Shown here one piece after another: positions 1-64,000 of a DNA stretch of 64,000 nucleotides; positions within the stretch are counted from its first letter, which is position 1; the number at the start of each line of letters is the position of its first letter. Under the pieces are notes generated by a model, which was given only the letters and a program-made list of their open reading frames with translations, ran no database searches and was not told where the DNA came from. The position numbers and the translations under genes are program-made. This stretch comes from Promethearchaeota archaeon (GTDB taxonomy: Archaea > Asgardarchaeota > Lokiarchaeia > Sigyniarchaeales > SOKP01): contig JAHLWP010000006.1 in NCBI GenBank assembly GCA_019057865.1, positions 1-64,000 of the forward strand. Reading direction: 5' to 3'.

Positions 1-50
1 GGTTAATAAATTATAAGAAGAAATTAAATCAAAGAGAAAATGCATTATAC

Positions 51-1928
51 ATGAGCCATAAAAAGAAAAATAAAGAAAGGGCTCTGCCTTTATGTAGTTC
101 AGACATGGATAAAATAGTTGCCCATGGAGCTGTTAATAATCAAAATAATTATTCGGAGGATAAAATCCAAGAATTAAAACAAAGTAAAAATCTTATGAAA
201 AATTACACGGGTAGAAAGATTATATTTGATAATGAATATTTTGGAAAATTTAAAAAAAATGTAGCTATCATTACTGACCATCTATTTGTTGAAGATAAGA
301 ATAAGAAAAAAATATATAGAAAATCTTTAGAATTATTTAATTTTGTAGTAAAAAATGGGTTGGATCCTTCAGATTTAGAAGTTAAAAGTGCTGGAGTCTT
401 ATCAATTGGCTTTTTTTATTTTTCTTTGCTTTTTTATGATTATAAAAAGATAAAAAATGATGTTCTTACATATAGTACAATATGTCGTTCTTTAGGTAAG
501 GATTTACAAAAAATTGGTATTTCAAACTGCAAATCCAGAAATTTAGGAATAGTCTCAAAATTTTTACCAGAAAATTTAAGAAAGAAATATAAAGAATTTT
601 ATTCTAAAAGACTTTATACTGGAAGATTATCCTTTGAAGAATTTATTAATTTTATCAAAGATTTAGGATTAAAAAAGACAGGAATCGAAGGAAAAGTACT
701 GAACCCAGACTTTAATTACAATCAACTAACCATAAATGGTTACCAAGGATTAACATCGGAAGAATATTATAATTTAATCGAAAATAAAAAAGGGACGGAA
801 GTTCGATTTCCGGTATGGTGTGGTAAACATGATCATGCCCCATGGAAAGGCATCCTTTCCAACTTATTACAAGAAAAATGGTGTCGTAAATGTGCGGACG
901 AAAAAAAGATTACTTTCTCACTTGAGAGACTAAAAAAAATTGCACTGAAACGCGGACGTGAAGATACTGGTGTAGAAGGTAAAATATTAAATTTTCAAAA
1001 TAGTGATATAGAACTCACTCAAAAGACATATGATAGATTGACTGCAGAAAGAACGCCAAGCAAAACCCACTTCTGGTGGAGTTGTTGTATTAAAGGACAT
1101 TCCTCATGGAGAACTACACCAGGTCATATATTTTTTGACAAAACATGGTGTCCTATTTGTAAAAAAGGTCTATATACACATACAGAATTAATTAAATTGG
1201 CGAAAATACGAGGTCATGAAGAAACTGGAGTAGAAGGCAAAATATTAGACTTGAAAAATTGTGATAAAGAACTCACTTTAGAGACATATAATAGATTAAC
1301 AGTAAATAAAAAGGCAAGTGAAGTCTCATTTTGGTGGAGCTGTGAAAGAAATCACTCTCATTTCAGGAATAATCCTGCAAATATTAGAAGAGGTCAATGG
1401 TGTCCAATCTGTTCAAGTGCTGAAGGAAAATTTGAAAAAATAATTAGAGCTCAATTTGAAAAAGTCTTTAAAGTATTATTTCCAGAAAGATATCTACGAA
1501 ATTTAAAACTTAAATATACGAAAATGGACATTGGCTTGGATTTAACTAAAGAAAAAGATAAGATTATGTTTATGGGATATAAAGTTAATTTTAGCAATCT
1601 TCCTCAGTTTAAAATCTATAGTGGAAAAATGAGATTTGATGGGTATGCGGAAATTGTGATCAGTGGGAAATTAATTAAAATTGCCTTTGAATATAACGGT
1701 ATTCAACACTATGAATTTCCAAATTATTGGTTTGGAAACTCTATTAGGGGTTATAGATCGTGGTTAAAATATATTGAAAGAGATCAGGTTAAGAAAGAAA
1801 TTTGTAAATTGAATGATATATATCTTATAGAAATTCCGTATTATATCGATTTTACATTAGAGCACCCAGAAAAAATTCAATCTTATATCATAAATCAATT
1901 TGAATTAATTACTGGGTTAAAGTTATAA
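51..1928 (+). CDS. Putative free-standing endonuclease: three tandem Zn-ribbon repeats plus C-terminal PD-(D/E)xK (Vsr/DUF559-like) nuclease domain
   Basis: Three 86-96 aa repeats (TGxEGK.L...WxC..xH..W/F...WCxxC; TG codons at 678, 966, 1224). C-terminus has RFDGY...IAFEYNGIQHY...RDQVKKEICKLNDIYLIEIPY. Confidence 0.75.
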   Translation: MSHKKKNKERALPLCSSDMDKIVAHGAVNNQNNYSEDKIQELKQSKNLMKNYTGRKIIFDNEYFGKFKKNVAIITDHLFVEDKNKKKIYRKSLELFNFVVKNGLDPSDLEVKSAGVLSIGFFYFSLLFYDYKKIKNDVLTYSTICRSLGKDLQKIGISNCKSRNLGIVSKFLPENLRKKYKEFYSKRLYTGRLSFEEFINFIKDLGLKKTGIEGKVLNPDFNYNQLTINGYQGLTSEEYYNLIENKKGTEVRFPVWCGKHDHAPWKGILSNLLQEKWCRKCADEKKITFSLERLKKIALKRGREDTGVEGKILNFQNSDIELTQKTYDRLTAERTPSKTHFWWSCCIKGHSSWRTTPGHIFFDKTWCPICKKGLYTHTELIKLAKIRGHEETGVEGKILDLKNCDKELTLETYNRLTVNKKASEVSFWWSCERNHSHFRNNPANIRRGQWCPICSSAEGKFEKIIRAQFEKVFKVLFPERYLRNLKLKYTKMDIGLDLTKEKDKIMFMGYKVNFSNLPQFKIYSGKMRFDGYAEIVISGKLIKIAFEYNGIQHYEFPNYWFGNSIRGYRSWLKYIERDQVKKEICKLNDIYLIEIPYYIDFTLEHPEKIQSYIINQFELITGLKL

Positions 1929-2154
1929 ATTAATTAACCACTCGATCACAGAGATGTGAAGATATCTTCAATCCAATACGAATAAAATTCCATATTAATT
2001 AGGTATCTTATAGATTAAACGTAGCATCCTGAATTTGCATTGTTGTATAATAAAAATATAGCCCAAAAGCTTTCTTTTTTTTATTTAATAAATTAAATTC
2101 ATAAATTTAATAAAATCATGAAAATTTTATAATGTAAAAAAAAAGGTATATCTT

Positions 2155-3256
2155 ATGGCTTATAGCATTAAAGATGATGTTAATGAAATAATCAATCGTC
2201 TCGAAAAAGGAGATATCTCATTTAAAGAAAAAACAATCTTAGTTACTGGAGGGGCGGGATTTTTGGGCTCATGGGTGTGTGATGTTCTTGTTAAACAGGA
2301 TGCATATTGCATCTGTTTAGACAATTTATCATCAGGACAACCTGAAAACATATTGCACCTTATGGAAAAAGACAAATTTCGTTTTATTAACCACGATATT
2401 TCTTATCCAATATATTTTGGAATGAGTTATCATCCATTGGGCATTTGCATAGGGGATATTAAAAAAATAGATATCGTTATGCATATGGCAAGTCGAGCAT
2501 CTCCATTTGAATTTACAAAAGAACCAATATCAATATTAAGAAGCAATACTCTGGGAACTTTGAATACTTTAGGAATTGCGAAATTCCATAATGCCATGTT
2601 TTTTTATACAAGTACCTCTGAAGTCTATGGAAATCCACCAAAAGAAGCTGTTCCTACACCAGAAAGTTACTTTGGGCACGTAAATCTTGCTTAAGGTTTC
2701 CTACAAGAACGTATACCCAGTAGGTCCCAGAAGTTGCTATGATGAGTCTAAAAGAGCTGGAGAAGCATTTATTAAAGCTTATGAACTTCAACATCAAATG
2801 AGAACAAAAATCGTGAGAATTTTTAATACAGCAGGACCTAGAATACGATATGGACCTGAATTTGGAAGAGTTGTTCCCAACTTCATACACCAAGCCATAC
2901 ATGATGAAGATATTATTGTTTTTGGAGATGGGTCACAAACTAGATCTTTTATCTATGTAGTCGATGAGATTGAAGGGATACTTAAAATGGTACATAAAGA
3001 TGAAGCCATTGGAAATGTTATAAATTTAGGTAATAATAAGGAATATACAATTCTAGAATTAGCTAATATCATAAAAGATTTAACGAATTCTAACTCAAAA
3101 ATTATATTTAATCCATTACCTATTGATGATCCAGTCCGAAGGTGTCCTGATATACAAAAAGCAAAGGAAATTCTCAATTGGGAACCAACAACATCTTTAA
3201 GGGACGGTTTGAAAAAAACTATTGCTTGGTTTAAAGATAATGAGCGTAAAAGTTAA
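2155..3256 (+). CDS. UDP-glucuronate decarboxylase-like NAD-dependent epimerase/dehydratase (extended SDR), spliced: exons 2155-2683 + 2715-3256, 356 aa
   Basis: LVTGGAGFLGS, HMASRASP and STSEVYG lie in the first ORF; GPRSCYDESKR, RIFNTAGPR and GDGSQTRSF lie in the second. Removing 31 nt gives YFGHVNPVGPRSCYDESKR. Confidence 0.9.
2684..2714 (+). other. Putative BHB-type mRNA intron (31 nt)
   Basis: Central helix ACGT(2678-81)/ACGT(2709-12), bulges AAA and ATA, inner stem TCTTG/CAAGA, outer TGGG/CCCA with one unpaired C. Canonical cut positions restore the frame. Confidence 0.85.
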
Positions 3257-3764
3257 GAGTAATGAAAAAACAAATCTAAAGAACAGTAATAAACAGTTTG
3301 AGATTATCTTAAAAATCTGTTTAATTATCGGTATTATTATAATTTCAGGTTTTATATTCTATTACATTTCTACTCCTGAGCCCGGATATGTTACTTTTGG
3401 AATTTTAAATGAGAATCAAAAGGCTGAAGATTATCCTACCGAAGCGGCTGTTAATGAGAGTGTTTTTTTTTATGTCACTGTTGAAAATCATATGAAACGA
3501 GATTTTTCATTTCACTTAGAGATTTTTAAAGGTGATAATGAAACGATTTTAAATTCAACAGGATTATTTGGCGCTAAATCATATTTCAATACAACTACAG
3601 TACATTTAAACCATAAGGATTTTTGGATGTCTAATATTTTAAATGTTTCATTTTTACAACCTGGTGCAAATCAAAGAATTATAGTAATATTATGGGAAAT
3701 TCCTTATAGTGGAATAAGAAGATACGTTTCTTCGCTATACTTATGGTTAGAAATTTTGCCATGA
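3240..3764 (+). CDS. DUF1616-like membrane-anchored protein
   Basis: N-terminal TM helix, then FGILNENQKAEDYP...FYVTVENH...LYLWLEI. ATG 3240 preferred over TTG 3222. Confidence 0.7.
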   Translation: MSVKVKSNEKTNLKNSNKQFEIILKICLIIGIIIISGFIFYYISTPEPGYVTFGILNENQKAEDYPTEAAVNESVFFYVTVENHMKRDFSFHLEIFKGDNETILNSTGLFGAKSYFNTTTVHLNHKDFWMSNILNVSFLQPGANQRIIVILWEIPYSGIRRYVSSLYLWLEILP

Positions 3765-3804
3765 AAAATTAAAATTTATAAAAAAAAGAAAGGGTTAATT
3801 AATT

Positions 3805-4305
3805 TTATTCATAAGAGAGAATACCCATGTTAACATATACTTGTCCATCATTCCACCATTCTTGATTAAAAAATGTTACTTTTTCAACAGTTTTGCCATC
3901 AGTTAAATCATATATCTTTAATACATATACTGGTCCAGTATCATATAATTTAAAAGTACTAGATCCACCTTCATAATATGATACCGTGATTTTCGTATAA
4001 CCTCCGCCATTAAAATAAATTTGTAATAAAAGCCAAGGATCAAGGTCATCTGGATTATTATCCGCAAAAGTAATATAAAAATTAAGCACATAAATAAATA
4101 AAAATAATTCAGTTCCCTTGATTTTATATGCATCATATTGTACATCGGGATAGTAGAAACTCTCAAGGTCTCCAGCTAAATGTATTCCTTTTACTTTCAC
4201 AACTGAAGTCGGGTAAAGATTAAATACACCAAGAGCATTAACAGTAGATAAAAGGAGCATTCCACTCAAAAATGTAACAATACCTAAAAAATATTTTTTC
4301 TTAAT
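3805..4305 (-). CDS. Secreted hypothetical protein (probable ATT start)
   Basis: The frame extends upstream of the TTG at 4269 to ATT 4305, giving the signal peptide (M)KKKYFLGIVTFLSGMLLLSTVNA. AAGGTAG lies upstream. Confidence 0.6.
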   Translation of the reverse strand: MKKKYFLGIVTFLSGMLLLSTVNALGVFNLYPTSVVKVKGIHLAGDLESFYYPDVQYDAYKIKGTELFLFIYVLNFYITFADNNPDDLDPWLLLQIYFNGGGYTKITVSYYEGGSSTFKLYDTGPVYVLKIYDLTDGKTVEKVTFFNQEWWNDGQVYVNMGILSYE

Positions 4306-4556
4306 ATTAAACTACCTTTTTTTATTAACTCTTTTTCTTAAAAAATGAATTACTATTGAACTTTTATAAAGATTTTTTTTTGTAAGATTTTTGAAAAAAA
4401 AAAAGAAGTCAACTTCATATTTAAACTTTTTTGTCCAAAAGTAACATTAAAATCTAATCAAAAAAGATGATATTTTGAAAGGTTTTTTGATCAATTATTT
4501 ATTAATCCCTCATTATTCCAAAATGTTAAATTTTAGCCATTCTGAAGTTTTTTTCT

Positions 4557-4871
4557 GTTAATGAAACTATTACATTTTATTTAACTGTCGATAATTATTT
4601 AAATAAAGAATTTACATTTCGGATTAAAATAAAGAAAGGAGATTATAATACTGTACTCAGTTCAATTGGCTCAAATGGTACTCTTGACTCTATAATTGGC
4701 AATTTTACTTTAAAAAATAACGAGAATTGGATTTCTGAAAAATTAAATGTTTCTTTCTCAGAAGTAGGGGCAAATCAAATAATTATTACTGAATTATGGC
4801 AGATCACTAACGATGATGAAGAAAAATTTTATAATATCTTGTGGCTCAGATTGAATATTACACTAATTTAA
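4557..4871 (+). pseudogene. Orphan 3' half of a DUF1616 paralog (no ATG/GTG/TTG start)
   Basis: VNETITFYLTVDNYLNKEFTFRIKIKKGD...LNVSFSEVGANQIIITELW...LWLRLNI aligns with the C-terminal half of 3240-3764. Confidence 0.8.
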
Positions 4872-6238
4872 CCACCTATTATTTGAACATCCTTTATTCT
4901 AACAAAGGGTGCTTGGAAAGATCCATAGATTTTAAATTCTTTAGATACAGCATTTATATTTTTGAAGAGATCTAAAAGATTAATACCAAACATAGTTTTA
5001 TTTAATGGTTCCTTAATTTCTCCATTTTTAATTAAATTTCCATGCAAAATAAGCCCTGAAAAGTCTCCGGTTGAAATATTAGGAGAATCTCCAGTATAAT
5101 CTAAAAGAATTCCCTCTTTAATATCATTTATTATTTCATCTTTAGAGAGATTTCCTGGTTTTAAAATGAAATTAGAAATGCCAATAGAAGGTATAGAACT
5201 ATAAGAATTTCGAGATGCGTTGCCGGTACTTTCAATATTATCTTTTCCAGCAGTATAACTGTTATGTAATAATCCTGTTTTAAGAAATTTACCTCTTTCA
5301 AATATCTTTTTATTTTTGCAAGGAACTCCTTCACCATCAAATGATGAAGAACCAGGAGCACCATCAATTAAGGCATTATCTTCAATATCTAAATAGTTTG
5401 ACCCTATTATTTCTTCTCTCTTCCCGATCAAAAAGCTTCTTTTATACTGGAAAGTTTCTGCATTAATAGCAGATGCTATTGGATTTAAAATTAAATTAAT
5501 TGTACCAAAAGGTGTTAAAAGCAAAGTTATTTTCATACTTTTTATTCTTATCCTATTTAAATTTCTTTTAGCTTTTTCTAAAGCATTTGATGCAATTTCT
5601 TTTGCATTAATCTCGCTTAAAGTTCTCATAGATTGCCAATCATAGCCAAAAGAAGTTTCATTACTAACTTTATCTTTAACAATTATATTTGAAGATATTG
5701 AGCAACTGGTCTCTTTTCCAGTTATAAATAAACCATTTGAGTTAAAAATATTGGTTTTAGTATAATTGGATAGAAAATTACCAGATTGAGAAATCGCTAA
5801 TTCATCTTTACTGCATACTTGAATTAAATCTTCAACATATTTTAGAGATTCGTCAATTTCTAAATTTTTTAAATTATTATCGTATAAATTCTTCACATCT
5901 GGGTATTTATTATATTGATTAGGTAAGTTCTTAAAATCAAGGTCTATAGTGCCAGCATTCATCATCTTAAGAGCAATACTTATCATCTTTTCAATTGATT
6001 TTTTTTTTACTCTATTAGTAAAAGCAAACCCTAGGGAACCTTTTTTATTAATTACTCTAATAGCAGTCCCATAATCATCTCCTACCTCACTATTTTTAAC
6101 AGAATTTTCTTCAATTTCAATATTAATATAATTATTTTTCCCAAAGAATATTTCAGCACATTTCAGATCAGAGTTACTTCGCTCGGCTAATTTTAATCCA
6201 TAATTTGCCAAGCTATAAACATCAGAATTATGGTCCAT
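4868..6238 (-). CDS. pmbA: TldD/PmbA family protein (PmbA/TldE-type)
   Basis: FDGEG, STGNASR, NISTGDFSG; no HExxH; paired with tldD. Confidence 0.85.
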   Translation of the reverse strand: MDHNSDVYSLANYGLKLAERSNSDLKCAEIFFGKNNYINIEIEENSVKNSEVGDDYGTAIRVINKKGSLGFAFTNRVKKKSIEKMISIALKMMNAGTIDLDFKNLPNQYNKYPDVKNLYDNNLKNLEIDESLKYVEDLIQVCSKDELAISQSGNFLSNYTKTNIFNSNGLFITGKETSCSISSNIIVKDKVSNETSFGYDWQSMRTLSEINAKEIASNALEKAKRNLNRIRIKSMKITLLLTPFGTINLILNPIASAINAETFQYKRSFLIGKREEIIGSNYLDIEDNALIDGAPGSSSFDGEGVPCKNKKIFERGKFLKTGLLHNSYTAGKDNIESTGNASRNSYSSIPSIGISNFILKPGNLSKDEIINDIKEGILLDYTGDSPNISTGDFSGLILHGNLIKNGEIKEPLNKTMFGINLLDLFKNINAVSKEFKIYGSFQAPFVRIKDVQIIGG

Positions 6239-7684
6239 TTAATTTAAACCCCCAACTGTTATATCCTCAGTTCTTATATATGGTCCACCATCACATACTC
6301 TAATACTTTGACCACCTTTTCCACAGATTCCATCTGAATAATTCATAGTTTTTCCGATAGCAGAAATTTTATTAAGTACTTCAAGAGTCAAGCCAGAGAG
6401 GGATACGTCTCGCATTAATTCTCTTTTTTCTCCATGCTCAATTTTATATGAGAGTTTACATTTAAATTGAAAATTTCCAGTAGTAGGATCTGTGTAACCA
6501 TATTGAAAATCTTCACATAATACCCCGTTTTTTGTATCCTCAATTATTTCTTCATATTCCCAATCTTTTGGTACTAAATAAGTAAAACCCATCCTAACTT
6601 GGGGTCTTGAACTACATGAATTTGCCCTACCATGCCCATTAGATGGAACTGCCATTCTTGAAGATGTTTCTAAACTGTGTAAATAGTTTCTTAATATACC
6701 ATCTTCAATTATTATTGTTTTTTGCGAAGGAGTTCCCTCATCATCAGTAAAATAACTGCCAAATAATTCATAGGGCAAATTAAATTTTTTGCCTTGATTC
6801 ATAGTCGGACCATCGATAATTTTTATATCATCCATAGCAACTTTTTTTCCAATTTTTCCTTCTAATATGCTTTCTTTATTTAAAACTAAATCTGCTTCAC
6901 AAGCATGCCCAAAAGCTTCATGTATAAAAGTTCCTGTTAATTTTGGATCCATTATAACGGTAAATTTACCTCCAACTGGAGAATTTGCATTTAGTAAGTC
7001 TACTGCTTCCTTAGCTGTTTTTTCAGTCAAATTATTTGCTCCTTCGGTTTCACTTATTTCAAAACCTCCAATTCCTCCTATAGAATTTATGGATCTTTGA
7101 AGGATACCTTTCTCTTTGGCATAAATTAAACTAAATAACCTTAAAAATGATAAATCTTGAACAATATGGTGCCCAAATGAACTAAAAATCAAATCTTGGG
7201 AGTGCCCATCCAAATATAAAGTATGAGTATTTTTTATTTTCGGTGAATATTCTGAGGCGATTTTCTCATGACGCTTTACTATTTGTATTTTTTCATCAAT
7301 GCCAATATCCTCTAATCTTTTTTTACAAGTAATTTTAAAATTTTTAATTAAGGGGTCTCTATTTCTAATTTTAAATTTATTTTTACATAAAGATTCTGAT
7401 AATTTAGCTAATTTTACTGCTTTTAAAAATCCATTAATTATAGTGTTCCTATTTGGATTTTTTAGAGCATTAAAACCCCAACCTCCATTGACAAAAGTCC
7501 TAATTCCGCACTCGATAATTTCATATGACGATATTTCCTTGCTTTTTTGGTCAGTAAAGTCTAGATTAGTCCCAGTTTTCACTCCAATTCGAATATCCCA
7601 GTAATCAATTTTATCTTTAGCTATTTTTTGTAATTCGTAAGTTAATTTTTCATCAGCAATTTTTAAATCTTCTGCGATATCCAA
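6239..7684 (-). CDS. tldD: TldD metalloprotease
   Basis: HEAFGHACEAD, DDEGTP, SNGHGRA, CGKGGQ. Confidence 0.9.
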   Translation of the reverse strand: MDIAEDLKIADEKLTYELQKIAKDKIDYWDIRIGVKTGTNLDFTDQKSKEISSYEIIECGIRTFVNGGWGFNALKNPNRNTIINGFLKAVKLAKLSESLCKNKFKIRNRDPLIKNFKITCKKRLEDIGIDEKIQIVKRHEKIASEYSPKIKNTHTLYLDGHSQDLIFSSFGHHIVQDLSFLRLFSLIYAKEKGILQRSINSIGGIGGFEISETEGANNLTEKTAKEAVDLLNANSPVGGKFTVIMDPKLTGTFIHEAFGHACEADLVLNKESILEGKIGKKVAMDDIKIIDGPTMNQGKKFNLPYELFGSYFTDDEGTPSQKTIIIEDGILRNYLHSLETSSRMAVPSNGHGRANSCSSRPQVRMGFTYLVPKDWEYEEIIEDTKNGVLCEDFQYGYTDPTTGNFQFKCKLSYKIEHGEKRELMRDVSLSGLTLEVLNKISAIGKTMNYSDGICGKGGQSIRVCDGGPYIRTEDITVGGLN

Positions 7685-7792
7685 GATAATCTAATTGATT
7701 GTTTTAATTTAAATAAGAATAATTAACCAAGGTGTTTAAAAAAGATTGTTTAAATATCCATGGTTTTTAAAAAGGATTATTAATAATAACTT

Positions 7793-8023
7793 TTAAATTT
7801 GAGTGTAAAAATTAGAAAACCCCTTATCTTCCATTTTATTCTTCAATTCTTTAATAATTGTAATTGCTATTTTAGTAGAACAGTTTTTAGTAAATTTTAG
7901 AGATTTTTTAATAAGAAATGATCGATTACATTTCCAACATTTTTTAGTTTTAATTATTCTTGTTGAATAGAACCATTCACCACAATGATAACACCGAAAA
8001 AAATAGAATTTCTGATTATACAT
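7793..8023 (-). CDS. Small Zn-ribbon protein (DUF1922-like)
   Basis: FRCYHCGEW...KKCWKCN. Confidence 0.6.
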   Translation of the reverse strand: MYNQKFYFFRCYHCGEWFYSTRIIKTKKCWKCNRSFLIKKSLKFTKNCSTKIAITIIKELKNKMEDKGFSNFYTQI

Positions 8024-8214
8024 TCCATAATATAATTTAAAGTATAATTTATAATGGTTTAAAGATTAGTAGTTTTCTAATTTTTTTTATCAATTAATAA
8101 GAATGATTTTTTATTGCTTTTCATCTCAAATGAAATATTATTAGTTAATAAATATCTAATAAAAAAGATAATATTACTATCTTTCATTTTTTCAATTAGG
8201 GAAAGTAATATTAG

Positions 8215-9585
8215 ATGAGAAAAGAAATGGATCATAAATTTATTCACCCAATTGAGACACGCTATCGAACTGAGATAGCTGCTCTTTTTACCGAAGAAAA
8301 AAAATTAGAAAATTGGTTAAAAGTAGAAGCTGCATTAGCTAGGGTACATGCAAAGCTTGGTAATATTCCAACAGAAGCTGCTGAAGAAATAAGTAAAAAG
8401 GCAAATATTAAATATGTTAAAGTTGAAAGAGTTAAGGAAATAGATAGACAAATACACCACGATTTGATGGCAATGGTTAAGAGTTTAGCTGAACAATGTG
8501 AAGGTGATGCTGGAAAATATATTCATTTAGGAGTTACCAGTTATGATATTGAAGATAGTGCTATGGGATTACAGTTAAAAGCGGCATTAAATTATATTAG
8601 AGATTCTCTGAAAAATTTATTAAAAGAATTATTAAGAATTATTGCTGAAAAAAAGAACCTAGTCTGTATTGGACGAACACACGGTCAACATGCAGTGCCT
8701 ACTACATATGGAATGCGGTTTGGAATATGGGCATATGAAATTGATAGACATTTGGATCGTATTTTAGAAGTTTTAGATCGTATCTCGTATGGTAAAATGT
8801 CTGGTGCTGTGGGTACAATGGCTAGTTTTGGAAATAAAGGAATAGAAATACAAAATAACGTTATGAAAGAATTAGGTTTAAATCCTGTGCTTTTAGCCAA
8901 CCAAATTGTGCAAAGGGATAGGCATGCTGAAGTTTTGCTTTTAACTGCTTTAATTGGACAGACCCTTGCTAAGATAGCCCGAGAAAACCGGATTTTACAA
9001 CGAAATGAAATAGCAGAAATGTTTGAACCCTTTAAAAAAGAACAAGTTGGAAGTTCTACAATGCCTCATAAGAGAAATCCTCACAAGTCAGAGAGAATCT
9101 GTAGTTTAGCAAGAATTATTAAATCTAACGTTATTCCTGCATTGGATAATATAGTGTTAGAAGACGAGAGAGATATAACAAATTCTGCTTCTGAAAGGGT
9201 GATTTTTGCAGAAAATTTCATATTATTGGATTATATGATTAAAGAATTAAACCGTAATCTTGAAGGAATTGAATTCAACGAAAGTAAAATAGAAGAAAAT
9301 CTTAATCTTACTAAAGGTGCTTGTTTATCTGAAAGGGTTATGGTTGAGTTAGTTAAAAGAGGAATAGGAAGACAAGAAGGACATGAAATTTTAAGAGAAG
9401 CTGCAATAGTTTCAAGGAATGAAAATAAATTTATAAAGGATATTTTATATGAAAATCAAATAATCAGTAAACAGTTTTCTAAGGAAGAATTAGATGATTT
9501 ATTGGATCCACATCAATATATTGGGACAGCGGTCGAGCAAACTGTAAATCTTTTGAAAATTCTAAAGAAAAAATATAATTGGTAA
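8215..9585 (+). CDS. purB: Adenylosuccinate lyase
   Basis: GRTHGQHAVPTT, GSSTMPHKRNP. Confidence 0.95.
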   Translation: MRKEMDHKFIHPIETRYRTEIAALFTEEKKLENWLKVEAALARVHAKLGNIPTEAAEEISKKANIKYVKVERVKEIDRQIHHDLMAMVKSLAEQCEGDAGKYIHLGVTSYDIEDSAMGLQLKAALNYIRDSLKNLLKELLRIIAEKKNLVCIGRTHGQHAVPTTYGMRFGIWAYEIDRHLDRILEVLDRISYGKMSGAVGTMASFGNKGIEIQNNVMKELGLNPVLLANQIVQRDRHAEVLLLTALIGQTLAKIARENRILQRNEIAEMFEPFKKEQVGSSTMPHKRNPHKSERICSLARIIKSNVIPALDNIVLEDERDITNSASERVIFAENFILLDYMIKELNRNLEGIEFNESKIEENLNLTKGACLSERVMVELVKRGIGRQEGHEILREAAIVSRNENKFIKDILYENQIISKQFSKEELDDLLDPHQYIGTAVEQTVNLLKILKKKYNW

Positions 9586-9594
9586 ATAAAAATA

Positions 9595-10776
9595 ATGGCT
9601 GAAAATAATAATTTATACTCACAATTGGGAGTTTCATCCAAAAAAGAAGATTTACACGAAGCAATTAAAGATGTTGATAAAGGACTTTTTCCAGGAGCTT
9701 TTTGCAAAATTGTTGAAGATATTGCAGGTAAAAAAGATTATTGTTCCATTTTCCATGAAGATGGAGCAGGCACAAAATCAAGTTTAGCATATATGTATTA
9801 TAGGGAAACTGGGGATTTATCAGTTTTTAATGGTATAGTTCAGGATGCAATTGTTATGAATATTGATGATATTTTGTGTGTAGGAGCTACAGGAAATATT
9901 TTTTTATCTAACACAATTGCAAGAAATGCTAAATTTATTACTGGGGATATAATTTCAACTATTATTAAGGAATATGAATCCTATAGTAAAAAATTATCAT
10001 CACTCGGTTTAAAAATAATAACTTGTGGTGGAGAAACAGAAGATTTAGGAGATCTAGTTAAAACTTTATCAATTTTTGCTTCAATTTTTACCAGAATGAA
10101 AAAGGAAGATGTAATTGATGCTAATAATATCAGTAAATCCGATATAATAATAGGCTTGGCTGGTTTTGGGAAAGCATCTTATGAAGATGAATACAATACC
10201 GGGATTGGAAGTAATGGATTAACATTAGCAAGACATGGAACACTTAGTCATGATTATTATAAGAAATATCCAGAATGCTATGATCAAAATACTGATAAGG
10301 ATTTGATTTTTTTTGGTAGGTATAAGTTAACTGATATGATAAACGAGATTAATTTAACAGTAGGAAAGGCTCTCTTATCTCCAACAAGAACTTATGCGCC
10401 TGTATTAATAGAAGTTTTAAAGAACTATAGAAAAGATATTCATGGTTTAATTCATAATACTGGTGGAGGACAAACCAAAAGTCTAAATTTTGGTAAAAAT
10501 ATAAAATATGTGAAGAATAATCTTTTTCCTCTTCCTAAAATTTTTCAAATAATTCAACAATCTTCTGAGACTAATTGGAAAGAAATGTATAGTGTGTTTA
10601 ATATGGGTCATAGATTGGAATTGTATTGCGATGAGTCAATAGCAAAAGAGATTATTAATATTGCTAAAAAGTTTGATATTGAAGGGAAGATTATCGGACA
10701 ATGTGAAAAATCCCCTATAACAGATAAAAATATTATTGAAATACAATCCGAATTTGGTTCTTTTAATTATAGTTAA
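9595..10776 (+). CDS. purM: Phosphoribosylformylglycinamidine cyclo-ligase (AIR synthase)
   Basis: GVSSKKED, DGAGTKS, GGETED, FNMGHRLE; adjacent to purB. Confidence 0.85.
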   Translation: MAENNNLYSQLGVSSKKEDLHEAIKDVDKGLFPGAFCKIVEDIAGKKDYCSIFHEDGAGTKSSLAYMYYRETGDLSVFNGIVQDAIVMNIDDILCVGATGNIFLSNTIARNAKFITGDIISTIIKEYESYSKKLSSLGLKIITCGGETEDLGDLVKTLSIFASIFTRMKKEDVIDANNISKSDIIIGLAGFGKASYEDEYNTGIGSNGLTLARHGTLSHDYYKKYPECYDQNTDKDLIFFGRYKLTDMINEINLTVGKALLSPTRTYAPVLIEVLKNYRKDIHGLIHNTGGGQTKSLNFGKNIKYVKNNLFPLPKIFQIIQQSSETNWKEMYSVFNMGHRLELYCDESIAKEIINIAKKFDIEGKIIGQCEKSPITDKNIIEIQSEFGSFNYS

Positions 10777-10788
10777 CATGATTATTTT

Positions 10789-11745
10789 ATGACTGAATCA
10801 TATGATGTAATCTGTATAGGGGCTGCTCTAGTGGATATGATTGCTAGAGTTATAAGGCATCCTGTAGATGATGATGAAGTCTATGTATCAGATCTAGAAT
10901 TATTAGCTGGAGGTGCTGCTGCAAATACGGCTTATGTATGTGCTAAATTAGGTTTGTTAACGGCTTTTCTTGGAAAATTAGGTCTTAATGATACATTCGG
11001 TAATAAAATAATAAAAGATTTCAACGAAGTTAAAGTAGTAACAACATTAATTAAATATTCAAATAAATATGGCACTGGATCTGCTTATGTAGCTCTAAAT
11101 CGAGAAGGTGATCGGAGAATATATGCGTATAGTGGTGCAGCTAATTATCTTTCTAGAGATAACATTATAGAAGGAGAATTATCCTCAACAAAAGCAATCT
11201 TTTTAAGCAGTTTAAAAAATTTGGAGCCATTTATTAAAGCAGCAAAGATTGGGAGAAAAAATAAGATTCCTGTAATATTAAATCCAGGTATGTTAATAAT
11301 TGACCAAGACCTTGAAAATATAAAAATGTTACTTGAATATATTGATATTCTTATTTTATCTCAGAAAGAGTTTTCGACCCTTATGAACATCCAAGAACGT
11401 GAGTTAAACTTAAAAACTATTGAGGGAACTATGAAAAAACTTATCAAATTAGGCATTAAAGTCATCATAGTTACAAGAGGTGAGATTGGAGCTTTATTAT
11501 ATACAAATCTCGATTTTGAATTAATACCTTCTATTAAAGTTAGAAACGTAGTAGATACAACTGGTGCTGGTGATGCTTTTTCTGCTGGTTTTATTTATGG
11601 TTTTGTTCAGAATTTAAGTTTTGAGTTTGAAGCCCTCAAAAAAAATGTAAAAATTGGAAATTTCATTGCTGGAAAATGTATACAGAAATTAGGAGCAAGA
11701 AATGGAATCCCTTTTAAAGAAGATTTGAAATTAGTTTTTCCCTAA
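10789..11745 (+). CDS. PfkB family carbohydrate/nucleoside kinase
   Basis: GGAAANTA, DTTGAGDAFSAG. Confidence 0.9.
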   Translation: MTESYDVICIGAALVDMIARVIRHPVDDDEVYVSDLELLAGGAAANTAYVCAKLGLLTAFLGKLGLNDTFGNKIIKDFNEVKVVTTLIKYSNKYGTGSAYVALNREGDRRIYAYSGAANYLSRDNIIEGELSSTKAIFLSSLKNLEPFIKAAKIGRKNKIPVILNPGMLIIDQDLENIKMLLEYIDILILSQKEFSTLMNIQERELNLKTIEGTMKKLIKLGIKVIIVTRGEIGALLYTNLDFELIPSIKVRNVVDTTGAGDAFSAGFIYGFVQNLSFEFEALKKNVKIGNFIAGKCIQKLGARNGIPFKEDLKLVFP

Positions 11746-11820
11746 ATACAAATAATAAAGTTTTTAATTTTATAATTTAATAATTTTTTATTCAAATACT
11801 ATACTTTAAAATGAGAATCA

Positions 11821-12891
11821 ATGGGGAAACCAATATATAAAAAAAAAAAAACTATTCTTAAAGAAAGATTTAGATTTCTTTTTGTAGAAGTTATTTGGTA
11901 TTTTATAATTATTTACGTATTAGTCTTTCTTTCTTTAGCTTCATTAGAGTTCTTTGCGGATAAAAATTCCGTTTCTTATGGGATCATATTTTATATTGAA
12001 CGAGCTATATTGATATTTATAGCAGTACCGATTGCTTTTTTCATTTCTAAGTTTCTATCACAACCTCATAAAAGAGAGATTATTATTGAAGAGGATATTT
12101 CTCCATTCAAAGGATTTTTTATGCTTTATAAAGTAACTAAAAAGAATTATAAATATCAATTTTTGTATGGATTTTTAATATATTTCCTGGTATTTTTACC
12201 CTTGGACTTTTTTACTTACCTTTTGTTACCTGATATGATTAGCTATCAAGCTTTTTCTTTAGGTTCTAACGCGTCAAACTCTTATTTATTTAGAGACTAT
12301 TTTACATTTTTAATATCTGTTATTATAATTCAATTATGTGTTTCTTTTTCAGAAGAAACAATTTTTAGAGGTTTTATTACTAAATCGGGGAGTGAACATA
12401 TAAATAGAATATCTGTTGTTATAATAGCTTCTCTTTCTTGGGGATTAGGTCATTTTGCTTATTATTTTGATCCTATAAGTGGAGCTTATCCATTTTGGTT
12501 TCCCTTCATTTGGTTTACACAAGCATTCATAATTGGAATAATTTTGTCACTTCTAGTTTTGAGAAGGAAATGGATATTTCCAGTAATTCTCGCGCATGCT
12601 TTAAATAATATAATTTCAGCACATACTTTGTGGAATTCTTTAAAGGGAAATGATTTTACTAATATTGCTTTATTTCTTTATTGTCCGTTGCTAATTATAG
12701 GTATTGTATTATTTATATGGCAATTTCCAAGAATCAAAGAAGGTTTATCAATAGGATTCAAATTATTAAAAACTTATTTTAAAAGTGAAAGGGAATATGT
12801 TGATTCCATTGGTGATAAGTTATTTATGATCTTCATAGATTTGTTGATAGGTATAATTGTTTTTCTGGTGGGCTTTATGATTTTAATATAA
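11821..12891 (+). CDS. CPBP (Abi/CAAX) intramembrane metalloprotease
   Basis: EETIFRG, WGLGH, HALNN; multiple TM segments. Confidence 0.85.
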   Translation: MGKPIYKKKKTILKERFRFLFVEVIWYFIIIYVLVFLSLASLEFFADKNSVSYGIIFYIERAILIFIAVPIAFFISKFLSQPHKREIIIEEDISPFKGFFMLYKVTKKNYKYQFLYGFLIYFLVFLPLDFFTYLLLPDMISYQAFSLGSNASNSYLFRDYFTFLISVIIIQLCVSFSEETIFRGFITKSGSEHINRISVVIIASLSWGLGHFAYYFDPISGAYPFWFPFIWFTQAFIIGIILSLLVLRRKWIFPVILAHALNNIISAHTLWNSLKGNDFTNIALFLYCPLLIIGIVLFIWQFPRIKEGLSIGFKLLKTYFKSEREYVDSIGDKLFMIFIDLLIGIIVFLVGFMILI

Positions 12892-12906
12892 AGGAGTGAT
12901 ATTTCT

Positions 12907-13443
12907 ATGAAAATTGGGATTTTAGCTGATACTCATATTACAATTAATGATGACCCAAAAAAAATTGAGTTATTAATATCCCAATTAAACCAGATTTTTA
13001 ATGATGTTGATGAAATTATCCATGCTGGCGATCTATGTGAAAAATTTTTTTTAGATGAACTTAACAAAATTGCTCCAACGAAATGTGTTAAGGGAAATTT
13101 GGACAAAATTGAGGATTTGGAAGATTTTATTAAATTTTCAGTTGGTTGTTATAATATAGGAGTAATCCATCAATTACCCCAAAATCTTGAAGATTTTATT
13201 AGAAAACACGATCTAAATGTATTAATTCATGGTCATGATCATCAACCGATCATAGAAGGTACATCCTATAATACACTTCTTTTAAATCCGGGTTCACCAA
13301 CAAAACCAAAAGCACCTCCTCCAAAAGCGGGATTTGAACCACCAATTGCAAGACCAAGCGTGTTAATTTTAAATATCGATGAGAATGATATTATATCAAC
13401 ATTTATAATAAATTTGGATAGTATAAAAAATCAAATAAGTTAA
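12907..13443 (+). CDS. YfcE/MJ0936-family phosphodiesterase
   Basis: ADTH, HAGD, KGNLD, HGHDH, NPGS. Confidence 0.9.
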   Translation: MKIGILADTHITINDDPKKIELLISQLNQIFNDVDEIIHAGDLCEKFFLDELNKIAPTKCVKGNLDKIEDLEDFIKFSVGCYNIGVIHQLPQNLEDFIRKHDLNVLIHGHDHQPIIEGTSYNTLLLNPGSPTKPKAPPPKAGFEPPIARPSVLILNIDENDIISTFIINLDSIKNQIS

Positions 13444-13573
13444 AAATAAATATAAAATAGTTCATATTATTTATACAAAAATACTTTATGAAAGAGAATC
13501 TTAAATATTAGAATAATTCTCAGTTTTTCTTTTAGAATAATGTTAAATTAACTATAAAAGAGAGTGTATTAAT

Positions 13574-13972
13574 TTGGTTAGTAGATTGGAAATGGTTCTG
13601 AAGGAACTTAATGAAAATGGTAATTTTCGAGCATCATTATTTTCCACAGCAACAGGATTAGTTTTAGCATCTCAAAAAGCTGAAGATATTGATGAAAGAG
13701 TAATAGCTGCTATGGGTTCCCTATTAAGCGATGCAGCTTATAAAGCTGCTGAAGAAATGAATTTATCAGAAGTCCAAAGTATAAAAATTAAATATAAAGA
13801 TGATTATATTATCTGTCGAAATATTATTATTGAAGAGAGCAACACACAATTTATATTAGCAGTATTGAGTGTATTACCAGAATCTAATGATGTCGAAAAA
13901 TATTATGACCAATTGCTTGATTGGGCTGTAGATAATAGCTCCTCAGACCTTGAAAAGTTATCGACAATTTAA
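13574..13972 (+). CDS. Roadblock/LC7-domain protein
   Basis: GLVLAS...DERVIAAMGSLL pattern; 132 aa. Confidence 0.75.
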   Translation: MVSRLEMVLKELNENGNFRASLFSTATGLVLASQKAEDIDERVIAAMGSLLSDAAYKAAEEMNLSEVQSIKIKYKDDYIICRNIIIEESNTQFILAVLSVLPESNDVEKYYDQLLDWAVDNSSSDLEKLSTI

Positions 13973-14117
13973 TAATTGAATTTTTATAAAACAGTTGTAA
14001 ATTTTTTCTATTTTTAACATTGAATTCACTTTATTTTCTATAACAATTCACTTTATATTTTTTAGATTTAAAATTATCTTTGTATTATTTAATTTTAAAA
14101 AGTTATGTGTAAAGAAC

Positions 14118-14225
14118 ATGAAAGCAGCTTATATAGAAAAACATGGAAATTTAGATCAAATTCAAATTGGAGAACTCGAAAAGTTTTACTGGAGATTTGA
14201 TAAATTTTATTTTATTAATTGGTAA
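14118..14225 (+). pseudogene. N-terminal fragment of an MDR-family (quinone oxidoreductase/Zn-dehydrogenase) gene
   Basis: MKAAYIEKHGNLDQIQIGEL resembles MDR N-termini; similarity ends after about 20 codons. Confidence 0.55.
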
Positions 14226-14874
14226 AATTTAAAAACTTTTTCAGAAATTTGGTCCTCATAACCCCAATAAAAATGGTCTGCTCCTGAAATAATTTCATAT
14301 TGCTTAGGTTTAATGTAATACTTATAATGGTCAAAAAAGTTATCAAATGAGGCAACATTATCTCTGTCTCCTTGAAGAAAAAATTTAGGTTTTTCTGATT
14401 GGGAGAGTTCCTTGTAATTAATTCCCATTGAATCCCAAGGAAAAGAAATAGCTATATAACCTATTACTTTATCTGAATGATTAACAGCAGAACAACCTAT
14501 TGCAGCTCCATAAGAATAACCACAAATAATGATTTTTTTTAAATATTTCTCATTTACTAAAAAATTGATACAAGCTTGGACATCACTTAATTCTCCTCTT
14601 CCATTAGAATGAGTACCAGTTGATCTTCCAACAGCTCGGAAATTAAACCTGATACACGAAATATCATTTTTGATGAAAATATTAAAAATTGCAGATACAA
14701 CATTATTATACATATTCCCCCCAAATATTCCCTTTTTAAGTTTTAAATCCTTAAAAATTGAGGATGTGGGTGGACTAATAAAACAGAATAAGACTCATCA
14801 GAAGTTGATTGGTAGTATTCAGCTTCAAGTTTTACATCCTTATTAGTAATAAAAAATTTTTCAGTTTTAACCAT
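14207..14874 (-). CDS. Alpha/beta hydrolase (COG2945-like), spliced: exons 14874-14759 + 14726-14207, 211 aa
   Basis: Exon 1 reads MVKTEKFF...LLVHPHP; exon 2 reads FGGNMYNNVV, RFNFRAVGRSTG, GYSYG, GDRD, GADHF. Removing 32 nt gives HPHPQFGGNMYNNVV. Confidence 0.9.
14727..14758 (-). other. Putative BHB-type mRNA intron (32 nt)
   Basis: Central helix TCCT/GGGA, bulges CAA and ATA, inner stem TTTTTAAG/CTTAAAAA, outer CCACCCACA/TTTGGGGGG (7 of 9 paired). Canonical cut positions restore the frame. Confidence 0.88.
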
Positions 14875-14927
14875 AAATAGAATAAAGAACTGTATCTTTA
14901 TTAAAATTTCTTACTAAACCAATTACT

Positions 14928-16850
14928 TCATGATATGTAGCTTTGACTTAAGCCACTAATATAATTCCCTTCCTGGGTTATCAATTTTTTTGAAGTATAA
15001 GACATTTTTTCTATTTTAACTTTATTGATTAAATTGATTGTATTATGCCTAAATAAGGAGTATAATATATTTAAAGTAGGTGTTGTAATGCCATGCTTAA
15101 TGATGTCAGTTAAAATTCTTAATAAGTAATTCTCAGAAATATTCTTTCCTTGGTAAAGTAATTTATGAATTGGAGATTCAATTAATCCCTTTATGTATAA
15201 GCTATGAAAAGTGTAATTATATAATTCTTTCAATTCTATATTTACTTTTTTCAGCCAAGGGTTTAAATAAAGAATACTTTTTTTTCCTGGTGCTTTATCT
15301 TTTGGCATTGGAGTTTCAGGAACAAATTTTCTTAGTAACTCATAATTTCTTTTCCCCATTATATGTATAATATATCGATCATGCCATTTTGGATTTTTTT
15401 TACTTAATTCAATTTTTTCTAAGTTTGTTATAATTCCAAATCTTTTAAGTAGAAAATTTATACCAAAAACTAATCTCGGAGAGGAAGTATATAGTCTTAC
15501 TTTTATGTTTCTCATATTATTTGAATTCCTTATCTGTTCTTTTATTGTGGCATCACCTAGAATGAACCCTCTAAGAAATCCTTTGACACAATCTAATGGG
15601 GCATTATATATGAATGGAGGAATTTCCTTTTGATGTGCTAAAACAGGTTTCAATCCTATACCCTTTGTAAAAATACTCTTTACTAAAAGAGATTCATTTC
15701 TTAATTTGAAAGCATTTTTATAGTTTTCTCTTTTTTCTTGTTCCAATCGAAATTTAATTCCTAGGACTCTCTTTACTTTTTCGGATACTTTCATAATTAT
15801 ATTTTTATCTGTGCCACATGTAAGATTTATGATATTCATCGAACCCTCTGCGATATATTGACCTAAGATAAATCCAAGGTCAAAATCTTTTTTAATAAAA
15901 CGAGGAATATTAAATAAGTTGCTCTTTCCAAATGTTATGTATTCTTTTCCATTTATTTCATAAACAAATCCACAATCTTTCAAATCTAATGGATTATCAT
16001 TTACTAATACCTTAAGCTTTCTAGGCATTAAGATTCTATCTCCACTCTTTAATTTGAAAGCAGGAATTTTATAAATATTTAACTTATCATCTATACTGTA
16101 AATAGATTGATTTTGACTTAATAAAATATCATCAAATCTAGAAGATATTTTAATTATAGTGTTGCAAATTTTCTTACTAAAGCCTTCTACAGGCATTAAA
16201 CAAGAAATTCCATCAGATGACATGCTATAAGTACTAATATTATAATTATTCATTAATTCTTGACTTTCATATAACTTGTAAAGATTCAAGTCTTCAAGAT
16301 ATACTAAATAAAATTGATAAGGGTATTGATCATCTTGCTTTTGCTTTGGTATCATTGAATTTTTTAAAGATTTGATTGCTAATTTATTTTTAATTAATAG
16401 TCTTTCATATTGCTTAACTCCAAGATATGACCTTAATCTCTTCCTCATCAGACTTAGAGAAGGGACATTTTCTTCATCATAATATTTACTCATAAATCTA
16501 TGAGCTGTGATAAATGAGTGAAACTTTTTAACAAGCCAAATCCAATTTAAAATATCTTTTTTTGAAAATTTTTTATTGTTTTTTATCAAAGTTTTGATGT
16601 TTCCTTTATCAAACTCAATATTATCGTTATATTGATTAAAAGTATTAAGATCAACCTTTTTCGGTATAGTATTTACATTAATATCATCAAATTGATTTAG
16701 ATTTTCCTTGATTAATTTTACACCACAATTTATACAATAAAAAATTGGATCTTTATTTCCAGTAATTTCTTCGATCATTTTATTTGAAATGCTCCAACCA
16801 CATTCCAAACAATAATTTATTATTATATTTATAGAATTTTTTTCTAACAT
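14928..16850 (-). CDS. Free-standing intein-derived LAGLIDADG (DOD) homing endonuclease with N-terminal Zn ribbon
   Basis: CLECG...CINCG. Hint-like LKSGDRILMP. Block C FILGQYIAEGS, block E FLRGFILGDAT, block H TSSPRLVFGINFLLKRFGI. No terminal His-Asn and no C-extein. Confidence 0.8.
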   Translation of the reverse strand: MLEKNSINIIINYCLECGWSISNKMIEEITGNKDPIFYCINCGVKLIKENLNQFDDINVNTIPKKVDLNTFNQYNDNIEFDKGNIKTLIKNNKKFSKKDILNWIWLVKKFHSFITAHRFMSKYYDEENVPSLSLMRKRLRSYLGVKQYERLLIKNKLAIKSLKNSMIPKQKQDDQYPYQFYLVYLEDLNLYKLYESQELMNNYNISTYSMSSDGISCLMPVEGFSKKICNTIIKISSRFDDILLSQNQSIYSIDDKLNIYKIPAFKLKSGDRILMPRKLKVLVNDNPLDLKDCGFVYEINGKEYITFGKSNLFNIPRFIKKDFDLGFILGQYIAEGSMNIINLTCGTDKNIIMKVSEKVKRVLGIKFRLEQEKRENYKNAFKLRNESLLVKSIFTKGIGLKPVLAHQKEIPPFIYNAPLDCVKGFLRGFILGDATIKEQIRNSNNMRNIKVRLYTSSPRLVFGINFLLKRFGIITNLEKIELSKKNPKWHDRYIIHIMGKRNYELLRKFVPETPMPKDKAPGKKSILYLNPWLKKVNIELKELYNYTFHSLYIKGLIESPIHKLLYQGKNISENYLLRILTDIIKHGITTPTLNILYSLFRHNTINLINKVKIEKMSYTSKKLITQEGNYISGLSQSYIS

Positions 16851-17056
16851 TGTATTTTCTATATTAATTTTCTTTATATCTCATCTTGTTTCATAAAAAT
16901 TACAATTTTTACAAGTTTTATTTTTAAACAGTGTTATCAAACACTATAAAATAAAATTCTTTATATTTAAATAAAAAAAGAGAACATTAAGATTAACATA
17001 ATTTTATTTAATTTTTTATCTATAATAATAATACTACTTATAATTCTGCGATAAAA

Positions 17057-17911
17057 ATGAGTTATAACAAAATTATAATAGAAAAGAAAATTAGGGAATT
17101 TCTTATAGAAGACTGTAATTTTTTTGACGTAAGTTCAAAATTTATTGATAAAGAAGCTCAAACTTCTTCAAAAATTATAGTGAAAAGTGATGGATGTGTT
17201 TCAGGCTTAGAAGAATTAAAAATTTTATATGATCTTCTGAAAGTAACTACTAATTTTTTAAAAAAGGATGGAGATGAGGTTAAAAAAGGGGATATCATTG
17301 TTTCATTAAAAGGAAAAACAAAAGATGTACTATTTGGCGAGAGAGTAGGCTTAAATCTTATTACACATATGAGCTCCATAACATCAACAGTAAGAGATTT
17401 TGTTAAAAAAATTAAAGATTCTGGTAAAAATGTTAAAATAGCATGTACTCGTAAAACAATTCCAGGAATGAGGATTTTTGAGAAAAAGGCAGCTGAATAT
17501 GGACAGGCGGATCCACATAGATTTTCACTAGATGATATGATTTTGTTAAAGGATACTCATTTGAGATATTATAATGGAAATGTTGAAAATCTTCTAAAAG
17601 ATGTAAAAAGAGTAGCCAGTTTTACTAAAAAAATTGAGATAGAAGTTGAAAAAGTAAATGATGTTCTTATTGCGGCAGAGAATGGAGCAGATGTAATTAT
17701 GTTAGATAATATGAGCCCTGATATGGTTGAGGATGCTATGAATTTGCTAAAAAAAACCAATTTACGAGAGAGTGTAATTATAGAAATTTCAGGGGGAATA
17801 ACTTTAGAAAATATTATTGATTATTTAATACCAGAACCAGATATAATAAGCATAGGTGAATTAACTCAATTTCCATCACATAAAATGGATTTTTCACTTC
17901 GATTTGATTAG
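17057..17911 (+). CDS. nadC: Nicotinate-nucleotide pyrophosphorylase (carboxylating)
   Basis: CTRKTIPG, HRFSLDDMILLKDTH, EIEVE, MLDN, SGGI. Confidence 0.95.
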   Translation: MSYNKIIIEKKIREFLIEDCNFFDVSSKFIDKEAQTSSKIIVKSDGCVSGLEELKILYDLLKVTTNFLKKDGDEVKKGDIIVSLKGKTKDVLFGERVGLNLITHMSSITSTVRDFVKKIKDSGKNVKIACTRKTIPGMRIFEKKAAEYGQADPHRFSLDDMILLKDTHLRYYNGNVENLLKDVKRVASFTKKIEIEVEKVNDVLIAAENGADVIMLDNMSPDMVEDAMNLLKKTNLRESVIIEISGGITLENIIDYLIPEPDIISIGELTQFPSHKMDFSLRFD

Positions 17912-17918
17912 AAAGATT

Positions 17919-18311
17919 TTAATCTATGATAATTTCACGGATAGAAAAAATAACATCCTTTATTTTAGCTAATTGTTTATATAAATCCTTAATTAACTCA
18001 ATTTCTCCTACGAGTAAGATTAATTCTATCTTCTTTTCTGCGATTCGCCAATCTGTTATTGTTTTAATAATTTGATGGAATTTTGAACATAAATCAGAGA
18101 TCTGATCGATAATTACACTTTTAAAAGGATAGACTAGATTTATGGCCATAATTTTATATCCTTCTAAATTTTCAAATTTTTCATGTTTTTCAATAAAACT
18201 TACTATTGAATCTCTTAATGCTTCACTTTTAGAATTAAATCCGCTAAAATTTCGAACTTTTTCAAACCTATCTAATAAATCATCACTAATTTGTAATGAT
18301 ATTATTGGCAT
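17919..18311 (-). CDS. CopG/NikR-like ribbon-helix-helix regulator
   Basis: IISLQISDDLL...SKSEALRD plus ACT-like C-terminus; NikR His ligands not seen. Confidence 0.75.
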   Translation of the reverse strand: MPIISLQISDDLLDRFEKVRNFSGFNSKSEALRDSIVSFIEKHEKFENLEGYKIMAINLVYPFKSVIIDQISDLCSKFHQIIKTITDWRIAEKKIELILLVGEIELIKDLYKQLAKIKDVIFSIREIIID

Positions 18312-18465
18312 TATAAAATCTATTAAAGAACAATCTCTAAAAAGTTTTTTTCGTGTTTTTGAATTTGAATTATTTTTTAAATTTTAATTTAAAAAACATA
18401 TAATAGAAAATTTGATGAAAATTACAAAGAATACTTCAAATTGTTTAAAGTAATATAAAGAGGTT

Positions 18466-19299
18466 TTAGAAAAATTTTCCTATAAACTCAATACTTTGAA
18501 TCAAGTCTTTTGCTGAGGATAATTCAATGATCAATGGACCTGTATAATCATAACTCTTTATTACTGCAAAGATTTCGCCAAAATTAATTTTTCCAGTTCC
18601 CAGTGGCGGATGTGTGTCTGATTTTTTACTGAAATTGTCTACAAGATGAATATTTTTTATTTTATTATGAAATTTTACCCATAGTTTTTTTACATTCCCA
18701 TCACAGGTATAAAAATGGCTAGTGTCATAAGTAAGAAAAATTTTGGGATGATTGATTTTAGTAAATATATCTTCAATATTATTTTCATCTGACATTATAT
18801 AACAATTCTTTGGCATATTTTCAATACAAACAGTTAAATCCATTCCATTTGTGAATTCTAATAAATTTTTTACTGATTGAGCTAGTTGTATTTTATTAAA
18901 TTCTCTTATAGAATTTATTAGAAAATTAGCTAGACCTGGATGAATTGTCATTATTTTTGCTCCAACTTTTTCACATATTTTTGCAGTGTTGTAATAAGAT
19001 TCTATAGATGCTTTAGAAATATCATAATTATGAGAGCATAAATTTACATCAATAAAAGGTCCATGGATTTGCTTTTTTATTGAATAAGAATTAGTTATAT
19101 CAATGAACTTTTGTTGGTTTTCGCTATTAAATACTTCAGGAGGATCTAATACCAATTCTACAACTTTAATATTATTTTCTTCAGCAAATTTAAGACAATC
19201 CTCGGAAGCTTTAAGTAATAAGTCAAATAAGTTCTTAAACTTACCCAAAAGTCCATATTCTATAATGTGTCCTAACGAACTTATACCTAACTCTCGCAT
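18466..19299 (-). CDS. Sugar phosphate isomerase/epimerase (xylose isomerase-like TIM barrel)
   Basis: HGPF, IHPG, IENM, DTSH, HLVDN, HPPLGTG, IIE. Confidence 0.85.
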   Translation of the reverse strand: MRELGISSLGHIIEYGLLGKFKNLFDLLLKASEDCLKFAEENNIKVVELVLDPPEVFNSENQQKFIDITNSYSIKKQIHGPFIDVNLCSHNYDISKASIESYYNTAKICEKVGAKIMTIHPGLANFLINSIREFNKIQLAQSVKNLLEFTNGMDLTVCIENMPKNCYIMSDENNIEDIFTKINHPKIFLTYDTSHFYTCDGNVKKLWVKFHNKIKNIHLVDNFSKKSDTHPPLGTGKINFGEIFAVIKSYDYTGPLIIELSSAKDLIQSIEFIGKFF

Positions 19300-19321
19300 T
19301 TTTGATCAATTTAAAAAATTA

Positions 19322-20005
19322 TTAAGGTTTTTTCTTTCGCATACTACGTGGATAATTCGCAAATAAACTCTCAAAGTGTTTTTGGAATCTTTCAGCATGT
19401 TCGGCAGAAATAATGTTAGGTTCACCTATTTGTAATGCGCCCCAATACATTTTTGCAAGTTTTTCTACCAATTCAGCAAATTTTACTGCATGTCCTAAAG
19501 ATTTTCCACAAATAATTACTCCATGATTAGCTAATAACGCAGCATTCTTCATACCTAATGCTTGAAGAGCTGTTTCTCCGATCTCATCTGTGTGAGCTTT
19601 TCCAAATGGAGCAACATCAACAGAACCACCTAAGAAGACAACTTGCTCTTCCATTATTATAGGTATATTTTTTCTTACAATGGATAGTGTTGTAGCAAAA
19701 ATCGAATGCGTATGAATTACACATTGTACTTTTGGTCGAGAATTATAAATAGCTATATGAAGCTTTATTTCAGTTGATGGAAGTTTTTTGGCGCTTATTG
19801 TTGTACCATCAAGACTCATATGAACGATATCGTCTATTTTTAAAGTATTATATTGATTAAAAGAGGGAGTAATGAAAAATTCATCTTTTTTAACATTTCG
19901 TATGCTGATATTTCCTTCTCCAGCCTCAACTAAACCTTTATTGAAAATTGCTTTTGCTCCTTCAACTAATTCGGACCTAAGTTGATCTTCCTTACTTATT
20001 ACCAT
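19322..20005 (-). CDS. Class II aldolase/adducin family (fuculose-phosphate aldolase-like)
   Basis: GNISIR, PSTEIKLH, HTHS, LANHG. Confidence 0.9.
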   Translation of the reverse strand: MVISKEDQLRSELVEGAKAIFNKGLVEAGEGNISIRNVKKDEFFITPSFNQYNTLKIDDIVHMSLDGTTISAKKLPSTEIKLHIAIYNSRPKVQCVIHTHSIFATTLSIVRKNIPIIMEEQVVFLGGSVDVAPFGKAHTDEIGETALQALGMKNAALLANHGVIICGKSLGHAVKFAELVEKLAKMYWGALQIGEPNIISAEHAERFQKHFESLFANYPRSMRKKKP

Positions 20006-20189
20006 AAATTTTATAATTAAAACTGAGTTAAAAATATATTTTGAAAATTTAAAGATAATGTTCTATAATAATTTGAGTTTAAAGAAACATATTAAAAATT
20101 TTTAATAGTCTTTATTTTTAAATCTATTCTGGTAATACCTAAATTGTCATATTTAATGTTTGAAAGATTTTAATTTTTAATTTAAAATA

Positions 20190-21281
20190 ATGACTACTAT
20201 AATTTTACATTGCGATTTAGATTGTTTTTTTGCTGCTGTGGAGATTAGGGATAATCCAGAATATAGAGGAAAACCAGTGATTATCGGAGCAGATCCAAAG
20301 GAAGGTAAAGGAAGGGGTGTAGTAGCAACATGTTCATATGAAGCCCGTGAATTTGGACTTCATTCTGCTATGCCAATTTCTCAAGCATATAAATTATGTC
20401 CACATGGTATATATTTAAGACCTAATTCCTATAAATATAAAGATTCCTCAGATAGGATTCATGCTATTTTAAGAGGTTACGCTCCTGATCATTATCAAAA
20501 AGTTGGATCAGATGAGGCATATTTAGACGTTACAGATATTTGTACTAATTTTCAGGAAGCTAAAGATTTAGCTGATGATATTAGAGAAGAAATATATAAA
20601 AAAGTTGGAATAACAATTTCAATTGGTTGTGCTCATACAAAATCTCTTGCAAAAATCGCTTCAGATTATAATAAACCTAACGGTACAACTGTGGTTACTC
20701 CTGAAAATATGTTAGAATTCCTCAAACCAATGGATATAACAAGAATTCCGGGTATAGGGAAAAAATCTAAGAAATATTTTAATAATAAAGGTATTAAAAC
20801 GATTGGTGATATAATTAGAACACCCTTACATAAAATGATTGAACTTTTTGGAAAACATGGGAAGTGGATTTGGAATATAGCTCATGGAATTGATAATAGA
20901 GAAGTAAAAGAATTTGATGAAGCAAGAAAATCAATCAGTAAAGAAAGGACTTTTTATGAGGATACAGATAACTTCCAAATCATTTTAGAAAAAATGGAAG
21001 AGATAAATAACAAAATTCATAAAACTTTAGAAAATAATGATATTTATTACCGTACTATAACATTAAAAATAAGATTTGAAGGATTTTTAACATATACTAG
21101 AGCAAAAACCCTTCCAATTCCGATAAGAGATAAAAATAAAGCATTAAACATTGTTTTAGTTTTATATAAGGAATTTAAAGATAATAACAAGAAAGTAAGG
21201 TTAATAGGGATAAAGTTTTCGAATTTTCAACAAAATTCAAAGATTAAACAAATGCGTCTAATTAACTTTGCAGTTTCTTGA
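20190..21281 (+). CDS. dinB: DNA polymerase IV (Y family)
   Basis: HCDLDCFFAAVE, CSYEAREFG, SDEAYLD, AKIASDYNKPNG. Confidence 0.95.
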   Translation: MTTIILHCDLDCFFAAVEIRDNPEYRGKPVIIGADPKEGKGRGVVATCSYEAREFGLHSAMPISQAYKLCPHGIYLRPNSYKYKDSSDRIHAILRGYAPDHYQKVGSDEAYLDVTDICTNFQEAKDLADDIREEIYKKVGITISIGCAHTKSLAKIASDYNKPNGTTVVTPENMLEFLKPMDITRIPGIGKKSKKYFNNKGIKTIGDIIRTPLHKMIELFGKHGKWIWNIAHGIDNREVKEFDEARKSISKERTFYEDTDNFQIILEKMEEINNKIHKTLENNDIYYRTITLKIRFEGFLTYTRAKTLPIPIRDKNKALNIVLVLYKEFKDNNKKVRLIGIKFSNFQQNSKIKQMRLINFAVS

Positions 21282-22176
21282 GATGATTTACAACTTTATC
21301 ATGAATGATATTATTAGAAGCTATAACTGCTGGTTCACTCCACCTTAAAGCATCACCTTCAAACCAAATTGGTCTATTACTTGAATCAGTTACTTTTCCT
21401 CCTGCTTCTCTTACTATCAAATAACCTGGTAAAAAGTCCCATGTATAAGAATGTTCTAGATCAATTGGTTTAATATATAAATCAGCACTAGCATCAGCGA
21501 TTTTACAGAACTTCAGCATACTGTCTATTCTTATTAATTTATTGATTCCTACTTTTTTCGCAAATTCTAAAACCCATGGTTTGTTATAATGCAATGAAAG
21601 ACATAATACAGTATCTTTTAACGAATCTTGATTACTTACTGTTATTTTTTTAAAATCTTTTTCTCCATATGATGCATAAGCACCTTTACCTTTTACTGCA
21701 GAAAATATTGCCAATCCTTCATCATTATAATTTGGAACAGAAATAGCACACGTTTTAGGTTCAGATTCCACCATAAATCCAATTCCAATTGCATAAGAAA
21801 GACCCTCAATATATCCTTGAGTTCCATCTATAGGATCTATACACCATTCACTATTGGATTCTGGTCCTGAATAATTAACCATATCATGGAGGTTATTTAT
21901 GTCTATTTCTAAGTCTGAAAAGCATTTAGTTATGATATTCTCGGTTTTTGAATTAATAAATGAACCCTCTTCTTCAGCAATTATTTTATCTTCAGGAAAA
22001 AATTCTTTAATTTTTGAAATAATATAAATTTGAGTTGCTAAATCAGCAAGAGTCACAGGGGTTTCATCTTGTTTTTCGAAATAATCGAAACCTTTCTTCT
22101 TAAACCATTCAGGTATTTTACATGCTTTTTTAACTAGATCAATAGCTAATTCAGATTCTTTATTGTACATATTCAT
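21262..22176 (-). CDS. Inositol monophosphatase family, HAL2/CysQ-like 3'(2'),5'-bisphosphate nucleotidase
   Basis: PVTLAD, AEEE, DPIDGT, WD...IVREAGG. Confidence 0.8.
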   Translation of the reverse strand: MNMYNKESELAIDLVKKACKIPEWFKKKGFDYFEKQDETPVTLADLATQIYIISKIKEFFPEDKIIAEEEGSFINSKTENIITKCFSDLEIDINNLHDMVNYSGPESNSEWCIDPIDGTQGYIEGLSYAIGIGFMVESEPKTCAISVPNYNDEGLAIFSAVKGKGAYASYGEKDFKKITVSNQDSLKDTVLCLSLHYNKPWVLEFAKKVGINKLIRIDSMLKFCKIADASADLYIKPIDLEHSYTWDFLPGYLIVREAGGKVTDSSNRPIWFEGDALRWSEPAVIASNNIIHDKVVNHLKKLQS

Positions 22177-22239
22177 ATTTCAAATAATGCAAAATTCTAA
22201 AAAATTATACTGATAATGATTATTAATTGTACTCAACTT

Positions 22240-23088
22240 TCAATCTTCTTTAATCAACTTAAATTTTTCAAAATTCATCGTTTCCAGATCTATGATTACA
22301 TAGATTAAGTGATTTTCATGTTGGTGTGATTGTCCAGGTTGAATACAAATAGTTTTTCCTATAGATGATTTCCACCTTCCTGAAACTTCTGGGCTTTCAT
22401 GAATATGACCATGAAAAGAAAGGAAGGGCTGATTTTTCTTTATAAACTCATAAACAGCAATAGATCCTACTTTTCGACCATCATGGCATACATCAAGTCC
22501 TATATTACTAGGTGGCATGTGAATTATATAAATAGTTTTTTTCATATTATCTGGTTTGATCAATTGATTCACTTCATCCTCAATTGTAGAAAGAGTTTTT
22601 ATGTATGACGACCAATCTTCAATTTTTTTCCACCCATTTGGATTAGAGATGTATTGCTTCCCAATTTGTTTTGGTAATTTAAAATCTCTGTTATCCATCC
22701 TTGCCCTATCTTTGAGTCCAAAAGGAAGATCAGTCACCCAGTTCATACCGATGAACTCATAATCATAATCTTCAATTTGGAATTTTTTTTGGGCGATATT
22801 GGTTATATAAGGATATTTTTCGCAAATATCTTCAAATAGAGTGTCAAATATTATGCAGTCATCATTGCCTAGTAAGCTAATAAAATATATTTTTAATAAT
22901 TCAAATCGAGAAAAGTATTCATCAAGAAAATCAATAATAAATTTATCTTGATGTAATAAATTACCTCTAAACGTAAGCATATCCCCCCCATTTATTACAA
23001 TATCTACCTTTAAAGACTTAGCTTCATGAAAAATCCTTTCATATTTCCATTTAATTCCATGTAAGTCTGTTACGTATAGTATCTTCAT
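22240..23088 (-). CDS. Icc-related metallophosphoesterase
   Basis: TDLHG, GGD, GNDD, HMPP, HGHIHE. Confidence 0.85.
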   Translation of the reverse strand: MKILYVTDLHGIKWKYERIFHEAKSLKVDIVINGGDMLTFRGNLLHQDKFIIDFLDEYFSRFELLKIYFISLLGNDDCIIFDTLFEDICEKYPYITNIAQKKFQIEDYDYEFIGMNWVTDLPFGLKDRARMDNRDFKLPKQIGKQYISNPNGWKKIEDWSSYIKTLSTIEDEVNQLIKPDNMKKTIYIIHMPPSNIGLDVCHDGRKVGSIAVYEFIKKNQPFLSFHGHIHESPEVSGRWKSSIGKTICIQPGQSHQHENHLIYVIIDLETMNFEKFKLIKED

Positions 23089-23227
23089 TTAAAAAACCTG
23101 ATTTTAGAAATGTTATATAATATGAAAGGTTCTCTCTATTTTTTAAGATCTAATAAATTAAAAGAATTAGCTTAGTAATTAATATAAATTTTTTCATTTA
23201 GTTGTTCAATAGAATTGCTTTATTAAA

Positions 23228-25312
23228 TTATATAATTAGAAGTTTTTTCATTTCATTTACATAATCAATCGTCAAGGAAAATGTATCAGCTAATATTTTA
23301 GCTTGGTCAGTTCTATTTTTTATATCGAATTCAATATTAAATTCTTTCAAAAGCCATAATAACTTATACATTTCAATTTTTTTCATAAAATCTTTGTCAA
23401 TTTTATAATATTGTGAGTAGCCTTCATAAAAAGCATTTTTAAAATTGTACTTCTCCAAGTTTTTTAATGTTAAATATTCTAGTTTAACAAAATCTTGTGC
23501 TCTGCAACCAATACACCAATCATCAAAATCTATTAATCCGCTTATTCGAAAATTGGCAGGTTCTTCTTTCACGATAATATTTTGACCTTTAAAATCATTA
23601 TGTAATAAAGTAAAATCAAACTCATCTTCAATTAACGCTTGATTGTCTCTGTAATAATCCTTAATTTCTTTTATGAAATTTAATTTATGCCTTTTAGCAT
23701 CTTGAATTTCAACTTCCAATTTTTTATTAAATATCTCTGAAAGTGAATCTTTTTTCTTACCAATATCTTTTACATTTTCATAATAAGAGTCAAAATTTAT
23801 TTTATGCAGTTTTCCTAAAATTATTCCTAAGTCCTTAAATAAATTTGGAAATTTTGTTTTCCTTAAAATAATTTCTTCACTTAAATATTGTCTTAAATAC
23901 CAAATTAATGGTTTTCCGTTAATATAATCTTGTACTGTGAAGACGTATGGAACAGTCTCTTTAGTTTCATCGTAATAAATCAAATTTCCTACAGGAACAG
24001 TAGGAGGATTATCTTTATGGAAAATATAAGCCCCTATTTTACTTGATACAATACTATTTACCTGACCTGTGAGATTGTCTGTATCTCCGCTTAAGGTTCC
24101 ATCTAAAAATGGATATAATAATTTTTCTTTAACGATATTTTCAAATGGAAAGTTTTCACAAGTTCGAAATCTAAAAATTAAATGACTATTTTCAAAATTT
24201 ACTCTATAAATTGTATTTATTGTGGCATCAAATGGACCTATTATTTTTTTTAACTTTCCTTGTTCAATTAGAACATCTACATTAGAGAATGTTTTAATAA
24301 TCTCCTTAAATTGATATAGATCTTTTTTCCCTAAGAAATATAACTGATAAATTTGTTTTTGGTTAATTAAGTAATTTATAGTGGCTTCTATTCTTCCTTT
24401 TGTTATCTCATCAATGTCTATTTGAAGGTCAGGAGAAATCAAATCAATCTCTTTTATAGGATTAGTTAATCTTTCTTTGTAGAGATGAAGAAAAGCATAT
24501 TTTAATCCACGTCTTTCTTTTCCTTCATTTATTTTAAAATCATAAATCTTATTTCTGATATCATTTATTTGATCTTGTAATTGATGAACTTCTAATATAT
24601 TATCTTCAAGAGCAAAATAGTATAATTTTGAGCTTAGATTTATTAAATTACCAATACTAGATACTATTCCACTAAATTCTCTTTTTCCTAATGAAATTAA
24701 TTGGAAAAAATTTTGAAAATTGGCCTCCATCCCACAATGAACTGAAAAATCATAATCTAGTAATTGAATATAGGATTTGCAATTTTTGATGTTATAAAAA
24801 GAATCATTTAATCCTCTTAGATTTGGGAAATCTTTTAAATTATGTAATATTTCAGGGTCAATCTCATTTCCAGCAAATTGATCGGGATTGTTGTGCAAAT
24901 AAATATGGTTTTTAAAATTGATTGACTCAAATATATCTTCAAAATATGATTTTAGACTCTGATCAGAAATTTTTTCAGAAAACGGTGGACTAATTAAAAA
25001 ATTGATATCATTAAATTTTTTTGCTAATTCTTCCATTTGATTTATTAAATCCTCGGTTTCATTGCTATAAACTCCAACTAGAATCGGATTTTTTCTTCCT
25101 GAGGCCTCAAGTGCTAAATTAATAAGCTTAATTTTCTGTTCTAATTTATCTGAAAAAATTATTCCCTCTCCCGTAGTTCCAAAAAGAATAAACGAATCAG
25201 CTCCATTTGTTAGTATGTGCCGAATTAAAAGAGAATTTAATTCTTCATTGATTTCAAAATTTTTATCATAGAATATTATTGTATCACAAATAGCACCACT
25301 AACAGTTTGCAT
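23228..25312 (-). CDS. DapA-like TIM barrel fused to an APH/choline-kinase-family phosphotransferase
   Basis: N-terminal GTTGE; C-terminal LGKLH, LLHNDFKGQNI, GLIDFD. Confidence 0.75.
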   Translation of the reverse strand: MQTVSGAICDTIIFYDKNFEINEELNSLLIRHILTNGADSFILFGTTGEGIIFSDKLEQKIKLINLALEASGRKNPILVGVYSNETEDLINQMEELAKKFNDINFLISPPFSEKISDQSLKSYFEDIFESINFKNHIYLHNNPDQFAGNEIDPEILHNLKDFPNLRGLNDSFYNIKNCKSYIQLLDYDFSVHCGMEANFQNFFQLISLGKREFSGIVSSIGNLINLSSKLYYFALEDNILEVHQLQDQINDIRNKIYDFKINEGKERRGLKYAFLHLYKERLTNPIKEIDLISPDLQIDIDEITKGRIEATINYLINQKQIYQLYFLGKKDLYQFKEIIKTFSNVDVLIEQGKLKKIIGPFDATINTIYRVNFENSHLIFRFRTCENFPFENIVKEKLLYPFLDGTLSGDTDNLTGQVNSIVSSKIGAYIFHKDNPPTVPVGNLIYYDETKETVPYVFTVQDYINGKPLIWYLRQYLSEEIILRKTKFPNLFKDLGIILGKLHKINFDSYYENVKDIGKKKDSLSEIFNKKLEVEIQDAKRHKLNFIKEIKDYYRDNQALIEDEFDFTLLHNDFKGQNIIVKEEPANFRISGLIDFDDWCIGCRAQDFVKLEYLTLKNLEKYNFKNAFYEGYSQYYKIDKDFMKKIEMYKLLWLLKEFNIEFDIKNRTDQAKILADTFSLTIDYVNEMKKLLII

Positions 25313-25512
25313 TTCTAAACCCTTCAGTTGATTATACTAAAAAAGAAACTTTGATCTATTTTATAATTTGGAAGATTTAGGATTTTTCAATTAATATATT
25401 ATTATGTTTTCAAATAATAATATTTTATTTTATTTTATAAAATTAAAATATAATTAATTCTCTTGATAATAATCATTTATTAGATTTAAATTTTTGATTT
25501 TAGGGGTCCAAA

Positions 25513-26238
25513 ATTTTTTGTAAAATTGATGATAAAGATATTCCACTTGTTATTACGGGAACTAGTCCATTCATAGGAGCAGGTCAATTTGGATTTAAAG
25601 GACTTGAGTGGCATCAAAAATTTTTAAATAATCCGGATAAAATGCTGGAAATTTTAGAAACAAGTTATCAAGCTGGTGCACGAGGGATTGAAGTTATTCC
25701 AACAGGGAAAATCCTAGATGCTGCAAAAATTATGATAGATACTTATAGTGATTATGTTATTACAGGATCAACTTATCCAGGAATAGATCCTAAAATTGAA
25801 GCACTTATAGAAAATGGTGCCAAATTAATATTTGTTCACGCAATTATCTCAGATAGAAAAGACAAAATAATGACTAAACTTTTAGATGCTATTTCGAATC
25901 GCGGAATAATTCCTGGGATTGCAACACATGAACCAGTATCAATGATAAGATATGTAATAGAAAATAATTTAAATGTAAGAGTGTTTTTAATACCTTTTAA
26001 TGCAAACCGAGTATTTATGGGTAATGCTAAGGAATTAGAAGAAATTGTTGACAATACAAAAGATTACCATTTTATAGGAATGAAGACTTTAGCTGCTGGA
26101 GCAATTATCCCTAAAATTGCATTCAATTATATTTCTAGGCATAATATAACTGCTGTTACTATTGGAATGGTAACAAAACAAAAAGCAGAAGAATCTACTA
26201 AAATTGCTTTAAAAGCATTAAGTAATAAAAAAGCATAA
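25513..26238 (+). CDS. Aldo/keto-reductase-like TIM-barrel protein (probable ATT start)
   Basis: The frame is open from 25504. The conserved-looking GTSPFIGAGQFG lies upstream of the first ATG (25642). GMKTLAAG is present. Confidence 0.65.
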   Translation: MFCKIDDKDIPLVITGTSPFIGAGQFGFKGLEWHQKFLNNPDKMLEILETSYQAGARGIEVIPTGKILDAAKIMIDTYSDYVITGSTYPGIDPKIEALIENGAKLIFVHAIISDRKDKIMTKLLDAISNRGIIPGIATHEPVSMIRYVIENNLNVRVFLIPFNANRVFMGNAKELEEIVDNTKDYHFIGMKTLAAGAIIPKIAFNYISRHNITAVTIGMVTKQKAEESTKIALKALSNKKA

Positions 26239-26265
26239 TTAGATTTTTTTAGATTCTTTAATTTA

Positions 26266-26898
26266 TTATTTCAAATACTTCCTAACTATCTCTCCCCTTG
26301 GTTCTTTTTCCTCAAACAATATTGCTTGAAAAGAATATATTTTTGTATCCTTCATTTTCCATGCATCTTCAGGTAACCATGCTTTCATACATGTATGTGA
26401 AAGAAATGTTTCAACATCCCAATTTCTGTCATGATCTACTGGGACTTGGGGAAGTAGTAATCCTCTTCTCATCCCTCTTTCAGCTATAAGACCATCTCTA
26501 CCTAGTACAATTTTATCAAGATATTCTTTTGGATCATTTACATCTAATAATTTAGGGGGTGTTAATATAGATAATTCAATTATTATATCATCCATTTCTT
26601 CAATAGTTACAGAAGGAAATCGTGGATCCTCTATAGCTGAACTAATTGAAACCTTATGAATCACATCATATAAAGAATATGTTGGTTCTATGTAACCGAT
26701 ACACCCCCTTAAGGTATTTCCACTAATATCAAATCTATTTAAGGTCACAAATGCTCCAAACATTTCTCCAAATTTATTCTTCATTTCTTGAGGAATGGGG
26801 ATTCTTCTATTATTTTTCAAAAAATATTCGATATTTTCACGAGCAAACCTGATAAGTAGCTTACCATCTTCAATACTAAATTTTTCATCATTAGTCAT
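26266..26898 (-). CDS. AMMECR1 family protein (TIGR00296)
   Basis: GAFVTL, LRGCIG, DPRF, GLLLPQV. Confidence 0.92.
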   Translation of the reverse strand: MTNDEKFSIEDGKLLIRFARENIEYFLKNNRRIPIPQEMKNKFGEMFGAFVTLNRFDISGNTLRGCIGYIEPTYSLYDVIHKVSISSAIEDPRFPSVTIEEMDDIIIELSILTPPKLLDVNDPKEYLDKIVLGRDGLIAERGMRRGLLLPQVPVDHDRNWDVETFLSHTCMKAWLPEDAWKMKDTKIYSFQAILFEEKEPRGEIVRKYLK

Positions 26899-26957
26899 TT
26901 TCTTGCCACCAATATTCTTTATTCTATTTTTTATTATGTTATTTATACATTTATATT

Positions 26958-28352
26958 TTATAACGATCTTTTTATTACTTTTCCTATTGGTTCAATAGCT
27001 TCAACATTTATTTCGATTCCACTTAAAAATACTTTCCAAATTTGAACTGATGTTTTTAAACTTTCGAATGGTGAATATTTAGCTTTACTTTTGAACTTTT
27101 TAGAATTTATGGTATATTCGGGAATTTTTCCCACAATAATCAAATCAGCGTCGTATCCTTCTTTTATTGACCCTTTATTTATTAAATTAAATTTTTTAGC
27201 GGGATTTTCAGATGCACATTTTACAAAATTCTCTAAAGGAAGTTGGTATTGAAAAACTTTATTAAGTAATAATAGTGGATATGTTTCAAAACCTGGAAAA
27301 CCAGATGGTGCACTAGCATATTGTTGAGATTTTTCCTCTAAAGTATGTGGTGCGTGATCTGTTCCAATCAATTCGATATTTCCATTTTCAAGTTCATTAA
27401 ATAAGAATTTAGGATGTTTCTCATCTCTTAAAGGTGGTAGTACTTTACCATAGTTGTCATTTTCTAGATTTAAATTATTTGATAAAAGTAAATGATGAGG
27501 AGTAATTTCAAAAGAAATTTTAAATTTCCTTTCAGAACCTAAAGTTTCTTTTATTACACGATAACTATTTTTACAACTTATATGACAAAAATGAATAATT
27601 GGGTATTTTTCTGGAGTTAATTTATTATCGCTAATAGTTTTTTTATATTGATTTATAATAAATTTAACGTAATTTTCCTCCATATTAACAGAATGTAATT
27701 TATTATGAAAATCTAAAACATTTTTTCCTTTATTTTTAAATTCTTCAACTTTTTTTTCTTTTTCAGAATCAGAGATCGGCCAATCTGAATGTATAAATAT
27801 TGGAATCTTAAATCTAGAAGAAATAATTAAGATAGATTGGATATTACATGGGTCTTTCCAATCTATTTCGTTTAATGAGTCAAGTGGATAAATTTTAAAT
27901 CCAATAACCCCTAAATCTATAATTTTTTTTATTTCATCCTCATCAATTCCTTTAGGAACCCCTGCAATAAATCCGACATTAACATAAATATTGTTTTCTG
28001 CTCTTTTTATCCACTTTTTAATTTGTTCTGTATTGATAGCAGGAGGTTTTGTATTTGGCATATTAAACACAGTTGTTATGCCAGAGAAAGCTGCTGCTTT
28101 TGTTCCAGTTATAAAAGTCTCCTTTTCGCTTTGTCCCATATCTCGTAAATGAGAATGAATATCTATTATTCCTGGTAAAATTAATTTATTTTGACAATCA
28201 ATTTCTTTTTTATCTTCATTTTTTTCAACTAAATTTTTGTAATCTTTTTCGCTCAGGTTAAATTTAATTGAATGTATTAAGCCTTTATTAATGAGAAGAG
28301 CTCCCTTACGTATTAAGCCATCAGTATAAATTTTTACATTTTTAAGAATCAT
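26958..28352 (-). CDS. pyrC: Dihydroorotase (amidohydrolase)
   Basis: PGIIDIHSHLR, MPNTKP, EITPHHL, PPLR, GTDHAPH. Confidence 0.85.
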   Translation of the reverse strand: MILKNVKIYTDGLIRKGALLINKGLIHSIKFNLSEKDYKNLVEKNEDKKEIDCQNKLILPGIIDIHSHLRDMGQSEKETFITGTKAAAFSGITTVFNMPNTKPPAINTEQIKKWIKRAENNIYVNVGFIAGVPKGIDEDEIKKIIDLGVIGFKIYPLDSLNEIDWKDPCNIQSILIISSRFKIPIFIHSDWPISDSEKEKKVEEFKNKGKNVLDFHNKLHSVNMEENYVKFIINQYKKTISDNKLTPEKYPIIHFCHISCKNSYRVIKETLGSERKFKISFEITPHHLLLSNNLNLENDNYGKVLPPLRDEKHPKFLFNELENGNIELIGTDHAPHTLEEKSQQYASAPSGFPGFETYPLLLLNKVFQYQLPLENFVKCASENPAKKFNLINKGSIKEGYDADLIIVGKIPEYTINSKKFKSKAKYSPFESLKTSVQIWKVFLSGIEINVEAIEPIGKVIKRSL

Positions 28353-28359
28353 ACGATTT

Positions 28360-29016
28360 TTAAATATAGATTTGTTGATCAATTTGAAAATTAATATATA
28401 AAATTTTATTTTCTACTCCTTCAATTTTTAAAAGATTTCCACATTTAATATTTTTCAACTTCTCAAATAGTTCTACAACATCAGAATTATCTTTTGATAT
28501 AGTATAAGTTGGCATAATAAATAATAACTCACTTAGATTACCTAAAGTCTCATTACTGAAGATCATAAAATCACATTCTTCTCTAGAATATTGATCACTA
28601 TCCAATATTAAATAACAGTTTCCCGTTAAAATTGATTTTAAAAAAGCGTAAAAATCGTTGTTATCCTTAAAACTTCTAACAAAAATTCCAGGGGTTGATT
28701 TTATCCATGCTTTATATATAAGACTTTTATATTGGTTAGCCATGTCAATTGCCTTTTTTAGAAGTAATGCTTGAGATCTTTCATCTGGTCCTAAATATTT
28801 TAATTTTTCTCCTTTAAATTGTATTAACAAATGTTCATTTTGAAAATATAAATAGAGATTATTGTATTTCCTAATTGAATAAGATAAACAAAATGTTTCT
28901 CTAATACATGAACAGAGTTTATATATTTCTAAAGGTGTCTTTCCTTTATCAATTTCGCTTTTTGAGTAAGTAGTTATATTTTTGACAAATAATAGGAAAT
29001 TAACCAATTTTATCAA
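28360..29016 (-). CDS. TrmY-like SPOUT methyltransferase (divergent)
   Basis: FCLSYSIRK, LGPDERSQALLLKKA, STPGIFV; next to srp54. Confidence 0.6.
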   Translation of the reverse strand: MIKLVNFLLFVKNITTYSKSEIDKGKTPLEIYKLCSCIRETFCLSYSIRKYNNLYLYFQNEHLLIQFKGEKLKYLGPDERSQALLLKKAIDMANQYKSLIYKAWIKSTPGIFVRSFKDNNDFYAFLKSILTGNCYLILDSDQYSREECDFMIFSNETLGNLSELLFIMPTYTISKDNSDVVELFEKLKNIKCGNLLKIEGVENKILYINFQIDQQIYI

Positions 29017-29038
29017 GAGAGCCTATTAATATATAAAT

Positions 29039-30400
29039 TTATAAACCTCCAAATTGTTTGAATAATTGATCAAAACCAGGAGGGAGTTTAGGACCTCCTT
29101 TTCCACCTTTCTTCCTCATTTGCATGAATCTTTTCATAAACTTTTTCATTTGATTATATTGATCAAGCATCTTGTTTATTACTGAATATTCTACGCCAGA
29201 TCCAATTGAAATCCTTCTTTTTCGAGTCTTTTTAATAATTTTTGGATTTTCTTTTTCTTGTTGTGTCATAGAATTAAGTACCACTTCCCATTTTTCTAAA
29301 CCCTTTTCCATATCGTCTTTTAGAACATCTGGAATATTTCCTGCACCCATCATTGTAAGTATTTGCTTCATCTTCCCTACTTTCTTTATACTTTTAAGTT
29401 GTTCATAAAGATCTTCGAGTGTGAATTTTCCATGCATTAAACGCTTTATAGTTTCCTGATCTGGCATAACTTCTGCTTCTTGCACTTTTTGAATTAGCCC
29501 TTCAATATCTGGTACTCCCAATAAGGTTCCTACAAATTTTATTGGTTCAAATTCCTCAAATTCATCAATTTTCTCACCAATACCGATAAATCGAATACCA
29601 ACTCCTGTGGCTGCACAAGCAGATAAAGCGCCACCACCTTTAGCTGTACCATCCAATTTTGTAATTATGATACTTCCTAGATTCGTAGCCTTAGCAAATT
29701 CTTCTGCTTGAGAATAAGCCTGTTGTCCTAAAGTACCATCAATGACTAGAATTACTTCATTTGGCTTTAGAGATTGCTCTATTTTTGTTATTTCTTCCAT
29801 TAATTCCTTTTCTTCCTTATGTCTTCCAGCAGTGTCAACAATAATTATATCAAATCCTTCTAAAATCGCTTTTTTAGTTTCTTTAACAGCGATTTTTATA
29901 GAATTTTTTTCATTTGGATTCCCAAAACAGCGTACTCCGATTTTTTCAGTTAACTGCACAAGTTGTTCATATGCACCAGGGCGCCATGTATCAGAAGTAA
30001 CAGTGGCAACTTTAAAACCCTTAGCTAAATAGTATTTTGCTAACTTAGCCACTGTTGTTGTTTTTCCCGATCCTTGAATTCCAACTAGTAATATAACATT
30101 TTTTTTTCCTGGTTTTATCCTTATAGGAGCTGGTTTTCCACCTAAGATTTTTATTAATTCATCGTGAATTAATTTAATTATAAAATCTTTTCGCCTTGCT
30201 TTCTGCAGTTTAGTGTTCATTGCTTCCTTTTTAATATTCTCAGTCATTTCAAACACTAATTCAACTTTCACATCAGCGGAAAGCAAAGCTCTCTGTAGAT
30301 CTTGTATTAAAGCATTAATTGCATCTTTGTCAACTTGGGGTAATCGCCTTATTTTTCTAATTACATTATCCAAACTCCTGCCTAATTTCTCTAAAACCAT
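29039..30400 (-). CDS. srp54: Signal recognition particle protein SRP54
   Basis: [27 protein letters not shown], Met-rich M domain. Confidence 0.97.
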
Positions 30401-30550
30401 AATTAACCTAAATCAGATTTTATCTCAATTATTTATAATTTTCAAAAAATAATATTTTTTTTGGAATAAAAATAATATTATATAAAAGAATAGAATTGTC
30501 TGAATTAAAAGTATTTTGATAAAAAAAACAATCCAAAGGTGTAAAAATAA

Positions 30551-30979
30551 TTGTCAATTAGAAGAACAGAAATACAGAAGCTAAAAACTGGACAATACAT
30601 CATGAATGAAGGTGAACCTTGTCAGATTAAGTCAACTGAGCGTTCAAAAAGTGGTAAACATGGTCATGCCAAGGTAAGAGTTGTATGTGTTGGCATATTT
30701 GATAATAATAAGAGATCTTTAACCTTTCCAAGTGGTTCGATGGTTGAGGTCCCAGAAATCATCAAAGGTAATGCTCAAATCAATTTTATCGAAGATAATT
30801 TAATTAATATCATGAATCTAGAAACTTATGAATCAATTGATATAGAATGGCCAAAAAACGAAGAATTAGTTGGTAAACTTAAAGAGTTACAAAAAGATCC
30901 AAATAAAATGTCAGCTTCTCAGATTGAATTTTGGCAACTTGCTGGTAAAACTCTGATCAATAGAGTTTTTCAAAATTAA
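30551..30979 (+). CDS. eif5a: Translation factor aIF5A/eIF5A
   Basis: Hypusine motif SKSGKHGHAK. Confidence 0.95.
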   Translation: MSIRRTEIQKLKTGQYIMNEGEPCQIKSTERSKSGKHGHAKVRVVCVGIFDNNKRSLTFPSGSMVEVPEIIKGNAQINFIEDNLINIMNLETYESIDIEWPKNEELVGKLKELQKDPNKMSASQIEFWQLAGKTLINRVFQN

Positions 30980-31090
30980 TCAAATTTTTTTTTGAATTCT
31001 TTCTAAATAGATCAAAAGTTTTATTTTCTTTAAAACCATAATTTTTTTGAGAATTAAACATAAATCAAAATTAGTTTTTGAAATTCTGAG

Positions 31091-32005
31091 ATGCCCATGG
31101 AAAAAAAAGCAATAGCAATAGCAAGCAGATTAGATTCTGAACGTGCGATAAAATTAGTAAAGAGAATTTTTGAATTTCTAATTAAGAAAGGTGAAATTGT
31201 TTATTTAGAAACTCGAATTGCTCCTAGAATTTTACCACATAGTGCAAAAGATTTAATTCAAATGACTTCTGATAATATAAAATTTGTAATATCTACTGGT
31301 GGGGATGGAACTCTTCTGCGAGTAGCAAATAGTCTACCACAAGATGATCCACCTCCGATAATAGGTGTAAATATCAGATCTTTAGGATTTTTAGATGAAT
31401 CTAATGAAAGAACTATATTTAAGGATTTAAATCAAATATTAAAAGGTGATTATTATATTGAAAAGTGCTCAAAAATAACACCTTATATTGTAAAGAATAA
31501 TTCTCAGGAAATTAAGCTAAATAATGCCTTAAATGAAATTTTAATTATATCATCTAAAAGTTCTAAAGTATTACAGATATCTGTAAAAGTTAATGGGGTT
31601 TTTTTAAATCGAAGTTATTTAGATGGATTAATTATCTCCACATCCACCGGTTCCACGGCATATAACTTGAGTGCTGGCGGAGCAATTGTTAGTCCTACCT
31701 TAGAAATTATGCAATTAACACCATTAAATAGTTTTGCTCGTTCTGGATTAAAACCAATAGTTCTTCCAATTGATAGTGAAGTAGAGGTTCAACTTTTAAG
31801 ACCACGCTTAAATGCAAAAATCGTCATTGACGGTCAATATACTGTAAAACATATACAACCAAATACTAGAATTAGGATAAGAAAGGCATCCTCATACACT
31901 AAATTTATACGATTTACTAACAAAAAAGTAAATTACTATAGGCGCTTAAGGAAGAAAATTATAGGAACATTAAGGGTCCCCCTAGATGACAGCCCTGAAG
32001 AATAA
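31091..32005 (+). CDS. nadK: NAD kinase
   Basis: GGDGTLL, LNE, DGLIISTSTGSTAYNLSAGG. Confidence 0.95.
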   Translation: MPMEKKAIAIASRLDSERAIKLVKRIFEFLIKKGEIVYLETRIAPRILPHSAKDLIQMTSDNIKFVISTGGDGTLLRVANSLPQDDPPPIIGVNIRSLGFLDESNERTIFKDLNQILKGDYYIEKCSKITPYIVKNNSQEIKLNNALNEILIISSKSSKVLQISVKVNGVFLNRSYLDGLIISTSTGSTAYNLSAGGAIVSPTLEIMQLTPLNSFARSGLKPIVLPIDSEVEVQLLRPRLNAKIVIDGQYTVKHIQPNTRIRIRKASSYTKFIRFTNKKVNYYRRLRKKIIGTLRVPLDDSPEE

Positions 32006-32546
32006 AGATAGAGATAGAAGAGAAAAGATCTCAATTTTTGATGCTAATATTTTTCTAACTGGGATAGATTTCAATATTTTTGATGAAATAATATTTACTA
32101 CTCCAGGTATTATTAATGAAATTAAAATAAACAAGACTCATAGAAACATTTTAAACAAAATTCAAGTAGCTATTGAGACTAAAAAATTAAGAGTAAGGAT
32201 TCCAGAAAAAAAATATATACAAGAGATAGAGAGAAAATCTATGATAACAGGGGATTTTAATGCACTTTCAAGAGAAGATAAGGATTTATTAGCTTTAGCT
32301 TTAGAGTTAAGAGAAGAGTCTGATCAAAATATAAGAATGTATACTAATGACTATTCGATAGAAAATGTATGTTCTAAATTGAATATCCCTTTTTCACCAA
32401 TATTTAAAGAAGGGATTAAAAAAATGATAATTTGGGAAATATATTGTCCTTTTTGTAAGCAAATTTACAATACAGACGATTTAAGTAAAAATTGTGAACG
32501 ATGTGGATCACCGCTGAAAAGAAGACCTAATCGTAATAAACATTAG
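31986..32546 (+). CDS. nob1: NOB1 endonuclease (PIN + Zn ribbon)
   Basis: FDANIF, LSREDKDLLALA, TNDYSIEN, CPFC...CERCGS. Confidence 0.85.
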   Translation: MTALKNKDRDRREKISIFDANIFLTGIDFNIFDEIIFTTPGIINEIKINKTHRNILNKIQVAIETKKLRVRIPEKKYIQEIERKSMITGDFNALSREDKDLLALALELREESDQNIRMYTNDYSIENVCSKLNIPFSPIFKEGIKKMIIWEIYCPFCKQIYNTDDLSKNCERCGSPLKRRPNRNKH

Positions 32547-32608
32547 TAGTGGTAATTATATAAATAAATATCTATATATTTATTGAAAAAGCGATTAATA
32601 AACGAGGA

Positions 32609-33670
32609 ATGGCAATGGGTGTTAAAATAAATGAATTAGTTAAAGAAGTTAAAAGAACAATTACTTTTGAAAATCTCTTTCAAAAGCGTATAGCAATTGA
32701 TGCTTTTAACACAATATATCAATTTTTAGCAATAATTCGTCAAAGAGATGGAACACCATTAAAAGATTTTCAAGGAAACGTGACCTCACATCTTTCTGGT
32801 CTTTTTTATAGGACTATTAATTTTTTAGAGCATAATGTCAAACCGATTTATGTGTTCGATGGTGAACCCTCTGTTTTAAAATTAGATACTATTAAGGAAA
32901 GGCAAAAAATTAAGGAAGAAGCTAGAGAGAAGATGATCGAAGCTCAGGAGGCTGAAGATTTTAGAGAAGCTAAAAAATTTGCTCAGATTACATCTAAACT
33001 TGATTCTAATATGATAGATGAAAGTAAAAAATTAATTAAATATATGGGAATACCGATAATTCAAGCTACTTCTGAGGGAGAAGCTCAAATAGCATATTTA
33101 GTAGAAGTAAGTGATGCTTGGGCTTGTGCTTCTCAAGATTATGATACATTATTATTTGGAGGAGAAAGATTAGTTAGAAATTTTGCTATAAGTAGGAGCA
33201 GAAAGGTTAAAGATACTACTATAACACTTGATATAGAATATATATCTTTATCAAAGTTTTTAAAAAATTTTGGAATTACCCGTGAACAATTAATAGAGAT
33301 GGGGATCTTAATAGGAACTGATTTTTATCCTGGTATAAAAGGAATTGGTCAAAAAATAGCTCTAGATTTAATAAAAAAATACGATTCTTTAGAGAATGTG
33401 ATTAAAAATAAGGTTGCGATAGGAGGAAAAGAGATTCAAATAGATTTCGAATTGATTAAACAAGTAAAAAATATCTTCTTAGATCCAAATATTAAAACAG
33501 ATTATCAAATACCAAAACAAAAGGGTATAGATTATGAAAAATTAGAAGAACTACTCATTGAACAACACAATTTTTCTCATCAAAGAGTTGAAAATGCTTT
33601 AGATCGCCTTAGGAAATTAGATTCTTCTAAGGTTCAAGTTTCTTTGGATAATTTTTTTAAAAGAAACTAA
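32609..33670 (+). CDS. fen: Flap endonuclease 1
   Basis: MGV, IDAFN, YVFDG, EGEAQ, SQDYD, GTDF; C-terminal PIP box QVSLDNFF. Confidence 0.97.
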   Translation: MAMGVKINELVKEVKRTITFENLFQKRIAIDAFNTIYQFLAIIRQRDGTPLKDFQGNVTSHLSGLFYRTINFLEHNVKPIYVFDGEPSVLKLDTIKERQKIKEEAREKMIEAQEAEDFREAKKFAQITSKLDSNMIDESKKLIKYMGIPIIQATSEGEAQIAYLVEVSDAWACASQDYDTLLFGGERLVRNFAISRSRKVKDTTITLDIEYISLSKFLKNFGITREQLIEMGILIGTDFYPGIKGIGQKIALDLIKKYDSLENVIKNKVAIGGKEIQIDFELIKQVKNIFLDPNIKTDYQIPKQKGIDYEKLEELLIEQHNFSHQRVENALDRLRKLDSSKVQVSLDNFFKRN

Positions 33671-33758
33671 AAGAGCATGGTTCACAAAAGCAAAAATTTT
33701 TACAAAATTAAAATTTCATTTATTTAATCAAATTAAATTTTCTTAAAATCAAGATAAA

Positions 33759-36002
33759 ATGTCATCAAAAGATCCCAATAATAAGGACAAGGATAGCAAA
33801 AAAGAAGCCAATACTCCCAGTGTTACTCTAAGGGTTCAAAAAGCCAAAAAAAGAGATATTGGGCGTAATATTATAAGGATTGATCAAGAGACAATGGAAA
33901 ATCTTAACATACAAACCGGAGATGTTATTGCCCTTATTGGTAAGAAAAAAAGTGCTGGTATTGCATGGCCCAGTTATCCTCAAGATAATGGTTTAGGAAT
34001 AGTTCGTATAGATTCAAGGTTACAACAAAATACAGGAACAAGAATCGATGATACATTAGAAATATGTAAGGTTAATGCTAAGGTTGCTCAACTTGTTGTT
34101 TTAGCACCATCAAATATTCCTATTAGAAACGATCCAAGATTTGAAAGTTTTGTTAAGAGAAAGTTAAATAACTACCCTATAACGATTGATGATTTTATTC
34201 CTATATCTATTGGAATAAGTAGAGAAATACAATTTAAAGTAATAAATGTAAGACCTAATGATGTTTGCATTATAAAACAAGAAACTGTTGTTAATATAAG
34301 CGATCGAGTAACTGAAGATATAGAGAGAGGTCCTGATTATTTAACCTATGAACATGTTGGTGGATTAGATAGAGAAATACAAAGAGTAAGAGAAATGGTT
34401 GAATTACCCTTGCGACATCCATCTTTATTCAAACGATTAGGTATAGAGCCTCCTAAGGGTGTATTATTAAGGGGACCACCTGGTTGTGGAAAAACATTAT
34501 TAGCCAGAGCTGTTGCTAATGAAAGTGAAGCACATTTTATATCTATCAATGGTCCTGAAATCATGAGCAAATTTTATGGGGAATCTGAAAAAAAATTACG
34601 TAAACTCTTTATAGAGGCAGAAGAAAAAAGTCCTTCAATTATATTCATTGATGAGATTGATGCTATTGCCCCAAAGAGAGAAACAGTTACGGGAGAAGTA
34701 GAACGGAGAGTTGTTGCTCAACTTCTAGCATTAATGGATGGACTTCATGGTAGAGGTAAAGTCATTGTTATAGGTGCTACTAATAGACCAAATAGTTTAG
34801 ATCCAGCATTAAGAAGACCCGGCAGGTTTGATCGTGAAATTGAAATAAAAGTTCCTAATGAAAAAGGGAGAAGAGAAGTTTTTCAAATACACACTCGAAA
34901 TATGCCACTGGATAAGAAAATTTCATTAAAAGAATTTTCCCAAATTACTCATGGATTCGTTGGAGCAGATATTATGGCAGTATGTAGAGAAGCTGCGATG
35001 TCAGCATTGCGAAGATATTTACCAAAAATCGATTTAGAATCGGAAATTATCGAACACGAACTATTAGAACAAATTGAAGTCACTAAAAGTGATTTTGATG
35101 AAGCATTAAAAGAAGTATTGCCTTCTGGAATAAGAGAAGTATTTGTAGAAGTCCCTAATGTTACATGGGATCAGGTAGGTGGATTAGAAGATTTAAAACA
35201 AAAATTAATTGAAGCAGTAGAATGGCCTTTATCACACCCAAATATATTCAATCGTATGGGCATAACTCCACCAAGAGGAATCTTGCTCTATGGACCCCCA
35301 GGATGTGGTAAAACTCTATTAGCAAGGGCTGTAGCTACTGAAAGCGAAGCTAATTTCATAGCTATAAAAGGACCTGAGCTCTTATCTAAATGGGTAGGAG
35401 AAAGTGAAAAAGCTATAAGAGAAATTTTTCGTAAAGCCAAAATGGCGGCACCTTGTATCATATTTTTTGATGAATTCGACTCAATAGCACCAAGTAGGGG
35501 ACGACATACTTCTGATTCTGGAGTGAGTGAAAAAGTATTATCTCAATTATTAACAGAATTAGATGGATTAGAAATTAAAAAAGATATTGTAGTAATAGCA
35601 GCTACGAATCGACCGGATATATTAGACCCTGCGCTGATTAGGCCTGGTAGAATTGATAGAATATTACTTGTTCCTATTCCTGAGAAAAAAGGAAGGTTGG
35701 AAATCTTAAAGATATTTACAAAGGAGATGCCTTTAGTAAATAATATTAAAATAGAAGAATTAAATGAATTAATAGAAGGGTTTTCTGGAGCTGATATAGA
35801 AACCTGGTGTCGTGAGGCTGCTATGATAGCTCTTAGAGAAAATATTAGAGCAAGAAAAGTCTCTTTAGAACACTTTAAGGAAGCAAGAAAATTAGTTAGT
35901 CCAACATTAACAGAAGAAATAATAGAATGGTATGAAAAGTTTGGAGAAAAGCTTAAAAGTAGAAGAATTGAAGAATCAAAAGAGGATCGATTGTTTGTAT
36001 AA
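33759..36002 (+). CDS. cdc48: CDC48/VCP AAA+ ATPase
   Basis: N domain plus two AAA modules (GPPGCGKT twice, DEID/DEFD, RPGR). Confidence 0.97.
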
Positions 36003-36085
36003 AATTCGTAAAATTAATTTAAAAACAAAAATTAATTACTACAATTTCCAATTTTCTATTTTTAAATTTATAATAATGGTGAAAT

Positions 36086-36361
36086 ATTATCGAAACGCAT
36101 AGATGGAATCAGAATCCGCTAATCAATTCAATATTAGACATACTTATTAAAAATAAGGGAGAAATTTTAGATAAAAGGCTTGAGGAACTCTTGAAAAAAG
36201 AATTCCCTTATGTTAATTCTTTAAATTTAGAAGAATTATTCATGAAATTAGAGAGTATGAACGTAGTAAATGTTTTTCGAGTTTCAAAAAATAAAAAAAT
36301 GATAGTTCTCAATAAACATAATACATCAATTAAGAATAGTGTAATGAATGATTTATTGTAA
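36086..36361 (+). CDS. Small winged-helix-like protein absent from the ORF track (non-canonical ATT/ATC start)
   Basis: 91-aa open frame (WNQNPLINSILDILIKNKGEILDKRLEELL...LFMKLESMNVVNV) fills the cdc48-herA gap; GGTGA lies just upstream. Confidence 0.6.
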   Translation: MIETHRWNQNPLINSILDILIKNKGEILDKRLEELLKKEFPYVNSLNLEELFMKLESMNVVNVFRVSKNKKMIVLNKHNTSIKNSVMNDLL

Positions 36362-37879
36362 TTATTTATTCTGCCACTTTAAGCAAACTTGAGCTAATGA
36401 ATTATCTTCAAATTGTGGTTTATATTTTCTTTCCCTAATATCAATAAAAGCAGGGTAATTCACAGCATTTCCCATCAACAACATTTCTCCTACACCCAAA
36501 CTAGAAATCATACTTGCGTATTCCTGAGTAATTGCTTCTGAACTATCCATCAGATGTTTCAAATCATATGGATTTTTAATATTTAAAACCATCTTAGAAT
36601 TACATTGAGAAAGAGCAGTAGTACTCAACTTTTTTGGTCTTTGGCTTATTAAACATAAACATGCCATGAATTTTCTTCCCTCTCTAGCAATCATTTCAAT
36701 GATTGGTTTGGAAATAGCTTTAGAATGAGCTGCTTCAGGGCAAAATTGATGAGCTTCTTCTACAATTAACAAAAAAGGGGGAATCTTGTTCATTCTTCGA
36801 AGATAAAATAAGCGACTACATATATAATCAACAATAATTTGCTTTTTTCTTATACTAATTTCTTTTTGAAGGTTAAAAATTAAAATCTCTTGTTTATGTA
36901 TAATTTTATTTAGTAATGGATTTTCTTGGGACCCAAAGAGTGTTAAATGGTCCAATTCTGATAACCAGCCTATTAATGCTTGTTTTGTGCTCTTATTTCC
37001 ATCAGATTCATTCTCTATTATATCTAAGATATCAGAGAGAGTATACTTACCTTTTTTCTTATCATCTTTTTTTAACTTTTTGATATATTTGGCTAGTTCT
37101 CTTATTTGAACACTAGAAATTTGTTCTTGATACTTTTTGAAAGAATATTCATTTAAATTCGGAACGGCAATTTGAAAGTAAGAAATATCTTGAATTTTAA
37201 CCTTATCTTTTAATTCAATCAAATCCTTTAAATATGAATATTCTCCATGAACATCTATTAATATAATAGCAGGAGTTCCAAAAGAACTGTCTCTTGTTAT
37301 AAGCTCTTCAATAAGAATTGATGTTAAATAACTTTTACCTGCTCCTGAAATTGCGAGAATAGAAAAATGTTTATTTAATAGTCTATCCATGCTGATTTTT
37401 GCATTGAAATTTGAAACTTTAACTTGTCCTACATTTAATCCATGTTCAATATCAAATCCCAGGAATTTGTTAAGGAGCTCTTCTTCAACAAGATAAACTT
37501 CTATTCCTGGACTTGCTGGATAAGTCATTCTTTGAATTTTTGATATTTCTTTTTCTTTATCATCTTTAAATTTAATAATACCTAGACATTTAACAATAGC
37601 TATTGCAAACTCAAACTCATCACTTGGAAAAAGGCCTTTTAAAATGTTAGGATTATTATTGTTATTATAAGCTTTAATTGTTAATGCATCAGAGAAATAT
37701 TCATTTAATAAAACAATTTTTTCAATAATGCCAATTAAAAATCCTTCATTAGATTTTGTATAAACAAACAATCCTTTTCTAATTAAAACTCCATCTCTTC
37801 TTTTATTTATGACAAAAGGGAATTTTGATACATCTGGTAATTGTAAATAATTAAAAACAATACCAACTTTAGTTGCCAT
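36362..37879 (-). CDS. HerA/FtsK-family ATPase (DUF87)
   Basis: HFSILAISGAGKS, DVHGEY, VEEAHQF, AREGRKF, SQRP. Confidence 0.9.
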   Translation of the reverse strand: MATKVGIVFNYLQLPDVSKFPFVINKRRDGVLIRKGLFVYTKSNEGFLIGIIEKIVLLNEYFSDALTIKAYNNNNNPNILKGLFPSDEFEFAIAIVKCLGIIKFKDDKEKEISKIQRMTYPASPGIEVYLVEEELLNKFLGFDIEHGLNVGQVKVSNFNAKISMDRLLNKHFSILAISGAGKSYLTSILIEELITRDSSFGTPAIILIDVHGEYSYLKDLIELKDKVKIQDISYFQIAVPNLNEYSFKKYQEQISSVQIRELAKYIKKLKKDDKKKGKYTLSDILDIIENESDGNKSTKQALIGWLSELDHLTLFGSQENPLLNKIIHKQEILIFNLQKEISIRKKQIIVDYICSRLFYLRRMNKIPPFLLIVEEAHQFCPEAAHSKAISKPIIEMIAREGRKFMACLCLISQRPKKLSTTALSQCNSKMVLNIKNPYDLKHLMDSSEAITQEYASMISSLGVGEMLLMGNAVNYPAFIDIRERKYKPQFEDNSLAQVCLKWQNK

Positions 37880-38039
37880 TTTTTTCAAAATGCGGTGGTG
37901 GGTTTATTGGGAAAAGTATACTTTGATTTTAATTAAGAATTGAACTTAATAAAAAGGAGATAAGAGCAAAAATTTTCTAATTTAAATTAAAGGATTAAAA
38001 ATAAAATAATAAATTAGTTGAGAATTTCTTAGATAAAAT

Positions 38040-38651
38040 TTATTGTTGCTTTTCTTCTTTTTCCAAAGCTCCCATCATTTTCAGAATTATATAATACCCA
38101 TTTTTCCAAAAGTAGATCATGAAAAGTACTATGCCTACAAGCAAGAAGAGTCCTATTCCTGATGCTAATATTATAGGACCTGCAGTATCTAGGATTTCTA
38201 AAAGAGATAATGTACCATCTTCAGATCCGGTTATAAAATCAACAACTATAGCAAAAATAATTCCTATTATAATACCTATTAAGCTAATTAATAGCCCTCC
38301 AGCAGCAATTTTCACACCAGTTCTATTCTTATACTTTTCCTCAAGTTCTCTAACCTTGTAGATGAAATTTATCAAAGAACGTGAAGTTTTCTTAAACAAT
38401 CCAAAAAAGAAAACTAATAGAAAAAATAAACCCGCCATAAGTCCCCCGATTATTGCTATTTGGAAACCTAAATTAAGATGTAAAAACTTCTCAAGTTTTC
38501 CTGTTGGACCTATAAAGATTTCTGTAAGTGTAAAAACAGCTCCTCCTATAGTAATTAAACTTGCTAGCACTATAATGATATAAAAAACTAATGCTACAAT
38601 TTTCTGCCTTTTATTATACTCAATAGGTCGAATTGGGACAGATCTTTCCAT
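38040..38651 (-). CDS. Hypothetical membrane protein (4 TM, internal duplication)
   Basis: Four hydrophobic segments in two similar halves; ATG 38651 is the likely start. Confidence 0.6.
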   Translation of the reverse strand: MERSVPIRPIEYNKRQKIVALVFYIIIVLASLITIGGAVFTLTEIFIGPTGKLEKFLHLNLGFQIAIIGGLMAGLFFLLVFFFGLFKKTSRSLINFIYKVRELEEKYKNRTGVKIAAGGLLISLIGIIIGIIFAIVVDFITGSEDGTLSLLEILDTAGPIILASGIGLFLLVGIVLFMIYFWKNGYYIILKMMGALEKEEKQQ

Positions 38652-38862
38652 TTTATTCACATTTAGTTCTTTTATTGATTTTTCAGTTTTAGAGATTATT
38701 CCTTCAGTTATAAGTAAAATTGAACATAAAAGAATTCTATGTCCAAACAATAACTTAACTATGCAATTATAATTAAAAAAACAATATCAATATACATATA
38801 TAAAATTGATTATTATCAATTCGATTATTTAATAATAAAAAATAATATAGCTATTTTGGACT

Positions 38863-40389
38863 CTAATTCTGATTTAAATTGCTAAAATTTTTATAGAAAT
38901 CATTACCCTCTAAATAATTATACAATTCATATGAAAGTTTATAGATTTTTTCATAAATTTCATGATTTTCATTATTAGGTATCCACTTCTTATCAACCTT
39001 ACATAAATTTTCTGCTGCTTTAGAGATATCAGGATATAATCCTGCTCCTGAAGCTGCTAATATAGCTGCACCCAATGATGTGGATTCTTCAATTATATTT
39101 CTTACACACGTAATACCTAAAACATCAGCATATATCTGATTCCAAAAATCTGAACGAGAACCGCCTCCAGTTAACATTAATTCTTTAGGGACAATTCCTA
39201 TTTCTTTGAAAACTTCGACATTTTTTCTTACTTCAAACGCCACGCCTTCAAGAACAGCTCGATAAAGATCTTTTCGTTCATGACCTAAAGACAGCCCAAA
39301 GAGTATTCCCTTTGCGAAAGGATTCCAATGGGGAGCTCCTGCCCCTACTAAGTGGGGAATCAATATTAATCCATTAGCGCCCATTGGAGACTGTTTTGCT
39401 TCAGATATCATATTTTCATATGGATCTTGACCTATCTCTTCTGCTACTAAGCATTCAGCTTTGCCCACTTGATCTCTGAACCATCTTAGTGTGGCTCCGG
39501 ATGTGAAAATGCTAGCTTCTTGCACCCAAGATCCTGGTACTGCATGACAGCTACATATTACTCTCTTCTCTGGATCGAATTTTGGTTTGTCTAAATAAGC
39601 TAAAATAAAACTTCCTGTTCCTGTTGTACATTTAATATCACCAAGAGAAACTACTCCTACTCCTAAAGCTGCAGATTGTTGATCTCCTGCACCTGTAACC
39701 ACTAAAGTTTTCTTATCGAATAATGTCTCATCTGTTACAATTTCTCCAATATCTATTCCACTTTCTATTGCTTCTGGCATTTTATCTAAATCTATTTCAA
39801 GCTCGGAAGCGATGTCTTCTGAATATCGAAGGTTATTGATATCAAATAACATTGTTCTAGAAGCATTTGAAAAATCGGTATAAAACTTACCTGTTAATTT
39901 GTGTATTATGAAATCTGATACCAATAAGAATTTATGAGTTTTTTGATAAATATCTGGTTTCTCATCCTTGAACCATAATATTTTAGTAGCAGAAAAATAT
40001 GGATCTATTGTCAATCCTGTAATCCCATAAATTTTATCTAATCCTAACTTAGATTTAATTGTTTCCACTTGATTTATAGTGCGTCGATCTTGCCAAACTA
40101 ATGCATTATGAAGAGGATTTCCCTCTTTATCAACAGGTACTATAGTTTCTCGTTGATTGGTAACAGATAGGCTTACAATATCTGTTTTATCAATCCCACT
40201 CTTTTTTATGGCATTATCAATAGTTTTTTTGATTGAATCCCACCACACTTTAGCGTCCTGTTCAACATAAGAAGGAGAAGGATAAAAGCTATTCCATTCT
40301 TGATAATCACTAGCAATTATTGTACCAGCTAAATCAAAAATATAGGTTCTACACCCTGTTGTCCCTAAATCCAATGCAGCGACAAACAT
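38863..40389 (-). CDS. FGGY carbohydrate kinase (xylulokinase/glycerol kinase-like)
   Basis: DLGTTG, VEQD, NQRET, WQDRR, GDQQ, TGTG, GGGSRS. Confidence 0.92.
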   Translation of the reverse strand: MFVAALDLGTTGCRTYIFDLAGTIIASDYQEWNSFYPSPSYVEQDAKVWWDSIKKTIDNAIKKSGIDKTDIVSLSVTNQRETIVPVDKEGNPLHNALVWQDRRTINQVETIKSKLGLDKIYGITGLTIDPYFSATKILWFKDEKPDIYQKTHKFLLVSDFIIHKLTGKFYTDFSNASRTMLFDINNLRYSEDIASELEIDLDKMPEAIESGIDIGEIVTDETLFDKKTLVVTGAGDQQSAALGVGVVSLGDIKCTTGTGSFILAYLDKPKFDPEKRVICSCHAVPGSWVQEASIFTSGATLRWFRDQVGKAECLVAEEIGQDPYENMISEAKQSPMGANGLILIPHLVGAGAPHWNPFAKGILFGLSLGHERKDLYRAVLEGVAFEVRKNVEVFKEIGIVPKELMLTGGGSRSDFWNQIYADVLGITCVRNIIEESTSLGAAILAASGAGLYPDISKAAENLCKVDKKWIPNNENHEIYEKIYKLSYELYNYLEGNDFYKNFSNLNQN

Positions 40390-40391
40390 TT
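40253..40391 (-). repeat. Direct repeat copy 1 (5' end of the FGGY kinase gene), 139 bp
   Basis: Matches 41811-41949 with 4 mismatches. Confidence 0.95.
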
Positions 40392-40489
40392 TTATAACTC
40401 TTATGTCTTAAATTTCTAAAAATATATTTAATTATAAATAGAGTATTAATAAAAAAGTTATCCTTCAATAGATTGATAATTCTGGTTTA

Positions 40490-40940
40490 AAAATTAAAAA
40501 AAGAATTCACTTCATTTTTTATAAAATCTTTAATTCTATTCGGTCTGTTCATTTTCGGGCAGATCCAATATGGAAATTCAAAAAAGATAATTCCATTATG
40601 GTAGAGAAGATAGATTTTAAGAAGATCATTAATTATACCATTTAAAAACGAATCTAGTTCATTAATATTTTTATGAAAATAATTCGGAAAAATATAATGC
40701 TGAATTCCATTATATTCGAATGTTATCCATATGAAATTTTCGCTATGATAATTAAAGGGGGTATTAATTTCACGCTCAAGAAGAAAAATTTTATTATTTT
40801 TAATGGTAATTTTAATATAACCAATAGGGAACTGAATTTTTATTAGTTTTGAATCAATTTTCGTATAATCATCTTTAATTTTATCAACAATCTTCTGAAT
40901 TTGGAAAGCATCGAAAAGTTAAAATATGATGGATATCATT
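40490..40940 (-). pseudogene. Frameshifted relic of a PD-(D/E)xK nuclease homologous to the C-terminus of 51-1928
   Basis: WITFEYNGIQHYIFPNYF...DLLKIYL...IIFFEFPYWI (FEYNGIQHY at 40720-40694); FDAF motif upstream in another frame. Boundaries are approximate. Confidence 0.8.
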
Positions 40941-41144
40941 ACTCTGATATATATTATAATACTAATCAAGTCGGGTGTTCCTCAAGTAAGAAATCAGTAT
41001 TATACACACATTCAGTGCAGTTATTATGGAGCTCACATACCTTTTGTTTTACGCTTTCCGCTAATTTGCTCCGAAAAATCTTACAGTGTTCCTTTAGAGT
41101 AACATTTTATATATATTTTTTAATCAGAAAAAACATGATTACAT

Positions 41145-41501
41145 ATGATAGGTTTTGTTATATCTCTTATTCTCGCCATATCTTCCTTGTTGTTGGGAAT
41201 ACCTTTGATATTCAGAAAAGTTAAACCTAATCATTTTTATGGTTTTCGTGTGTCAAAATTCATTTTTAAAAGTGATGATATATGGTATGAAGTAAATGCT
41301 AAAGGAGGGATGCATTTAATCATTATTGGAGGTGTTTTAATAGTTATAGCTTCATTAGCATTAGTATATATTAATGATAATATCTTGCAAGGCATTTTTT
41401 TATTCATCACTTTACTTATCGAGGCATTGGGACTTATTTTATCTTTAATCATAACATATAATCTAGCACATAGACTAGCAAAGGAAAAAGGATTAAAATA
41501 A
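41145..41501 (+). CDS. SdpI/YhfL-family membrane protein
   Basis: KVKPNHFYGFR...SDDIWYEVN..GG; 3 TM segments. Confidence 0.8.
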   Translation: MIGFVISLILAISSLLLGIPLIFRKVKPNHFYGFRVSKFIFKSDDIWYEVNAKGGMHLIIIGGVLIVIASLALVYINDNILQGIFLFITLLIEALGLILSLIITYNLAHRLAKEKGLK

Positions 41502-41770
41502 ATATTTTCACTGCAATTTAAAAGCAGAAAAAGGATTCTTCTATAAGAAAAAGAGAAGCAACAACAGATTTTATTTAACTGACTTTGGGTGTAGGAAATT
41601 CTTTCAGATTTCTTTTCAAATTGAAAAAAAAATTGATCTTTCCATAGGATTATCAACTTCCTTTAACACATTTTTCAATTTATAGTAGTATAAGGTTTTA
41701 TTCACAAATTTATTGGACGAAGTACATCTCTTATTTATGCCTTTTCATGTAGACAATTTACTCCAAATAT

Positions 41771-41947
41771 TTAAATAAGTTTGGAGATATTATGAATTTG
41801 GGAAACTGTTGCATCTTGTTCAACATAGGAAGGAGAAGGATAAAAGCTATTCCATTCTTGATAATCACTAGCGATTATTGTACCAGCTAAATCAAAAATA
41901 TAGGTTCTACACCCTGTTGTCCCTAAATCCAATGCAGCGACAAACAT
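41771..41947 (-). pseudogene. Truncated 5' copy of the FGGY kinase (46 codons, then unrelated sequence); direct repeat copy 2 at 41811-41949
   Basis: MFVAALDLGTTG...SYVEQDA then TVSQIHNISKLI*. Confidence 0.9.
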
Positions 41948-42045
41948 TTACTTCAAATCTCTTTAATTAAACTTTTTTATAAAATTAATTTAACAATATT
42001 CTTATAAGGATACTTATTAATGCGTTCTTTTAATAAGTTTATGAT

Positions 42046-42747
42046 TTAACTACTTTTATATCCACAACGAGGACAGACTAACCTACCAAAGCCTACACTA
42101 TAATCCTTAAGTTCCTTCATTAATTCATTACAAATAGGACATAATTTATTTGACAATTTTGGTTTATAAGATGGGAACCAAGCCCCTTCAATATTAGGCA
42201 TATTCTTTAACATCTCTACATACTTTAATTTATCAATATAATTCTTATCAACTTGAAAAAGTTGTTGTTCCTCTGCGATTGATTTACCCATTGGTGCTAA
42301 TATCACTAAAAATTTAATATTTGAAGGATTATTTAAAAGAGAAAGAGTTTTTAATATTGCTCCTTCTTTGTGTTCAGCGAATAATTTAGCAAGTTCGGGG
42401 GGAGCTAAAGCAACTAAAATACCTTGAGAATCCTCTCTTTCAGTTTTTTTCACTCTTTGAAATAAAAATTGAAACATACGATTTTGATTATCAAAAGCCC
42501 AAATAAAATTCCAGTTAAAAATATCATAATCTTCATTATTAGGCCCAACTATTCTTCTTAGGCATTTAATCCATGAATAATGATTGTAATTATATACTTT
42601 TGAAAGGATATCGTCAAAAAATTCCTGCTGAATAACTGGAAATGTTTTAAGTATATTTTTCAGGGAAAATAATTTAACTTTACTTAATAAATTTGAATTG
42701 AGTGTATCCCAAGGTGTTAAGGTAAAAACTGTGAAATAACTGCTCAT
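42046..42747 (-). CDS. Hypothetical protein with C-terminal Zn ribbon
   Basis: CPIC...CPRCGY at the C-terminus. Confidence 0.6.
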   Translation of the reverse strand: MSSYFTVFTLTPWDTLNSNLLSKVKLFSLKNILKTFPVIQQEFFDDILSKVYNYNHYSWIKCLRRIVGPNNEDYDIFNWNFIWAFDNQNRMFQFLFQRVKKTEREDSQGILVALAPPELAKLFAEHKEGAILKTLSLLNNPSNIKFLVILAPMGKSIAEEQQLFQVDKNYIDKLKYVEMLKNMPNIEGAWFPSYKPKLSNKLCPICNELMKELKDYSVGFGRLVCPRCGYKSS

Positions 42748-42872
42748 ATAATAACCATATAAAGTTCACTAATAAAAAATTGACCTTATAATTAAAAAAA
42801 AGAATTATTAAATAGCAATCTTAACATTTAATAAATTAATATTTTAAAAGTACTTTCTAGACTTTCTTTCTT

Positions 42873-44039
42873 ATGAATACAATTTGGGATACTAAATCTG
42901 ATACTGTACAAAAAGGTGACAATCTGAGAGATGTTACTTCCTTAATGGATAAAACAAGAATAGATGAAAATGATTTCACACATTATATTTTCAGTAAAAC
43001 TATGTTTAATAATCCATGGTATGTTATCCCAGATAATGATTTAGAATTATTTAATAAATTTATAGAAGGAGGTTCAAGAGCCTATCCATCAGATGGCAAT
43101 GTTCCTTGTGATATTGTTGCAAAAGAAGCAAGGATTCTTCTTAATAAGATTATTGATCTTTCTCAGGATTCTACTTCTCACCATTTTGAAGAGGCACGTA
43201 AAGCACTTGAAAATGGAAAAGATTCTCTCGTTAGAGGTACATTAAAGCTTTACTTAGGAAAATATACGACAAGAGATTGGAGAAGAAAAAGATTTACTGA
43301 TGATATTGATTTTTGGATTCGTCAAATCCATGTATTACATCATGTGTTAAGAAGATCTGGATGGTTAAAGAATAATACTACAAAGGAGTGGGAAAAAAAG
43401 ATTCAATGGAGAAATCTTTTAACAAATGAAGAGAGAAGTGCAACGCTTATAGCCGCAAATGATTTAGATCAATTACTTGATTTTGGAGCTGGGAGTTATC
43501 TTGAGGGATCTAGTCTCAAAGAAATTTTCCAAAAAAAATTAAAAAGGGGACATGATGTTGATCTTAGTGATATAATTAATGTTATAATGGTGAATGGAGC
43601 AGATGGAAAATACATTGGCGATGAAATCAGAGAACAAAAATGGCATAATGCATGGAAGGCTTTTGAAGAAGCTGCAAATACAAGAAATACTAGAACAACA
43701 TCCAATTTGATCTCATTATGTAGAGTTTCATTAGGAATTGCTGATCATTCAGAGAGGGTTAGCAGCACCATAAAAAAATATAATGATATAATTTTGGATA
43801 AAATAGAATATCCAGATAAGGAATTAGATAGAATCTGTAGAACTTCCATACATTGGAAGAATTATTTAGAAGATCACGGTCCTGATGCAACTAGGAAAAT
43901 CTTTCATAGTTTTTATCACAAGCAAGTTGAAGAGACGTTAAACCATGCAAAAAATCTTAGAAATTTTGTTAAAAAGTTATTGGGTTTGCTTAATTCTAAA
44001 TATCAACATCTGAAGGTTATCTTCGATATTGAAAACTAG
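42873..44039 (+). CDS. Putative nucleotidyltransferase-fold protein
   Basis: RGTLKLY...RFTDDIDF and KLKRGHDVDLSDI resemble Pol-beta/AbiEii-type motifs. Confidence 0.5.
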   Translation: MNTIWDTKSDTVQKGDNLRDVTSLMDKTRIDENDFTHYIFSKTMFNNPWYVIPDNDLELFNKFIEGGSRAYPSDGNVPCDIVAKEARILLNKIIDLSQDSTSHHFEEARKALENGKDSLVRGTLKLYLGKYTTRDWRRKRFTDDIDFWIRQIHVLHHVLRRSGWLKNNTTKEWEKKIQWRNLLTNEERSATLIAANDLDQLLDFGAGSYLEGSSLKEIFQKKLKRGHDVDLSDIINVIMVNGADGKYIGDEIREQKWHNAWKAFEEAANTRNTRTTSNLISLCRVSLGIADHSERVSSTIKKYNDIILDKIEYPDKELDRICRTSIHWKNYLEDHGPDATRKIFHSFYHKQVEETLNHAKNLRNFVKKLLGLLNSKYQHLKVIFDIEN

Positions 44040-44186
44040 ATTTAGATTAGTTTTCAAAATTTTTGAACCTGATTTGTGATATCAAAAAGTTCGTGAAAGA
44101 TACGTTTTACGATCTTTAATAACAAAAGGAGAAAAAAGGTATGATTGTTTAATGGGTGATTTATTTATAAGAAAAGGATAATAAAC

Positions 44187-44447
44187 TCATTCCAATGCCT
44201 TCACTTTTGAATAATTAATAGTAATTGTATGTTTTGTCTCAATTATTTCTCCGATGATCAACACTTTTTTATCTAGAAATTTATGCAATTCAGGATCTTT
44301 TTGCCATAAGTGAGTTTTTTTCCTAACAAGAATCTCTGACCATCTGTTTTTGTAATCGTCCAACGGTTTAATGAAATATTCAGGTCCTTCCGATCGTGTC
44401 CCCTTTCCTTTTATTATTGCAAAAAGAATTCCTCTAATTTCATTCAT
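44187..44447 (-). CDS. Small hypothetical protein
   Basis: 86-aa ORF with GKGTRSEGPEY; fills the intergenic gap. Confidence 0.55.
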   Translation of the reverse strand: MNEIRGILFAIIKGKGTRSEGPEYFIKPLDDYKNRWSEILVRKKTHLWQKDPELHKFLDKKVLIIGEIIETKHTITINYSKVKALE

Positions 44448-44537
44448 AGATTAAATCCATATTAATGAGTATTGTAATAGATCAAAAATCGTAGGTTTTG
44501 ATGTGTATTAAATATATTTAAAAATAAATGAAAATAA

Positions 44538-45692
44538 TTACTTTTGTTTTGATAAATACCTAATTTTTACAAGTAAATCCCGCAATTCCATTTTATCGTT
44601 TTCAGGTGTAAGGTATTTCTTTTTAACGCCTTCTGATAATGGAATAGTTTCAATTTTATTGCCTTGAAGTGAAACCATATTTCCAAATTTACTTTCTAAA
44701 ACAAGTTTCATAGCAGCTAAACCAAATCGTAGTCCTAAAATTCGATCAAATGAGTTTGGAGCTCCTGCGCGCATAGTATGACCAAGTACTACACTTCTAC
44801 ATTCAAATTCTACCCCATTTTTCTGGAACTCTTGCTTTAAGTCGTCTCTTAAGTTTAATTCATCAACAATTATTTGAGACATATTTAATTTTACAAGTAA
44901 TGGGTTTCCATAAGTATCTTTAGGTAATTTATCTATAGTTTCTTTGGAAATCGTTTTAAAATCTCTCTCTAATGACTTTAGACTCGGATATGCTCCTTCT
45001 GAAATTGCTATTATGTGATATTTATATCCCGCATTAGCTCTTTTTTTAAGAATTTCAACAATATCTTTCTCAAAATCAAATGGCGTTTCTGGGATTAAAA
45101 TGATATCAGCACCAGCAGAAATCCCACTATACATTGTAAGAAATCCAGCATCCCTCCCCATTATTTCAACAATAAATACTCTCTGATGAGAACATGCTGT
45201 AGTTGTGAGATTGTCCATAGCGTTAGAAGCTAATTGCGTCGAACTCCAAAATCCGAATGTATAATGAGTTCCCTGCAAGTCATTATCAATGGTTTTTGGC
45301 ACTCCTACTACTTTTGCATCAGCATAATTACACATAAGATCCGCAACTCCTAAGGTATCATCGCCACCTATTGCAATTAAAGCGTCTATTCCTAGTTCTT
45401 TAAATTTTTCTGCTAGTTCTTTAGCTCTTTTCTCTTTTGATTCGACTCCTTTAAATGGATTTGTCCTACTTGTGTATAGAATCGTTCCACCAACAGTATG
45501 TAAATCATCATGTTCAGCAATATCAAGTGGAATTGTTTGATTTTCCAAAAATCCTTTCCAACCTTTAAGGATTCCAATACATTCAATGCCAACATCGTAC
45601 GCTTTAAGCATGATTCCATAGAGGACAGAATTTAAACCAGGACAATCTCCTCCTCCAGTTAAAATTCCTACTTTTTTTATTTGATTTCCCAT
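44538..45692 (-). CDS. pfkA: 6-phosphofructokinase (PfkA family, group III-like)
   Basis: GGDCPGLN, IGGDDT, PKTIDND, EIMGRDAG. GGDD/PKTIDND suggests PPi use. Confidence 0.92.
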   Translation of the reverse strand: MGNQIKKVGILTGGGDCPGLNSVLYGIMLKAYDVGIECIGILKGWKGFLENQTIPLDIAEHDDLHTVGGTILYTSRTNPFKGVESKEKRAKELAEKFKELGIDALIAIGGDDTLGVADLMCNYADAKVVGVPKTIDNDLQGTHYTFGFWSSTQLASNAMDNLTTTACSHQRVFIVEIMGRDAGFLTMYSGISAGADIILIPETPFDFEKDIVEILKKRANAGYKYHIIAISEGAYPSLKSLERDFKTISKETIDKLPKDTYGNPLLVKLNMSQIIVDELNLRDDLKQEFQKNGVEFECRSVVLGHTMRAGAPNSFDRILGLRFGLAAMKLVLESKFGNMVSLQGNKIETIPLSEGVKKKYLTPENDKMELRDLLVKIRYLSKQK

Positions 45693-45772
45693 TTCATTTC
45701 ACATGTTTAGTTGTGTTAGATTATAACAAATTAGTTTATAATAAAAAATTATGATAATTTTATATTTTATAT

Positions 45773-46342
45773 TTATTCTAATTCTATTTTCTCAATTTTC
45801 TTAAAAGTATATTTTGATTTATTTTTTGGAATTATATAACTCCCTCCTTGGGTATCAGTTATTTTTAAAGTGAATTTAAATCTACCATCCATTGCTTTTT
45901 TTAAATTATCTAAGAGTTCGTCTATTTCGCTTTTTTCATGATCATTTTCATCAAGGTTATTTCTATAAATTAAAACAGCACTTTCAAATCTATATAAAAT
46001 ACCCTCTATATTTGTATAATAAAAATCGGCTCTAGGACCCGGTTCTACGGTTAATTCCAATTCTGGTATTTCTAACTTGCCTACTGGGGAACGATAGATT
46101 TTAGATTTTAGATCCTCTTCATTTGTAATTTGTAAAGTCATAATTCCCGGCTTCATATTTGTTGTTAAAGGAATAACATCATTTTTATGAAAATTACATG
46201 TATTACATTCAAATTTTAATATGAGCATTTTGTCACCATCAGGAACATTATAAATATTCTTAACAATATCGATAATTCCCTGTTGACATAAAGGACATTT
46301 GAAAGAATAGATAATATTATTATTTTCTTTCTCATCAGACAT
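45773..46342 (-). CDS. ZPR1 zinc-finger protein
   Basis: CPLC...CNTC, IPELELTVEPG, TNIEG. Confidence 0.88.
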   Translation of the reverse strand: MSDEKENNNIIYSFKCPLCQQGIIDIVKNIYNVPDGDKMLILKFECNTCNFHKNDVIPLTTNMKPGIMTLQITNEEDLKSKIYRSPVGKLEIPELELTVEPGPRADFYYTNIEGILYRFESAVLIYRNNLDENDHEKSEIDELLDNLKKAMDGRFKFTLKITDTQGGSYIIPKNKSKYTFKKIEKIELE

Positions 46343-46584
46343 ATTAAAATTTCCTAGTTTAATTTATAGTGAATTTAAATGTTTTTTTTTCATTACCTAT
46401 CAAAAATAATTTAAAATAATACCTATTTGAAAATAAATTAATTAATATAACAATTATTATTTTAAATTCTATATTATTGTTTGATATTGTAATTATATAT
46501 GTTAAATCAATAGAACTTTTATTCATTGTGTCTTTATTGGATATATTGCACTCAATTGAAATAAATAAAATTCAGTTGAATAAA

Positions 46585-47163
46585 TTGTCAAACAATGAAA
46601 AGATTATAGAAATATCAATGCATTGTAGAGGTGGTCAAACTTGTATCACCGCAAGCCAATTGTTAGCTGAAATGGCATTTGAGGAAGGTTTTAAGGACAC
46701 AATCGCAATTCCAATAATAGGAGCTGAGCGAAGGGGGGCTCCAATACAAGCATTTACAAAAGTTTCTAAGAGTAAACCAATTAAAACCTATGACAGTGTA
46801 GTAAATCCAGATTATATATTTATGTTTGATACCTCATTATTAGACATACCAAGGATAAGGGTTACTATAAAGGAAGGTGTAAATATAATAATTAATAGTC
46901 CAGATCCTATAGATACAACTGGTCTCCCTAATAATATAAAGATCTTTATTGTCGACGCCACAGGCATTTGTATTAAACGAGAATTCATGCATTCAAGTGG
47001 TCCAATTCTAAATATTCCTATGTTAGGGGCTTTTGGAAAGATTACGGGGTATTATAATCTTAAAACAATGGAAAAAGTAATTAAAAAGGAATTTGGAGAA
47101 AGTAGATTAGAAAAAAATATGAGTGTTGCAAAAGACGCTTATGAATCAGTAAGGGAAATATAA
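46585..47163 (+). CDS. porC: 2-oxoacid:ferredoxin oxidoreductase gamma subunit
   Basis: RGGQ, GAERRGAP. TTG 46585 preferred over 46477. Confidence 0.88.
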   Translation: MSNNEKIIEISMHCRGGQTCITASQLLAEMAFEEGFKDTIAIPIIGAERRGAPIQAFTKVSKSKPIKTYDSVVNPDYIFMFDTSLLDIPRIRVTIKEGVNIIINSPDPIDTTGLPNNIKIFIVDATGICIKREFMHSSGPILNIPMLGAFGKITGYYNLKTMEKVIKKEFGESRLEKNMSVAKDAYESVREI

Positions 47164-47165
47164 TT

Positions 47166-47513
47166 ATGTCAGAATCTGAAAAATGGAAAAAAATTAATAA
47201 ATCAGTAAAAGAACGTCCCAAAGTTCAAGAATACAAAAATTGGAAAGAATTATCCCCAATTCCAATTTCATTACCAATTGAAGGGAATATTGGAACGACG
47301 GGTGATTGGAGAACTTTTAGACCAGTTATTAAAGAAGGATGTAATAAGTGCGGAATATGCTGGATGTATTGTCCAGAGGGTGTAATTAAAAGAAAAGAAG
47401 ATGGTTCATTCGAAATTAATTTGGTTTATTGTAAAGGTTGTGGGATATGTGCTAAAGAATGTCCAACAAATAATATAGAAATGGTCAGAGAGAGTGATAT
47501 AAAAGATGACTGA
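47166..47513 (+). CDS. porD: 2-oxoacid:ferredoxin oxidoreductase delta subunit
   Basis: TGDWRTFRP and two CxxCxxCxxxCP motifs. Confidence 0.92.
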   Translation: MSESEKWKKINKSVKERPKVQEYKNWKELSPIPISLPIEGNIGTTGDWRTFRPVIKEGCNKCGICWMYCPEGVIKRKEDGSFEINLVYCKGCGICAKECPTNNIEMVRESDIKDD

Positions 47514-48762
47514 AGTACAGAATGATTTTATTCAGAAGAGAGAAGCTATTATTATAAAAGGTAATGTAGCAGTAGCTTATGCAGCAAAATCAGCACGAGT
47601 TCAAGTTATTAGTGCGTATCCAATTACTCCACAAACAACTGTGGTTGAAAAATTATCTGAATTTGTAGATAATGGACTAATGCCAGGAACTCAATATATA
47701 AAAATGGAGTCAGAACATAGTGTTTTTGCTGCTGTAGTTGGTGCAAGTAAAGCAGGAACTAGAACATTTACAGCAACATCTGGTCAAGGTATATTTTATG
47801 CGCATGAAATGATTCATTGGGCTGCTGGAGCTAGGCTACCTATTGTTGTTGCTATAGCATCTCGAGGACCCGCACCGCCATGGAACATTTGGGCCGATTT
47901 TACTGATGTGATGAGTCAACGGGATACAGGATGGATGAATTGCTTTTGCTCAGAACATCAAGAAATATATGATGAAATTTTAATGTCATATAAGATTTGT
48001 GAAGATCACGATATTCTTTTACCTAAGTTTGTATCTTATGGGGGGTTTATTCTTTCACATACTTCAAAACCGGTTATTCTCGAAGATCAAGATCTTGTAG
48101 ATAAATTTTTACCTCCATTACCAAGTGAGGAAGGCTGGCCACATATCTGGATGGATCCAAAAAGACCAATGATGTTTGGGAACCTTATTATGCCTTCCAG
48201 TTTTTATTATGAATTTAGATTAAAAATTCATGATGCGCTTATAAGAGCGAAAGCGAAAATTAAAAAAGTTGCTAAAGAATTTGAGAAAATTTTTGGCAGA
48301 AATTATGGTAATGGATTAATTCAAGAATATAAAATGGATAATGTAAATGTAGGAGTAATTACTTATGGAGATTTGGCTTTACAAATGGAACAAGCTGTAG
48401 ATGATTTAAGAGATGAAGGGTATAAAGTTGGGATGGTGAAATTGAGGCATTTTAGACCATTTCCAACAGAAGATATTATTGAAGTTGCTAAAAAGGTGAA
48501 AGTTCTTGGAGTTATAGATAGAGCAACAGCATTTGGTTCTCAAACTGGAGGACCAGTGAGTTGTGAAGTTAAAGCAGCTCTACATGAAACTAAAGGAACT
48601 GCAACAGTATTACCAATAATTAATGGACTGGGGGGAAGAGAAGTTACAATTGAACAACAAAAAAATCAATTGATAAAGTTAGTCAAATATAATGAAACTG
48701 GAGAATTTCCAAAAGATATTATTCATGGAACTCTCTGGGATGGTTTATTAGAGGTTGAATAA
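47506..48762 (+). CDS. porA: 2-oxoacid:ferredoxin oxidoreductase alpha subunit
   Basis: YPITPQT, ESEHS, GLGGRE. Confidence 0.92.
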   Translation: MTEVQNDFIQKREAIIIKGNVAVAYAAKSARVQVISAYPITPQTTVVEKLSEFVDNGLMPGTQYIKMESEHSVFAAVVGASKAGTRTFTATSGQGIFYAHEMIHWAAGARLPIVVAIASRGPAPPWNIWADFTDVMSQRDTGWMNCFCSEHQEIYDEILMSYKICEDHDILLPKFVSYGGFILSHTSKPVILEDQDLVDKFLPPLPSEEGWPHIWMDPKRPMMFGNLIMPSSFYYEFRLKIHDALIRAKAKIKKVAKEFEKIFGRNYGNGLIQEYKMDNVNVGVITYGDLALQMEQAVDDLRDEGYKVGMVKLRHFRPFPTEDIIEVAKKVKVLGVIDRATAFGSQTGGPVSCEVKAALHETKGTATVLPIINGLGGREVTIEQQKNQLIKLVKYNETGEFPKDIIHGTLWDGLLEVE

Positions 48763-48766
48763 AGGA

Positions 48767-49708
48767 ATGGTTAAATTAAAAGAGGCCTTAGAATCTTGCC
48801 AGGAAGAATATTTTCTTCCAGGGAATTCTTGTTGTGCGGGATGTGGCTTAGAAATCGCCCTTAGATGGGCTATAAAAGCGTTAGGACCTAAGATAGCTCT
48901 AGTAACACCAGCTTCCTGCTTAAATGTTGTAGTAGGATTATGGCCTAAAACAGCACCAAATTTCCCATTTACAAATATGGCTTTTGCAGCGGGTGCAGCG
49001 GGTGCGACAGGTATGTCTGCTGCTTTCAAAGCGAAAGCTTATAGATTTCCGGGTAAGGGTTGGGATGAGATAACTGCAATTACCTTTGCTGGAGATGGTG
49101 GTACTGCTGATATTGGAATTCAAGGTTTAAGTGGAGCAGCAGAAAGAAATTCTGATCAAATTTATGTTTGTTACGATAATGAAGCATATATGAACACTGG
49201 TATTCAAAGATCTTCAAGTACTCCACATGGTGCATGGACAAGCACAACCACAAAGGGAAAAGATCGCTTTAAGAAGAATCTTCCCGCAATTATGGCAGCT
49301 CATGATATACCTTATGTAGCTACTTGTTCTATTAGTGAACCACTTGATTTATATGATAAATTTAAAAAAGCTAAATCGATTAAAGGCTGTAGATATATCC
49401 ATATTATGGCTCCTTGTTGTATTGGATGGGGATTTAATTCTGAAGATACAATAGAAATAGCTCGATTAGCTGTAAAAACTGGTTCATGGATTTTATATGA
49501 AGTAGAAAATGGAATCATAAAGTTATCAAAAACAAGTAGACTATTATTGGATCCTTCTAAGAGAATTCCACTGATGGATTATCTATCTAAACAAAAAAGA
49601 TTCGCAAATATTTCCGAAAAGGATCTAATTGAACTTCAAGAATATTTAGATCATACTTGGAAACGTATAGAAGCTGATTTAAGTTGCCAAGAACAATATC
49701 CAAAATAA
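48767..49708 (+). CDS. porB: 2-oxoacid:ferredoxin oxidoreductase beta subunit
   Basis: CAGC, GDGGTADIG, DNEAYMNTGIQRS. Confidence 0.92.
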   Translation: MVKLKEALESCQEEYFLPGNSCCAGCGLEIALRWAIKALGPKIALVTPASCLNVVVGLWPKTAPNFPFTNMAFAAGAAGATGMSAAFKAKAYRFPGKGWDEITAITFAGDGGTADIGIQGLSGAAERNSDQIYVCYDNEAYMNTGIQRSSSTPHGAWTSTTTKGKDRFKKNLPAIMAAHDIPYVATCSISEPLDLYDKFKKAKSIKGCRYIHIMAPCCIGWGFNSEDTIEIARLAVKTGSWILYEVENGIIKLSKTSRLLLDPSKRIPLMDYLSKQKRFANISEKDLIELQEYLDHTWKRIEADLSCQEQYPK

Positions 49709-49768
49709 TCTTTATATATTTAGTTGTTTCATCTTTTATAATTAATTTCAATTTTTAATTGAGCTCAA

Positions 49769-50434
49769 ATGGGATTTTTAATAAGACTGGCTGGGAAAGA
49801 GTTAAAAGATACTGAGTTTTATTTACAAATCGCAGTAGAGAACATAATCGAAGGAAAAATAATTGCTTTTCCTACTAATTCTGTTTATGGTATAGGAGGT
49901 GATCCACTAAATCTTGATGTTGTTGAGCGAATATTTGAGATAAAATTTCGGGATCGATCTAAAGGATTTTTATTACTCGTTTCTGACTTTGAGGAAGCTT
50001 CTAAAATAGTTGAATTTAATGAAGTTGCTAAAAAATTAGCGGATAAATATTGGCCAGGACAATTAACTCTAATTTTAAAAAGAAAGGAACCAAATATAAT
50101 CCCCTTAGAAGTATCAGTTCATCAAGATGCATTAGGTTTAAGAGTTCCTGAGAATAAAATCATTTTAAAGATTTTAAGGATATTAAAGGAGAAAGGGTAT
50201 TTAGGGGGGATTATAGGGACTTCTGCTAATTACTCAGGTGAACCCCCTTCTATTAGTGGAGATGAAGTAGTAAAAAAATTATTAAGCCCAATAGATTTAA
50301 TAATAGATGGAGGGAAATCAAAATCAAAAACCCCTACAACAATTATCGACTGTACCACTCAAGAGTTAAAATTTTTGCGAATTGGAAAGATTTCCAGAGA
50401 AGAAATAAATGATTATTTGTCTAGTTTTCAATAA
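49769..50434 (+). CDS. tsaC: Threonylcarbamoyl-AMP synthase (Sua5/TsaC)
   Basis: FPTNSVYG, IFEIKFR, WPGQLT, TSANYSG. Confidence 0.9.
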   Translation: MGFLIRLAGKELKDTEFYLQIAVENIIEGKIIAFPTNSVYGIGGDPLNLDVVERIFEIKFRDRSKGFLLLVSDFEEASKIVEFNEVAKKLADKYWPGQLTLILKRKEPNIIPLEVSVHQDALGLRVPENKIILKILRILKEKGYLGGIIGTSANYSGEPPSISGDEVVKKLLSPIDLIIDGGKSKSKTPTTIIDCTTQELKFLRIGKISREEINDYLSSFQ

Positions 50435-50445
50435 GAAATAAGAGT

Positions 50446-50958
50446 GTGATAAAATTGAAAAATTTTAACTTGCTAGTCTCAACATCTAGATTCAATGAAA
50501 TTAATGCGAAGGCAGAACTTTGGTTTACACTATTAATGTGCGGTGATGATTATCCGATTATCTCAAGATTAAATTTTCCGGGATTGGTAACAGGTTTAAC
50601 CAATTTGAGTACTAAAGAGGTAGTTTTAAAAATTAAGAAAATTTTAGAAAAAGATCCTTATTTTTTTCAATATATTTTAAAAATAATTCCAATAGATTTT
50701 GTTTGTGAGACAAACTCTCAAGTTATAAATCAATTAGTAGAATTGCATTATAGAGATTATCTTAATGATACAGATTCTTATAAAATAACATTAAAACGTA
50801 GGAAACATGAGCAAATTGAAAGAGTCAATTTTATACAAAAACTTGCTAAAAACATTCCTAATAAAGTAGATCTTGAAAACCCTGATAAATTTATTAGAAT
50901 AGAGATTCTGGGCAGTATTTGTGGAATATCATTTCTGTCAAAAGAGGATATTATTTAA
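50446..50958 (+). CDS. THUMP-domain protein (Tan1-like)
   Basis: KIIPID, ITLKRR, KVDLENPD..IRIEILG. Confidence 0.85.
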   Translation: MIKLKNFNLLVSTSRFNEINAKAELWFTLLMCGDDYPIISRLNFPGLVTGLTNLSTKEVVLKIKKILEKDPYFFQYILKIIPIDFVCETNSQVINQLVELHYRDYLNDTDSYKITLKRRKHEQIERVNFIQKLAKNIPNKVDLENPDKFIRIEILGSICGISFLSKEDII

Positions 50959-50981
50959 ATTAAAATTTATATAGAGTGAAA

Positions 50982-51671
50982 TTAATCAACTTTTAGCTTC
51001 TCTGTATTTAAAAGAGCCATTTTTTCACATAATAAATCATGAAGAGCCATATACATGGCGTTTAAATTATAATCTAATTGTTTTTCGTTAAAGTTGTGAA
51101 CTCCATAGGATTTTAAAATAGAGGAGAGTTGTTTATTGGAGATCTCATAAAAGTTTTGAATCATGTTGAATTTTTCAACTAATTGGTCGTTTATTGTTAT
51201 ATCTATTTCATAAGCGTTTAAATTTAGTAATATATTATTGTTAATCTCTTTTAAATTATTTACTGAGGAAATAATACAAGATATTAAGTAATTCTTTTTT
51301 AAATCAATATCAGTAATCCCAAAAGCATCAATTCCTTTACTAATTTGCCGATTAGTTGATAAATATAGGAATATTTCAATATTTCTTTTATTTGAAATAT
51401 TTAAATTTTGAAGAAATGCCTTTTGTAGATAATATCCTGCTGTAAAGATATGATCTTGGTTTAAAATATATTTACTCTTGATAAGTTGTATAGTTGAGTT
51501 TAAAAATTTATTTTGAATAGCGTCAATTTTATCAAAAATAAGATCTTCAGCTTTTTTCTCATCAGTAATTTTATTTATCTCAAGAAATTTCTTTAGATCG
51601 ATCCTAATTTGATTTATCCCAACAAAATAGTGTAAATTTAAATCTTTAATTTTAAATTCCTTTACAATCAT
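50982..51671 (-). CDS. cgi121: KEOPS subunit Cgi121
   Basis: IEIFLYLSTNRQISKGIDAFG...EKMALL. Confidence 0.8.
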   Translation of the reverse strand: MIVKEFKIKDLNLHYFVGINQIRIDLKKFLEINKITDEKKAEDLIFDKIDAIQNKFLNSTIQLIKSKYILNQDHIFTAGYYLQKAFLQNLNISNKRNIEIFLYLSTNRQISKGIDAFGITDIDLKKNYLISCIISSVNNLKEINNNILLNLNAYEIDITINDQLVEKFNMIQNFYEISNKQLSSILKSYGVHNFNEKQLDYNLNAMYMALHDLLCEKMALLNTEKLKVD

Positions 51672-52435
51672 ACTATCAATTCCCAACTTAGCCAATCTGG
51701 CATGATTGCGAAATTAATTCGAACTATAATTGAAATTATTAAAAATGATAATAAATATAATGTAAAAATCCAATCTTTAAATGAATATTTTATTGTATAA
51801 TAATATGTACGTTCCTTTTTGCTTCCAAATGCTCTAGATTCAAGAGCTTCTGCTACATTGAAAGCTCTTTTTATAGAACAAATTATTAAGGGAATTAATA
51901 GGGGAAAAAGGTTTTTAATTTGATTGATAAGCCCACTTTTTTGCATTTCATATCCTCGACTTTGTTGAGCATCTATAATATTTTGTGCTTCAGTTGCAAT
52001 TGTAGGGATAAATCTGAAAGCTAATGATAAAGAAAAGGCAAATTCATAAGGAAATTTCATTGATATTAAAGATAATGCTAAATCATTGGGATCAGAAGTC
52101 AAGAAAAAGATTGAAAAAGCCGATACCATTATGCAAATTCTAATAATCATTGAAATTGCAAATGATAATGACAGAAAAAAAGTATTCAATATTATTATCA
52201 TAAGAATTAAATATGATAAGCCTTGGATGCTTTTAAGCCATTGTTTTATTAATTTTCCTGCCAAAATAAGAGGTATTAAACTCAAGAAGATTAAGATTAA
52301 AGGAATGATTTCAGTAAAAAGTAAAGCACTAATAGAGTATATTAATGCAAATATTAATTTTGCTCGTGGATCCAAGTTATGGATGAATGAATCTTTTTTC
52401 ATGAACTTAAAAGCATTGAGAAATTCTAAAGACAT
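51668..52435 (-). CDS. ecfT: ECF transporter transmembrane component
   Basis: LDPRAK, RFIP, AQQSRG, ALESRAF. Confidence 0.92.
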   Translation of the reverse strand: MSLEFLNAFKFMKKDSFIHNLDPRAKLIFALIYSISALLFTEIIPLILIFLSLIPLILAGKLIKQWLKSIQGLSYLILMIIILNTFFLSLSFAISMIIRICIMVSAFSIFFLTSDPNDLALSLISMKFPYEFAFSLSLAFRFIPTIATEAQNIIDAQQSRGYEMQKSGLINQIKNLFPLLIPLIICSIKRAFNVAEALESRAFGSKKERTYYYTIKYSFKDWIFTLYLLSFLIISIIVRINFAIMPDWLSWELIV

Positions 52436-53317
52436 TTAATCATTACCCTCCACGATCTCACTGGTTTTATTTTTTATAAAATCTCTAATGAAATTGATCA
52501 ATTTATCTTTTGAAAATAAGTCATTTGGACATTGAATTCCTGATTTTTTTAAAGCTAAATTAAGTTGATGAGTTTGGGGTAATATTAAAGATGCTTTTTC
52601 AACTAATATTTGATTGCCTAATACTTTTTCTGTAGGCCCATCAGCCAAAATTAGTCCATCTGCCATTAAAATCGTTCTTGGTATATGTTCATTGGCAAAT
52701 TCAATGTTATGAGTAACTATTATTATTGTTTTTCCTTTCTTCCTTTTGTTTTTAATTAAATTAATTAAAAATTCTATTTCTCTTCCATCTTGTCCCAATG
52801 TAGGTTCATCAAATACTATAATATCAGGATCTCTGCAGATTATGGAAGCCAGAGCTAATTTTTTTGCTTCTCCACCAGATAAATTAAGTGGAGATCTATT
52901 TCTATACTTTTCAAGGTTAAATTCTTTTAATATTTCATTTGTCTTGTTTTGAATTTCTTCTTTAGTGAACTCAAAACTTTTTAATGAGAATTCAATCTCA
53001 TCCTTTACAGAGTTTGAAAATAATTGATGCAATGGATTTTGAAAAATTACACCTACTTTTTTAGATAAAGTTGCTATACTTTTAGAAGCAATATTTTCGC
53101 CATAAAGGTATATTGCTCCATTTGTTGGACGGATTAACCCATTTAAAGTCCTGATTAGAGTTGTTTTTCCAGCTCCATTCTTACCCATTATTCCTATTAA
53201 TTCTTTATTATCGATTTTCAAATTAATATTTCTTAATGCTTTGGTCCCGTTGGGATAAGTAAAATCTACATTATCTATAAGAATTAAGGGTAATTGTTTC
53301 TCTATATCCTTCACCAA
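52436..53317 (-). CDS. ecfA2: ECF transporter ATPase
   Basis: GKNGAGKT, FQNP, LSGGE, DEPT. Confidence 0.88.
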   Translation of the reverse strand: MVKDIEKQLPLILIDNVDFTYPNGTKALRNINLKIDNKELIGIMGKNGAGKTTLIRTLNGLIRPTNGAIYLYGENIASKSIATLSKKVGVIFQNPLHQLFSNSVKDEIEFSLKSFEFTKEEIQNKTNEILKEFNLEKYRNRSPLNLSGGEAKKLALASIICRDPDIIVFDEPTLGQDGREIEFLINLIKNKRKKGKTIIIVTHNIEFANEHIPRTILMADGLILADGPTEKVLGNQILVEKASLILPQTHQLNLALKKSGIQCPNDLFSKDKLINFIRDFIKNKTSEIVEGND

Positions 53318-53326
53318 CCTGTTTAA

Positions 53327-54163
53327 TCATAAACCTTTTAAATAATTGATTACCTTAGAAATGGAAGCGGGTATATATTGATTAAATAATTTCTCTTCTT
53401 TTAATTGATTGAAAATTGAATAAATGACAGGTTTATTTAATCTTAATGTTTGAAAATTAATACCATTAATAATTTTATTACTATTATCATGTTCAATTAA
53501 GTTTCCGTCTTTCATTAAAATTAATTCATCTGCAAATGGCAGGACTAAATCTAAACGATGTTCACTAATCAATATAGTTATCTGTTTTTCTATTTGAATT
53601 TCTTTTAACAATTCAATTATTTTTTTTGCCATATAAGGGTCCAATAAAGCAGTAGGTTCATCTAAAACAATGATTTTTGGTTCTAGTACTAAAATAGAAG
53701 CAATAGCTACTCTTTGTTGTTCACCACCACTTAATTCAAAGGGCGCTTTATTTAAAAGGTGTTCAATTTCTGTTATTTTAGTAACTTCTTTTATTTTCTT
53801 CGAAATTTCTCCAGATTCAATACCCAAATTCTCTAAACCGAAGGCAATTTCATGCTCTACATTCATTGCAACTAATTGATTCTCAGGATTTTGAAACACA
53901 ATGCCAACTTCAGTAGATAAATCTGCGATTGCCGTTATTGTTGTATCCTTTCCAGAGACTTCAACACTTCCCCTATAAAATCCTGAATAAAATTGAGGGA
54001 TTAAACCATTCATGCATCTAATTAACGTTGTTTTACCAGATCCCGTTTCTCCACAGAGTAATATAAACTTATTGTCTTCGATCTTTAAATTAATATTGTT
54101 TAATGCATACTCTTCATTCCCTTTATATCGATAGTAGAAGTTTTTATATTCAATTAAAGTCAT
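53327..54163 (-). CDS. ecfA1: ECF transporter ATPase
   Basis: GETGSGKT, FQNPENQ, LSGGEQQR, DEPT. Confidence 0.88.
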   Translation of the reverse strand: MTLIEYKNFYYRYKGNEEYALNNINLKIEDNKFILLCGETGSGKTTLIRCMNGLIPQFYSGFYRGSVEVSGKDTTITAIADLSTEVGIVFQNPENQLVAMNVEHEIAFGLENLGIESGEISKKIKEVTKITEIEHLLNKAPFELSGGEQQRVAIASILVLEPKIIVLDEPTALLDPYMAKKIIELLKEIQIEKQITILISEHRLDLVLPFADELILMKDGNLIEHDNSNKIINGINFQTLRLNKPVIYSIFNQLKEEKLFNQYIPASISKVINYLKGL

Positions 54164-54205
54164 GCTTACAGAAAATTCATTTCCACTTTTGATTATTAAT
54201 AATAT

Positions 54206-55219
54206 CTATTCATTTAAAACTTGTTTAATTTTCTCAATGATTTTATCTAAAATATTTTTTACTTCCATTTTGCAAGTTAAAGATGCCGCACCATCATGTC
54301 CACCACCACTTCCTCCACAATATTTTGATATTTCTTCTAAAATCTTGCCAACATGTAAACCTGTTCTTAAACAAAGGTTTTTTTTTGCCCTTATTGTAAT
54401 TATTGATTCTAACTTTTCTTTTGAATGTACAATACCAATATCAAATCCTACTTTAATCAACATCGATGCAATATTAGATCCGTAACTACTAACATTTGTT
54501 ATTCCAATTAAATAATCTCCTTCACGATATAGTTCCACTCTTTGTAAGCCCTTTATTTTTGCTATTTTCTCAGACAGATCTGCCTCTGTCTCAAGTAATA
54601 ATTTTATATCTTGAATATCTAAATCATTATCCAATAAGTTACTTACGTTTTTAATGGTTCTATTGTTTCCATATCTAAAGTAACCTGTGTCTGTTAAAAT
54701 AGCAGCAGCTATAAGATATCTAATTGGAAGAGTTAATTTTAAGTTCTTCTTTTCAAGTAACTCTAAAATAATTTCTGCCGTAGAAGAAAAGTTCTCAAAT
54801 ATTAAATTTAATGGATTTAAAGTATCTAAATTATTTTTCTTTTCTATATAATGATGGTCTATAAAAATAAAGGGAATTTTAGATCCTGAAATTTCGAAAT
54901 TTCTATCTAAAGCTGTTTGGCTTGTTTTATTCGTATCTAATATTAAACAGACGTTAAAATTTGATAAATTAATGGATTTCTCATAAAAAAAGTTAAAATC
55001 AAGGAACTTTTCACAGAATTTTTTCATAAATTCTTTTGTAGGTTTTAAAAGGTCTGAAAAAATTATAGAGACTTGTTGATTTTTAAAGTATTGGTTTAAA
55101 AAATATTTTAACCCATAGCAAGATGCTAAACCATCAATATCAACTAAATCATGAGTTGTAATCAAAATTTTTTTATTTTTTAAATATGCTAGAAAAGCAC
55201 TAAATTCATTAGTGAACAT
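54206..55219 (-). CDS. DHH family phosphoesterase (exosome-associated NrnA-like)
   Basis: THDLVDID, IDHH, TDTG, GGGH. Confidence 0.9.
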   Translation of the reverse strand: MFTNEFSAFLAYLKNKKILITTHDLVDIDGLASCYGLKYFLNQYFKNQQVSIIFSDLLKPTKEFMKKFCEKFLDFNFFYEKSINLSNFNVCLILDTNKTSQTALDRNFEISGSKIPFIFIDHHYIEKKNNLDTLNPLNLIFENFSSTAEIILELLEKKNLKLTLPIRYLIAAAILTDTGYFRYGNNRTIKNVSNLLDNDLDIQDIKLLLETEADLSEKIAKIKGLQRVELYREGDYLIGITNVSSYGSNIASMLIKVGFDIGIVHSKEKLESIITIRAKKNLCLRTGLHVGKILEEISKYCGGSGGGHDGAASLTCKMEVKNILDKIIEKIKQVLNE

Positions 55220-55374
55220 AAATTTGAAAAATCAATTATTATATTATTAAAATTATTTAGAACCTAATTAATTAAGTTTTTTTATATAAATAGAAAAGTT
55301 AATTTAAAATTAAAAATTAAGATTATTAAATTAGTTATCAAGGTTATTCATGCCTGTAATTTGAAGTGATTTGA

Positions 55375-55665
55375 ATGCCCAGTAAAAAGGTTGGAATCAG
55401 TGGTCGGTTTAAGGCGAGATACGGTGCTACTCTCAGAAAAAGATGGAGACTGATCATGGAAAAACAAAAAGTTGATAGTATACGATGCCCTAAATGTGAA
55501 ACAAGAGGATCAATTTATCGTGTCTCTGTAGGTATTTGGCATTGTAAAAAGTGTAACGCAAAGTTTACTGGTGGTGCTTATAATATAGAAACACCTCGAG
55601 GTGCAGAATCTTTTCGCGTTGCAAAACGCAAGCAGAGAGAATCAGAAGTAATTGAGGAAGAATGA
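55375..55665 (+). CDS. rpl37ae: Ribosomal protein L37Ae (eL43)
   Basis: GRFKARYG, CPKC, GIWHCKKC, GGAY. Confidence 0.95.
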   Translation: MPSKKVGISGRFKARYGATLRKRWRLIMEKQKVDSIRCPKCETRGSIYRVSVGIWHCKKCNAKFTGGAYNIETPRGAESFRVAKRKQRESEVIEEE

Positions 55666-55934
55666 ATCGTACTAATTATTTTACTATAAAAGCTACAATT
55701 GAAATAATATTTAAGAATCCTCAATTACGTGATATTTCTTATAACTCTTTCTCCCCAGAATTCAAGAGGTTACAAACAAAGAGATCAGTAGTTTTAATGG
55801 AAAAAAAGAGTAATAATTCTTTATCATTTCAAATAGAGAGTCAAGATATTACTGCTTTTAGAGCAACATTTAATGAGATCATAAGTTTTGGGAAAATAAT
55901 TGATAATACATTAAAAATTACTGATAATTCATAA
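55662..55934 (+). CDS. pcc1: KEOPS subunit Pcc1
   Basis: SPE...KRS...IESQDITAFRATFN; located between rpl37ae and pfdB. Confidence 0.85.
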   Translation: MNRTNYFTIKATIEIIFKNPQLRDISYNSFSPEFKRLQTKRSVVLMEKKSNNSLSFQIESQDITAFRATFNEIISFGKIIDNTLKITDNS

Positions 55935-56002
55935 GAAAAGGATTTATTATTTAATATATAAAATAATTTATTGATATAATAAACATAGAGTAATGGAAAA
56001 GT

Positions 56003-56365
56003 ATGACTATAAATCTGAACGAGTTAGATGAAGAACAAAGAAAGAAAATAATTAATTTAAACAATCTACAACAATCCTTTGAATTTATAACAACTCAAAG
56101 AATTCAGCTTGAAAGCAATCTCAGGGATACAGAGATAGCTATAGAGGAGTTAGAAAAAATTAATCCAGATGATGCTGTATACAAGGTAATAGGAGGAATT
56201 TTGTTAAAGAGTGAGAAAAATAAATTATTAGATGAGAAAAAAAGTTTGAAAGTTACTTTGGAGATGCGATTGAAAACATTGAAGCAAAAAGAAGAACGTG
56301 TAAAGAATCAAATCGAGACTATGAGAAAGTCTCTACAAGCCGACTTTCAAGCTAAAGGAGATTAA
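56003..56365 (+). CDS. pfdB: Prefoldin beta subunit
   Basis: Coiled coil with VYKVIGGILLK hairpin. Confidence 0.92.
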   Translation: MTINLNELDEEQRKKIINLNNLQQSFEFITTQRIQLESNLRDTEIAIEELEKINPDDAVYKVIGGILLKSEKNKLLDEKKSLKVTLEMRLKTLKQKEERVKNQIETMRKSLQADFQAKGD

Positions 56366-56495
56366 CTGGAGGAATTTTTATTTTTGAATTTCTCACATAC
56401 TATTTTTTTCCAGTGCATTAGTATATTAAATAACTTGAATTTTTTATTCTCTTTTTGCTTAAATAAGTTTAAAAAAAAAATTTAGTTTAAAAAAA

Positions 56496-57323
56496 TTATT
56501 TATATTTCGCTTTATATTGCCAAAGATTCAAATCTTTTCTAAATTTCTTACCAATTTCTAATGATTTGTCACCTAACATTTTAAGATCATCTATGGAAAA
56601 GGTAGCAGCTCCACTTTTTTGAATTGAAGTTATCTTATCTTCTGTAACTGATATTGAAATTCTACCATCACACACTAATTCTTCCGGTAAATTGGGGTCT
56701 AAAAAGATAATATCGCCAATTTTGCCATAAGTAATTACCATAGGTAATTCATTTACTATTGATTCTCCAGTAAAATATTTACCTGTCCACTCAAGATTAC
56801 CATTCTCAATTTTTCCTTCAGGAATATGAGCTGATATTAATGTTGTAAGAGCACTTATTCCTCCTGCATCAATTAGATTTCCATCATAATTCATAACATA
56901 CATATCAATAAATAATATATATACAGCTTCATTTTCTTTGATACAAAGCTTCTTAGTCTGAACACAATCTGCATGTCTAATTCCACGATCAACTACCCTA
57001 GCTAATTCAATTGACTGTTCATCAGGGGGTCCCCTTTCAAATAGGGGAGAGGCTAGAGGTAACAATTCAGCCATGACAGTACAAACTCCTTCATTTGGAA
57101 GATCGGGAAATGGTTTACCAACTTCATATTTCAAGCCTGTAATTATCCTTGTTTCACCAAGACAAACATCTGCAGAACCTTCAGCTGAAGAGATTATATC
57201 GCTTTGTATTTTAAACTTACGGTAATCCCAAAGCCCTCTACCATCAATTCTCTCTTGCTTTCTTAAATTATTTATTATGTAATTTTTTTCAATTTTTGAA
57301 ATGACTCTTTTAACATCCATCAT
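56496..57323 (-). CDS. rrp42: Exosome subunit Rrp42
   Basis: RIDGR, GPPDEQSIELARVVDRGIR, DGNLID. Confidence 0.95.
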   Translation of the reverse strand: MMDVKRVISKIEKNYIINNLRKQERIDGRGLWDYRKFKIQSDIISSAEGSADVCLGETRIITGLKYEVGKPFPDLPNEGVCTVMAELLPLASPLFERGPPDEQSIELARVVDRGIRHADCVQTKKLCIKENEAVYILFIDMYVMNYDGNLIDAGGISALTTLISAHIPEGKIENGNLEWTGKYFTGESIVNELPMVITYGKIGDIIFLDPNLPEELVCDGRISISVTEDKITSIQKSGAATFSIDDLKMLGDKSLEIGKKFRKDLNLWQYKAKYK

Positions 57324-57325
57324 TT

Positions 57326-58111
57326 TTAACTTTCACCCTGATTCTCTTTATTTACTATTATTTCATCACTTTTTTCTTGTATTGTTAGAAACTTGCTTTT
57401 AAGAGCGTCTAATTGAATTTGATGAATTCTTCCAAGAGCATCTTTAGCTAGATCTAAAAATTCGCTCATCTCATTCAAATCCATATTTCCATCAAATTGT
57501 AATAACGATATTTCTTTATTATACCATGTTATTGCACACGGTAGATCTGCTTCGCCTGCTTTATCTTCAATTCCAGATAGATCAACTACAATTTTTCCAT
57601 CAATTTTTCCCACAGCGACAGCCGATACCAAACTTTTCATAGGAATTCCCGCGTCTGCTAATGCTAAAGCTGCACCAGTAGTACTTGCACATCTTGTTCC
57701 ACCATCAGCATCTATAACTTCAATAAACACTTCAAAACTCGTACCAGGATATAATTCAAGAAAAAGGATAGGTTCTATGCAGTCTGAAATTATCATTGAA
57801 ATCTCCTTTTCTCGTCGTCCAGGAGCAGGTCTTTTTCTATCAAACACTGAATAAGTAGCCATTCTATAAAAAACTCTTAAAATTCCTCGATCTGGTTTAG
57901 CTAAATGATGGGGATGAACTTCTCTTGGCCCGTAAACAGCAACAAAAATTTTATTGTTTCCCCATTCCAAATATGCTGATCCATCAGCATTCTTTATAAC
58001 ACCTACTTCCATCTTGATGGGTCTTACCTCATTCTTTTCTCTACCATCAAGTCTTTTACCATCTTCCCGGAATAAAACCTCAGGATATTCATCTTTAATT
58101 ATTAAAGGCAT
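57326..58111 (-). CDS. rrp41: Exosome subunit Rrp41
   Basis: RLDGR, ADGSAY, YGPRE, ADGGTR. Confidence 0.95.
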   Translation of the reverse strand: MPLIIKDEYPEVLFREDGKRLDGREKNEVRPIKMEVGVIKNADGSAYLEWGNNKIFVAVYGPREVHPHHLAKPDRGILRVFYRMATYSVFDRKRPAPGRREKEISMIISDCIEPILFLELYPGTSFEVFIEVIDADGGTRCASTTGAALALADAGIPMKSLVSAVAVGKIDGKIVVDLSGIEDKAGEADLPCAITWYNKEISLLQFDGNMDLNEMSEFLDLAKDALGRIHQIQLDALKSKFLTIQEKSDEIIVNKENQGES

Positions 58112-58888
58112 TTATTTGATACCTCTTTTCTCTTTTTCTTTTATAATAAATTCTTGCATTCTATCTGTTAAGCCCATAGTGTGAGCTTCTGATGCAATTT
58201 TATAAATAGATTCAATAACTAACCTCTCATGAGCTAAATCTTCGCCCTTTAACCAAATTCGACCATTTTGCGTAACAAAGATATTACAATTCGTTAAATT
58301 TTTTAACATTTTAATCATGGATCCACTACGACCAATCACTCTTGGAATTTTTGGTGGATCTATAGAAATTACAATTCCATTCGATTTTTTGCCTAAATAT
58401 TTTCCAATAGTGGTTAATTCAGGTTTATTTAGACGATCTGCTGAAAGTATTTTTACAATTAAGATATCTCCAATGTCAAATTTATCAGTGGATAATCTTT
58501 CATGTTCAAAATCCTTTCCTCTCCCTCCACGGATTCTCCCCTTTCTTTCCGTATTCTTAGGTTTAAGTTGAGCATAGTCTTTAGCGTTTATATCACATTT
58601 ATATTTAACAGGATTCTTGTCGACTACAAGAGCAATTGCCTTATCTCCAGGACGTGGGGTATAGAACCCTCTTAAAGGAATGACATTTATATAATTCTTT
58701 TTAATTTGTTTTAATCCTATATTTAAGGATATAATTTTATCTCCTTCGTTATTTAAAATTGTGCCTCTTCCAGGTAAAAAATTCTTTGTATCTTCTGTTA
58801 ATACTTCTCCAGGAACTACAAGATCTCTAGTAGTTTCTTCATCTTCAAACTCATCGAGTTCTTCGGTCTGATCTTTATCATTTTCCAT
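58112..58888 (-). CDS. rrp4: Exosome RNA-binding subunit Rrp4
   Basis: VVPGE, S1 and KH domains (PRVIGRSGSM, QNGRIW). Confidence 0.93.
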   Translation of the reverse strand: MENDKDQTEELDEFEDEETTRDLVVPGEVLTEDTKNFLPGRGTILNNEGDKIISLNIGLKQIKKNYINVIPLRGFYTPRPGDKAIALVVDKNPVKYKCDINAKDYAQLKPKNTERKGRIRGGRGKDFEHERLSTDKFDIGDILIVKILSADRLNKPELTTIGKYLGKKSNGIVISIDPPKIPRVIGRSGSMIKMLKNLTNCNIFVTQNGRIWLKGEDLAHERLVIESIYKIASEAHTMGLTDRMQEFIIKEKEKRGIK

Positions 58889-58977
58889 TATAATTTTTCA
58901 CTTTTCGTTAATAATTATTCATTACCTAACCTATATAAAAAAATAACATAAATCAGAATTAATAAAAACCTTTTAGG

Positions 58978-59769
58978 TTAGGATTTTAAGAGTTTAGTTT
59001 GAACTCTTCCATGTGTTAATTTATTTAACTTGTCTATTAATTCAATTTGAAAACCTGCTGGTAAAGAAATTACAGATACCCAAGAACCATCAGATTGCCA
59101 TTCCCCCTTCTTAATTTGAGCATATTGAGCAACAATATTGTAACCTTTTGCTGTAAAAGTTGAAGGTATTTTAATCGCCATCTCTACTTGTTCCATTCGG
59201 ATTGGAATTATGGCTCTTATGCTTTTTACAATATCATCAACTTGTTCTTCAGCACTTCTCATTAAATCTATATTAACTTTTGCTTCTTCAATAGCTTTTT
59301 CAATTCTTTGATAAGGATGTGGTTTTTTATTCTGTGGGTTTATAGCGTTTTTACTAATGATATTTATAATTTGCTTTAATTTTTTGCTTCTTTCCTCTTC
59401 TCGTTGAGCTTTTGTCCAGTGAATTTCTCCATCTAATAATATAAAAGCAGCAATTTTCATACCCTCAGTAGTTTCGAAAACAGCCTCCATATCTCCATCA
59501 GTAGCTTTTTTACCCCTTCTTAAATCTTCAAATACCGTGAAACTTTCAAAAATTAATTCTAAATCAATTTTTTGATCATTTAATAATTCATCACCAGTCA
59601 TTCGCGACTTTACATTACCTGCCTTTAATCTTTTATCGATTTCTTCACGAATAATTTTTTTAGCTTCCCATGCTTTCTCTGGATCCATTAACATTTCGAA
59701 TGTTCTTCCTGATTTTTCAATGCGTCCAATGATTAAACCGCCTAAGTCTATTCTTGCTCTATCTATCAT
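58978..59769 (-). CDS. sdo1: Ribosome maturation factor SBDS/Sdo1
   Basis: NPQNKKPHP..RIEKA, IPIR, W.SDGSW. Confidence 0.93.
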   Translation of the reverse strand: MIDRARIDLGGLIIGRIEKSGRTFEMLMDPEKAWEAKKIIREEIDKRLKAGNVKSRMTGDELLNDQKIDLELIFESFTVFEDLRRGKKATDGDMEAVFETTEGMKIAAFILLDGEIHWTKAQREEERSKKLKQIINIISKNAINPQNKKPHPYQRIEKAIEEAKVNIDLMRSAEEQVDDIVKSIRAIIPIRMEQVEMAIKIPSTFTAKGYNIVAQYAQIKKGEWQSDGSWVSVISLPAGFQIELIDKLNKLTHGRVQTKLLKS

Positions 59770-59898
59770 ATTGTGATTTCACATTCTGTTGATTATATTA
59801 CCTAGATTTTCCTTCTTTGCCAATTTTTTGCCTTTGCGTTAAAAGATAAATGTAAAGAGCTTTTACCTTGATATTACCTATAAATTATATTAGATTAA

Positions 59899-60615
59899 TT
59901 ATAATTTATTTAATAATTCCTCCTTTTCATCAAAACTAAGTAGCCTAAAAGTTTTATCTTCCTTCAAAATAAAGGCTACATCACAGGTATTTTTATTTAA
60001 ATTATCTCCCATAAGTTCTTTTAAAGCTCTTAATGGTAATAATTTTAATTCCTCATCTATTATATCTTCTTTATAATGTTCTTCAAGGTATACTCTTGCT
60101 TCTGTTGCTCCGGAACCAATCGCGAATGCGTAATATGACCACATTGCACCACTAGGATCCGTTAAATAAAGGGATGGACCATTACCATCAACTCCAGAAA
60201 TCAGAAACGACACACCGAATGGTCTAACACCCGCATTCTGGGTAAAGACCTGTTTGTATTCGCATATATTTAATGTGCTGTCCTTCACGGAAATCTTCTC
60301 ATCATAATTCAATAAATTAATTTGAGCTTGAACCCTGGCTCTATCAATTAAAACTCGGGCATCAGCGGTAAGTCCCGCGATGGCTACCCCAATATGATCA
60401 TCAATTTTAAATATTTTCTCTGACCCTAGGGTTTCCTCTTGTAATTGAGAGCTCTTTTTCTCAACCGCAAATACAACTGAATTTTTATTTCTACATACTA
60501 TTGCGGTAGTACCCCTTCGAACGGCTTCAATAGCATATTCTACTTGAAATAGCCGTCCTTCAGGTGAAAATTGGGTTATGGCCATATCATATCCTCTTCC
60601 CGCTTGCTGGAACAT
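59899..60615 (-). CDS. psmA: Proteasome alpha subunit
   Basis: YDMAITQFSPEGRLFQVEYA, RPFGVS. Confidence 0.97.
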   Translation of the reverse strand: MFQQAGRGYDMAITQFSPEGRLFQVEYAIEAVRRGTTAIVCRNKNSVVFAVEKKSSQLQEETLGSEKIFKIDDHIGVAIAGLTADARVLIDRARVQAQINLLNYDEKISVKDSTLNICEYKQVFTQNAGVRPFGVSFLISGVDGNGPSLYLTDPSGAMWSYYAFAIGSGATEARVYLEEHYKEDIIDEELKLLPLRALKELMGDNLNKNTCDVAFILKEDKTFRLLSFDEKEELLNKL

Positions 60616-60770
60616 TCTAATCCACCTAAAAGATTTTTATTTGTTTTTTAAATTTATATTATTTTTTTATTACTGATTAAAAAGTAGTAATAAACGATAT
60701 AATAAATATTTTTTTTATATAATTTAAAAATAGAATTCAATTAAATAGGTTATATTCTATTGTATCATTT

Positions 60771-61751
60771 TTATTGATTGTTTTCTTTTATTTCTTCTGT
60801 TTTTTCAACCTTGGATTTTTTTCGCTTTTCTTTAATTTTTTGAAGAGTTATACCTCGTAGATTTATCATTTTTCTTATAAAAATAAATGATGCTAATGCT
60901 ATACCAAACAAATAAAAGATATTAATTGTCCAAAACATATTAGAAATTTCAGTGTAAAAATTCAAGTTAAAAATTGGTGAAAGAGTAGCTATTATTCCAA
61001 TACATGACATTGCAATGATTATAGCTATTTTTTCATAATTTTTAGGCTCCCCATCTAAAAATTCAAAAATACCTAACCAGAACATAACACAAATAAAGGT
61101 TATGGGTGAAAAAGTTAAGGATCCAGCTGCGATTATTAATAAGAAATATACTGCAAACTTACTCTGCCATAAATTTAGCAATTCCTTTATTGTCATTTGA
61201 TCTTGGATCTGTACTTTTGCGTAATCTTTTCTAAATTTAAAATATCTTTTTTTAATTCCTCTTCCTACTTTCTTTACTGATTTTTTAAATCCCTGAAATT
61301 TTCCTTGTTCTACTGCTTTTTCGAATTGTTCACTAATTATTGGAATTATGTATAAATTAATAAGTAAAGAGGCGATTCCATAAACAAATAAAATCAAATC
61401 AATCCAAAAGATAAAATTATCTTGGGAAAACAATTCAGGATCAAGGTAACTTGAAATTACCTGAAATATAGCCCATATAATTAATATAATCGGAATAACA
61501 ATCTGAGCAATTACAATATTTTTAATGATTTTTTCATTTTTACCAATCTTTTCTTTTGTTTTATCTAACAATAGTAAAAATCCATTAGAAATGCTAAGGA
61601 TCAAACCAAATCCAGCTAGAAATTTAACAACCCAGAAAAAGATTAAAAATGTAAAATTCACCTTTAAAATTCCAAATAAAATAAGAAGCATAAGAATTGT
61701 TGTAGCAACTAAACCAATAATATAAATTATGAGGTAATTTCTATCATTCAT
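60771..61751 (-). CDS. Hypothetical multi-pass membrane protein
   Basis: About 7 hydrophobic segments. Confidence 0.65.
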   Translation of the reverse strand: MNDRNYLIIYIIGLVATTILMLLILFGILKVNFTFLIFFWVVKFLAGFGLILSISNGFLLLLDKTKEKIGKNEKIIKNIVIAQIVIPIILIIWAIFQVISSYLDPELFSQDNFIFWIDLILFVYGIASLLINLYIIPIISEQFEKAVEQGKFQGFKKSVKKVGRGIKKRYFKFRKDYAKVQIQDQMTIKELLNLWQSKFAVYFLLIIAAGSLTFSPITFICVMFWLGIFEFLDGEPKNYEKIAIIIAMSCIGIIATLSPIFNLNFYTEISNMFWTINIFYLFGIALASFIFIRKMINLRGITLQKIKEKRKKSKVEKTEEIKENNQ

Positions 61752-61799
61752 AAATAATGTAAAAAACGGTTAATTATAATGTTTTTCTAGTTAGTTGGA

Positions 61800-62171
61800 T
61801 TATGACCATGCAATTTTATTGATAAAGATTGACCATTCCAGCAATATCATACCTTCATCTCTGGTATGAGCAATAAGGTAATATCCCTCCCTAGTAATTG
61901 ACCCTACAATATTTCCTTTTCCAGCGCCAATATTTTTAGCGGCTAATTGGATATCGTCGTTTTTTAAAATAGCAAATCGGTGATTTTGAAACATAAGAGC
62001 GGTTTCTTTTGATTTCCAAGCCTTAAGGATTGCTTTTGCTTCTTCATTAGTTAAAGGAAAATCTCCAGACTTGAAGATTATATCTCCTTCTCCATTTAAA
62101 AGAAAAGTTTCTTCAACACCTTCATATTCGTTTAATGCATTTACCAAATAATCAAATCTGTTTTCATCCAT
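61800..62171 (-). CDS. Profilin-like protein (Asgard type)
   Basis: 123 aa; pattern G.IIFKS...AW...L.FQNHRFAIL...LAAKN..GKGNIVG resembles Asgard profilins. Confidence 0.65.
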   Translation of the reverse strand: MDENRFDYLVNALNEYEGVEETFLLNGEGDIIFKSGDFPLTNEEAKAILKAWKSKETALMFQNHRFAILKNDDIQLAAKNIGAGKGNIVGSITREGYYLIAHTRDEGMILLEWSIFINKIAWS

Positions 62172-62348
62172 ATTTTTTCAGCTTCTCAACAATTTTATCA
62201 TTAATTTTATTGAAAAGTAAAACTTTTGTAATTTAAATCTTTTTAGAACTATAGGTAAAATATTTTATAATTGCATCTAAATTATTTTACTCGAAATATA
62301 TTAATACTCTTTAAGTTAGATTGTTTACGTTAATTCAAAATTCACTTT

Positions 62349-63134
62349 ATGACAAAAAAAATCGTTCTATTTGATAAAATTTATAATATTTCTTCGGAAA
62401 AGAAGAAAAGAGATATATCTATTAGATATCTTAAATATTTGAATGAACGCATCAAAGGTTTTTCAAAAACATCTATAAATATCAATAAATTACGAAATTT
62501 TGATCACAGATTTGAGATTAATATCCATGGACAAGATGAGAATTTCATTTTTAATTTATTGCAAAAAGAGATAGGCACTATAATTGAATTCAAAGATGTA
62601 AAAGAAGGACAGATATATAAAGGATCAATGGTGGATGTCGGGAATGTTGGGTTTGGAATATTTGTTGATTGTGCAATCCTCAATCCAAAAGTAGATGTCT
62701 TAATTAATTTGCATTCTCTTCGAACTCAATTATGTAATGGTAAAGAAAAATCTTTAAGGCAAATTGTAAAAGCATATGATTTTATTGACCATTTTCCCGT
62801 TTATGTTAGAATTACCAGAATTGATGAGGTAAATAACAAATTACAAGGAGAACTAGACCAGAAATCACTAAAACTATTTAAGAAAATACTAAAGGAAAAT
62901 ATCGAAGGTGTATTTTTAAGTGGTGATACCAAGGGGCAATTTAAAAAAGCTTTAATTAAAAAAGGACATTTACGAGACATTATCTCAATAAAAAGGTTTG
63001 GATTTTTAGAAAACCTTGTATTATTAAAGAAAGATTCTGATGCCCCTGGAATTATTGCTCATATTGGTAGGGAATTAAAAAATTGTAAATTAAGCGCTTT
63101 AAGACCTGAAAGAATAAAAAAATTACTAGATTAA
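62349..63134 (+). CDS. DUF2110 family protein
   Basis: VGNVGFGIFVD, GHLRDI..I.RFGFLE...K..SDAPGI...IG. Confidence 0.8.
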   Translation: MTKKIVLFDKIYNISSEKKKRDISIRYLKYLNERIKGFSKTSININKLRNFDHRFEINIHGQDENFIFNLLQKEIGTIIEFKDVKEGQIYKGSMVDVGNVGFGIFVDCAILNPKVDVLINLHSLRTQLCNGKEKSLRQIVKAYDFIDHFPVYVRITRIDEVNNKLQGELDQKSLKLFKKILKENIEGVFLSGDTKGQFKKALIKKGHLRDIISIKRFGFLENLVLLKKDSDAPGIIAHIGRELKNCKLSALRPERIKKLLD

Positions 63135-63147
63135 TTTAGAAAAATGA

Positions 63148-63221
63148 TGGGCCAGGAGAGACTTGAACTCCCGACCTTCGCGGTGTAAACGCGACGTCAT
63201 ACCAAACTAGACCACTGGCCC
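63148..63221 (-). tRNA. tRNA-Val(TAC)
   Basis: GGGCCAG/CTGGCCC acceptor, TCGCG-TTTACAC-CGCGA anticodon arm, GTTCAAGTC T-loop; CCA not encoded. Confidence 0.95.
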
Positions 63222-63232
63222 TATATTTTAAA

Positions 63233-63336
63233 CGCTCAGGGTGGGATTCGAACCCACGAGTCCGTTCGGACACCGGTTTAGCAGACCGGCGCTAATGGCA
63301 CAATTATATTGTTCTACCAGGCTAAGCGACCTGAGC
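63233..63336 (-). tRNA. tRNA-Ser(GCT) with a 20-nt non-canonical D-arm intron (63294-63313)
   Basis: GCTCAGG/CCTGAGC acceptor, CCGGT-CTGCTAA-ACCGG, long variable arm. Intron motif TGGT-AGA-ACAAT...ATTGT-GCCA-TTA. Confidence 0.93.
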
Positions 63337-63452
63337 GCAATTTTTTCAATAGTAAAGAGTATTACATTTTGAATATAACAATTCAAAATTTTAATACTTT
63401 TTCATACAATTATTCTACTAAAGCATTAGTAAAATAAGAAACTGAATGCAAA

Positions 63453-64000
63453 TTATTTATTAGGTTTTTTACGTTGATTATCTAAGTATTCTTTACGAGT
63501 TTTTGTATCAAGACGATACCATAAAACACCTAATGGAATACATATTACCCAGTTAATTACTAAGTAAATAAAACATATAATACCCCCACCAAGATTAATA
63601 CCAATAATACTAGCACAGTAATGATTATCATATAATGCCTCAACAATCCCAAAATAAAATATCTGTGCTAATAAAATATGATAAGTTGATTTTCCGATCA
63701 GAGAAACCATACCTGCAAATCTATTATCTGATTTTTTGGGCAATAGCATAATTACAAATAGAACTAAAAACGCAGAATAAGGATAAAAGAAATAATTGTA
63801 ATCACCTACTATAAAAGAAAAGCGAATATCATAGAATTGATAAATAATAATGTAAAAAAGACTCAATGGAAATAATATTAACATAAAAAAATTTTGTTTT
63901 GCCAAGATCCTATGATTTTTGGAAAACCACATTCCTAACCCAACAGCAGAGAGATGAAAGAAAATGTTGCAGATAAAAAACCATGCTAAGAAGAGAGTAT
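63453..64000 (-). CDS. Acyltransferase-3-like membrane protein, 3' part (5' end outside the window)
   Basis: Hydrophobic; IGKSTYHILLAQ motif; frame open to the window edge. Confidence 0.6.
   Translation of the reverse strand, partial: TLFLAWFFICNIFFHLSAVGLGMWFSKNHRILAKQNFFMLILFPLSLFYIIIYQFYDIRFSFIVGDYNYFFYPYSAFLVLFVIMLLPKKSDNRFAGMVSLIGKSTYHILLAQIFYFGIVEALYDNHYCASIIGINLGGGIICFIYLVINWVICIPLGVLWYRLDTKTRKEYLDNQRKKPNK

Follow-up and report, generated by a model that had tools for sequence, protein, structure and literature searches.

The window analysed in the present study, a 64,000-nt stretch from a Loki-type Asgard archaeon (Promethearchaeota archaeon, GCA_019057865.1, JAHLWP010000006.1:1-64000), contains two split host genes, each interrupted by a tRNA-type intron of 31-32 nt and each with a different putative selfish nuclease gene directly upstream. 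The layout and coordinates given in the initial annotation for the nuclease genes, the host genes, and the 31- and 32-nt introns were all confirmed when the sequence was checked, and the features are as follows.

51..1928, + strand: P0001, free-standing putative nuclease gene, 625 aa (zinc fingers and a putative Vsr-like domain)
2155..2683, + strand: exon 1 of a UXS-like (UDP-glucuronate-decarboxylase-like) gene, the co-transferred part (Pfam Epimerase profile 1-124)
2684..2714, + strand: UXS BHB mini-intron, 31 nt (BHB geometry and centroid fold; boundary ambiguous by 1 nt)
2715..3256, + strand: UXS-like exon 2, the resident part (Pfam Epimerase profile 135-240)
14207..14726, - strand: exon 2 of an alpha/beta hydrolase gene, the resident part (Pfam Abhydrolase_11 from profile position 12)
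14727..14758, - strand: hydrolase BHB mini-intron, 32 nt (BHB geometry; boundary ambiguous by up to 4 nt)
14759..14874, - strand: hydrolase exon 1', carried by the cassette (38 codons + 2 nt)
14928..16850, - strand: P0002, free-standing LAGLIDADG putative nuclease gene, 640 aa (Pfam LAGLIDADG_3, E 4e-13)
14727..16993, - strand: whole hydrolase cassette of nuclease, spacer, exon 1', and intron, 2.27 kb (G000 versus G012 comparison)
16994..16999, - strand: remnant of the old hydrolase start, ATG + one codon (comparison with relatives)

All sequences compared were from metagenome-assembled genomes; G000 denotes the genome of the window and G012 its sister genome, both of which belong to the genus g1. 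The UXS and hydrolase genes are each single-copy in G000.

Regarding the nature of the inserts, the genes read ...YFGHVNPVGPRSCYDE... (UXS) and ...HPHPQFGGNMYNNVV... (hydrolase) when these are removed, and both readings match the uninterrupted genes of relatives; the two UXS exons also match consecutive stretches of the Epimerase profile. In both inserts, a 4-bp helix lies between two bulges of 3 nt each on opposite strands, and each bulge leads outward to a further helix, with the layouts TTGGG-C-ACGT-AA/A-TCTTG...CAAGA-ACGT-AT/A-CCCAG for UXS and CCCACA-TCCT-CA/A-TTTTTAAG...CTTAAAAA-GGGA-AT/A-TTTGGG for the hydrolase (the slash marks the predicted cut), and the outer helix contains a 1-nt bulge or one mismatch. 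In both introns, the predicted cuts after the second bulge base coincide with the junction that restores the reading frame, an agreement that was read by hand and then tested in diverged relatives: a BHB lay at the exact frame-restoring junction in 23 of 23 hydrolase alleles and 13 of 15 UXS alleles, versus 1 of 483 and 0 of 330 displaced placements, respectively. The structure is maintained while the sequence varies. The hydrolase inner helix stays paired as TTTTT/AAAAA, TTTCTT/AAGAAA, TTAA/TTAA, and others, and 87% of cells in the UXS intron alignment are paired versus 42-53% in slid controls, with five pairs changed on both sides in a compensatory manner (5 of 500 shuffles reach five). The 4-bp helix has an A.C in many UXS alleles, which corresponds to the relaxed form hBHBh'. 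The genome encodes two EndA genes (PF01974) and one RtcB gene (PF01139). Judged by these sequence features, the two inserts are genuine BHB introns, and their excision from mRNA is predicted.

The claim that both upstream genes are homing-type nucleases was supported by domain and family matches and by conserved catalytic residues. In P0001, three zinc-finger repeats of the treble-clef type are accompanied by a putative Vsr-like domain of the PD-(D/E)xK superfamily at the C-terminus (approximately residues 480-625); Pfam gave a weak DUF4379 match and none for the C-terminal domain, and the PHROG matches were to families named 'HNH endonuclease', 'homing endonuclease', and 'intron encoded nuclease' (E 8.5e-16 to 1e-6). 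Its conserved residues D530, E547, Q552, H553, D578, and K581 fit the Vsr-like/EDxHD family. The AF2 model of the C-terminal domain had a pLDDT of 96.5, and its best folds were all Vsr-like at middling scores (Z <8), namely, the RAP domain of FASTKD4 (7.4), Vsr (7.2), I-Bth0305I (6.7), and NGO0050 (6.0), while Foldseek returned no match to the model below E 0.001. The likeness to I-Bth0305I and the EDxHD family (PDB 3r3p) extends over 86 aligned residues and includes the pattern D...E-x2-G-x-Q-H...D-x2-K, at a sequence identity of just ~14%; unlike I-Bth0305I, P0001 is free-standing rather than intron-encoded, and its treble-clef repeats are the presumed DNA-binding part. These matches and the model support the prediction that P0001 is a homing-type nuclease.

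P0002 possesses an N-terminal zinc ribbon and two LAGLIDADG motifs (...LGQYIAEGS... and ...GFILGDAT...), each of which contributes an acidic residue, E335 or D433, that is invariant in seven family members, and the sequence thus supports its prediction as a LAGLIDADG homing-type nuclease. Since it also gave a weak Intein_splicing match (E 0.022, below the cut-off) and matches to intein-bearing proteins, we considered whether it is an intein; it ends in ...SQSYIS, lacks His-Asn and a C-extein, and begins with the zinc ribbon, and by these features P0002 is intein-derived and not itself an intein.

The initial annotation had proposed that the introns and nucleases should co-occur among relatives, and they do at both loci. 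Of the 129 family genomes, 14 have the UXS intron, always at the identical position; four of these have an intact nuclease, four remnants, and six no nuclease, whereas none of the ~115 family genomes with an intronless UXS has an adjoining nuclease, so that 8/14 stand against 0/~115 (Fisher p = 2e-9, a value that is overstated because the genomes are related). All four nuclease carriers at the hydrolase locus have the intron. In g1, the hydrolase gene is intronless in 51 of the 52 GTDB genomes that have it, with continuity and nuclease absence sequence-checked in 28 of 29 fetched loci (L032 is without exon 1), and every g1 intron carrier found, i.e., G000 and the contigs L005 and L006, has the nuclease; L005, which shares 96% P0002 identity, is probably of the same species as G000. 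Each nuclease family also keeps to its target. Every P0001 relative examined (41-100% identity) adjoins UXS, and an intron-bearing hydrolase gene adjoins each of the P0002 orthologues (96, 55, and 46% identity).

The introns are not bound to the nucleases. The hydrolase intron occurs without a nuclease in 27 of 28 GTDB carriers, in two sister genera in which the QRPTase gene directly adjoins the nuclease-free carriers. The UXS nucleases form a decay series from intact genes of 625-917 aa through a 130-aa C-terminal stub (G004) and fragments of 46 aa (G101), 33 aa (G091), and 79 nt (G128) to clean absence. Conversely, apparently intact nucleases stand beside an intronless UXS on three contigs, L091/L092 (P0025), L093/L094 (P0026, in divergent orientation), and L096 (P0029). 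Since introns are widespread without nucleases and these three contigs have a nuclease without an intron, the nucleases appear to spread introns, not to create them. Compared with the nucleases, the introns look older and have a wider distribution, and a nuclease would spread a pre-existing intron without accounting for its origin.

Whether the nuclease and intron have moved together was examined through the histories of the exons. The G000 and G012 UXS genes share 82% aa identity in exon 1 and 98% in exon 2. In the exon-1 tree, the g1 intron-bearing alleles, G000 included, fall outside a 99% clade of 28 intronless alleles, although forcing G000 with its sisters was only borderline worse (AU p = 0.068). 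The same alleles are dispersed over the exon-2 tree, where a monophyletic grouping of them is rejected (delta lnL 224, AU p = 1.5e-5) and G000 is sister to the intronless G012 in a G000+G012+G030 clade (support 100/99.9). Thus, in g1, UXS exon 1 tracks the intron and exon 2 tracks the species; donor-type synonymous differences are still present in the first ~25 nt of exon 2.

The hydrolase locus shows a block as well. Exon 1' of G000 has 51% aa identity to exon 1 of G012 and no blastn match to that genome, whereas exon 2 is 94% identical in amino acids and 95.3% in nucleotides, continuing up to base 14726. Homology between the two genomes ends at 14726/14727, the last base of the intron, and restarts at 16994, the old start codon, with flanks that are about 94-97% identical on both sides; the 2.27-kb cassette, in which 53 nt separate the P0002 gene from exon 1', stands in place of the 113-nt exon 1 of G012. 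The G000 intron is nearest to those of the sister genus g28 (86% to G118) beside a g1-type exon 2, and L006 combines a g27-type intron with a g1-type exon 2. Nuclease, exon 1, and intron therefore form one recombining block of foreign origin. The proposal that intron and nuclease spread together holds for this block, which includes exon 1, but does not extend to the 27 hydrolase and six of the 14 UXS carriers that have the intron without a nuclease.

Taken together, we assign a probability of roughly 0.62 to the reading that each locus is a selfish homing cassette composed of a free-standing endonuclease, exon 1 of the host gene, and a BHB mini-intron. The nuclease would cut an intronless host-gene allele at, or a few bases from, the intron insertion site, and the break would be repaired from a cassette-bearing copy, with exon 2 serving as one homologous arm and the sequence past the nuclease gene as the second, so that the nuclease, exon 1, and intron would be copied in together. 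In a carrier, the intron and recoded flanking codons may split the recognition site, whereby its own genome would not be cut, and the host tRNA-splicing endonuclease and RtcB ligase would take the intron out of the mRNA, so that the gene would still work. The nuclease would thus use an existing intron-bearing allele and take it into intronless lineages, after which it may decay while the intron remains.

A different view, which we consider unlikely, is that these are locus-resident homing enzymes that cut away from the intron site, for instance within exon 1 or in the spacer upstream of it, and that the intron is a linked, non-protective marker in co-conversion tracts. It draws on the nucleases without an intron (L091, L093, and L096) and on the wide persistence of introns without nucleases. 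For the cassette reading, too, a nuclease beside an intronless UXS on three contigs means that the intron is not the sole possible protection, or is not protective; the recoded flanks may suffice by themselves, these enzymes may lack activity or have another cut site, or immunity may not be the role of the intron. The intronless UXS site of L091 is identical to the joined exons of intron-bearing alleles. Flanking codons are also recoded in intron-bearing alleles, which could by itself give immunity. The real intronless alleles differ at several synonymous sites from the target sequences predicted in the initial annotation. Against this view, the same layout occurs with two unrelated nucleases, the transferred tract ends at the last base of the hydrolase intron and within ~25 nt of the UXS intron, and the GTDB genomes have no nuclease beside any intronless allele. 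Furthermore, contig L086 retains upstream of its nuclease a full displaced old exon 1 whose last bases, ...CCTCA, reach exactly to the 5' splice point; a break there would be expected to leave such an end, which coincides with the cut position proposed earlier.

The same contig bears on a reading that appears doubtful, and more so than the preceding one, in which a former long BHB intron contained the LAGLIDADG ORF until a later exon 1' copy cut the spliced part to ~30 nt; the homing would then be of the classical intron kind and not collaborative. The inserted DNA of L086 sits exactly between old exon 1 (...CCTCA) and exon 2, i.e., at the intron position, P0002 is of the intein or intron type of LAGLIDADG protein, and archaeal rRNA BHB introns contain such ORFs (PMC2738675). 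However, the 27 genomes of the sister genera have the same mini-intron without a nuclease, the QRPTase gene being the immediate neighbour, and the short intron consequently looks older than the cassette. The L086 DNA that follows the old exon 1 is also unlike the 5' half of the intron, and no old exon-1 copy was found at the UXS locus. At the hydrolase, the old exon 1 is complete in L086, 14 codons long in L006, and reduced to ATG and one codon in G000.

Vertical inheritance of an ancestral nuclease and intron with repeated loss of both and no movement between genomes is disfavoured and very improbable: intron-bearing alleles are clustered and not random on the trees, and the hydrolase intron looks vertically inherited inside the genera g27 and g28, but the g1 UXS alleles group on exon 1 and scatter on exon 2, G000 departs from G012 at the hydrolase solely inside the block, and G000 and L006 have intron types of other genera. 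We find it equally hard to credit that the upstream genes are domesticated, non-mobile DNA-binding proteins that lie beside split genes by coincidence; P0001 and P0002 have paralogues elsewhere in G000, none of which adjoins a split gene and several of which are in unrelated contexts, but both families conserve their catalytic residues, are patchily distributed with truncated and fragmentary copies, are each tied strictly to one target gene, and are inherited along with a foreign exon and intron.

Returning to the selfish cassette, its closest counterpart is the collaborative homing described for cyanophage S-PM2, in which psbA has a group I intron that lacks an ORF, with the free-standing F-CphI beside it (Zeng, Bonocora & Shub 2009; see PMC6083498), and cleavage and immunity have been demonstrated according to that account; trans-homing by T4 mobE/I-TevIII is related to it (PMC2790892). 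At both of our loci and in relatives, a free-standing nuclease gene likewise adjoins an ORF-less intron that is too small for a nuclease and splits a gene at a conserved site, the two are co-inherited and co-transferred, apparently through gene conversion, with the intron as the proposed barrier to self-cleavage. Unlike the self-splicing ribozyme of a phage, the present intron is a ~30-nt BHB intron of a cellular Asgard archaeon that is predicted to be spliced by proteins, and cleavage and immunity are here predicted from the sequences. The hydrolase cassette also differs in bringing its own replacement exon 1 and occupying the intron position, and is therefore more than an intergenic-spacer neighbour. 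In this respect, it resembles the 'hybrid genes' of fungal mitochondrial atp6, where mobile endonuclease ORFs bring a replacement gene end and, as in L086 and L006, a decaying duplicate of the resident part is left; the 3' end is replaced there, with no intron, whereas the hydrolase cassette replaces the 5' exon, which is predicted to be joined via a spliced mini-intron.

Among archaeal introns, the mobile rRNA BHB introns encode LAGLIDADG homing endonucleases of the I-DmoI and I-PorI types internally, as PMC2738675 outlines. They share with the present introns removal by the splicing endonuclease (predicted here) and LAGLIDADG mobilisation through cutting of the intronless allele (presumed here), but the nuclease ORFs in our case lie outside introns of 30-33 nt, the targets are protein-coding, and only P0002 is a LAGLIDADG protein. 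In Crenarchaeota, the BHB intron of the cbf5 pre-mRNA is similarly short (16-44 nt), interrupts a protein-coding gene, and has a patchy distribution for which gain and loss have been inferred; it is too short for a nuclease, and no mobility mechanism is offered for it in that source (PMC2738675). Unlike cbf5, which has no linked nuclease, the present introns are in other genes of Asgard archaea and are tied to nuclease cassettes. We found no published description of cassettes of a nuclease and a BHB mini-intron in the literature; such cassettes represent a concrete route by which tRNA-type introns could spread among genomes.

Regarding the remainder of the genome, the genome-wide scan for BHB-bearing split genes recommended earlier was noisy, with an intron-length distribution without a peak over background. 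In the window itself, a scan for BHB plus ORF gave no further convincing split gene, and the next-best candidate, at 58098-58142, was merely two adjoining genes. The statement that the window holds only these introns and only two intact nucleases stands with one correction, in that a degraded third nuclease fragment, which is P0001-like, is present at 40508-40744.

The genome studied here (G000; 4.26 Mb, 29% G+C, 87 contigs), which is metagenome-assembled like every genome in the analysis, contains the window at the beginning of contig C75. It is assigned to Promethearchaeota (Loki-type Asgard archaea) by the organisms from which its protein homologues come. All features listed in the initial annotation were recovered at their coordinates, including the two nuclease genes and the two inserts considered below.

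51-1928, plus strand: nuclease gene P0001, with treble-clef zinc-finger repeats
2684-2714, plus strand: 31-nt insert interrupting the UDP-glucuronate-decarboxylase-like gene (UXS)
16850-14928, minus strand: nuclease gene P0002, with a LAGLIDADG_3 domain and weak intein-splicing similarity
14727-14758, minus strand: 32-nt insert after 38 codons of the alpha/beta hydrolase gene

The UXS halves match consecutive positions of two Pfam profiles (Epimerase 1-124 and 135-240; GDP_Man_Dehyd 1-139 and 146-332), each interrupted gene is present in one copy, and excision of either insert restores the motif that relatives carry uninterrupted. The intronless alleles of the sister genome G012, which is about 96% identical to G000, read ...TTTGGACATGTAAACCCTGTTGG... 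around the UXS site and ...CAYCCNCAYCCTMAATTTGGGGG... around the hydrolase site.

Read by hand, both inserts show a helix, a 3-nt bulge, a 4-bp helix, a 3-nt bulge and a helix, and a cut after the second bulge base (slash) would give an in-frame junction: TTGGG-C-ACGT-AA/A-TCTTG...CAAGA-ACGT-AT/A-CCCAG in UXS and CCCACA-TCCT-CA/A-TTTTTAAG...CTTAAAAA-GGGA-AT/A-TTTGGG in the hydrolase. When the outer helix had to be contiguous and the 4-bp helix perfect, just 2 of 23 diverged hydrolase alleles and 4 of 15 UXS alleles passed, a standard judged too harsh; we therefore used a fixed geometry allowing one mismatch (central helix at least 3 of 4 pairs, inner helix at least 4 contiguous pairs, outer helix at least 4 of 6 pairs), with displaced placements in the same sequences as controls. 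At the frame-restoring position, 23/23 hydrolase and 13/15 UXS alleles passed, compared with 1/483 and 0/330 displaced placements, respectively. When 15 UXS introns were aligned, pairing was seen in 87% of cells versus 42-53% with slid partners, and five pairs were altered on both sides. The genome encodes two homologues of the splicing endonuclease EndA and one RtcB ligase. We infer that the two inserts are bulge-helix-bulge (BHB) introns.

A genome-wide census combining the BHB motif with a scan for junction-spanning ORFs recovered both introns among 79,702 raw candidates, which were mostly adjacent genes and had no length peak above background; the scan was too noisy, and no genome-wide enrichment statistic was therefore drawn from it. 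Its further candidates in the window were false, a 25-nt candidate beside a P0002 paralogue (C75:145294-145318) was two overlapping adjacent genes, and an apparent second UXS interruption in G152 was a run of Ns filling a scaffold gap, the flanks of which are duplicated.

At the hydrolase locus, which was fetched from 29 congeneric genomes (L032 was too short to reach exon 1), the gene was continuous, with the QRPTase gene directly upstream and no nuclease, in 28 of the 29 loci, and a P0002 orthologue was found only in G000 among the 161 genomes of the class. On either side of this locus, G000 matches G012 at 95-97% identity; the homology breaks off with the final base of the intron and is regained 2.27 kb further on, at the old start codon. 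Three further P0002 orthologues (L005, 96% identity; L086, 55%; L006, 46%) each precede an intron-bearing hydrolase, the introns of which (32, 30 and 30 nt, respectively) lie in the same codon and retain the BHB while differing in sequence. In L086, the full old exon 1 stands upstream of the nuclease and terminates in ...CCTCA at the 5' splice point; L006 retains its first 14 codons and G000 the ATG only. The cassette of nuclease, exon 1 and intron therefore fills the intron position and supplies its own exon 1, and the displaced exon is read as the mark of where the recipient DNA broke. The LAGLIDADG protein of L086 is split beside poly-A runs, its zinc-ribbon N-terminus forming a separate 71-aa ORF (518-733) before a 508-aa LAGLIDADG body (823-2349), as a result of either frameshifting in a decaying gene or sequencing error.

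The hydrolase intron is also found without a nuclease, the QRPTase gene being directly adjacent, in 4 genomes of the sister genus g27 and 23 of the sister genus g28 (20 of these 27 carriers verified by sequence). In g1, the genus of G000, the hydrolase is intronless apart from the cassette carriers. The intron of G000 is of the g28 type (86% identical to G118) and that of L006 of the g27 type (85% to G089); exon 2 is of the g1 type in both (95% to G012 and 90% to G024, respectively). The combination of a foreign intron with a g1 exon 2 therefore shows that two diverged LAGLIDADG cassettes brought introns into g1, and the hydrolase intron appears to be older than its link with the nuclease. Since the nuclease would spread already existing introns, it leaves their first origin unexplained.

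All P0001 relatives examined (41-100% identity) adjoin UXS, a constant neighbourhood that points to the behaviour of a site-specific element. The UXS intron occurs, in the same codon, in 14 of the 129 UXS-bearing genomes of the family; the nuclease is intact in four carriers (G000, G100, G095 and G112), reduced to remnants in four (a catalytic stub of 130 aa in G004, 46 aa in G101, 33 aa in G091 and the final 79 nt in G128) and absent from six. No adjacent nuclease was found in the approximately 115 intronless genomes, in which exon continuity was established by sequence in approximately 30 and by open-frame length in the remainder; the sole nearby match, in G063, is a 31% relative located 3.4 kb off, past another gene. 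The predicted association between nuclease and intron held (Fisher p ~2e-9), with a p value that is overstated because the genomes are kin and the counts not phylogenetically independent. As read from these loci, the mobile block decays to intron-only alleles.

An old UXS exon-1 copy was searched for upstream of P0001 in G000 and G004, and not found. The G000 contig ends in a multi-copy repeat just upstream of P0001, copies of which are 96-98% identical (C31:72690-73051, at the contig end; C58:54535-54898; C66:163743-163929; C50:7385-7540; C57:55629-55770). This repeat begins approximately 65 nt ahead of the position of the UXS start in the sister genome and terminates the contig expected to join the window start, which places a repeated element just upstream of P0001. 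In G004 (L071:4632-9082; contig C164), approximately 4.4 kb of extra DNA, including a 605-aa minus-strand ORF without a Pfam match, extends from a Ras-like GTPase gene to the truncated nuclease.

To our knowledge, published archaeal mRNA BHB introns come essentially from a single gene, cbf5, for which no way of gaining the intron is given, and the known cases of collaborative homing are phage systems that involve group I introns. Earlier work described archaeal rRNA BHB introns that harbour LAGLIDADG genes, the cbf5 mRNA intron, which lacks a nuclease (PMC2738675), and collaborative and trans homing in phages (PMC6083498, PMC2790892). Collaborative homing was defined for F-CphI and the psbA intron, where the nuclease cleaves alleles that lack the intron and the intron protects its carrier (PMC6083498). 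A literature search found no paper joining BHB mRNA introns to homing endonucleases, and a 2026 preprint on Asgard tRNA introns mentions neither homing nor mRNA. By analogy with F-CphI and psbA, collaborative homing would be the most economical mechanism: the nuclease would cut the intronless allele, and the intron would shield its carrier from its own nuclease. Unlike in that system, a protein-spliced BHB intron would here be the RNA partner, and at one locus the cassette also brings a replacement exon.

An apparently intact nuclease adjoins an intronless UXS in L091/L092 (60% identity to P0001), L093/L094 (56%) and L096 (41%), and the UXS site of L091 equals the joined exons of intron-bearing alleles, which carry 4-5 synonymous differences from ordinary intronless alleles. 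Given these contigs, the intron may or may not confer immunity, and recoded flanks might be sufficient; an intron that purely hitch-hikes is a rather unlikely explanation. In L091 (4570-5545), a pair of short ORFs on the minus strand (102 and 187 aa; no Pfam match) lie between the nuclease gene (P0025) and UXS, and both are missing at the near-identical G128 locus, where the intron is present and the nuclease only a stub.

A more novel and broader reading, which is tentative (probability of approximately 0.35), is that several unrelated families of free-standing homing endonucleases together form a general engine carrying tRNA-type mini-introns and a piece of the host gene into intronless protein-coding genes of Asgard archaea, after which the nuclease decays and the intron stays. 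If true, this would explain much of the uneven distribution of mRNA mini-introns among the prokaryotes most closely related to eukaryotes. The entry of introns into protein-coding genes is an old open question, sharpest in the archaeal lineage nearest eukaryotes. Two unrelated nucleases at two loci here reveal a DNA-level route between genomes for introns of approximately 30 nt that are predicted to be protein-spliced, with empty sites, cassettes both intact and decayed, and alleles retaining the intron alone as the states before and after. Sequences are available for the predicted enzymes and for their natural substrates with and without the intron, which makes the system directly testable, and it may yield new site-specific nucleases. 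Descent from a former long intron containing the nuclease ORF, an arrangement known from archaeal rRNA, is quite improbable.

Regarding transfer at UXS, the G000 and G012 proteins are 98% identical in exon 2 and only 82% in exon 1. In the exon-1 tree, the intronless alleles from the genus (28/28) fall into a single clade with 99% support and every intron-bearing allele lies outside it, and in the exon-2 tree, intron-bearing alleles are scattered among intronless ones, G000, G012 and G030 forming a clade in a careful analysis (support 100/99.9). Monophyly of the five intron-bearing g1 alleles was rejected for exon 2 (delta lnL 224, AU p = 1.5e-5) and not for exon 1, in which constraining G000 to group with its sisters lowered lnL by 24 units (p = 0.068, borderline). 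Exon 1 therefore appears to share the history of the intron and nuclease, and exon 2 that of the genome; vertical inheritance with loss retains very little credibility. The recombination boundary lies within approximately 25 nt of the intron. These comparisons show nuclease, exon 1 and mini-intron behaving as a mobile block, with its recombination edge, and the break point in L086, lying at the intron site.

Both LAGLIDADG acidic residues are invariant in the P0002 family, and P0002 has an N-terminal zinc ribbon. Its LAGLIDADG_3 domain, weak intein-splicing similarity and an end without His-Asn or a C-extein argue that it is an intein-derived, free-standing enzyme. P0001 is similar to phage families that carry the annotation HNH, homing or intron-encoded nuclease. 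The residues D, E, Q, H, D and K are conserved among the approximately 1,300 homologues of its C-terminal domain, the model of which has a pLDDT of 96.5. The best structural matches, with middling Z values, are Vsr-like folds (RAP domain, 7.4; Vsr, 7.2; the homing endonuclease I-Bth0305I, 6.7); Foldseek against the PDB gave nothing below E 0.001, and a PDB sequence search with P0001 nothing relevant. Because the Z values are middling and Foldseek found no significant match, a Vsr-like nuclease fold is probable rather than proven. A non-nuclease function of the upstream genes is scarcely plausible.

A split neighbour was sought, and none found, beside other P0001 and P0002 paralogues (905-aa and 449-aa proteins on C41, a 1237-aa protein on C80, an 888-aa protein on C75 and a window fragment at 40508-40744) and beside the relatives L008 and L075-L083. 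The 905-aa paralogue (L002:4792-7509, minus strand; G000 C41:92792-95509), flanked by an intact UbiA gene and a gene for an N6-methylase-like protein, combines an N-terminal zinc ribbon resembling that of P0002 (41% over 46 aa) with P0001-like repeats and nuclease domain, and the two "unrelated" families thus have a module in common. The 888-aa protein (L001:4631-7297, minus strand; G000 C75:142631-145297) ends in an intein-like domain, its C-terminal 460 aa forming a full Hint and LAGLIDADG unit (Pfam Intein_splicing profile 1-148) with the C-extein nearly absent; its gene overlaps the stop of the upstream gene for a 941-aa AAA/HerA-like ATPase. The fragment at 40508-40744 (minus strand) is a degraded P0001-like Vsr-type nuclease domain (41% identity over approximately 80 aa), located in a spacer that has an intact FGGY sugar kinase gene on one side and a gene of the SdpI family on the other. 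At 42046-42747 (minus strand), a 233-aa ORF with a faint match to the Cas12f/TnpB-type TNB zinc finger (E 0.048) may be a remnant of an IS200/IS605-type element. Beside tRNA-Val, Rfam places a second tRNA at 63233-63336 (minus strand; 104 nt, 48.9 bits), which was not called by ARAGORN and is probably intron-bearing.

What the first reader, a model, noticed from the sequence alone, without database searches (positions are those of the whole stretch)
2684..2714. 31-nt BHB intron splitting a UDP-glucuronate decarboxylase mRNA
The gene looks frameshifted with a premature TAA (2692-94). The local sequence reads TGGG-C-ACGT-AA^A-TCTTG-(14 nt)-CAAGA-ACGT-AT^A-CCCA: a perfect 4-bp central helix, two 3-nt bulges and a 5-bp intron stem. 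The outer helix has one extra C (relaxed BHB/BHL). Cutting after the second base of each bulge, the known EndA rule, gives GTA AAC CCA = V-N-P. This restores YFGHVNPVGPRSCYDESKR just before the catalytic YxxxK. A pipeline would likely call this a pseudogene.
Basis: partly seen in the sequence, partly recalled or inferred. Interest (0 to 1): 0.92.

Follow-up and report, generated by a model that had tools for sequence, protein, structure and literature searches.

The report
tRNA-type mini-intron in Asgard sugar gene
A 31-base insert that seems to break a sugar-nucleotide enzyme gene of an Asgard archaeon has the shape and exact borders of a tRNA-type intron, is kept in related species whose gene is otherwise intact, and always sits next to a DNA-cutting enzyme gene, so it is most likely cut out of the messenger RNA and spread as a mobile element.

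Summary
Window 2684-2714 is an exact 31-nt insert in a UDP-glucuronate decarboxylase (UXS) gene: 47 of 52 orthologs of the genus lack exactly these bases, and 5 genomes plus 11 metagenome contigs carry them. Removing the insert gives an intact 353-356 aa frame in 5 of 5 genomes. Both exons are under strong purifying selection (dN/dS 0.03-0.11, dS 0.2-3.2), while the insert differs at only 2-5 of 31 bases. Its borders fall on a relaxed bulge-helix-bulge motif: the 5' site is canonical, the 3' bulge faces one extra C, and the fourth central pair is not conserved. The chance of such a motif at given borders is about 1.6e-4. The genome (Promethearchaeota) has alpha and beta EndA subunits, the alpha with the specificity-broadening loop, and RtcB. 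I conclude that it is an mRNA intron of the cbf5 kind (about 0.85), but no RNA data were available. New here: a free-standing Vsr-like nuclease gene (51-1928) lies upstream only in intron-bearing loci, and the window's gene is a mosaic with a donor-type tract around the intron. This suggests homing-like spread (about 0.45-0.5). The scan noted similar inserts before on other DNA of this genome. My searches found papers confirming coding-sequence splicing only for cbf5.

The parts
2155..2683 (+). Exon 1 of the UXS-like extended SDR gene (Rossmann half, GGAGFLG NAD motif)
   Evidence: ORF list; Pfam Epimerase 1-124; orthologs
2684..2714 (+). 31-nt BHB-type intron (2685-2715 would give the same product)
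   Evidence: Absent from 47 of 52 orthologs. Present in 5 genomes and 11 metagenome contigs. Removal restores a 356-aa frame.
2715..3256 (+). Exon 2 (begins with the third bulge base; catalytic YxxxK just downstream; stop at 3254-3256)
   Evidence: best PDB relative is human UXS1, E 4e-45
2682..2684 (+). 5' three-base bulge; predicted cut after 2683
   Evidence: Sequence; MFE folds
2713..2715 (+). 3' three-base bulge, faced by unpaired C2677 (a 1x3 loop, so relaxed); predicted cut after 2714
   Evidence: Sequence; folds
2678..2681 (+). Central helix, exon strand (pairs with 2709-2712)
   Evidence: pairs 2679:2711 and 2680:2710 are invariant, 2681:2709 is U-A or U.G; 2678:2712 is paired in 8 of 16 alleles.
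2709..2712 (+). Central helix, intron strand
2685..2689 (+). Intron stem, 5' strand (TCTTG)
   Evidence: Invariant in 16 of 16 alleles, although the metagenome pattern left it free
2704..2708 (+). Intron stem, 3' strand (CAAGA)
   Evidence: Invariant in 16 of 16 alleles
2667..2676 (+). Outer exon-exon helix, 5' strand (2667-2671 and 2674-2676, with UU 2672-2673 bulged)
   Evidence: Folds; pair counts
2716..2723 (+). Outer exon-exon helix, 3' strand
   Evidence: Folds; pair counts
2670..2737 (+). Donor-type tract around the intron. It has 9 differences from the nearest intronless relative (G012) in 37 exon bases, against 3 in about 121 flanking bases. From 2670 to 2727 it is identical to the G047/G004 alleles.
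3..1928 (+). Free-standing nuclease gene: zinc-finger repeats plus a C-terminal Vsr-like PD-(D/E)xK domain. The frame is open to the contig start, so the N-terminus may be missing. First ATG at 51.
   Evidence: PHROG hits; model pLDDT 83.4; Vsr Z 10.5 and I-Bth0305I Z 9.3; found only at intron-bearing loci
3213..4311 (.). Donor-type (G041-like) downstream genes that belong to the incoming segment
   Evidence: G041 aligns colinearly with window 213-4097 at 84.7%
4530..4868 (+). Orphan 3' fragment of the resident (G012-like) downstream gene, marking the far edge of the replaced segment
   Evidence: 84.6% to the G012 protein, against 40% to the window's own full copy

Best explanation
Window 2684-2714 is a tRNA-type (bulge-helix-bulge) intron inside the coding sequence of a UDP-glucuronate decarboxylase gene of an Asgard (Promethearchaeota) archaeon. 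In the transcript, the two exon ends pair with each other and with the intron's 3' end. This presents a canonical 3-base bulge at the 5' site and a relaxed 1x3 loop at the 3' site, four helix positions apart (three conserved pairs; the fourth pairs in 8 of 16 alleles). The heteromeric (alpha-beta) splicing endonuclease EndA cuts after the second base of each bulge. RtcB then joins the exons, which restores the frame and the invariant V-N-P in front of the catalytic YxxxK. These steps are inferred from sequence; none was shown on RNA. A second, less certain layer concerns the DNA. The intron travels with a free-standing Vsr-like nuclease gene directly upstream (3-1928). The pair entered this genome by recombination with an intron-bearing allele, in the manner of homing. 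The intron may protect its allele by interrupting the nuclease's target (my estimate about 0.45-0.5).
For: (1) Exact insert: 47 of 52 genus orthologs lack precisely these 31 nt. (2) Not a lesion: removal gives intact 353-356 aa frames in 5 of 5 genomes. dN/dS is 0.026-0.109 in all 20 exon comparisons with dS 0.22-3.2, while the intron differs from the window's at only 2, 2, 4 and 5 of 31 bases. (3) Not an artefact: the insert is in 5 assemblies and 11 metagenome contigs from several projects. (4) Structure: the BHB is the MFE fold of the 53-nt context in 5 of 5 alleles, and of the 67-nt context in 4 of 4 other alleles (z -4.4 and -3.4 for G004 and G047, but -1.9 and -0.6 for G048 and G041). 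It is the centroid for the window. The intron stem is invariant in 16 of 16 although the search pattern left it free. Chance of a motif at given borders is about 1.6e-4. (5) Exon codon choice: 9-11 of 11 exon-exon pairs form in intron-bearing genome alleles, against a mean of 6.3 (range 5-9) in 47 intronless ones. Position 2679 is C in 16 of 16 intron-bearing alleles and T in 45 of 47 intronless ones. (6) Machinery: there are two EndA paralogs. The alpha resembles A. pernix EndA alpha (3p1z_B, E 3e-35) and has K and R aligned to K44 and R46 of the specificity loop (PMC3241643 passages). The beta has Ser at the catalytic His. RtcB scores 561 bits. Asgard EndA is reported as (alpha-beta)2 with this loop (PMC5829648 passages). 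(7) Mobility: close relatives of the nuclease gene (71-77% identity) occur in only 4 of 54 genus genomes, always beside the intron-bearing UXS, plus a remnant in G048. They occur on 9 of 11 metagenome contigs, with a DNA remnant on a tenth. In 45 of 47 intronless loci a GTPase gene ends 133-185 nt upstream, leaving no room. In the gene tree the window sits with two intronless species (100) while the other 4 intron alleles form a clade (100). The window gene is mosaic, with a donor-type tract at 2670-2737.
Against: No RNA evidence of any kind was available. There is no compensatory double substitution in any helix (0 pairs), so the structure rests on conservation rather than covariation. The motif is relaxed: an extra C2677 is present, and the fourth central pair is broken in 8 of 16 alleles. 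The window's own 67-nt MFE is a different fold (-13.8 against -9.2 kcal/mol), and fold z-scores for the window are weak (-0.9, -1.6). The motif alone is as common as in shuffled sequence. A BHB-plus-ORF-merging scan of the window gave 4 hits against about 2 expected. The intron alleles represent only two independent lineages (one clade plus the window), so the nuclease link and the exon codon pattern could be linkage or co-conversion. Allele L070 carries the intron with an intronless-type 3' exon (8 of 11 pairs). No full-length protein above 88.5% identity to the spliced product is in the protein collection.
Confidence: 0.85

Rival explanations
1. Split enzyme without splicing. The two halves are made as separate polypeptides: the first ends at TAA 2692-2694, and the second starts at TTG 2687 inside the hairpin. 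They then assemble into an active SDR.
For: Both halves are under purifying selection, which this model also predicts. An in-frame TTG at 2687 is present in all 16 alleles.
Against: The TTG is part of the invariant stem, so its conservation needs no coding explanation. I saw no ribosome-binding motif (by eye). The break lies inside the conserved motif next to the catalytic Tyr. The intron-derived residues differ non-conservatively between alleles (read). The model does not explain why the insert's borders coincide with BHB cut sites (p about 1.6e-4), nor the helix-forming exon codons.
Confidence: 0.06
2. Inactivated gene. The insert is a frameshifting lesion and the locus is a pseudogene shared by descent.
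For: Annotation pipelines would call it frameshifted. The genomes hold other SDR paralogs.
Against: There is no second lesion in 5 of 5 genomes. dN/dS is 0.03-0.11 at near-saturated dS in both exons. The insert itself is far more conserved than synonymous sites.
Confidence: 0.04
3. Translational bypass. The ribosome takes off at GUA 2680-2682 and lands on GUA 2711-2713, 31 nt downstream, as in phage T4 gene 60 (recalled). This would restore the frame and give V-Y-P.
For: The window has matching take-off and landing codons, a stop soon after take-off and a hairpin.
Against: The landing codon is GCA in 7 and GAA in 1 of 16 alleles. The product would replace an Asn that is invariant in 47 of 47 intronless orthologs.
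Confidence: 0.02
4. On the mobility layer only: the nuclease gene and the intron are merely linked. The nuclease targets its own insertion site in the GTPase-UXS spacer ('intronless homing'). The intron 756 nt away is then a passenger marker, or the pairing reflects common descent.
For: There are only two independent lineages. G041 is colinear with window 213-4097, so one large exchange could have brought both. Remnant nucleases persist beside intact introns in G004, G048 and L072.
Against: Between the nuclease gene and the intron, the window gene is again recipient-like (93% to G012 at spliced 421-540). A short donor tract is centred on the intron, as expected if a break or selection acts at the intron site. 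None of the 47 intronless genomes has the close nuclease ortholog.
Confidence: 0.35

Closest known systems
BHB intron in the cbf5 pre-mRNA of Crenarchaeota (Watanabe 2002; Yokobori 2009, PMC2738675, passages read)
   Same: It is a short intron (16-44 bp there, 31 here) inside a coding sequence. It is cut at BHB-type sites, occurs in lineages with heteromeric EndA, is present or absent among relatives, and was easily mistaken for a frameshift.
   Different: The gene is different (UXS, not cbf5), the lineage is different (Asgard) and the 3' site is relaxed. Here the distribution needs a lateral gain, and a free-standing nuclease gene is linked. The cbf5 paper notes that its intron is too short to encode a nuclease and reports none. 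cbf5 splicing was shown on RNA; this one was not.
BHB intron in the 5' UTR of Haloferax volcanii HVO_1309 mRNA (PMC7714728, passages read)
   Same: It is an mRNA substrate of the tRNA splicing endonuclease.
   Different: It lies in the UTR, not in the reading frame, and it was confirmed in vivo and in vitro.
Introns of Asgard tRNA genes (bioRxiv 10.64898/2026.10.13.758758, abstract and one passage read)
   Same: Same hosts, same predicted enzyme, repeated recent gains, and insertion at BHB-forming sites.
   Different: That work covers tRNA genes only. A term search of its text found 'mRNA', 'cbf5' and 'homing' 0 times, and its tests found no general route of arrival.
Free-standing homing endonucleases that mobilise a neighbouring intron: T4 mobE with the I-TevIII intron (PMC2790892, abstract in the listing only). 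'Collaborative homing' of a group I intron and a separate endonuclease gene (Bonocora & Shub and Zeng et al. 2009) is recalled, not read.
   Same: A nuclease gene outside the intron is polymorphic at a fixed site next to the interrupted gene, with a conversion-like tract around the intron.
   Different: The intron here is a 31-nt protein-spliced BHB intron, not a self-splicing group I intron. The host is an archaeon, not a phage. Cleavage was not tested.
Vsr-like homing endonuclease I-Bth0305I (PDB 3r3p) and Vsr (PDB 1cw0)
   Same: The C-terminal 170 aa of the upstream ORF model onto these folds: Z 9.3 (98 of 98 residues) and Z 10.5 (118 aligned).
   Different: Sequence identity is 11-15%. No Pfam or NCBIfam family matches. 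Three zinc-finger modules precede the domain. Activity is unknown.

Membership tests
Archaeal BHB intron (EndA substrate) | A 3-nt bulge at the 5' splice site flanked by helices, with the cut after the second bulge base | tested here: met
   AAA 2682-2684 lies between the central helix and the 5-bp intron stem. The cleavage rule itself is recalled.
Archaeal BHB intron (EndA substrate) | Strict hBHBh': two 3-nt bulges exactly 4 bp apart with nothing opposite them | tested here: not met
   C2677 faces the 3' bulge (a 1x3 loop). The fourth central pair is broken in 8 of 16 alleles. The motif is therefore relaxed.
Archaeal BHB intron (EndA substrate) | The predicted cuts give a product colinear with intronless homologs | tested here: met
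   Removal restores V-N-P and a 356-aa frame. 47 of 52 orthologs lack exactly these 31 nt.
Archaeal BHB intron (EndA substrate) | The host encodes an EndA able to cut relaxed motifs, plus an RtcB ligase | tested here: met
   Two EndA paralogs. The alpha has K and R aligned to A. pernix K44 and R46 (PMC3241643). The beta lacks the catalytic His. RtcB is present. PMC5829648 reports this type for Asgard.
Archaeal BHB intron (EndA substrate) | The structure is supported by compensatory changes | tested here: inconclusive
   No pair shows changes on both sides. 94.3% of cells are paired, against 36-56% when partners are slid. The stems are invariant in 16 alleles.
Archaeal BHB intron (EndA substrate) | A spliced RNA and an excised (circular) intron are observed | not testable with these tools
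   No transcript data were available. The protein collection holds no product above 88.5% identity.
UDP-glucuronate decarboxylase (UXS, extended SDR) | Closest to characterised UXS, with the NAD motif and YxxxK present | tested here: met
   Human UXS1 at E 4e-45, against 4e-29 for the next family. Sources name the relatives UXS. GGAGFLG and YDESK were read.
Free-standing homing endonuclease (Vsr-like / PD-(D/E)xK) | Nuclease fold with conserved acidic, His and Lys positions | tested here: met
   Model pLDDT 83.4. Vsr Z 10.5, I-Bth0305I Z 9.3, DUF559-like 3hrl Z 8.5. D75, E92, H98, D123 and K126 are 90% or more conserved in 61 sequences. Mapping onto catalytic residues was not done.
Free-standing homing endonuclease (Vsr-like / PD-(D/E)xK) | Presence/absence polymorphism at a fixed genomic site, with decayed copies | tested here: met
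   Full-length copies in G041 and G047, and a long copy in G000 that runs off the contig start. Remnants in G004, G048 and L072. Absent from 45 of 45 determinable intronless loci.
Free-standing homing endonuclease (Vsr-like / PD-(D/E)xK) | Cuts the allele that lacks it, and repair copies it in | not testable with these tools
   There is only indirect evidence: the mosaic gene and the donor tract.
Programmed translational bypass (gene 60 type) | Matched take-off and landing codons | tested here: not met
   The landing codon differs from GUA in 8 of 16 alleles.

The most novel reading that the evidence does not exclude
The 31-nt BHB intron and the neighbouring Vsr-like nuclease gene form a two-part mobile element. 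The nuclease would cut intronless UXS alleles at the conserved site. Repair from an intron-bearing donor would copy in the intron with its helix-forming exon flanks. The intron, harmless because EndA and RtcB remove it from the mRNA, would make the allele immune. This would be a DNA-level route by which protein-spliced introns invade protein-coding genes in the archaeal lineage closest to eukaryotes.
Probability: 0.45. Interest if true: 0.9.

Novelty: new variant of a known kind. Interest (0 to 1): 0.8.

Why it matters
Papers I could search confirm splicing of an archaeal coding sequence only for cbf5 in Crenarchaeota. Four full-text searches found no report of BHB introns in Asgard protein genes. 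A well-supported case in an ordinary metabolic gene of an Asgard archaeon has three consequences. First, 'frameshifted pseudogenes' in these genomes need re-reading. Second, the tRNA-splicing machinery serves mRNAs in the closest archaeal relatives of eukaryotes. Third, through the linked nuclease gene, the question of how such introns arrive becomes testable; the recent Asgard tRNA-intron preprint calls it unanswered.

Tried and rejected
Covariation: the 5 genome alleles and 16 alleles in all show no compensatory double change, so there is no covariation proof.

Spliced product in databases: a search of longer proteins with the 5' half found 1444 relatives. The best was 87% identical to that half. 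Among the 120 proteins listed, the best match to the whole spliced product was 88.5%. So there is no cDNA-derived or annotated spliced product. Clusters at 90% identity could hide closer members.

Nuclease family: Pfam gave only a sub-threshold DUF4379 hit. NCBIfam gave nothing. Pfam matched none of 10 relatives. Foldseek against PDB found nothing at E <= 0.001. Only VIA-align gave clear matches.

Viral contigs: there was no relative of the nuclease and no copy of the intron pattern.

Paralogs of the nuclease on contig C41: no split neighbouring gene was seen. This was not pursued in other genomes.

The intron sequence has no other copy in the genome (blastn-short).

Motif scans: the BHB motif alone is not enriched. 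BHB plus ORF-merging gave 4 hits in the window against about 2 expected, and it missed the 14727-14758 insert noted by others. One hit, at 41214-41253, looked like chance. I did not run a genome-wide scan because its expected false-positive load was too high.

ARAGORN on the genome was used only as context.

Artefact, pseudogene, bypass and split-protein readings were considered and rejected as set out under the rivals. Supplementary files of the papers were not opened; those of PMC2738675 (intron lengths and structures) and PMC5829648 (EndA tree) may bear on the comparison.
Full report
OBSERVATION. A 179-aa ORF (2155-2694) ends at TAA 2692-2694, and a 189-aa ORF in another frame runs to 3256. 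The two translate to the N- and C-terminal halves of one extended SDR: Pfam Epimerase positions 1-124 and 135-240. The C-terminal half is closest to human UDP-glucuronate decarboxylase among solved structures (E 4e-45; the next family is at 4e-29). Sources name the relatives UXS, from 'Promethearchaeota archaeon'. Several of those records have contig lengths equal to contigs of the genus fetched here. The 4.26-Mb genome is therefore an Asgard archaeon. The window has 28.7% G+C.

THE INSERT IS EXACT AND RECURRENT. Of 54 genomes of the genus, 53 have an ortholog at E <= 1e-60. I aligned 52 of them: the window plus 51 loci. G005's copy is cut by a contig end and was left out, as was a 53%-identical paralog in G007. 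Of these, 47 lack exactly 31 nt at this point and 5 carry them: G000, G004, G041, G047 and G048. One metagenome scan used a pattern that fixed the exon ends and part of the loop but left the stems free. It found 11 more contigs from several projects, all with the insert at the same place. Removing 2684-2714 gives an uninterrupted 353-356 aa frame in 5 of 5 genomes, reading ...YFGHVNPVGPRSCY.... The Asn is AAT or AAC in 47 of 47 intronless orthologs. Removing 2685-2715 gives the same protein, so homology fixes the borders only to within 1 nt.

NOT A LESION. Across the 10 pairs of intron-bearing genes, dN/dS is 0.026-0.109 in each exon, with dS 0.22-3.2. The insert differs from the window's at only 2, 2, 4 and 5 of 31 positions. 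It is far better conserved than synonymous sites. This fits either selection or recent lateral spread, but not decay.

STRUCTURE. The parts are as follows.
- The 5' site is a true 3-nt bulge (2682-2684), lying between a central helix (2678-2681 with 2709-2712) and a 5-bp intron stem (2685-2689 with 2704-2708).
- The 3' bulge (2713-2715) faces the unpaired C2677.
- The exons pair through GGG:CCC and, beyond a UU bulge, 5 more pairs in the window and 8 in G004 and G047.

In the 53-nt context this is the MFE fold in 5 of 5 alleles. In the 67-nt context it is the MFE fold in the 4 other alleles (z -4.4 and -3.4 for G004 and G047, -1.9 and -0.6 for G048 and G041). For the window the 67-nt MFE is a different fold, and the BHB is the centroid. 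The intron stem is invariant in 16 of 16 alleles. Pair 2681:2709 is U-A or U.G. Pair 2678:2712 is A-U in 8, A.C in 7 and A.A in 1, so the fourth central pair is not maintained. No pair shows a compensatory double change.

A relaxed BHB as I defined it fits 7.8e-5 of all (end, length) combinations and is as frequent in shuffled sequence. The motif alone therefore means little. Its coincidence with independently defined borders has p of about 1.6e-4. Intron-bearing genome alleles form 9-11 of the 11 exon-exon pairs (8-11 on the metagenome contigs). The 47 intronless alleles form a mean of 6.3 (range 5-9). Position 2679, which pairs with intron G2711, is C in 16 of 16 intron-bearing alleles and T in 45 of 47 intronless ones. 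These alleles are not independent (see below), so this may reflect selection, co-conversion or both.

MACHINERY. The genome has two EndA paralogs, each with both Pfam domains. They are 29% identical. One matches the A. pernix catalytic subunit (3p1z_B, E 3e-35), with Lys and Arg aligned to K44 and R46 of the Crenarchaea-specific loop and with the catalytic His kept. The other has Ser at that His. PMC3241643 (passages) shows that this loop and K44 confer cleavage of non-canonical and relaxed introns. PMC5829648 (passages) reports (alpha-beta)2 EndA with this loop for Asgard. RtcB is present at 561 bits. ARAGORN finds only 18 tRNA genes, 12 with introns, in a genome that is 99.7% complete. That fits the heavy interruption of Asgard tRNA genes described in a 2026 preprint (abstract read).

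HISTORY AND THE NUCLEASE GENE. In a DNA tree of the 52 spliced genes (quick IQ-TREE, SH-aLRT), four intron alleles form a clade (support 100). The window groups with the intronless G012 and G056 (support 100). Two changes are needed.

The window gene is a mosaic. Its 3' half is 95-99% identical to G012. Its first 120 nt resemble G048 and G041 (79-86%, against 60-67% to G012). Around the intron there is a tract (2670-2737) with 9 differences from G012 in 37 exon bases, against 3 in about 121 flanking bases. From 2670 to 2727 it is identical to G047 and G004.

Directly upstream lies a 625-aa ORF whose frame is open to the contig start. It hits PHROG families named HNH endonuclease (8.5e-16) and homing endonuclease (1.7e-5). 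The C-terminal 170 aa model with pLDDT 83.4. By VIA-align they match a FASTKD4 RAP module (Z 10.8), Vsr (Z 10.5, rmsd 3.1, 118 aligned), the homing endonuclease I-Bth0305I (Z 9.3, 98 of 98) and a DUF559-like protein (Z 8.5). Foldseek found nothing significant.

Close orthologs of this ORF (71-77% identity) occur in 4 of 54 genus genomes, each time next to the intron-bearing UXS. G048 keeps a remnant. The ORF also lies upstream on 9 of 11 metagenome contigs. A tenth has a DNA-level remnant, and one shows nothing within 412 nt. In 45 of 47 intronless loci a small-GTPase gene ends 133-185 nt before UXS, which leaves no room; 2 could not be judged. In G047 and L067 the order is GTPase, nuclease, UXS. 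G041 aligns colinearly with window 213-4097 at 84.7%. An orphan fragment of the resident downstream gene at 4530-4868 marks the far edge of the exchange.

The simplest reading is that a G012-like genome acquired the nuclease gene, the intron with its flanks and two downstream genes from a G041-like donor by patchy recombination. Whether the nuclease cuts at the intron site (collaborative homing) or only near its own insertion site (hitch-hiking) cannot be decided here.

RIVALS. An assembly artefact is excluded by 16 independent records. A pseudogene is excluded by the selection data. Translational bypass from GUA to GUA fails because the landing codon differs in 8 of 16 alleles and the invariant Asn would be lost. 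A two-polypeptide enzyme starting at TTG 2687 cannot be excluded by sequence, but it does not explain the border coincidence or the helix-forming codons.

WHAT IS KNOWN. Passages of PMC2738675 and PMC7714728 describe cbf5 as the one confirmed BHB intron in an archaeal coding sequence. The latter adds a 5'-UTR intron in Haloferax. Four full-text searches found nothing on BHB introns in Asgard protein genes. The Asgard tRNA-intron preprint does not contain the words mRNA, cbf5 or homing. Earlier notes of this scan describe similar inserts in other genes of this genome and propose the nuclease pairing for this window. I tested the pairing for this locus myself and did not test the other loci.

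VERDICT. The intron reading is supported at about 0.85 and awaits RNA evidence. The mobile two-part element is a plausible extension at about 0.45-0.5.

Noticed in passing
window 40511-40744 (-): A decayed fragment related to the C-terminal nuclease domain of the 51-1928 ORF: 42% identity over 79 aa, with the FEYNG.QHY motif kept.
   Followed up: partly
window 4530-4868 (+): An orphan C-terminal fragment of the gene downstream of UXS. It is 84.6% identical to the G012 protein, while the full copy at 3213-3761 is G041-like (91% over its C-terminal part).
   Followed up: partly
L070 (metagenome contig SDBV01190559.1), intron at 1030-1060 on the reverse strand: An allele with the intron and the upstream nuclease gene but an intronless-type 3' exon flank. 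Only 8 of 11 exon-exon pairs form. It looks like a recombinant with a junction just after the intron.
   Followed up: no
L058 (G041:C4), open frame 242-4642 of the reverse complement: In G041 the nuclease homolog is the C-terminal 585 aa of a 1467-aa open frame. In G047 the frame is 806 aa. The window copy, cut by the contig start, is probably longer than 625 aa.
   Followed up: no
whole genome G000: ARAGORN with intron search finds only 18 tRNA genes (12 with introns, two with implausible 876- and 1582-nt 'introns') in a 99.7%-complete genome. Most tRNA genes probably escape detection because of multiple or non-canonical introns.
   Followed up: no
G000:C41:92793-95510 (-) and C41:126478-127827 (+) (L073, L074): Two distant paralogs (28-30% identity; 905 and 449 aa) of the zinc-finger plus Vsr-like nuclease lie next to UbiA and HD-domain genes. 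No split neighbouring gene was seen.
   Followed up: partly
G000:C75:110910-112217 (outside the window): The RtcB match lies in a 518-aa open frame, while the Pfam model has 426 positions. The reason for the extra length was not examined.
   Followed up: no
window 12857-12904 (+), 28398-28434 (-), 41214-41253 (+): These are other relaxed-BHB plus ORF-merging hits of my scan, about the number expected by chance. The third lies in overlapping low-quality ORFs. The same scan missed the insert at 14727-14758 that others noted.
   Followed up: partly

Follow-up and report, generated by a model that had tools for sequence, protein, structure and literature searches.

A predicted 32-nt bulge-helix-bulge intron in an Asgard archaeal hydrolase gene and its probable arrival with a LAGLIDADG endonuclease cassette

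The window analysed here, a stretch of 64,000 nucleotides from the genome of a Promethearchaeota archaeon (designated G000), carries on its minus strand an alpha/beta hydrolase gene interrupted by 32 nt and preceded by a gene for a free-standing LAGLIDADG endonuclease and, farther upstream, by the ancestral promoter of the hydrolase itself (Table 1). Gene callers report here just the second exon, as an ORF of 168 aa that opens only at ATG 14713. The initial annotation had held that the first 38 codons, starting at ATG 14874, were missing from the ORF track, and we found this to be correct, the missing exon (termed exon 1') comprising 38 codons plus 2 nt. In exon 2 the GYSYG nucleophile elbow and the catalytic-triad Asp and His are intact. 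The hydrolase adjoins a gene for a Roadblock/LC7-domain protein (13574-13972, plus strand), a family typical of Asgard genomes. Throughout, g1 denotes the genus of G000 and G012 its closest relative, while g21 and g22 are two other genera of the same family. Four metagenomic or strain contigs were also used: L059 (a contig of NCBI assembly GCA_019058075.1, from a strain 97.4% identical to the window over 2.5 kb), L067 (a JGI metagenome contig 99.1% identical to the window region), and L060 and L061 (metagenome contigs with an intron-bearing hydrolase and an endonuclease homolog).

Table 1. Positions of the hydrolase gene parts, the inserted block and the second intron in the window.
Feature	Position	Strand	Remark
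Second mRNA BHB intron (predicted), 31 nt	2684-2714	+	in gene 2155-3256, UDP-glucuronate decarboxylase-like (NAD-dependent epimerase/dehydratase-type)
Exon 2 of alpha/beta hydrolase (172 codons + stop), resident DNA	14207-14726	-	Pfam Abhydrolase_11, E = 4.9e-10
Exon 2: exon-exon helix strand	14725-14720	-	
Exon 2: third nt of bulge 2	14726	-	
BHB intron (predicted), 32 nt	14727-14758	-	sequence reading; identical in L059 and L067; homologous introns at the site in 33 orthologs
Intron: first two nt of bulge 2	14728-14727	-	
Intron: 3' strand of central helix H, GGGA	14732-14729	-	
Intron: second arm of stem h'	14740-14733	-	
Intron: 9-nt loop	14749-14741	-	
Intron: first arm of stem h'	14757-14750	-	
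Intron: third nt of bulge 1	14758	-	
Exon 1' (38 codons + 2 nt), cassette-borne	14759-14874	-	intact ORF ending VHPHPQ; diverged from all sampled exon 1 sequences
Exon 1': bulge 1 (third nt in the intron)	14760-14758	-	
Exon 1': 5' strand of central helix H, TCCT	14764-14761	-	
Exon 1': exon-exon helix strand	14770-14765	-	
Spacer from endonuclease stop to exon 1' ATG, 53 nt	14875-14927	-	equivalent spacers in L059, L060 and L061
Free-standing intein-derived LAGLIDADG homing-endonuclease gene, 640 aa, N-terminal zinc ribbon	14928-16850	-	Pfam LAGLIDADG_3
T-rich leader between old start codon and endonuclease ATG (left end of block)	16851-16996	-	G012 homology stops after the old ATG
Ancestral hydrolase promoter and ATG (16999-16997), now 2.27 kb upstream, facing the endonuclease gene	16997-17056	-	94% identical to G012 up to the ATG

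Read on the minus strand from 14758 to 14727, the insert and its borders follow base for base the canonical bulge-helix-bulge (BHB) layout that the initial annotation had proposed, in the order TCCT, bulge CAA, 8-nt arm, 9-nt loop, 8-nt arm, GGGA, bulge ATA and TTTGGGGGG. The elements it had listed are all present: the central helix H (TCCT/GGGA, 4 bp with one G-U pair) lies between the 3-nt bulges CAA and ATA, the intron stem h' consists of 8 perfect base pairs, and the exon-exon helix h forms five of its six pairs, with a C-U mismatch one pair off the bulge. An in-frame TAA is found inside the 32 nt, again as noted before. Canonical cuts at CA^A and AT^A yield in silico CCT CAA TTT GGG GGG AAT ATG, that is CCTCA joined to ATTTGGGGGG and read as PQFGGNM, with CATCCTCAATTTGGGGGG as the predicted spliced junction sequence; both the frame and the family motif HPHPQFGGNM, which is unbroken in intron-less orthologs, are restored as anticipated. 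When inserts of the same composition were shuffled between the real exons, a frame-exact BHB arose in 82 of 200,000 (a chance rate of 4e-4) and the 8-bp stem in none. By nearest-neighbour energies the G000 sequence folds best (-17.7 kcal/mol) into a close variant that has two 2x2 internal loops, the BHB itself scoring -11.8 kcal/mol.

The same 32 nt recur unchanged in two further independent assemblies, L059 and L067, and are therefore not an assembly error. That an assembly or sequencing artefact produced the insert is only a general risk of metagenome-assembled genomes and can here be practically dismissed, given that these two assemblies are 97.4% and 99.1% identical to G000 around the insert and that about 30 other genomes carry homologous introns. 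We regard the reading of 14758-14727 as a tRNA-type BHB intron in the hydrolase pre-mRNA as supported at the level of sequence; splicing itself is inferred, there being no RNA data. A metagenome scan with a pattern fitting both spliced and unspliced G000 exons matched a single contig, which was unspliced DNA, and returned no spliced form. According to the mechanism that we propose, the junctions would fold into a helix, a 3-nt bulge, a 4-bp helix, a second 3-nt bulge and a further helix, the splicing endonuclease (represented by two EndA paralogs) would cut after the second nucleotide of each bulge, and RtcB would ligate the exons, rebuilding the HPHPQFGGNM codons, with the 32-nt intron probably freed as a circle.

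BLAST with the intron region as query returned uninterrupted matches spanning the intron from two further genera of the family. In a census conducted both by open-frame length and by sequence, an intron at the same site or 1 nt off was found in 33 orthologs, namely in 25 genomes of g22, in 4 of 10 in g21, in G000 alone within g1, and in the contigs L059, L060 and L061. The census detected no intron in the orthologs of ten further genera, and the insert is absent from all of the approximately 50 scorable g1 orthologs other than G000, those inspected reading HPHP[QKE][YF]GG[ND]M without a break. Alignment to intron-less orthologs had been suggested as a check on the initial annotation; the first 19 same-genus orthologs inspected all (19/19) showed this uninterrupted motif. 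The introns fall into two types. Type A, to which G000 belongs, has the central helix UCCU/GGGA, the 5' bulge CAA and a length of 30-33 nt; type B is shifted by one nucleotide, with the helix CCUC/GRGG, a 5' bulge AAA or AGA and a length of 30 nt, and gives the same mature codons.

As G000 is the only carrier of the intron within g1, evidence for its conservation has to be borrowed from the other genera. BHB geometry was checked sequence by sequence in 32 of the intron-bearing orthologs. The 3-nt / 4-bp / 3-nt arrangement was kept in every one (32/32), cutting restoring HPHP[QE][FYM]GG each time, and all four central-helix pairs were formed in 30 of them and three of four in the remaining two. 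The inner stem is highly varied in sequence across the same set. In alignment A1, 93% of the cells were paired versus 72-76% when the 3' partners were slid, the stem pair at columns 21-40 occurred as CG (n=8), UA (n=8) and UG (n=5), and two exon-exon pairs covaried at synonymous third positions. Run without guidance, RNAalifold produced the central helix together with the 5' bulge and the stem. Single-sequence folding of eight orthologs gave the BHB or a structure near it as the optimum, G103 yielding a textbook BHB. In-frame stops persist in introns of 30 and 33 nt. The complete spliced ORFs are all intact (211-217 aa) with the exception of L059, and their median pairwise dN/dS of 0.18 places them, as far as such ratios can tell, under purifying selection. 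Interrupted for such a long time, the ORFs would not be expected to have remained intact without removal of the insert from the mRNA.

Removal at the RNA level is not the sole way in which an intact protein could be obtained, and one could imagine ribosomes that take off at the UUU following CAA and land at the UUU preceding GGG without translating the 32 nt. A 4-nt repeat, ATTT, indeed flanks the G000 insert and supplies these take-off and landing codons, and the 50-nt gap of phage T4 gene 60 likewise moves with a homing endonuclease (bioRxiv 10.1101/2022.08.31.505936). However, in most orthologs the take-off and landing codons do not match (CAA|...|UAU must give Q-Y), no stop codon follows the take-off codon, and the BHB pairing is conserved with compensatory changes, and we consider such translational bypassing very improbable. 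Frameshifting and a split gene yielding two peptides were also considered and rejected, as they leave the conserved pairing and the Q-Y junctions unexplained.

The genome of G000 contains two PF01974 matches (EndA paralogs, 104.6 and 70.5 bits), probably of the broad-specificity alpha-beta type, and one PF01139 match (RtcB, 561 bits). The EndA genes lie at C71:81890 and C69:38574, the RtcB gene at C75:110910. Its sole aIF2-gamma gene bears a 29-nt insert in the P-loop, at GHVDHG|KT (G000 C63, approximately 36,080-36,130; locus L081, approximately 1450-1500), with an AUGG/CCAU central helix, two 3-nt bulges, a weak inner stem and an in-frame TAA; the predicted cuts restore the P-loop. Because this essential, single-copy gene carries the BHB-like insert and would depend on the same process, splicing of mRNA must work in this genome.

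A further predicted mRNA BHB intron lies nearer the start of the window. The initial annotation had compared the hydrolase insert with this "first intron", and the comparison holds: the 31 nt have a central helix ACGT/ACGT and bulges AAA and ATA, their removal restores GHVNPVGPR, and the sequences of the two introns are, as it had said, unrelated. The orthologs in G012, G056 and G063 lack this intron, being exactly 31 nt shorter and reading straight through. The gene that contains it is just 85% identical to that of G012, versus 94-95% for the adjacent DNA. Directly upstream, at 51-1928 on the plus strand, is a 625-aa ORF with repeated Cys-rich (zinc-ribbon-like) units, which has no NCBIfam match and no counterpart at the G012 locus. 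This ORF and the 31-nt intron may be a second pair of nuclease and intron; as the contig stops where the ORF begins, no upstream remnant is visible. Genome-wide, a strict-BHB scan with an ORF-bridging test produced 81 tight matches versus 94 for a decoy motif, and such a scan therefore cannot count mRNA introns without homology information. On the minus strand at 63233-63336, an Rfam tRNA match (48.9 bits) spreads over 104 nt next to a tRNA-Val (63148-63221); it is not reported by ARAGORN and probably contains an intron.

Comparison with G012 indicates how the hydrolase gene of G000 acquired its present form. Identity between the two genomes is 94-95% in exon 2 as well as in the nadC region upstream, but the G012 homology ends exactly at the 3' splice site (14726) and restarts only at the old promoter and ATG (16999-16997), so that 113 nt of G012 (codons 2-40) correspond to 2,270 nt in G000. 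This block consists, in order, of the T-rich leader, the endonuclease gene, the 53-nt spacer, a foreign exon 1 and the intron. In nearly all relatives the hydrolase ATG immediately follows the old promoter, which is conserved. Exon 1 shares only 69% identity with that of G012, versus 95.5% for exon 2, and its donor could not be identified, identities to the sampled orthologs lying at 63-76% and none above 76%. Judged by these identities, the hydrolase gene is chimeric, its two parts meeting at the intron, and the alignment to G012 shows, as far as genome comparison can, that the intron entered this lineage inside a 2.27-kb block replacing codons 2-40 of the resident gene. An A/T-rich, TATA-like stretch about 25-35 nt upstream of the exon 1' ATG may be the cassette's own hydrolase promoter, which remains an inference.

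A gene remodelled in this way need not be functional. The insert could be an unspliced scar or a disruption of a target site, and the G000 hydrolase a young pseudogene making at most a truncated protein from ATG 14713. The cassette arrived recently, so that decay might not yet be visible, a selfish cassette needs no working host gene, and RNA data are lacking. Moreover, L059 has TAG for TCG at codon 23 of exon 2 and five non-synonymous versus one synonymous change in its exon 1'; the hydrolase of that strain may be decaying, unless its TAG is a sequencing error, and on the strength of these changes the hydrolase may be dispensable or decaying in the young G000/L059 lineage. Several observations nevertheless make the pseudogene rather unlikely. 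The G000 BHB is canonical and fits the family consensus at every constrained position, and neither G000 nor L067 shows a disabling change in the hydrolase. The G000 branch of exon 2, with 4 synonymous and 5 non-synonymous changes and 94% amino-acid identity to G012, is no worse than the G012 branch. Exon 1' is intact and motif-bearing in three cassettes whose endonucleases have diverged down to 46-55% identity, and a comparable insert in the one aIF2-gamma gene of this genome must already be spliced.

The 640-aa ORF of the block matches PF14528 (LAGLIDADG_3, E = 4.1e-13) and the intein endonuclease regions of 7qsu and PI-PkoII (PDB and NCBIfam entries); with a pN/pS of 0.35 and 0.24 versus two strain variants it is, by this measure, under purifying selection. 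Its three closest homologs in the protein collection (96%, 55% and 46% identity) are each followed by a 41-43-aa ORF equivalent to exon 1', a BHB intron and hydrolase exon 2, and the unit lies downstream of nadC wherever the contig is long enough to show it. Two of the homologous cassettes carry type B introns and G000 a type A intron, and the link between endonuclease and intron is therefore not a single inherited arrangement. Each endonuclease is preceded by the ancestral promoter and by what is left of the old exon 1, which survives in three states: in full in L060 (40 codons, alignable to intron-less orthologs up to CCTCATTT, the insertion site), as 12 codons in L061, and as the ATG alone in G000 and L059. 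A T-rich element like the G000 leader follows the remnant in L059, L060 and L061. From these remnants and breakpoints it follows that the unit as a whole occupies precisely the site of intron insertion. The right end of the cassette is always the intron and the left junction varies, a pattern expected from one-sided homologous repair of a break at the insertion site.

The stranded exon of L060 (201-323) is still an open frame of 42 codons behind the native promoter, ending HPHPHFM-stop. Pairing of its CCCT with the 3' strand (GGGG) that also pairs with the new exon is conceivable and would provide a long-range alternative 5' splice site.

From this arrangement we infer that the endonuclease would cut intron-less alleles at or beside HPHPQ|FGG and that repair would then copy the cassette in; with its recognition site split by the intron a carrier would be immune, and splicing would keep the host gene working. 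Cleavage at the insertion site with immunity conferred by the intron has only indirect support, from the endpoint of the old exon 1 in L060, and we rate this inference at about even odds. It would agree with collaborative homing (PMC2790892 and references 41 and 42 therein) and with the mobA-gene 60 cassette of T4 (bioRxiv 10.1101/2022.08.31.505936). The endonuclease could instead target another site, for example near the start codon, its link with a spliced intron being incidental and the intron playing no role in immunity or mobility. Its cleavage site is untested, the left junction in G000 is at the start codon, distant paralogs lie beside nrdD where no intron was seen, and 29 intron-bearing genomes lack the endonuclease; beside these 29 intron-only alleles tblastn detected no endonuclease relics, and the native promoter abuts the native exon 1. 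Against an incidental link, the endonuclease was found in three diverged lineages, always with an interrupted allele (the numbers are small and the lineages related), and near none of about 90 intron-less alleles. The presence of two intron types among the cassettes argues that these are not simply one inherited cassette, the stranded exon 1 of L060 stops at the insertion site, and the right-hand recombination break in G000 coincides with the 3' splice site. We consider a merely incidental association unlikely, though possible.

In G000 one of these distant endonuclease paralogs (C75:142634-145303, minus strand, 35% identity) lies in an open frame of 890 aa. It and its metagenomic relatives (loci L068-L074, 37-41% identity) adjoin nrdD, which encodes the anaerobic ribonucleotide reductase, on several contigs, and a mini-intron was seen at none of these loci. 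A 34-nt gap after nrdD in L068 was considered as a possible intron and proved to be an ordinary gene end; in L074 nrdD is in fragments.

Taking the evidence together, we put at roughly 0.8 the probability that the 32 nt are spliced from the hydrolase mRNA by EndA and RtcB, a step that is inferred, and that they arrived in this lineage with the endonuclease cassette. Whether the block 16996-14727 is also an active mobile element, of a kind undescribed in cellular organisms, is evenly poised. An intein-derived endonuclease would cut HPHPQ|FGG and be copied along with a substitute 5' exon, a promoter of its own and a target-destroying BHB mini-intron removed by the tRNA-splicing enzymes; this would be a general route of tRNA-type introns into the protein genes of Asgard and other archaea, and the intron-only alleles of g21 and g22 would have lost the endonuclease. 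Two aspects were not visible from the DNA of the window by itself, namely that the intron belongs to a family common to two other genera and that it arrived by a LAGLIDADG cassette. Selection has preserved the intron in three genera of the archaea most closely related to eukaryotes, and in one recent gain the boundaries of donor and recipient can still be read. The old question of how BHB introns without an ORF reach new sites thereby becomes directly testable, and arrival by cassette suggests how tiny tRNA-type introns spread into archaeal protein genes.

In the searchable literature, BHB introns in coding sequences were found only for cbf5 of Crenarchaeota, together with a 5'-UTR case in Haloferax (PMC7714728, PMC2738675), and no report of Asgard mRNA introns was found; a preprint of 2026 that deals with tRNA introns in Asgard archaea is silent on mRNA. 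Splicing of the BHB intron in the pre-mRNA of the pseudouridine synthase gene cbf5 has been shown experimentally (Watanabe 2002; Yokobori 2009, PMC2738675). Like it, the hydrolase intron is a short BHB intron in an archaeal coding sequence, dependent on tRNA-splicing enzymes and patchily gained and lost, but it occurs in the Asgard phylum, in another gene and as one of several introns of its genome, its splicing is inferred, and it moves with a homing-endonuclease cassette that supplies a replacement exon. In Haloferax volcanii HVO_1309 an mRNA is likewise a substrate of the archaeal splicing endonuclease, which is only predicted here; that BHB intron lies in the 5' UTR whereas the hydrolase intron lies in the coding sequence, and cbf5 was given there as the sole other known mRNA case (PMC7714728). 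In collaborative homing, a free-standing endonuclease cuts intron-less alleles at the insertion site of a neighbouring ORF-less intron; a free-standing endonuclease gene beside a gene with an ORF-less intron, and co-conversion with the flanking exon, are features shared with the present locus (PMC2790892). Collaborative homing nevertheless involves self-splicing group I ribozymes of phages and not a 32-nt protein-spliced BHB intron of a cellular archaeon, and the G000-type cassette brings an exon 1 of its own, the old one being left stranded.

LAGLIDADG endonucleases such as I-DmoI and I-PorI are encoded inside archaeal rRNA BHB introns and home into intron-less alleles. The enzyme of G000 is similarly an archaeal LAGLIDADG protein associated with a BHB intron; however, I-DmoI and I-PorI are encoded by an ORF inside a long rRNA intron, whereas here the ORF lies outside the mini-intron of a protein gene and the enzyme is intein-derived. 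The mobA-gene 60 cassette of phage T4 was reportedly described by Bonocora in 2011. There, as here, an endonuclease and a short non-coding insert in a coding sequence (50 nt in T4) move as one cassette (bioRxiv 10.1101/2022.08.31.505936), but the ribosome skips the gap of gene 60, whereas the gap in the hydrolase gene has the shape of a spliced RNA intron. The locus combines an intron of known kind, found in a new setting, with a new form of endonuclease-driven mobility.

Follow-up and report, generated by a model that had tools for sequence, protein, structure and literature searches.

The DNA analysed here belongs to a window of 64,000 nucleotides from a Promethearchaeota archaeon, whose source genome (G000) is a metagenome-assembled draft of 4.26 Mb in 87 contigs with an estimated contamination of 5%. 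The window encodes on its minus strand an FGGY (xylulokinase-like) kinase, which is intact, and its conserved upstream neighbour orf233. Between the two lies an island that carries the remnant of a nuclease gene, an SdpI gene, several short pieces and a second, truncated copy of the kinase start (Table 1). The kinase is recognised by Pfam (FGGY_N 7.7e-71, FGGY_C 4.4e-36), and its closest NCBIfam model is XylB, with 375 bits just under the cutoff of 380. Orthologs of this kinase are present in all 61 and all 42 genomes covered by the ortholog searches. Two genera, labelled g1 and g28, were compared; genomes are numbered G and metagenome contigs L, L123 being Ga0209978_10011366 and L121 and L122 two further metagenome contigs. 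Coding nucleotides are counted from the kinase ATG, and the intron site of relatives, after Q79, corresponds to nt 237.

Table 1. Features of the kinase locus and its upstream island in G000 (positions in the window).
Feature	Position	Strand	Remarks
FGGY (xylulokinase-like) kinase, intact	38863..40389	-	508 codons, without intron; intron site of relatives lies between 40153 and 40152
Repeat copy A	40247..40391	-	start of intact kinase: 2 nt upstream and coding nt 1-143
Cassette-type spacer	40390..40486	-	from nuclease stop codon to kinase ATG; replaces native promoter region
Nuclease remnant	40487..40915	-	last 142 codons (40490-40915) and stop codon; stop directly upstream, no usable start
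SdpI block	40916..41533	+	618 bp: 229 nt upstream, SdpI/YfhL-family gene 41145-41501 (+), 32 nt downstream
Short patch 1	41529-41608		89% identical to G068:C25:2804-2883
Short patch 2	41608-41685		85% identical to other-side flank of SdpI block in G068:C155
E1	41679..41805	-	127-nt element; begins exactly where kinase homology ends; hairpin CTCCAAA...TTTGGAG
Repeat copy B (scar)	41805..41949	-	resident kinase 5' end, truncated after VEQDA; 58-codon ORF 41771-41947
Native spacer	41950-42045	-	part of native upstream block 41950..42747
orf233	42046-42747	-	conserved upstream neighbour of kinase

The arrangement without an island is the common one. In about 50 genomes of the two genera orf233 is followed after ~100 bp by the kinase, and in a survey of upstream neighbours a distance of ~100-117 bp between orf233 and the kinase ATG prevailed among the ~35 g1 loci, with 7 exceptions, and held for 25 of the 28 g28 loci. 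Such empty sites are also present in the closest relatives of G000, which are G012 (95% aa identity), G030 and G033. The preliminary description had taken the island for an insertion replacing the 5' region of the kinase and its upstream repeat copy for the resident 5' end, and the comparison with clean empty sites in g1 and g28 bears this out. Copy B sits beside orf233 in the native position of the kinase start, and together with its spacer and the end of orf233 it has the native arrangement of G012, G030 and G033. The spacer in front of copy A is unrelated to that of copy B: it can be aligned with the spacer between nuclease and kinase in G068, but gave no alignment with the native orf233-to-kinase spacers of G012, G030 and G033. 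The exon-1 region of the working G000 kinase is 97.5% identical to that of G012. Other inserts, which do not contain the nuclease, are found at the same spot in G009 (a PAS/histidine kinase), G018 and G007.

Copies A and B form a direct repeat of 145 nt with 96% identity and an offset of 1558, which duplicates the start of the kinase. The repeat had been reported before with the same offset and a length of 139 bp, and it is real. Because the kinase lies on the minus strand, copy B is the upstream copy. No third copy of the repeat and no second copy of any part of the island was found in the G000 genome itself. The homology stops at nt 143, right after VEQDA, exactly where the break had been placed. 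Within the first 46 codons the copies differ at five sites (coding nt 75, 120, 132, 135 and 138), all of them synonymous third positions, and beyond these there is only the exchange K47T at nt 140. Earlier the mismatches had been described as four synonymous ones, three of them within 18 bp of the break; their synonymous nature and their clustering hold, but there are five, and three lie within 12 nt of the break and span 7 nt.

These positions were also compared with the relatives. At nt 132, 135 and 138 copy A has the same bases as the empty-site genomes G012 and G030, and copy B is the odd one; G033 departs from copy A at these clustered sites only at nt 133. At nt 75 it is copy B that matches G012, G030 and G033 while copy A differs, and at nt 120 copy B matches G012 and G033 whereas copy A matches G030. 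The odd triplet that ends copy B (CAA GAT GCA) is present in a functional allele of G013. Because the differences are synonymous and this triplet occurs in a working allele, the two copies stem from different working alleles and not from the decay of a local duplicate. The same duplication and the same island are also found in L123, where the island is 99.8-100% identical, whereas orf233 is only 94.7% identical, and therefore L123 comes from another strain. As this independent contig has the same joints, an assembly artefact or a chimera of strains, the condition named beforehand as fatal to the whole interpretation, is an unlikely source of the repeat.

The nuclease remnant is one open frame that has lost its 5' part; the frameshift that had been reported for it does not exist. 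It is 69% identical (aa) to residues 906-1046 of a 1047-aa protein of G068, and 87% (aa) and 92.3% (nt) identical to its counterparts in G126 and G112. The closest homologs of the remnant are encoded directly upstream of the orthologous kinase and in the same orientation in G068:C8 (1047 aa), G126:C191 (a 1790-aa frame), L121 and L122, and G112 has a 5'-truncated remnant at this place. In total the nuclease gene precedes the orthologous kinase in five related genomes or contigs, whole in four and cut down in one. Intact versions of the relic therefore do exist beside the same kinase, and the objection that they might never be linked to it does not apply. The order of nuclease, short spacer, exon 1 and micro-intron in G068, G126, L121 and L122 is also the geometry that had been noticed for the intron loci of the window. 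Within the order this close form of the nuclease is rare, being found in 5 of 154 genomes. A further intact nuclease is located on contig C4 of G129, whose intact kinase is intron-less and lies on another contig, C32, and no link between these two contigs was found.

The nuclease gene has spread horizontally, since it is more alike between genomes than the genes of its hosts: the G126 and G112 genes with 92.3% nucleotide identity to the remnant belong to another genus, and the adjacent kinases are only 73-78% identical. With 0.49-0.59 the dN/dS of the remnant is higher than that between G126 and G112 (0.27), which, with only 32 differences, suggests relaxed constraint. The gene was not simply frameshifted, as had been assumed, but its first ~900 codons were removed at the junction with the separately acquired SdpI block. 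The frame 40969-41106 was considered as an N-terminal part of the relic and rejected, as it is part of the SdpI block and recurs with 96% identity in the nuclease-free G068:C155.

In its full form the nuclease is free-standing and comprises 1047-1790 aa, with five putative TFIIB/cyclin-like repeats followed by a predicted C-terminal nuclease domain, whose E..G.QH..PN...D..K core is conserved and kept in the remnant. Relatives with a typical C-terminal domain match phrog_559 (2e-15), phrog_9084 "homing endonuclease" (1e-10) and phrog_7140 "intron encoded nuclease" (2e-8). One of these relatives is hit by the kinase-linked form (E 9e-21, 49% over 72 aa), which by itself matches only phrog_7140, at 0.007. 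By these profile matches the putative nuclease domain is related to phage homing-endonuclease families. Pfam and NCBIfam searches with the remnant and the full-length nucleases yielded no significant family; the weak Pfam matches of the C-terminal domain are DUF2726 (0.012) and PDDEXK_9 (0.14), and the Atlas leads for it are DUF723, DUF4379 and DUF559 viral clusters. Checking for a PD-(D/E)XK or Vsr-DUF559-like fold with an AF2 model (pLDDT 75) gave a best VIA Z of 3.9, and Foldseek found nothing for this domain model at E<=0.001. Ribosome-inactivating proteins among the Foldseek and VIA-wide rows of this domain are weak (<=Z 3.9) and were taken as chance matches, as was a single PDB sequence match of its alignment profile (E 0.3).

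For the repeat, the model has a pLDDT of 89.5 and every one of the first 33 VIA rows is a cyclin-box protein. Among them P. woesei TFB 1ais_B scores best (Z 9.3, rmsd 2.6, 97 aligned residues), with a Z to be read with caution because it is below 13 for a helical model. Foldseek gave no significant match for the repeat model, so that the assignment comes from VIA-wide only; according to it the N-terminal repeats of the nuclease are predicted to have a TFIIB/cyclin fold. To our knowledge, such a repeat architecture has not been described for homing endonucleases. The protein is a candidate for a new nuclease architecture, in which TFIIB-like repeats are combined with a phage-type nuclease domain, and it may recognise DNA in a modular way.

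The remainder of the island has other sources. The SdpI gene (PF13630 SdpI, 8.2e-11; 42.3 bits, cutoff 28.2) is encoded on the plus strand and thus opposite to the kinase, not co-oriented with it as had been stated. The complete SdpI block is 98.9% identical to G068:C155:54981-55598, whereas the neighbouring genes there match G000 at ~70%, and at the sharp left edge of the block the nuclease gene breaks off. Copies of E1, 86-89% identical and all beginning at the same base, are found in G064:C30, G019:C64 and G022:C83; in G064 the element is flanked by a 1080-aa ORF and a CRISPR array. The hairpin and the fixed start of E1 would suit the end of an IS200/IS605-type element, but no transposase was found and conserved sequence precedes E1 in G064, G019 and G022:C100. 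A CRISPR leader was considered as well, but an array follows downstream only in G064 and none in G019 and G022. Altogether at least five unrelated pieces make up the island, and the sequence between the repeat copies is foreign.

The kinases of G068, G126, G112, L121 and L122 contain a short insert, putatively of tRNA type, between the TNQ and RET codons, with a length of 33 nt in G068 and 30 nt in the other four. It follows ACCAA(T/C)CAA and carries an in-frame stop; its excision restores TNQRET and an open frame without stops. No such insert is present in the other orthologs examined (~55 in g1 and ~38 in g28). The insert therefore occurs exclusively in nuclease-linked alleles, always after Q79, and TNQRET is the most conserved motif of the kinase. 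G000 and L123 have the nuclease remnant without the intron. RNAfold predicts an inner hairpin and a 3-bp helix with unpaired splice sites, which is a relaxed and not a canonical bulge-helix-bulge. In the inner helix CGG/CCG of G068 is replaced by CAG/CUG in G126, a change on both sides which keeps the pairing. The insert is taken as a putative tRNA-type intron, which would be removed by splicing. Exon 1 of G068 is only 68.8% identical to g1 orthologs, in comparison to 80% for the rest of the gene, and thus seems to have been transferred together with the cassette.

Truncated 5' copies of the kinase are not restricted to G000. In total six such scars were found, ending at nt 62, 86 and 109 (G068), 143 (G000), 162 (G009) and 235 (G129), and none of them extends past the intron site at nt 237. 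The scar of G129 ends within 2 nt of this site and lies upstream of the intact nuclease. As a sign of the cut site the end-points are only suggestive, because short scars could also persist if long direct repeats are lost faster. A cut near VEQD had been proposed earlier; the intron site and the G129 scar would rather point to TNQ/RET, ~95 nt further downstream.

Taken together, the island is probably, though by no means certainly, a selfish homing-type nuclease cassette which targets the FGGY kinase gene, seen late in its decay and rearrangement. The live cassette would consist of the large free-standing nuclease gene directly upstream of a kinase with the micro-intron in its TNQ/RET codons. 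The nuclease would cut intron-less kinase alleles at or near TNQ/RET, and the break would be repaired from cassette-bearing DNA with which homology is shared on the kinase side alone. Because of this one-sided homology the other junction would be illegitimate, and the resident 5' end would be left upstream as a truncated scar. In G000 this scar would have retained the native promoter and the place beside orf233, while the working kinase would now be driven from the cassette spacer. Later the separately transferred SdpI block would have removed all but the last 142 nuclease codons, and further short foreign pieces may have accumulated in the island.

Two observations do not fit this history easily. 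The G000 kinase lacks the intron and its exon 1 is ordinary, so that the gene can not be the direct product of a repair which copied exon 1 together with the intron, and at least one further recombination must be assumed. Either the crossover took place near the ATG, or an intron-less allele could have been recombined in later. G000 would tolerate an intron-less kinase only for lack of a live nuclease of this type in its genome. The second observation is G129, where the intact nuclease coexists with an intron-less kinase on another contig, which speaks against homing.

The most serious alternative, which we regard as unlikely but by no means negligible, is a recombination hot spot independent of the nuclease, whose remnant would then be passive cargo without any part in the break. 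Foreign DNA with kinase homology could have been joined by one homologous and one illegitimate event, or a 1558-bp circle with a 143-nt kinase fragment could have been integrated by a single reciprocal crossover. The reciprocal pattern of the five synonymous sites agrees with this, as one crossover between nt 120 and 132 suffices, but there are only five sites and nt 120 is polymorphic among the relatives. The make-up of the island from so many unrelated pieces also fits, and considering the nuclease-free scars and inserts of G009, G018 and G007 the site may be a general hot spot. Homology-facilitated illegitimate recombination in natural transformation, reportedly described by de Vries and Wackernagel in 2002, has a homology anchor on one side and an illegitimate join on the other, and it gives mosaic insertions and duplicated or deleted flanks as at the joint of copy B and E1. 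It needs no site-specific nuclease. However, it does not predict the repeated linkage of nuclease, kinase and intron, and a hot spot leaves unexplained why, in five other genomes or contigs from two genera, the nuclease of the remnant adjoins this very kinase and why the kinase intron occurs only in those.

Much less probable is the exact version of the preliminary description, in which a cut near VEQD was repaired with a cassette providing a synonymously recoded and cleavage-resistant 5' end. The clustering of three synonymous differences within 12 nt of the break would be in line with it. However, at these sites it is the intact copy that has the bases of the empty-site genomes G012 and G030 (G033 differs only at nt 133), and the truncated, non-functional copy differs. 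The intact copy is not recoded and thus should be no less sensitive than the empty-site alleles. In G068, G126 and G112, where protection can be seen, it would consist of the intron at nt 237 and in G068 also of the diverged exon 1, but not of recoding at nt 132-138. Hardly tenable at all is a tandem duplication that arose locally in the lineage and of which one copy decayed, or a chimeric assembly from two strains, for which the 96% identity of the direct repeats and the 87-contig draft with its estimated contamination could be invoked, but against which stand the unrelated upstream spacers (one native, one of cassette type), five differences that are all synonymous with three in 7 nt matching a foreign working allele, the foreign sequence between the copies, the same joints in a contig of a different strain (L123) and comparable scars in the independent assemblies of G009, G068 and G129.

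The cassette reading can be compared with several known systems. Free-standing homing endonucleases cut at some distance from the gene that encodes them, carry flanking markers with them and can be paired with an ORF-less intron (PMC2988022). In T-even phages the "intronless homing" of such enzymes is known for SegF, SegG and MobE (PMC2988022; Belle et al. 2002, as cited there). Like these, the nuclease gene described here occupies an intergenic spot beside its putative target gene, is sporadic among close relatives with clean empty sites and decayed copies, seems to move together with flanking sequence (exon 1 of G068) and is more similar between genomes than the host genes. Unlike in these phages, the cassette resides in the chromosome of an Asgard archaeon, cleavage is a proposed step, and the protein is 1047-1790 aa long with TFIIB/cyclin-like repeats. 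Furthermore, the copy in G000 is dead, and what it has left behind is a partial duplication of a gene, which clean homing does not produce.

Collaborative homing has been described for F-CphI, which is encoded beside an ORF-less group I intron of psbA in cyanophage S-PM2 (PMC2988022, PMC6083498). Also in our case a free-standing nuclease gene adjoins a gene whose ORF-less intron interrupts a highly conserved motif and is found only where the nuclease is. The differences are that the insert, with its 30-33 nt, is of the tRNA type (splicing-endonuclease) and not a self-splicing group I intron, that the nuclease belongs to a different family and that G000 has lost or never had the intron. Archaeal rRNA and tRNA bulge-helix-bulge introns carry LAGLIDADG homing endonucleases such as I-DmoI and I-PorI. 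There, too, an intron of the tRNA-splicing-machinery type is associated with a homing nuclease, but the nuclease is encoded inside a long intron, whereas here it lies outside the gene and the intron is tiny. A tRNA-type intron in a protein-coding gene is known from the cbf5 mRNA of Crenarchaeota (PMC2738675), which unlike the kinase intron has no associated nuclease. Finally, the homing endonuclease SegB drives segmental duplication and amplification in phage T6 (PMC13096335). There the repair of the break duplicates a stretch of DNA that contains an adjacent gene in truncated form, as it would here, but the tandem arrays of T6 are selected under defence pressure, while here a single partial duplicate brackets foreign DNA.

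On a wider scale, and only tentatively, the kinase locus may record the whole life cycle of a new kind of composite mobile element, made up of a nuclease that would read DNA via an array of TFIIB-like cyclin boxes and of a micro-intron that would shield the cut site in TNQRET. Its stages could be the empty site, the live nuclease with intron (G068, G126) and the dead nuclease with intron (G112). With similar reserve, a dead nuclease without intron but with the scar of the resident 5' end (G000) and the stacked scars of repeated invasions in G068 might be added as further stages. One target gene offers a natural series from untouched sites over live nuclease and intron cassettes to decayed remnants and scars.

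For G000 itself the meaning is modest, as the kinase is intact, run from a foreign promoter region, and the island is genomic debris. For the introns it is different. Papers on tRNA-type introns in archaeal protein-coding genes cover essentially one gene, cbf5. At the kinase, intron presence is strictly tied to a selfish nuclease gene, which makes the homing mechanism directly testable. If it is true, tRNA-type introns would have in nuclease-driven homing a concrete way to enter the protein-coding genes of Asgard (Loki-type) archaea, the archaeal relatives of eukaryotes, and to spread in them.

The FGGY kinase gene of the window's genome (G000, a draft of 4.26 Mb with 29% G+C) lies on the minus strand of a 154-kb contig (C75) whose first 64 kb make up the window, and the partial copy at the higher coordinates (copy B) is therefore upstream of the one that starts the intact gene (copy A). 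The preliminary description was right about a direct duplication of the kinase start with an offset of 1558 nt, but repeat search and alignment agree on 2 x 145 nt with 96% identity and not on 139 bp. Likewise every mismatch in the first 46 codons is a synonymous third position, as described, but there are five and not four, at coding nt 75 (Ile), 120 (Ser), 132 (Gln), 135 (Asp) and 138 (Ala) from the ATG. A sixth mismatch at nt 140 exchanges Lys for Thr, and the homology stops at nt 143, which agrees with the reported break after VEQDA; copy B is a 58-codon ORF terminating soon after this motif. The SdpI-family gene between the copies, said to be co-oriented with the kinase, has the opposite orientation. 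No second copy of any part of the inserted DNA (the island) was found in the 4.26-Mb draft.

Coordinates of the features in the window and of related loci in other genomes
Feature	Location	Strand	Remarks
FGGY kinase gene	window, 38863-40389	minus	
Copy A	window, 40247-40391		start of intact kinase
Relic	window, 40490-40915		open frame of 142 codons; stop codon immediately upstream
SdpI block	window, 40916-41533		618 bp with intact SdpI/YfhL-family gene; 98.9% identical to G068:C155 (L087, 6982-7599)
SdpI-family gene	window, 41145-41501	plus	Pfam 8.2e-11
Two short patches	window, 41529-41685		match G068:C25 and the SdpI-block flank in G068:C155
E1	window, 41679-41805		127 nt; first base is the exact end of kinase homology; hairpin CTCCAAA...TTTGGAG
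Copy B	window, 41805-41949		upstream truncated copy
Intact nucleases	L064, 995-4135; L110, 7283-10432; L108, 3487-8856		G068, G129 and G126, respectively
G009 duplication	L034 (G009:C95), 4862-5038 and 5171-8200		encloses an opposite-strand gene for a 1009-aa PAS/histidine kinase
G068 stacked fragments	L085 (C39), 126-212 and 5351-5413; L086 (C152), 1-72 and 2643-3279		
E1 in G064	L089 (G064:C30), 5156-5281		flanked by a 1080-aa ORF on one side and by a CRISPR array (5473-6051; repeat 29 nt, period 61 nt) on the other
Repeat-protein gene	L109 (G112:C8), 7644-10037; L031 (G018:C83), 6843-8411		

The kinase is present in every genome of the first-searched set of 61 relatives. Most loci of the window's own genus show the order herA, orf236, kinase, orf233, orf388, orf233 being about 100 bp away from the kinase ATG, including the closest relatives G012 (95% aa), G030 and G033, and the same arrangement is found in 25 of 28 loci of a second genus of the family. 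The native arrangement in G012, G030 and G033 can be aligned base for base to copy B together with the spacer before it and the orf233 end, whereas the spacer preceding copy A is unrelated to the native one; copy B thus represents the resident 5' end in place. This comparison bears out the proposed insertion at a conserved empty site, and we take the inserted DNA to run from 41804 down to the kinase ATG at 40389. In three drafts of the genus the assembly breaks within this kinase gene (G030:C7/C25, G020:C185/C15, G010:C194/C332), which may reflect mixed alleles in the sampled populations.

A strain-chimera assembly artefact is made unlikely by a metagenome contig (Ga0209978_10011366, L123, 4257 nt) which carries orf388, orf233, copy B, the entire island and 600 nt of kinase sequence with 0-1 differences per island segment, and which, because its orf233 (1316-1999) shows 37 differences to that of G000 (42046-42747; 94.7% identity), comes from another strain with the same joints. 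The divergent orf233 is flanked by the island and orf388 with 98.8-100% identity and looks like a recombination patch. The C-terminal end of orf233 has a CxxC...CxxC zinc ribbon with a faint match to the Cas12f/TnpB zinc ribbon (E 0.048).

The relic of a predicted nuclease gene had been described as frameshifted. Its identity is 69% to the C-terminal 141 residues of a 1047-aa ORF in G068 (contig C8), and 87% and 86% (aa; 92.3% nt) to the C-terminal ends of the G126 frame (1790 aa) and of a remnant in G112. Upstream of 40915 there is no similarity to the remainder of these proteins. The relic is therefore a single open but 5'-truncated remnant and not a frameshifted gene. It keeps the (nearly) invariant core E..G.QH..PN...D..K of 15 aligned C-terminal domains, ten of which match phage families with the annotation homing or intron-encoded endonuclease (phrog_559 2e-15, phrog_9084 1e-10, phrog_7140 2e-8); the kinase-linked form is 49% identical to a phrog-matching member over 72 residues (E 9e-21). 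In Pfam the domain gives weak hints of the PD-(D/E)XK clan, and in the Atlas it leads to viral clusters of DUF723, DUF4379 and DUF559; its predicted fold (pLDDT 75) had no convincing structural match. The same domain occurs in the predicted nuclease at 51-1928 of the window, one of two loci described as intron loci. The N-terminal part of the intact nucleases, in front of the predicted nuclease domain, consists of five 140-residue repeats, or more than five in G126, with a predicted TFIIB/cyclin-box fold. The model of one repeat is confident (pLDDT 89.5), and the top rows of its VIA list are cyclin-box proteins only, the best being the Pyrococcus woesei TFB core (1ais_B, Z 9.3, rmsd 2.6, 97 aligned residues). 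The repeats may form an array for modular reading of DNA, which would be new among homing nucleases. In G068 and G129 the nuclease gene has a conserved gene of 162-171 codons in front of it.

Close forms of the nuclease were found in only 5 of 154 genomes in an order-wide search. Intact homologs are linked to this kinase, so that the result which would have refuted the first interpretation, a consistent lack of such linkage, was not obtained. In G068 the 1047-aa gene stops 97 nt before the kinase ATG in the same orientation, and nucleases lie directly upstream with the same geometry also in G126 (contig C191) and the metagenome contigs L121 and L122, as does the G112 remnant. In all five the kinase is split after ACCAA(T/C)CAA (T77 N78 Q79) by an insert of 33 nt (G068) or 30 nt (the others) with an in-frame stop. 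Deleting the insert in silico restores TNQRET, a motif conserved throughout the orthologs of both genera, and a fully open frame; no other orthologous kinase of these genera has an insert or internal stop. The inserts are predicted to fold into a hairpin whose outer part is a relaxed, non-canonical bulge-helix-bulge, and the stem changes on both sides between the two types (CGG/CCG and CAG/CUG) with pairing kept. As exon 1, the kinase part before the insert, is far more diverged in G068 than the remaining gene (68.8% against 80% nt identity to orthologs of the window's genus), it appears to have moved together with the nuclease. The G000 relic is 92% identical to its counterpart in another genus, where the kinase is only 73-78% identical, and is followed by a spacer of the G068 type, so the cassette of nuclease and spacer is horizontally mobile and itself a mosaic.

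It had been proposed that the intact kinase received a recoded, resistant 5' end. At nt 132, 135 and 138, however, the deviant is the truncated copy B, while copy A has the bases of the empty-site alleles of G012 and G030 (in G033 nt 133 is the sole difference in this stretch). Near VEQDA the working gene thus shows no recoding, and the proposal has to be abandoned. The deviant triplet CAA GAT GCA also occurs in a functional kinase allele of G013, and the purely synonymous differences within the first 46 codons suggest an origin from two distinct working alleles and not the decay of a duplicate. At nt 75 copy A is odd and copy B agrees with the relatives, at nt 120 copy B agrees with G012 and G033 and copy A with G030, and from nt 132 onward copy A agrees with the relatives and copy B does not. 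With five sites this reciprocal pattern is only a hint of one crossover between nt 120 and 132, or of the transfer of a pre-existing scar, as we call a truncated kinase 5' copy. The intact G000 kinase has no intron, and its exon 1 is an ordinary one with 97.5% identity to G012, so a repair in which exon 1 and intron were copied cannot have produced this gene directly. Either a crossover close to the ATG or its later replacement with an allele lacking the intron has to be invoked.

Further scars exist at the locus. In G009 orf233 is followed by a kinase 5' copy that stops at nt 162, lacks the start codon and contains one stop. Next come an insert of 3.6 kb with the PAS/histidine-kinase gene, an orf233 3'-end remnant with a spacer type other than that of the first copy, and the intact kinase; no nuclease was found at this site, and the duplication appears to be an independent event. 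In G129 (L110, G129:C4) orf233 and a kinase copy to nt 235 (GCTAATC) are followed by an ORF of 162 codons and the intact gene of a 1049-aa nuclease. The kinase of this genome, intact and without an intron, is on a separate contig (L120, G129:C32), with a 1456-aa ORF with a weak AAA_22 match upstream; the motif reads IANQRET (Ala77), as in G130 and G110. G068 has three additional scars, ending at nt 62, 86 and 109, two with an orf233 3' fragment in front, and its contigs C39 and C152 have ends which join inside one scar. Besides the live cassette the G068 locus contains a stack of at least three pieces of the type orf233 3' end, spacer and kinase 5' end, which look like layers from successive invasions. 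None of the six scars extends beyond nt 237. This distribution would result from a break at the intron site with variable loss of the ends; a bias from faster loss of long direct repeats would produce it as well. G018 and G007 have inserts at the site without scar and nuclease.

From copy B to the kinase the island consists of E1, two short patches, the SdpI block, the nuclease remnant and the cassette spacer. Copies of E1 (86-89%) occur in G064, G019 and G022, one just upstream of a CRISPR array; E1 is found at several loci in these genomes and G077, always with the same start base. G000 has no array with the G064-type repeat. The SdpI block has sharp edges, its left edge being the exact cut-off point of the nuclease gene, and flanks that differ on both sides between G000 and G068; other genes of G068:C155 are only about 70% identical to G000. 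The block may be a small mobile cassette. A 78-nt element flanks it on one side in G000 and on the opposite side in G068, an arrangement reminiscent of a circular permutation of the unit. In G112 and G018 related genes lie between orf233 and kinase which code for a large repeat protein, secreted or anchored in the membrane, so this spot also holds ordinary cargo genes.

The repeat and the island are confirmed, and their first interpretation is partly supported. We are highly confident that the relic derives from a cassette linked to the FGGY kinase. That the duplication arose by one-sided recombination of incoming DNA is the somewhat favoured explanation, and a nuclease cut as the start of that recombination is a tentative proposal, at slightly less than even chances. 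For phage T6 a homing endonuclease has been shown to generate segmental duplications (PMC13096335). By analogy the live cassette resembles the free-standing homing endonucleases of T-even phages (PMC2988022) and the collaborative homing of F-CphI with an ORF-less intron (PMC2988022, PMC6083498). In contrast to these phage systems the host is an archaeal chromosome, the putative intron is of tRNA type with 30-33 nt, and the nuclease has a different protein architecture. Next to the two intron loci of the window the kinase would be a third target gene, here with stages of decay and scarring in addition. In the literature found, cbf5 is the only archaeal mRNA with an intron, and it has no nuclease (PMC2738675). 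The island of G000 is best regarded as debris left in the genome by a homing-type cassette with the FGGY kinase as its probable target.
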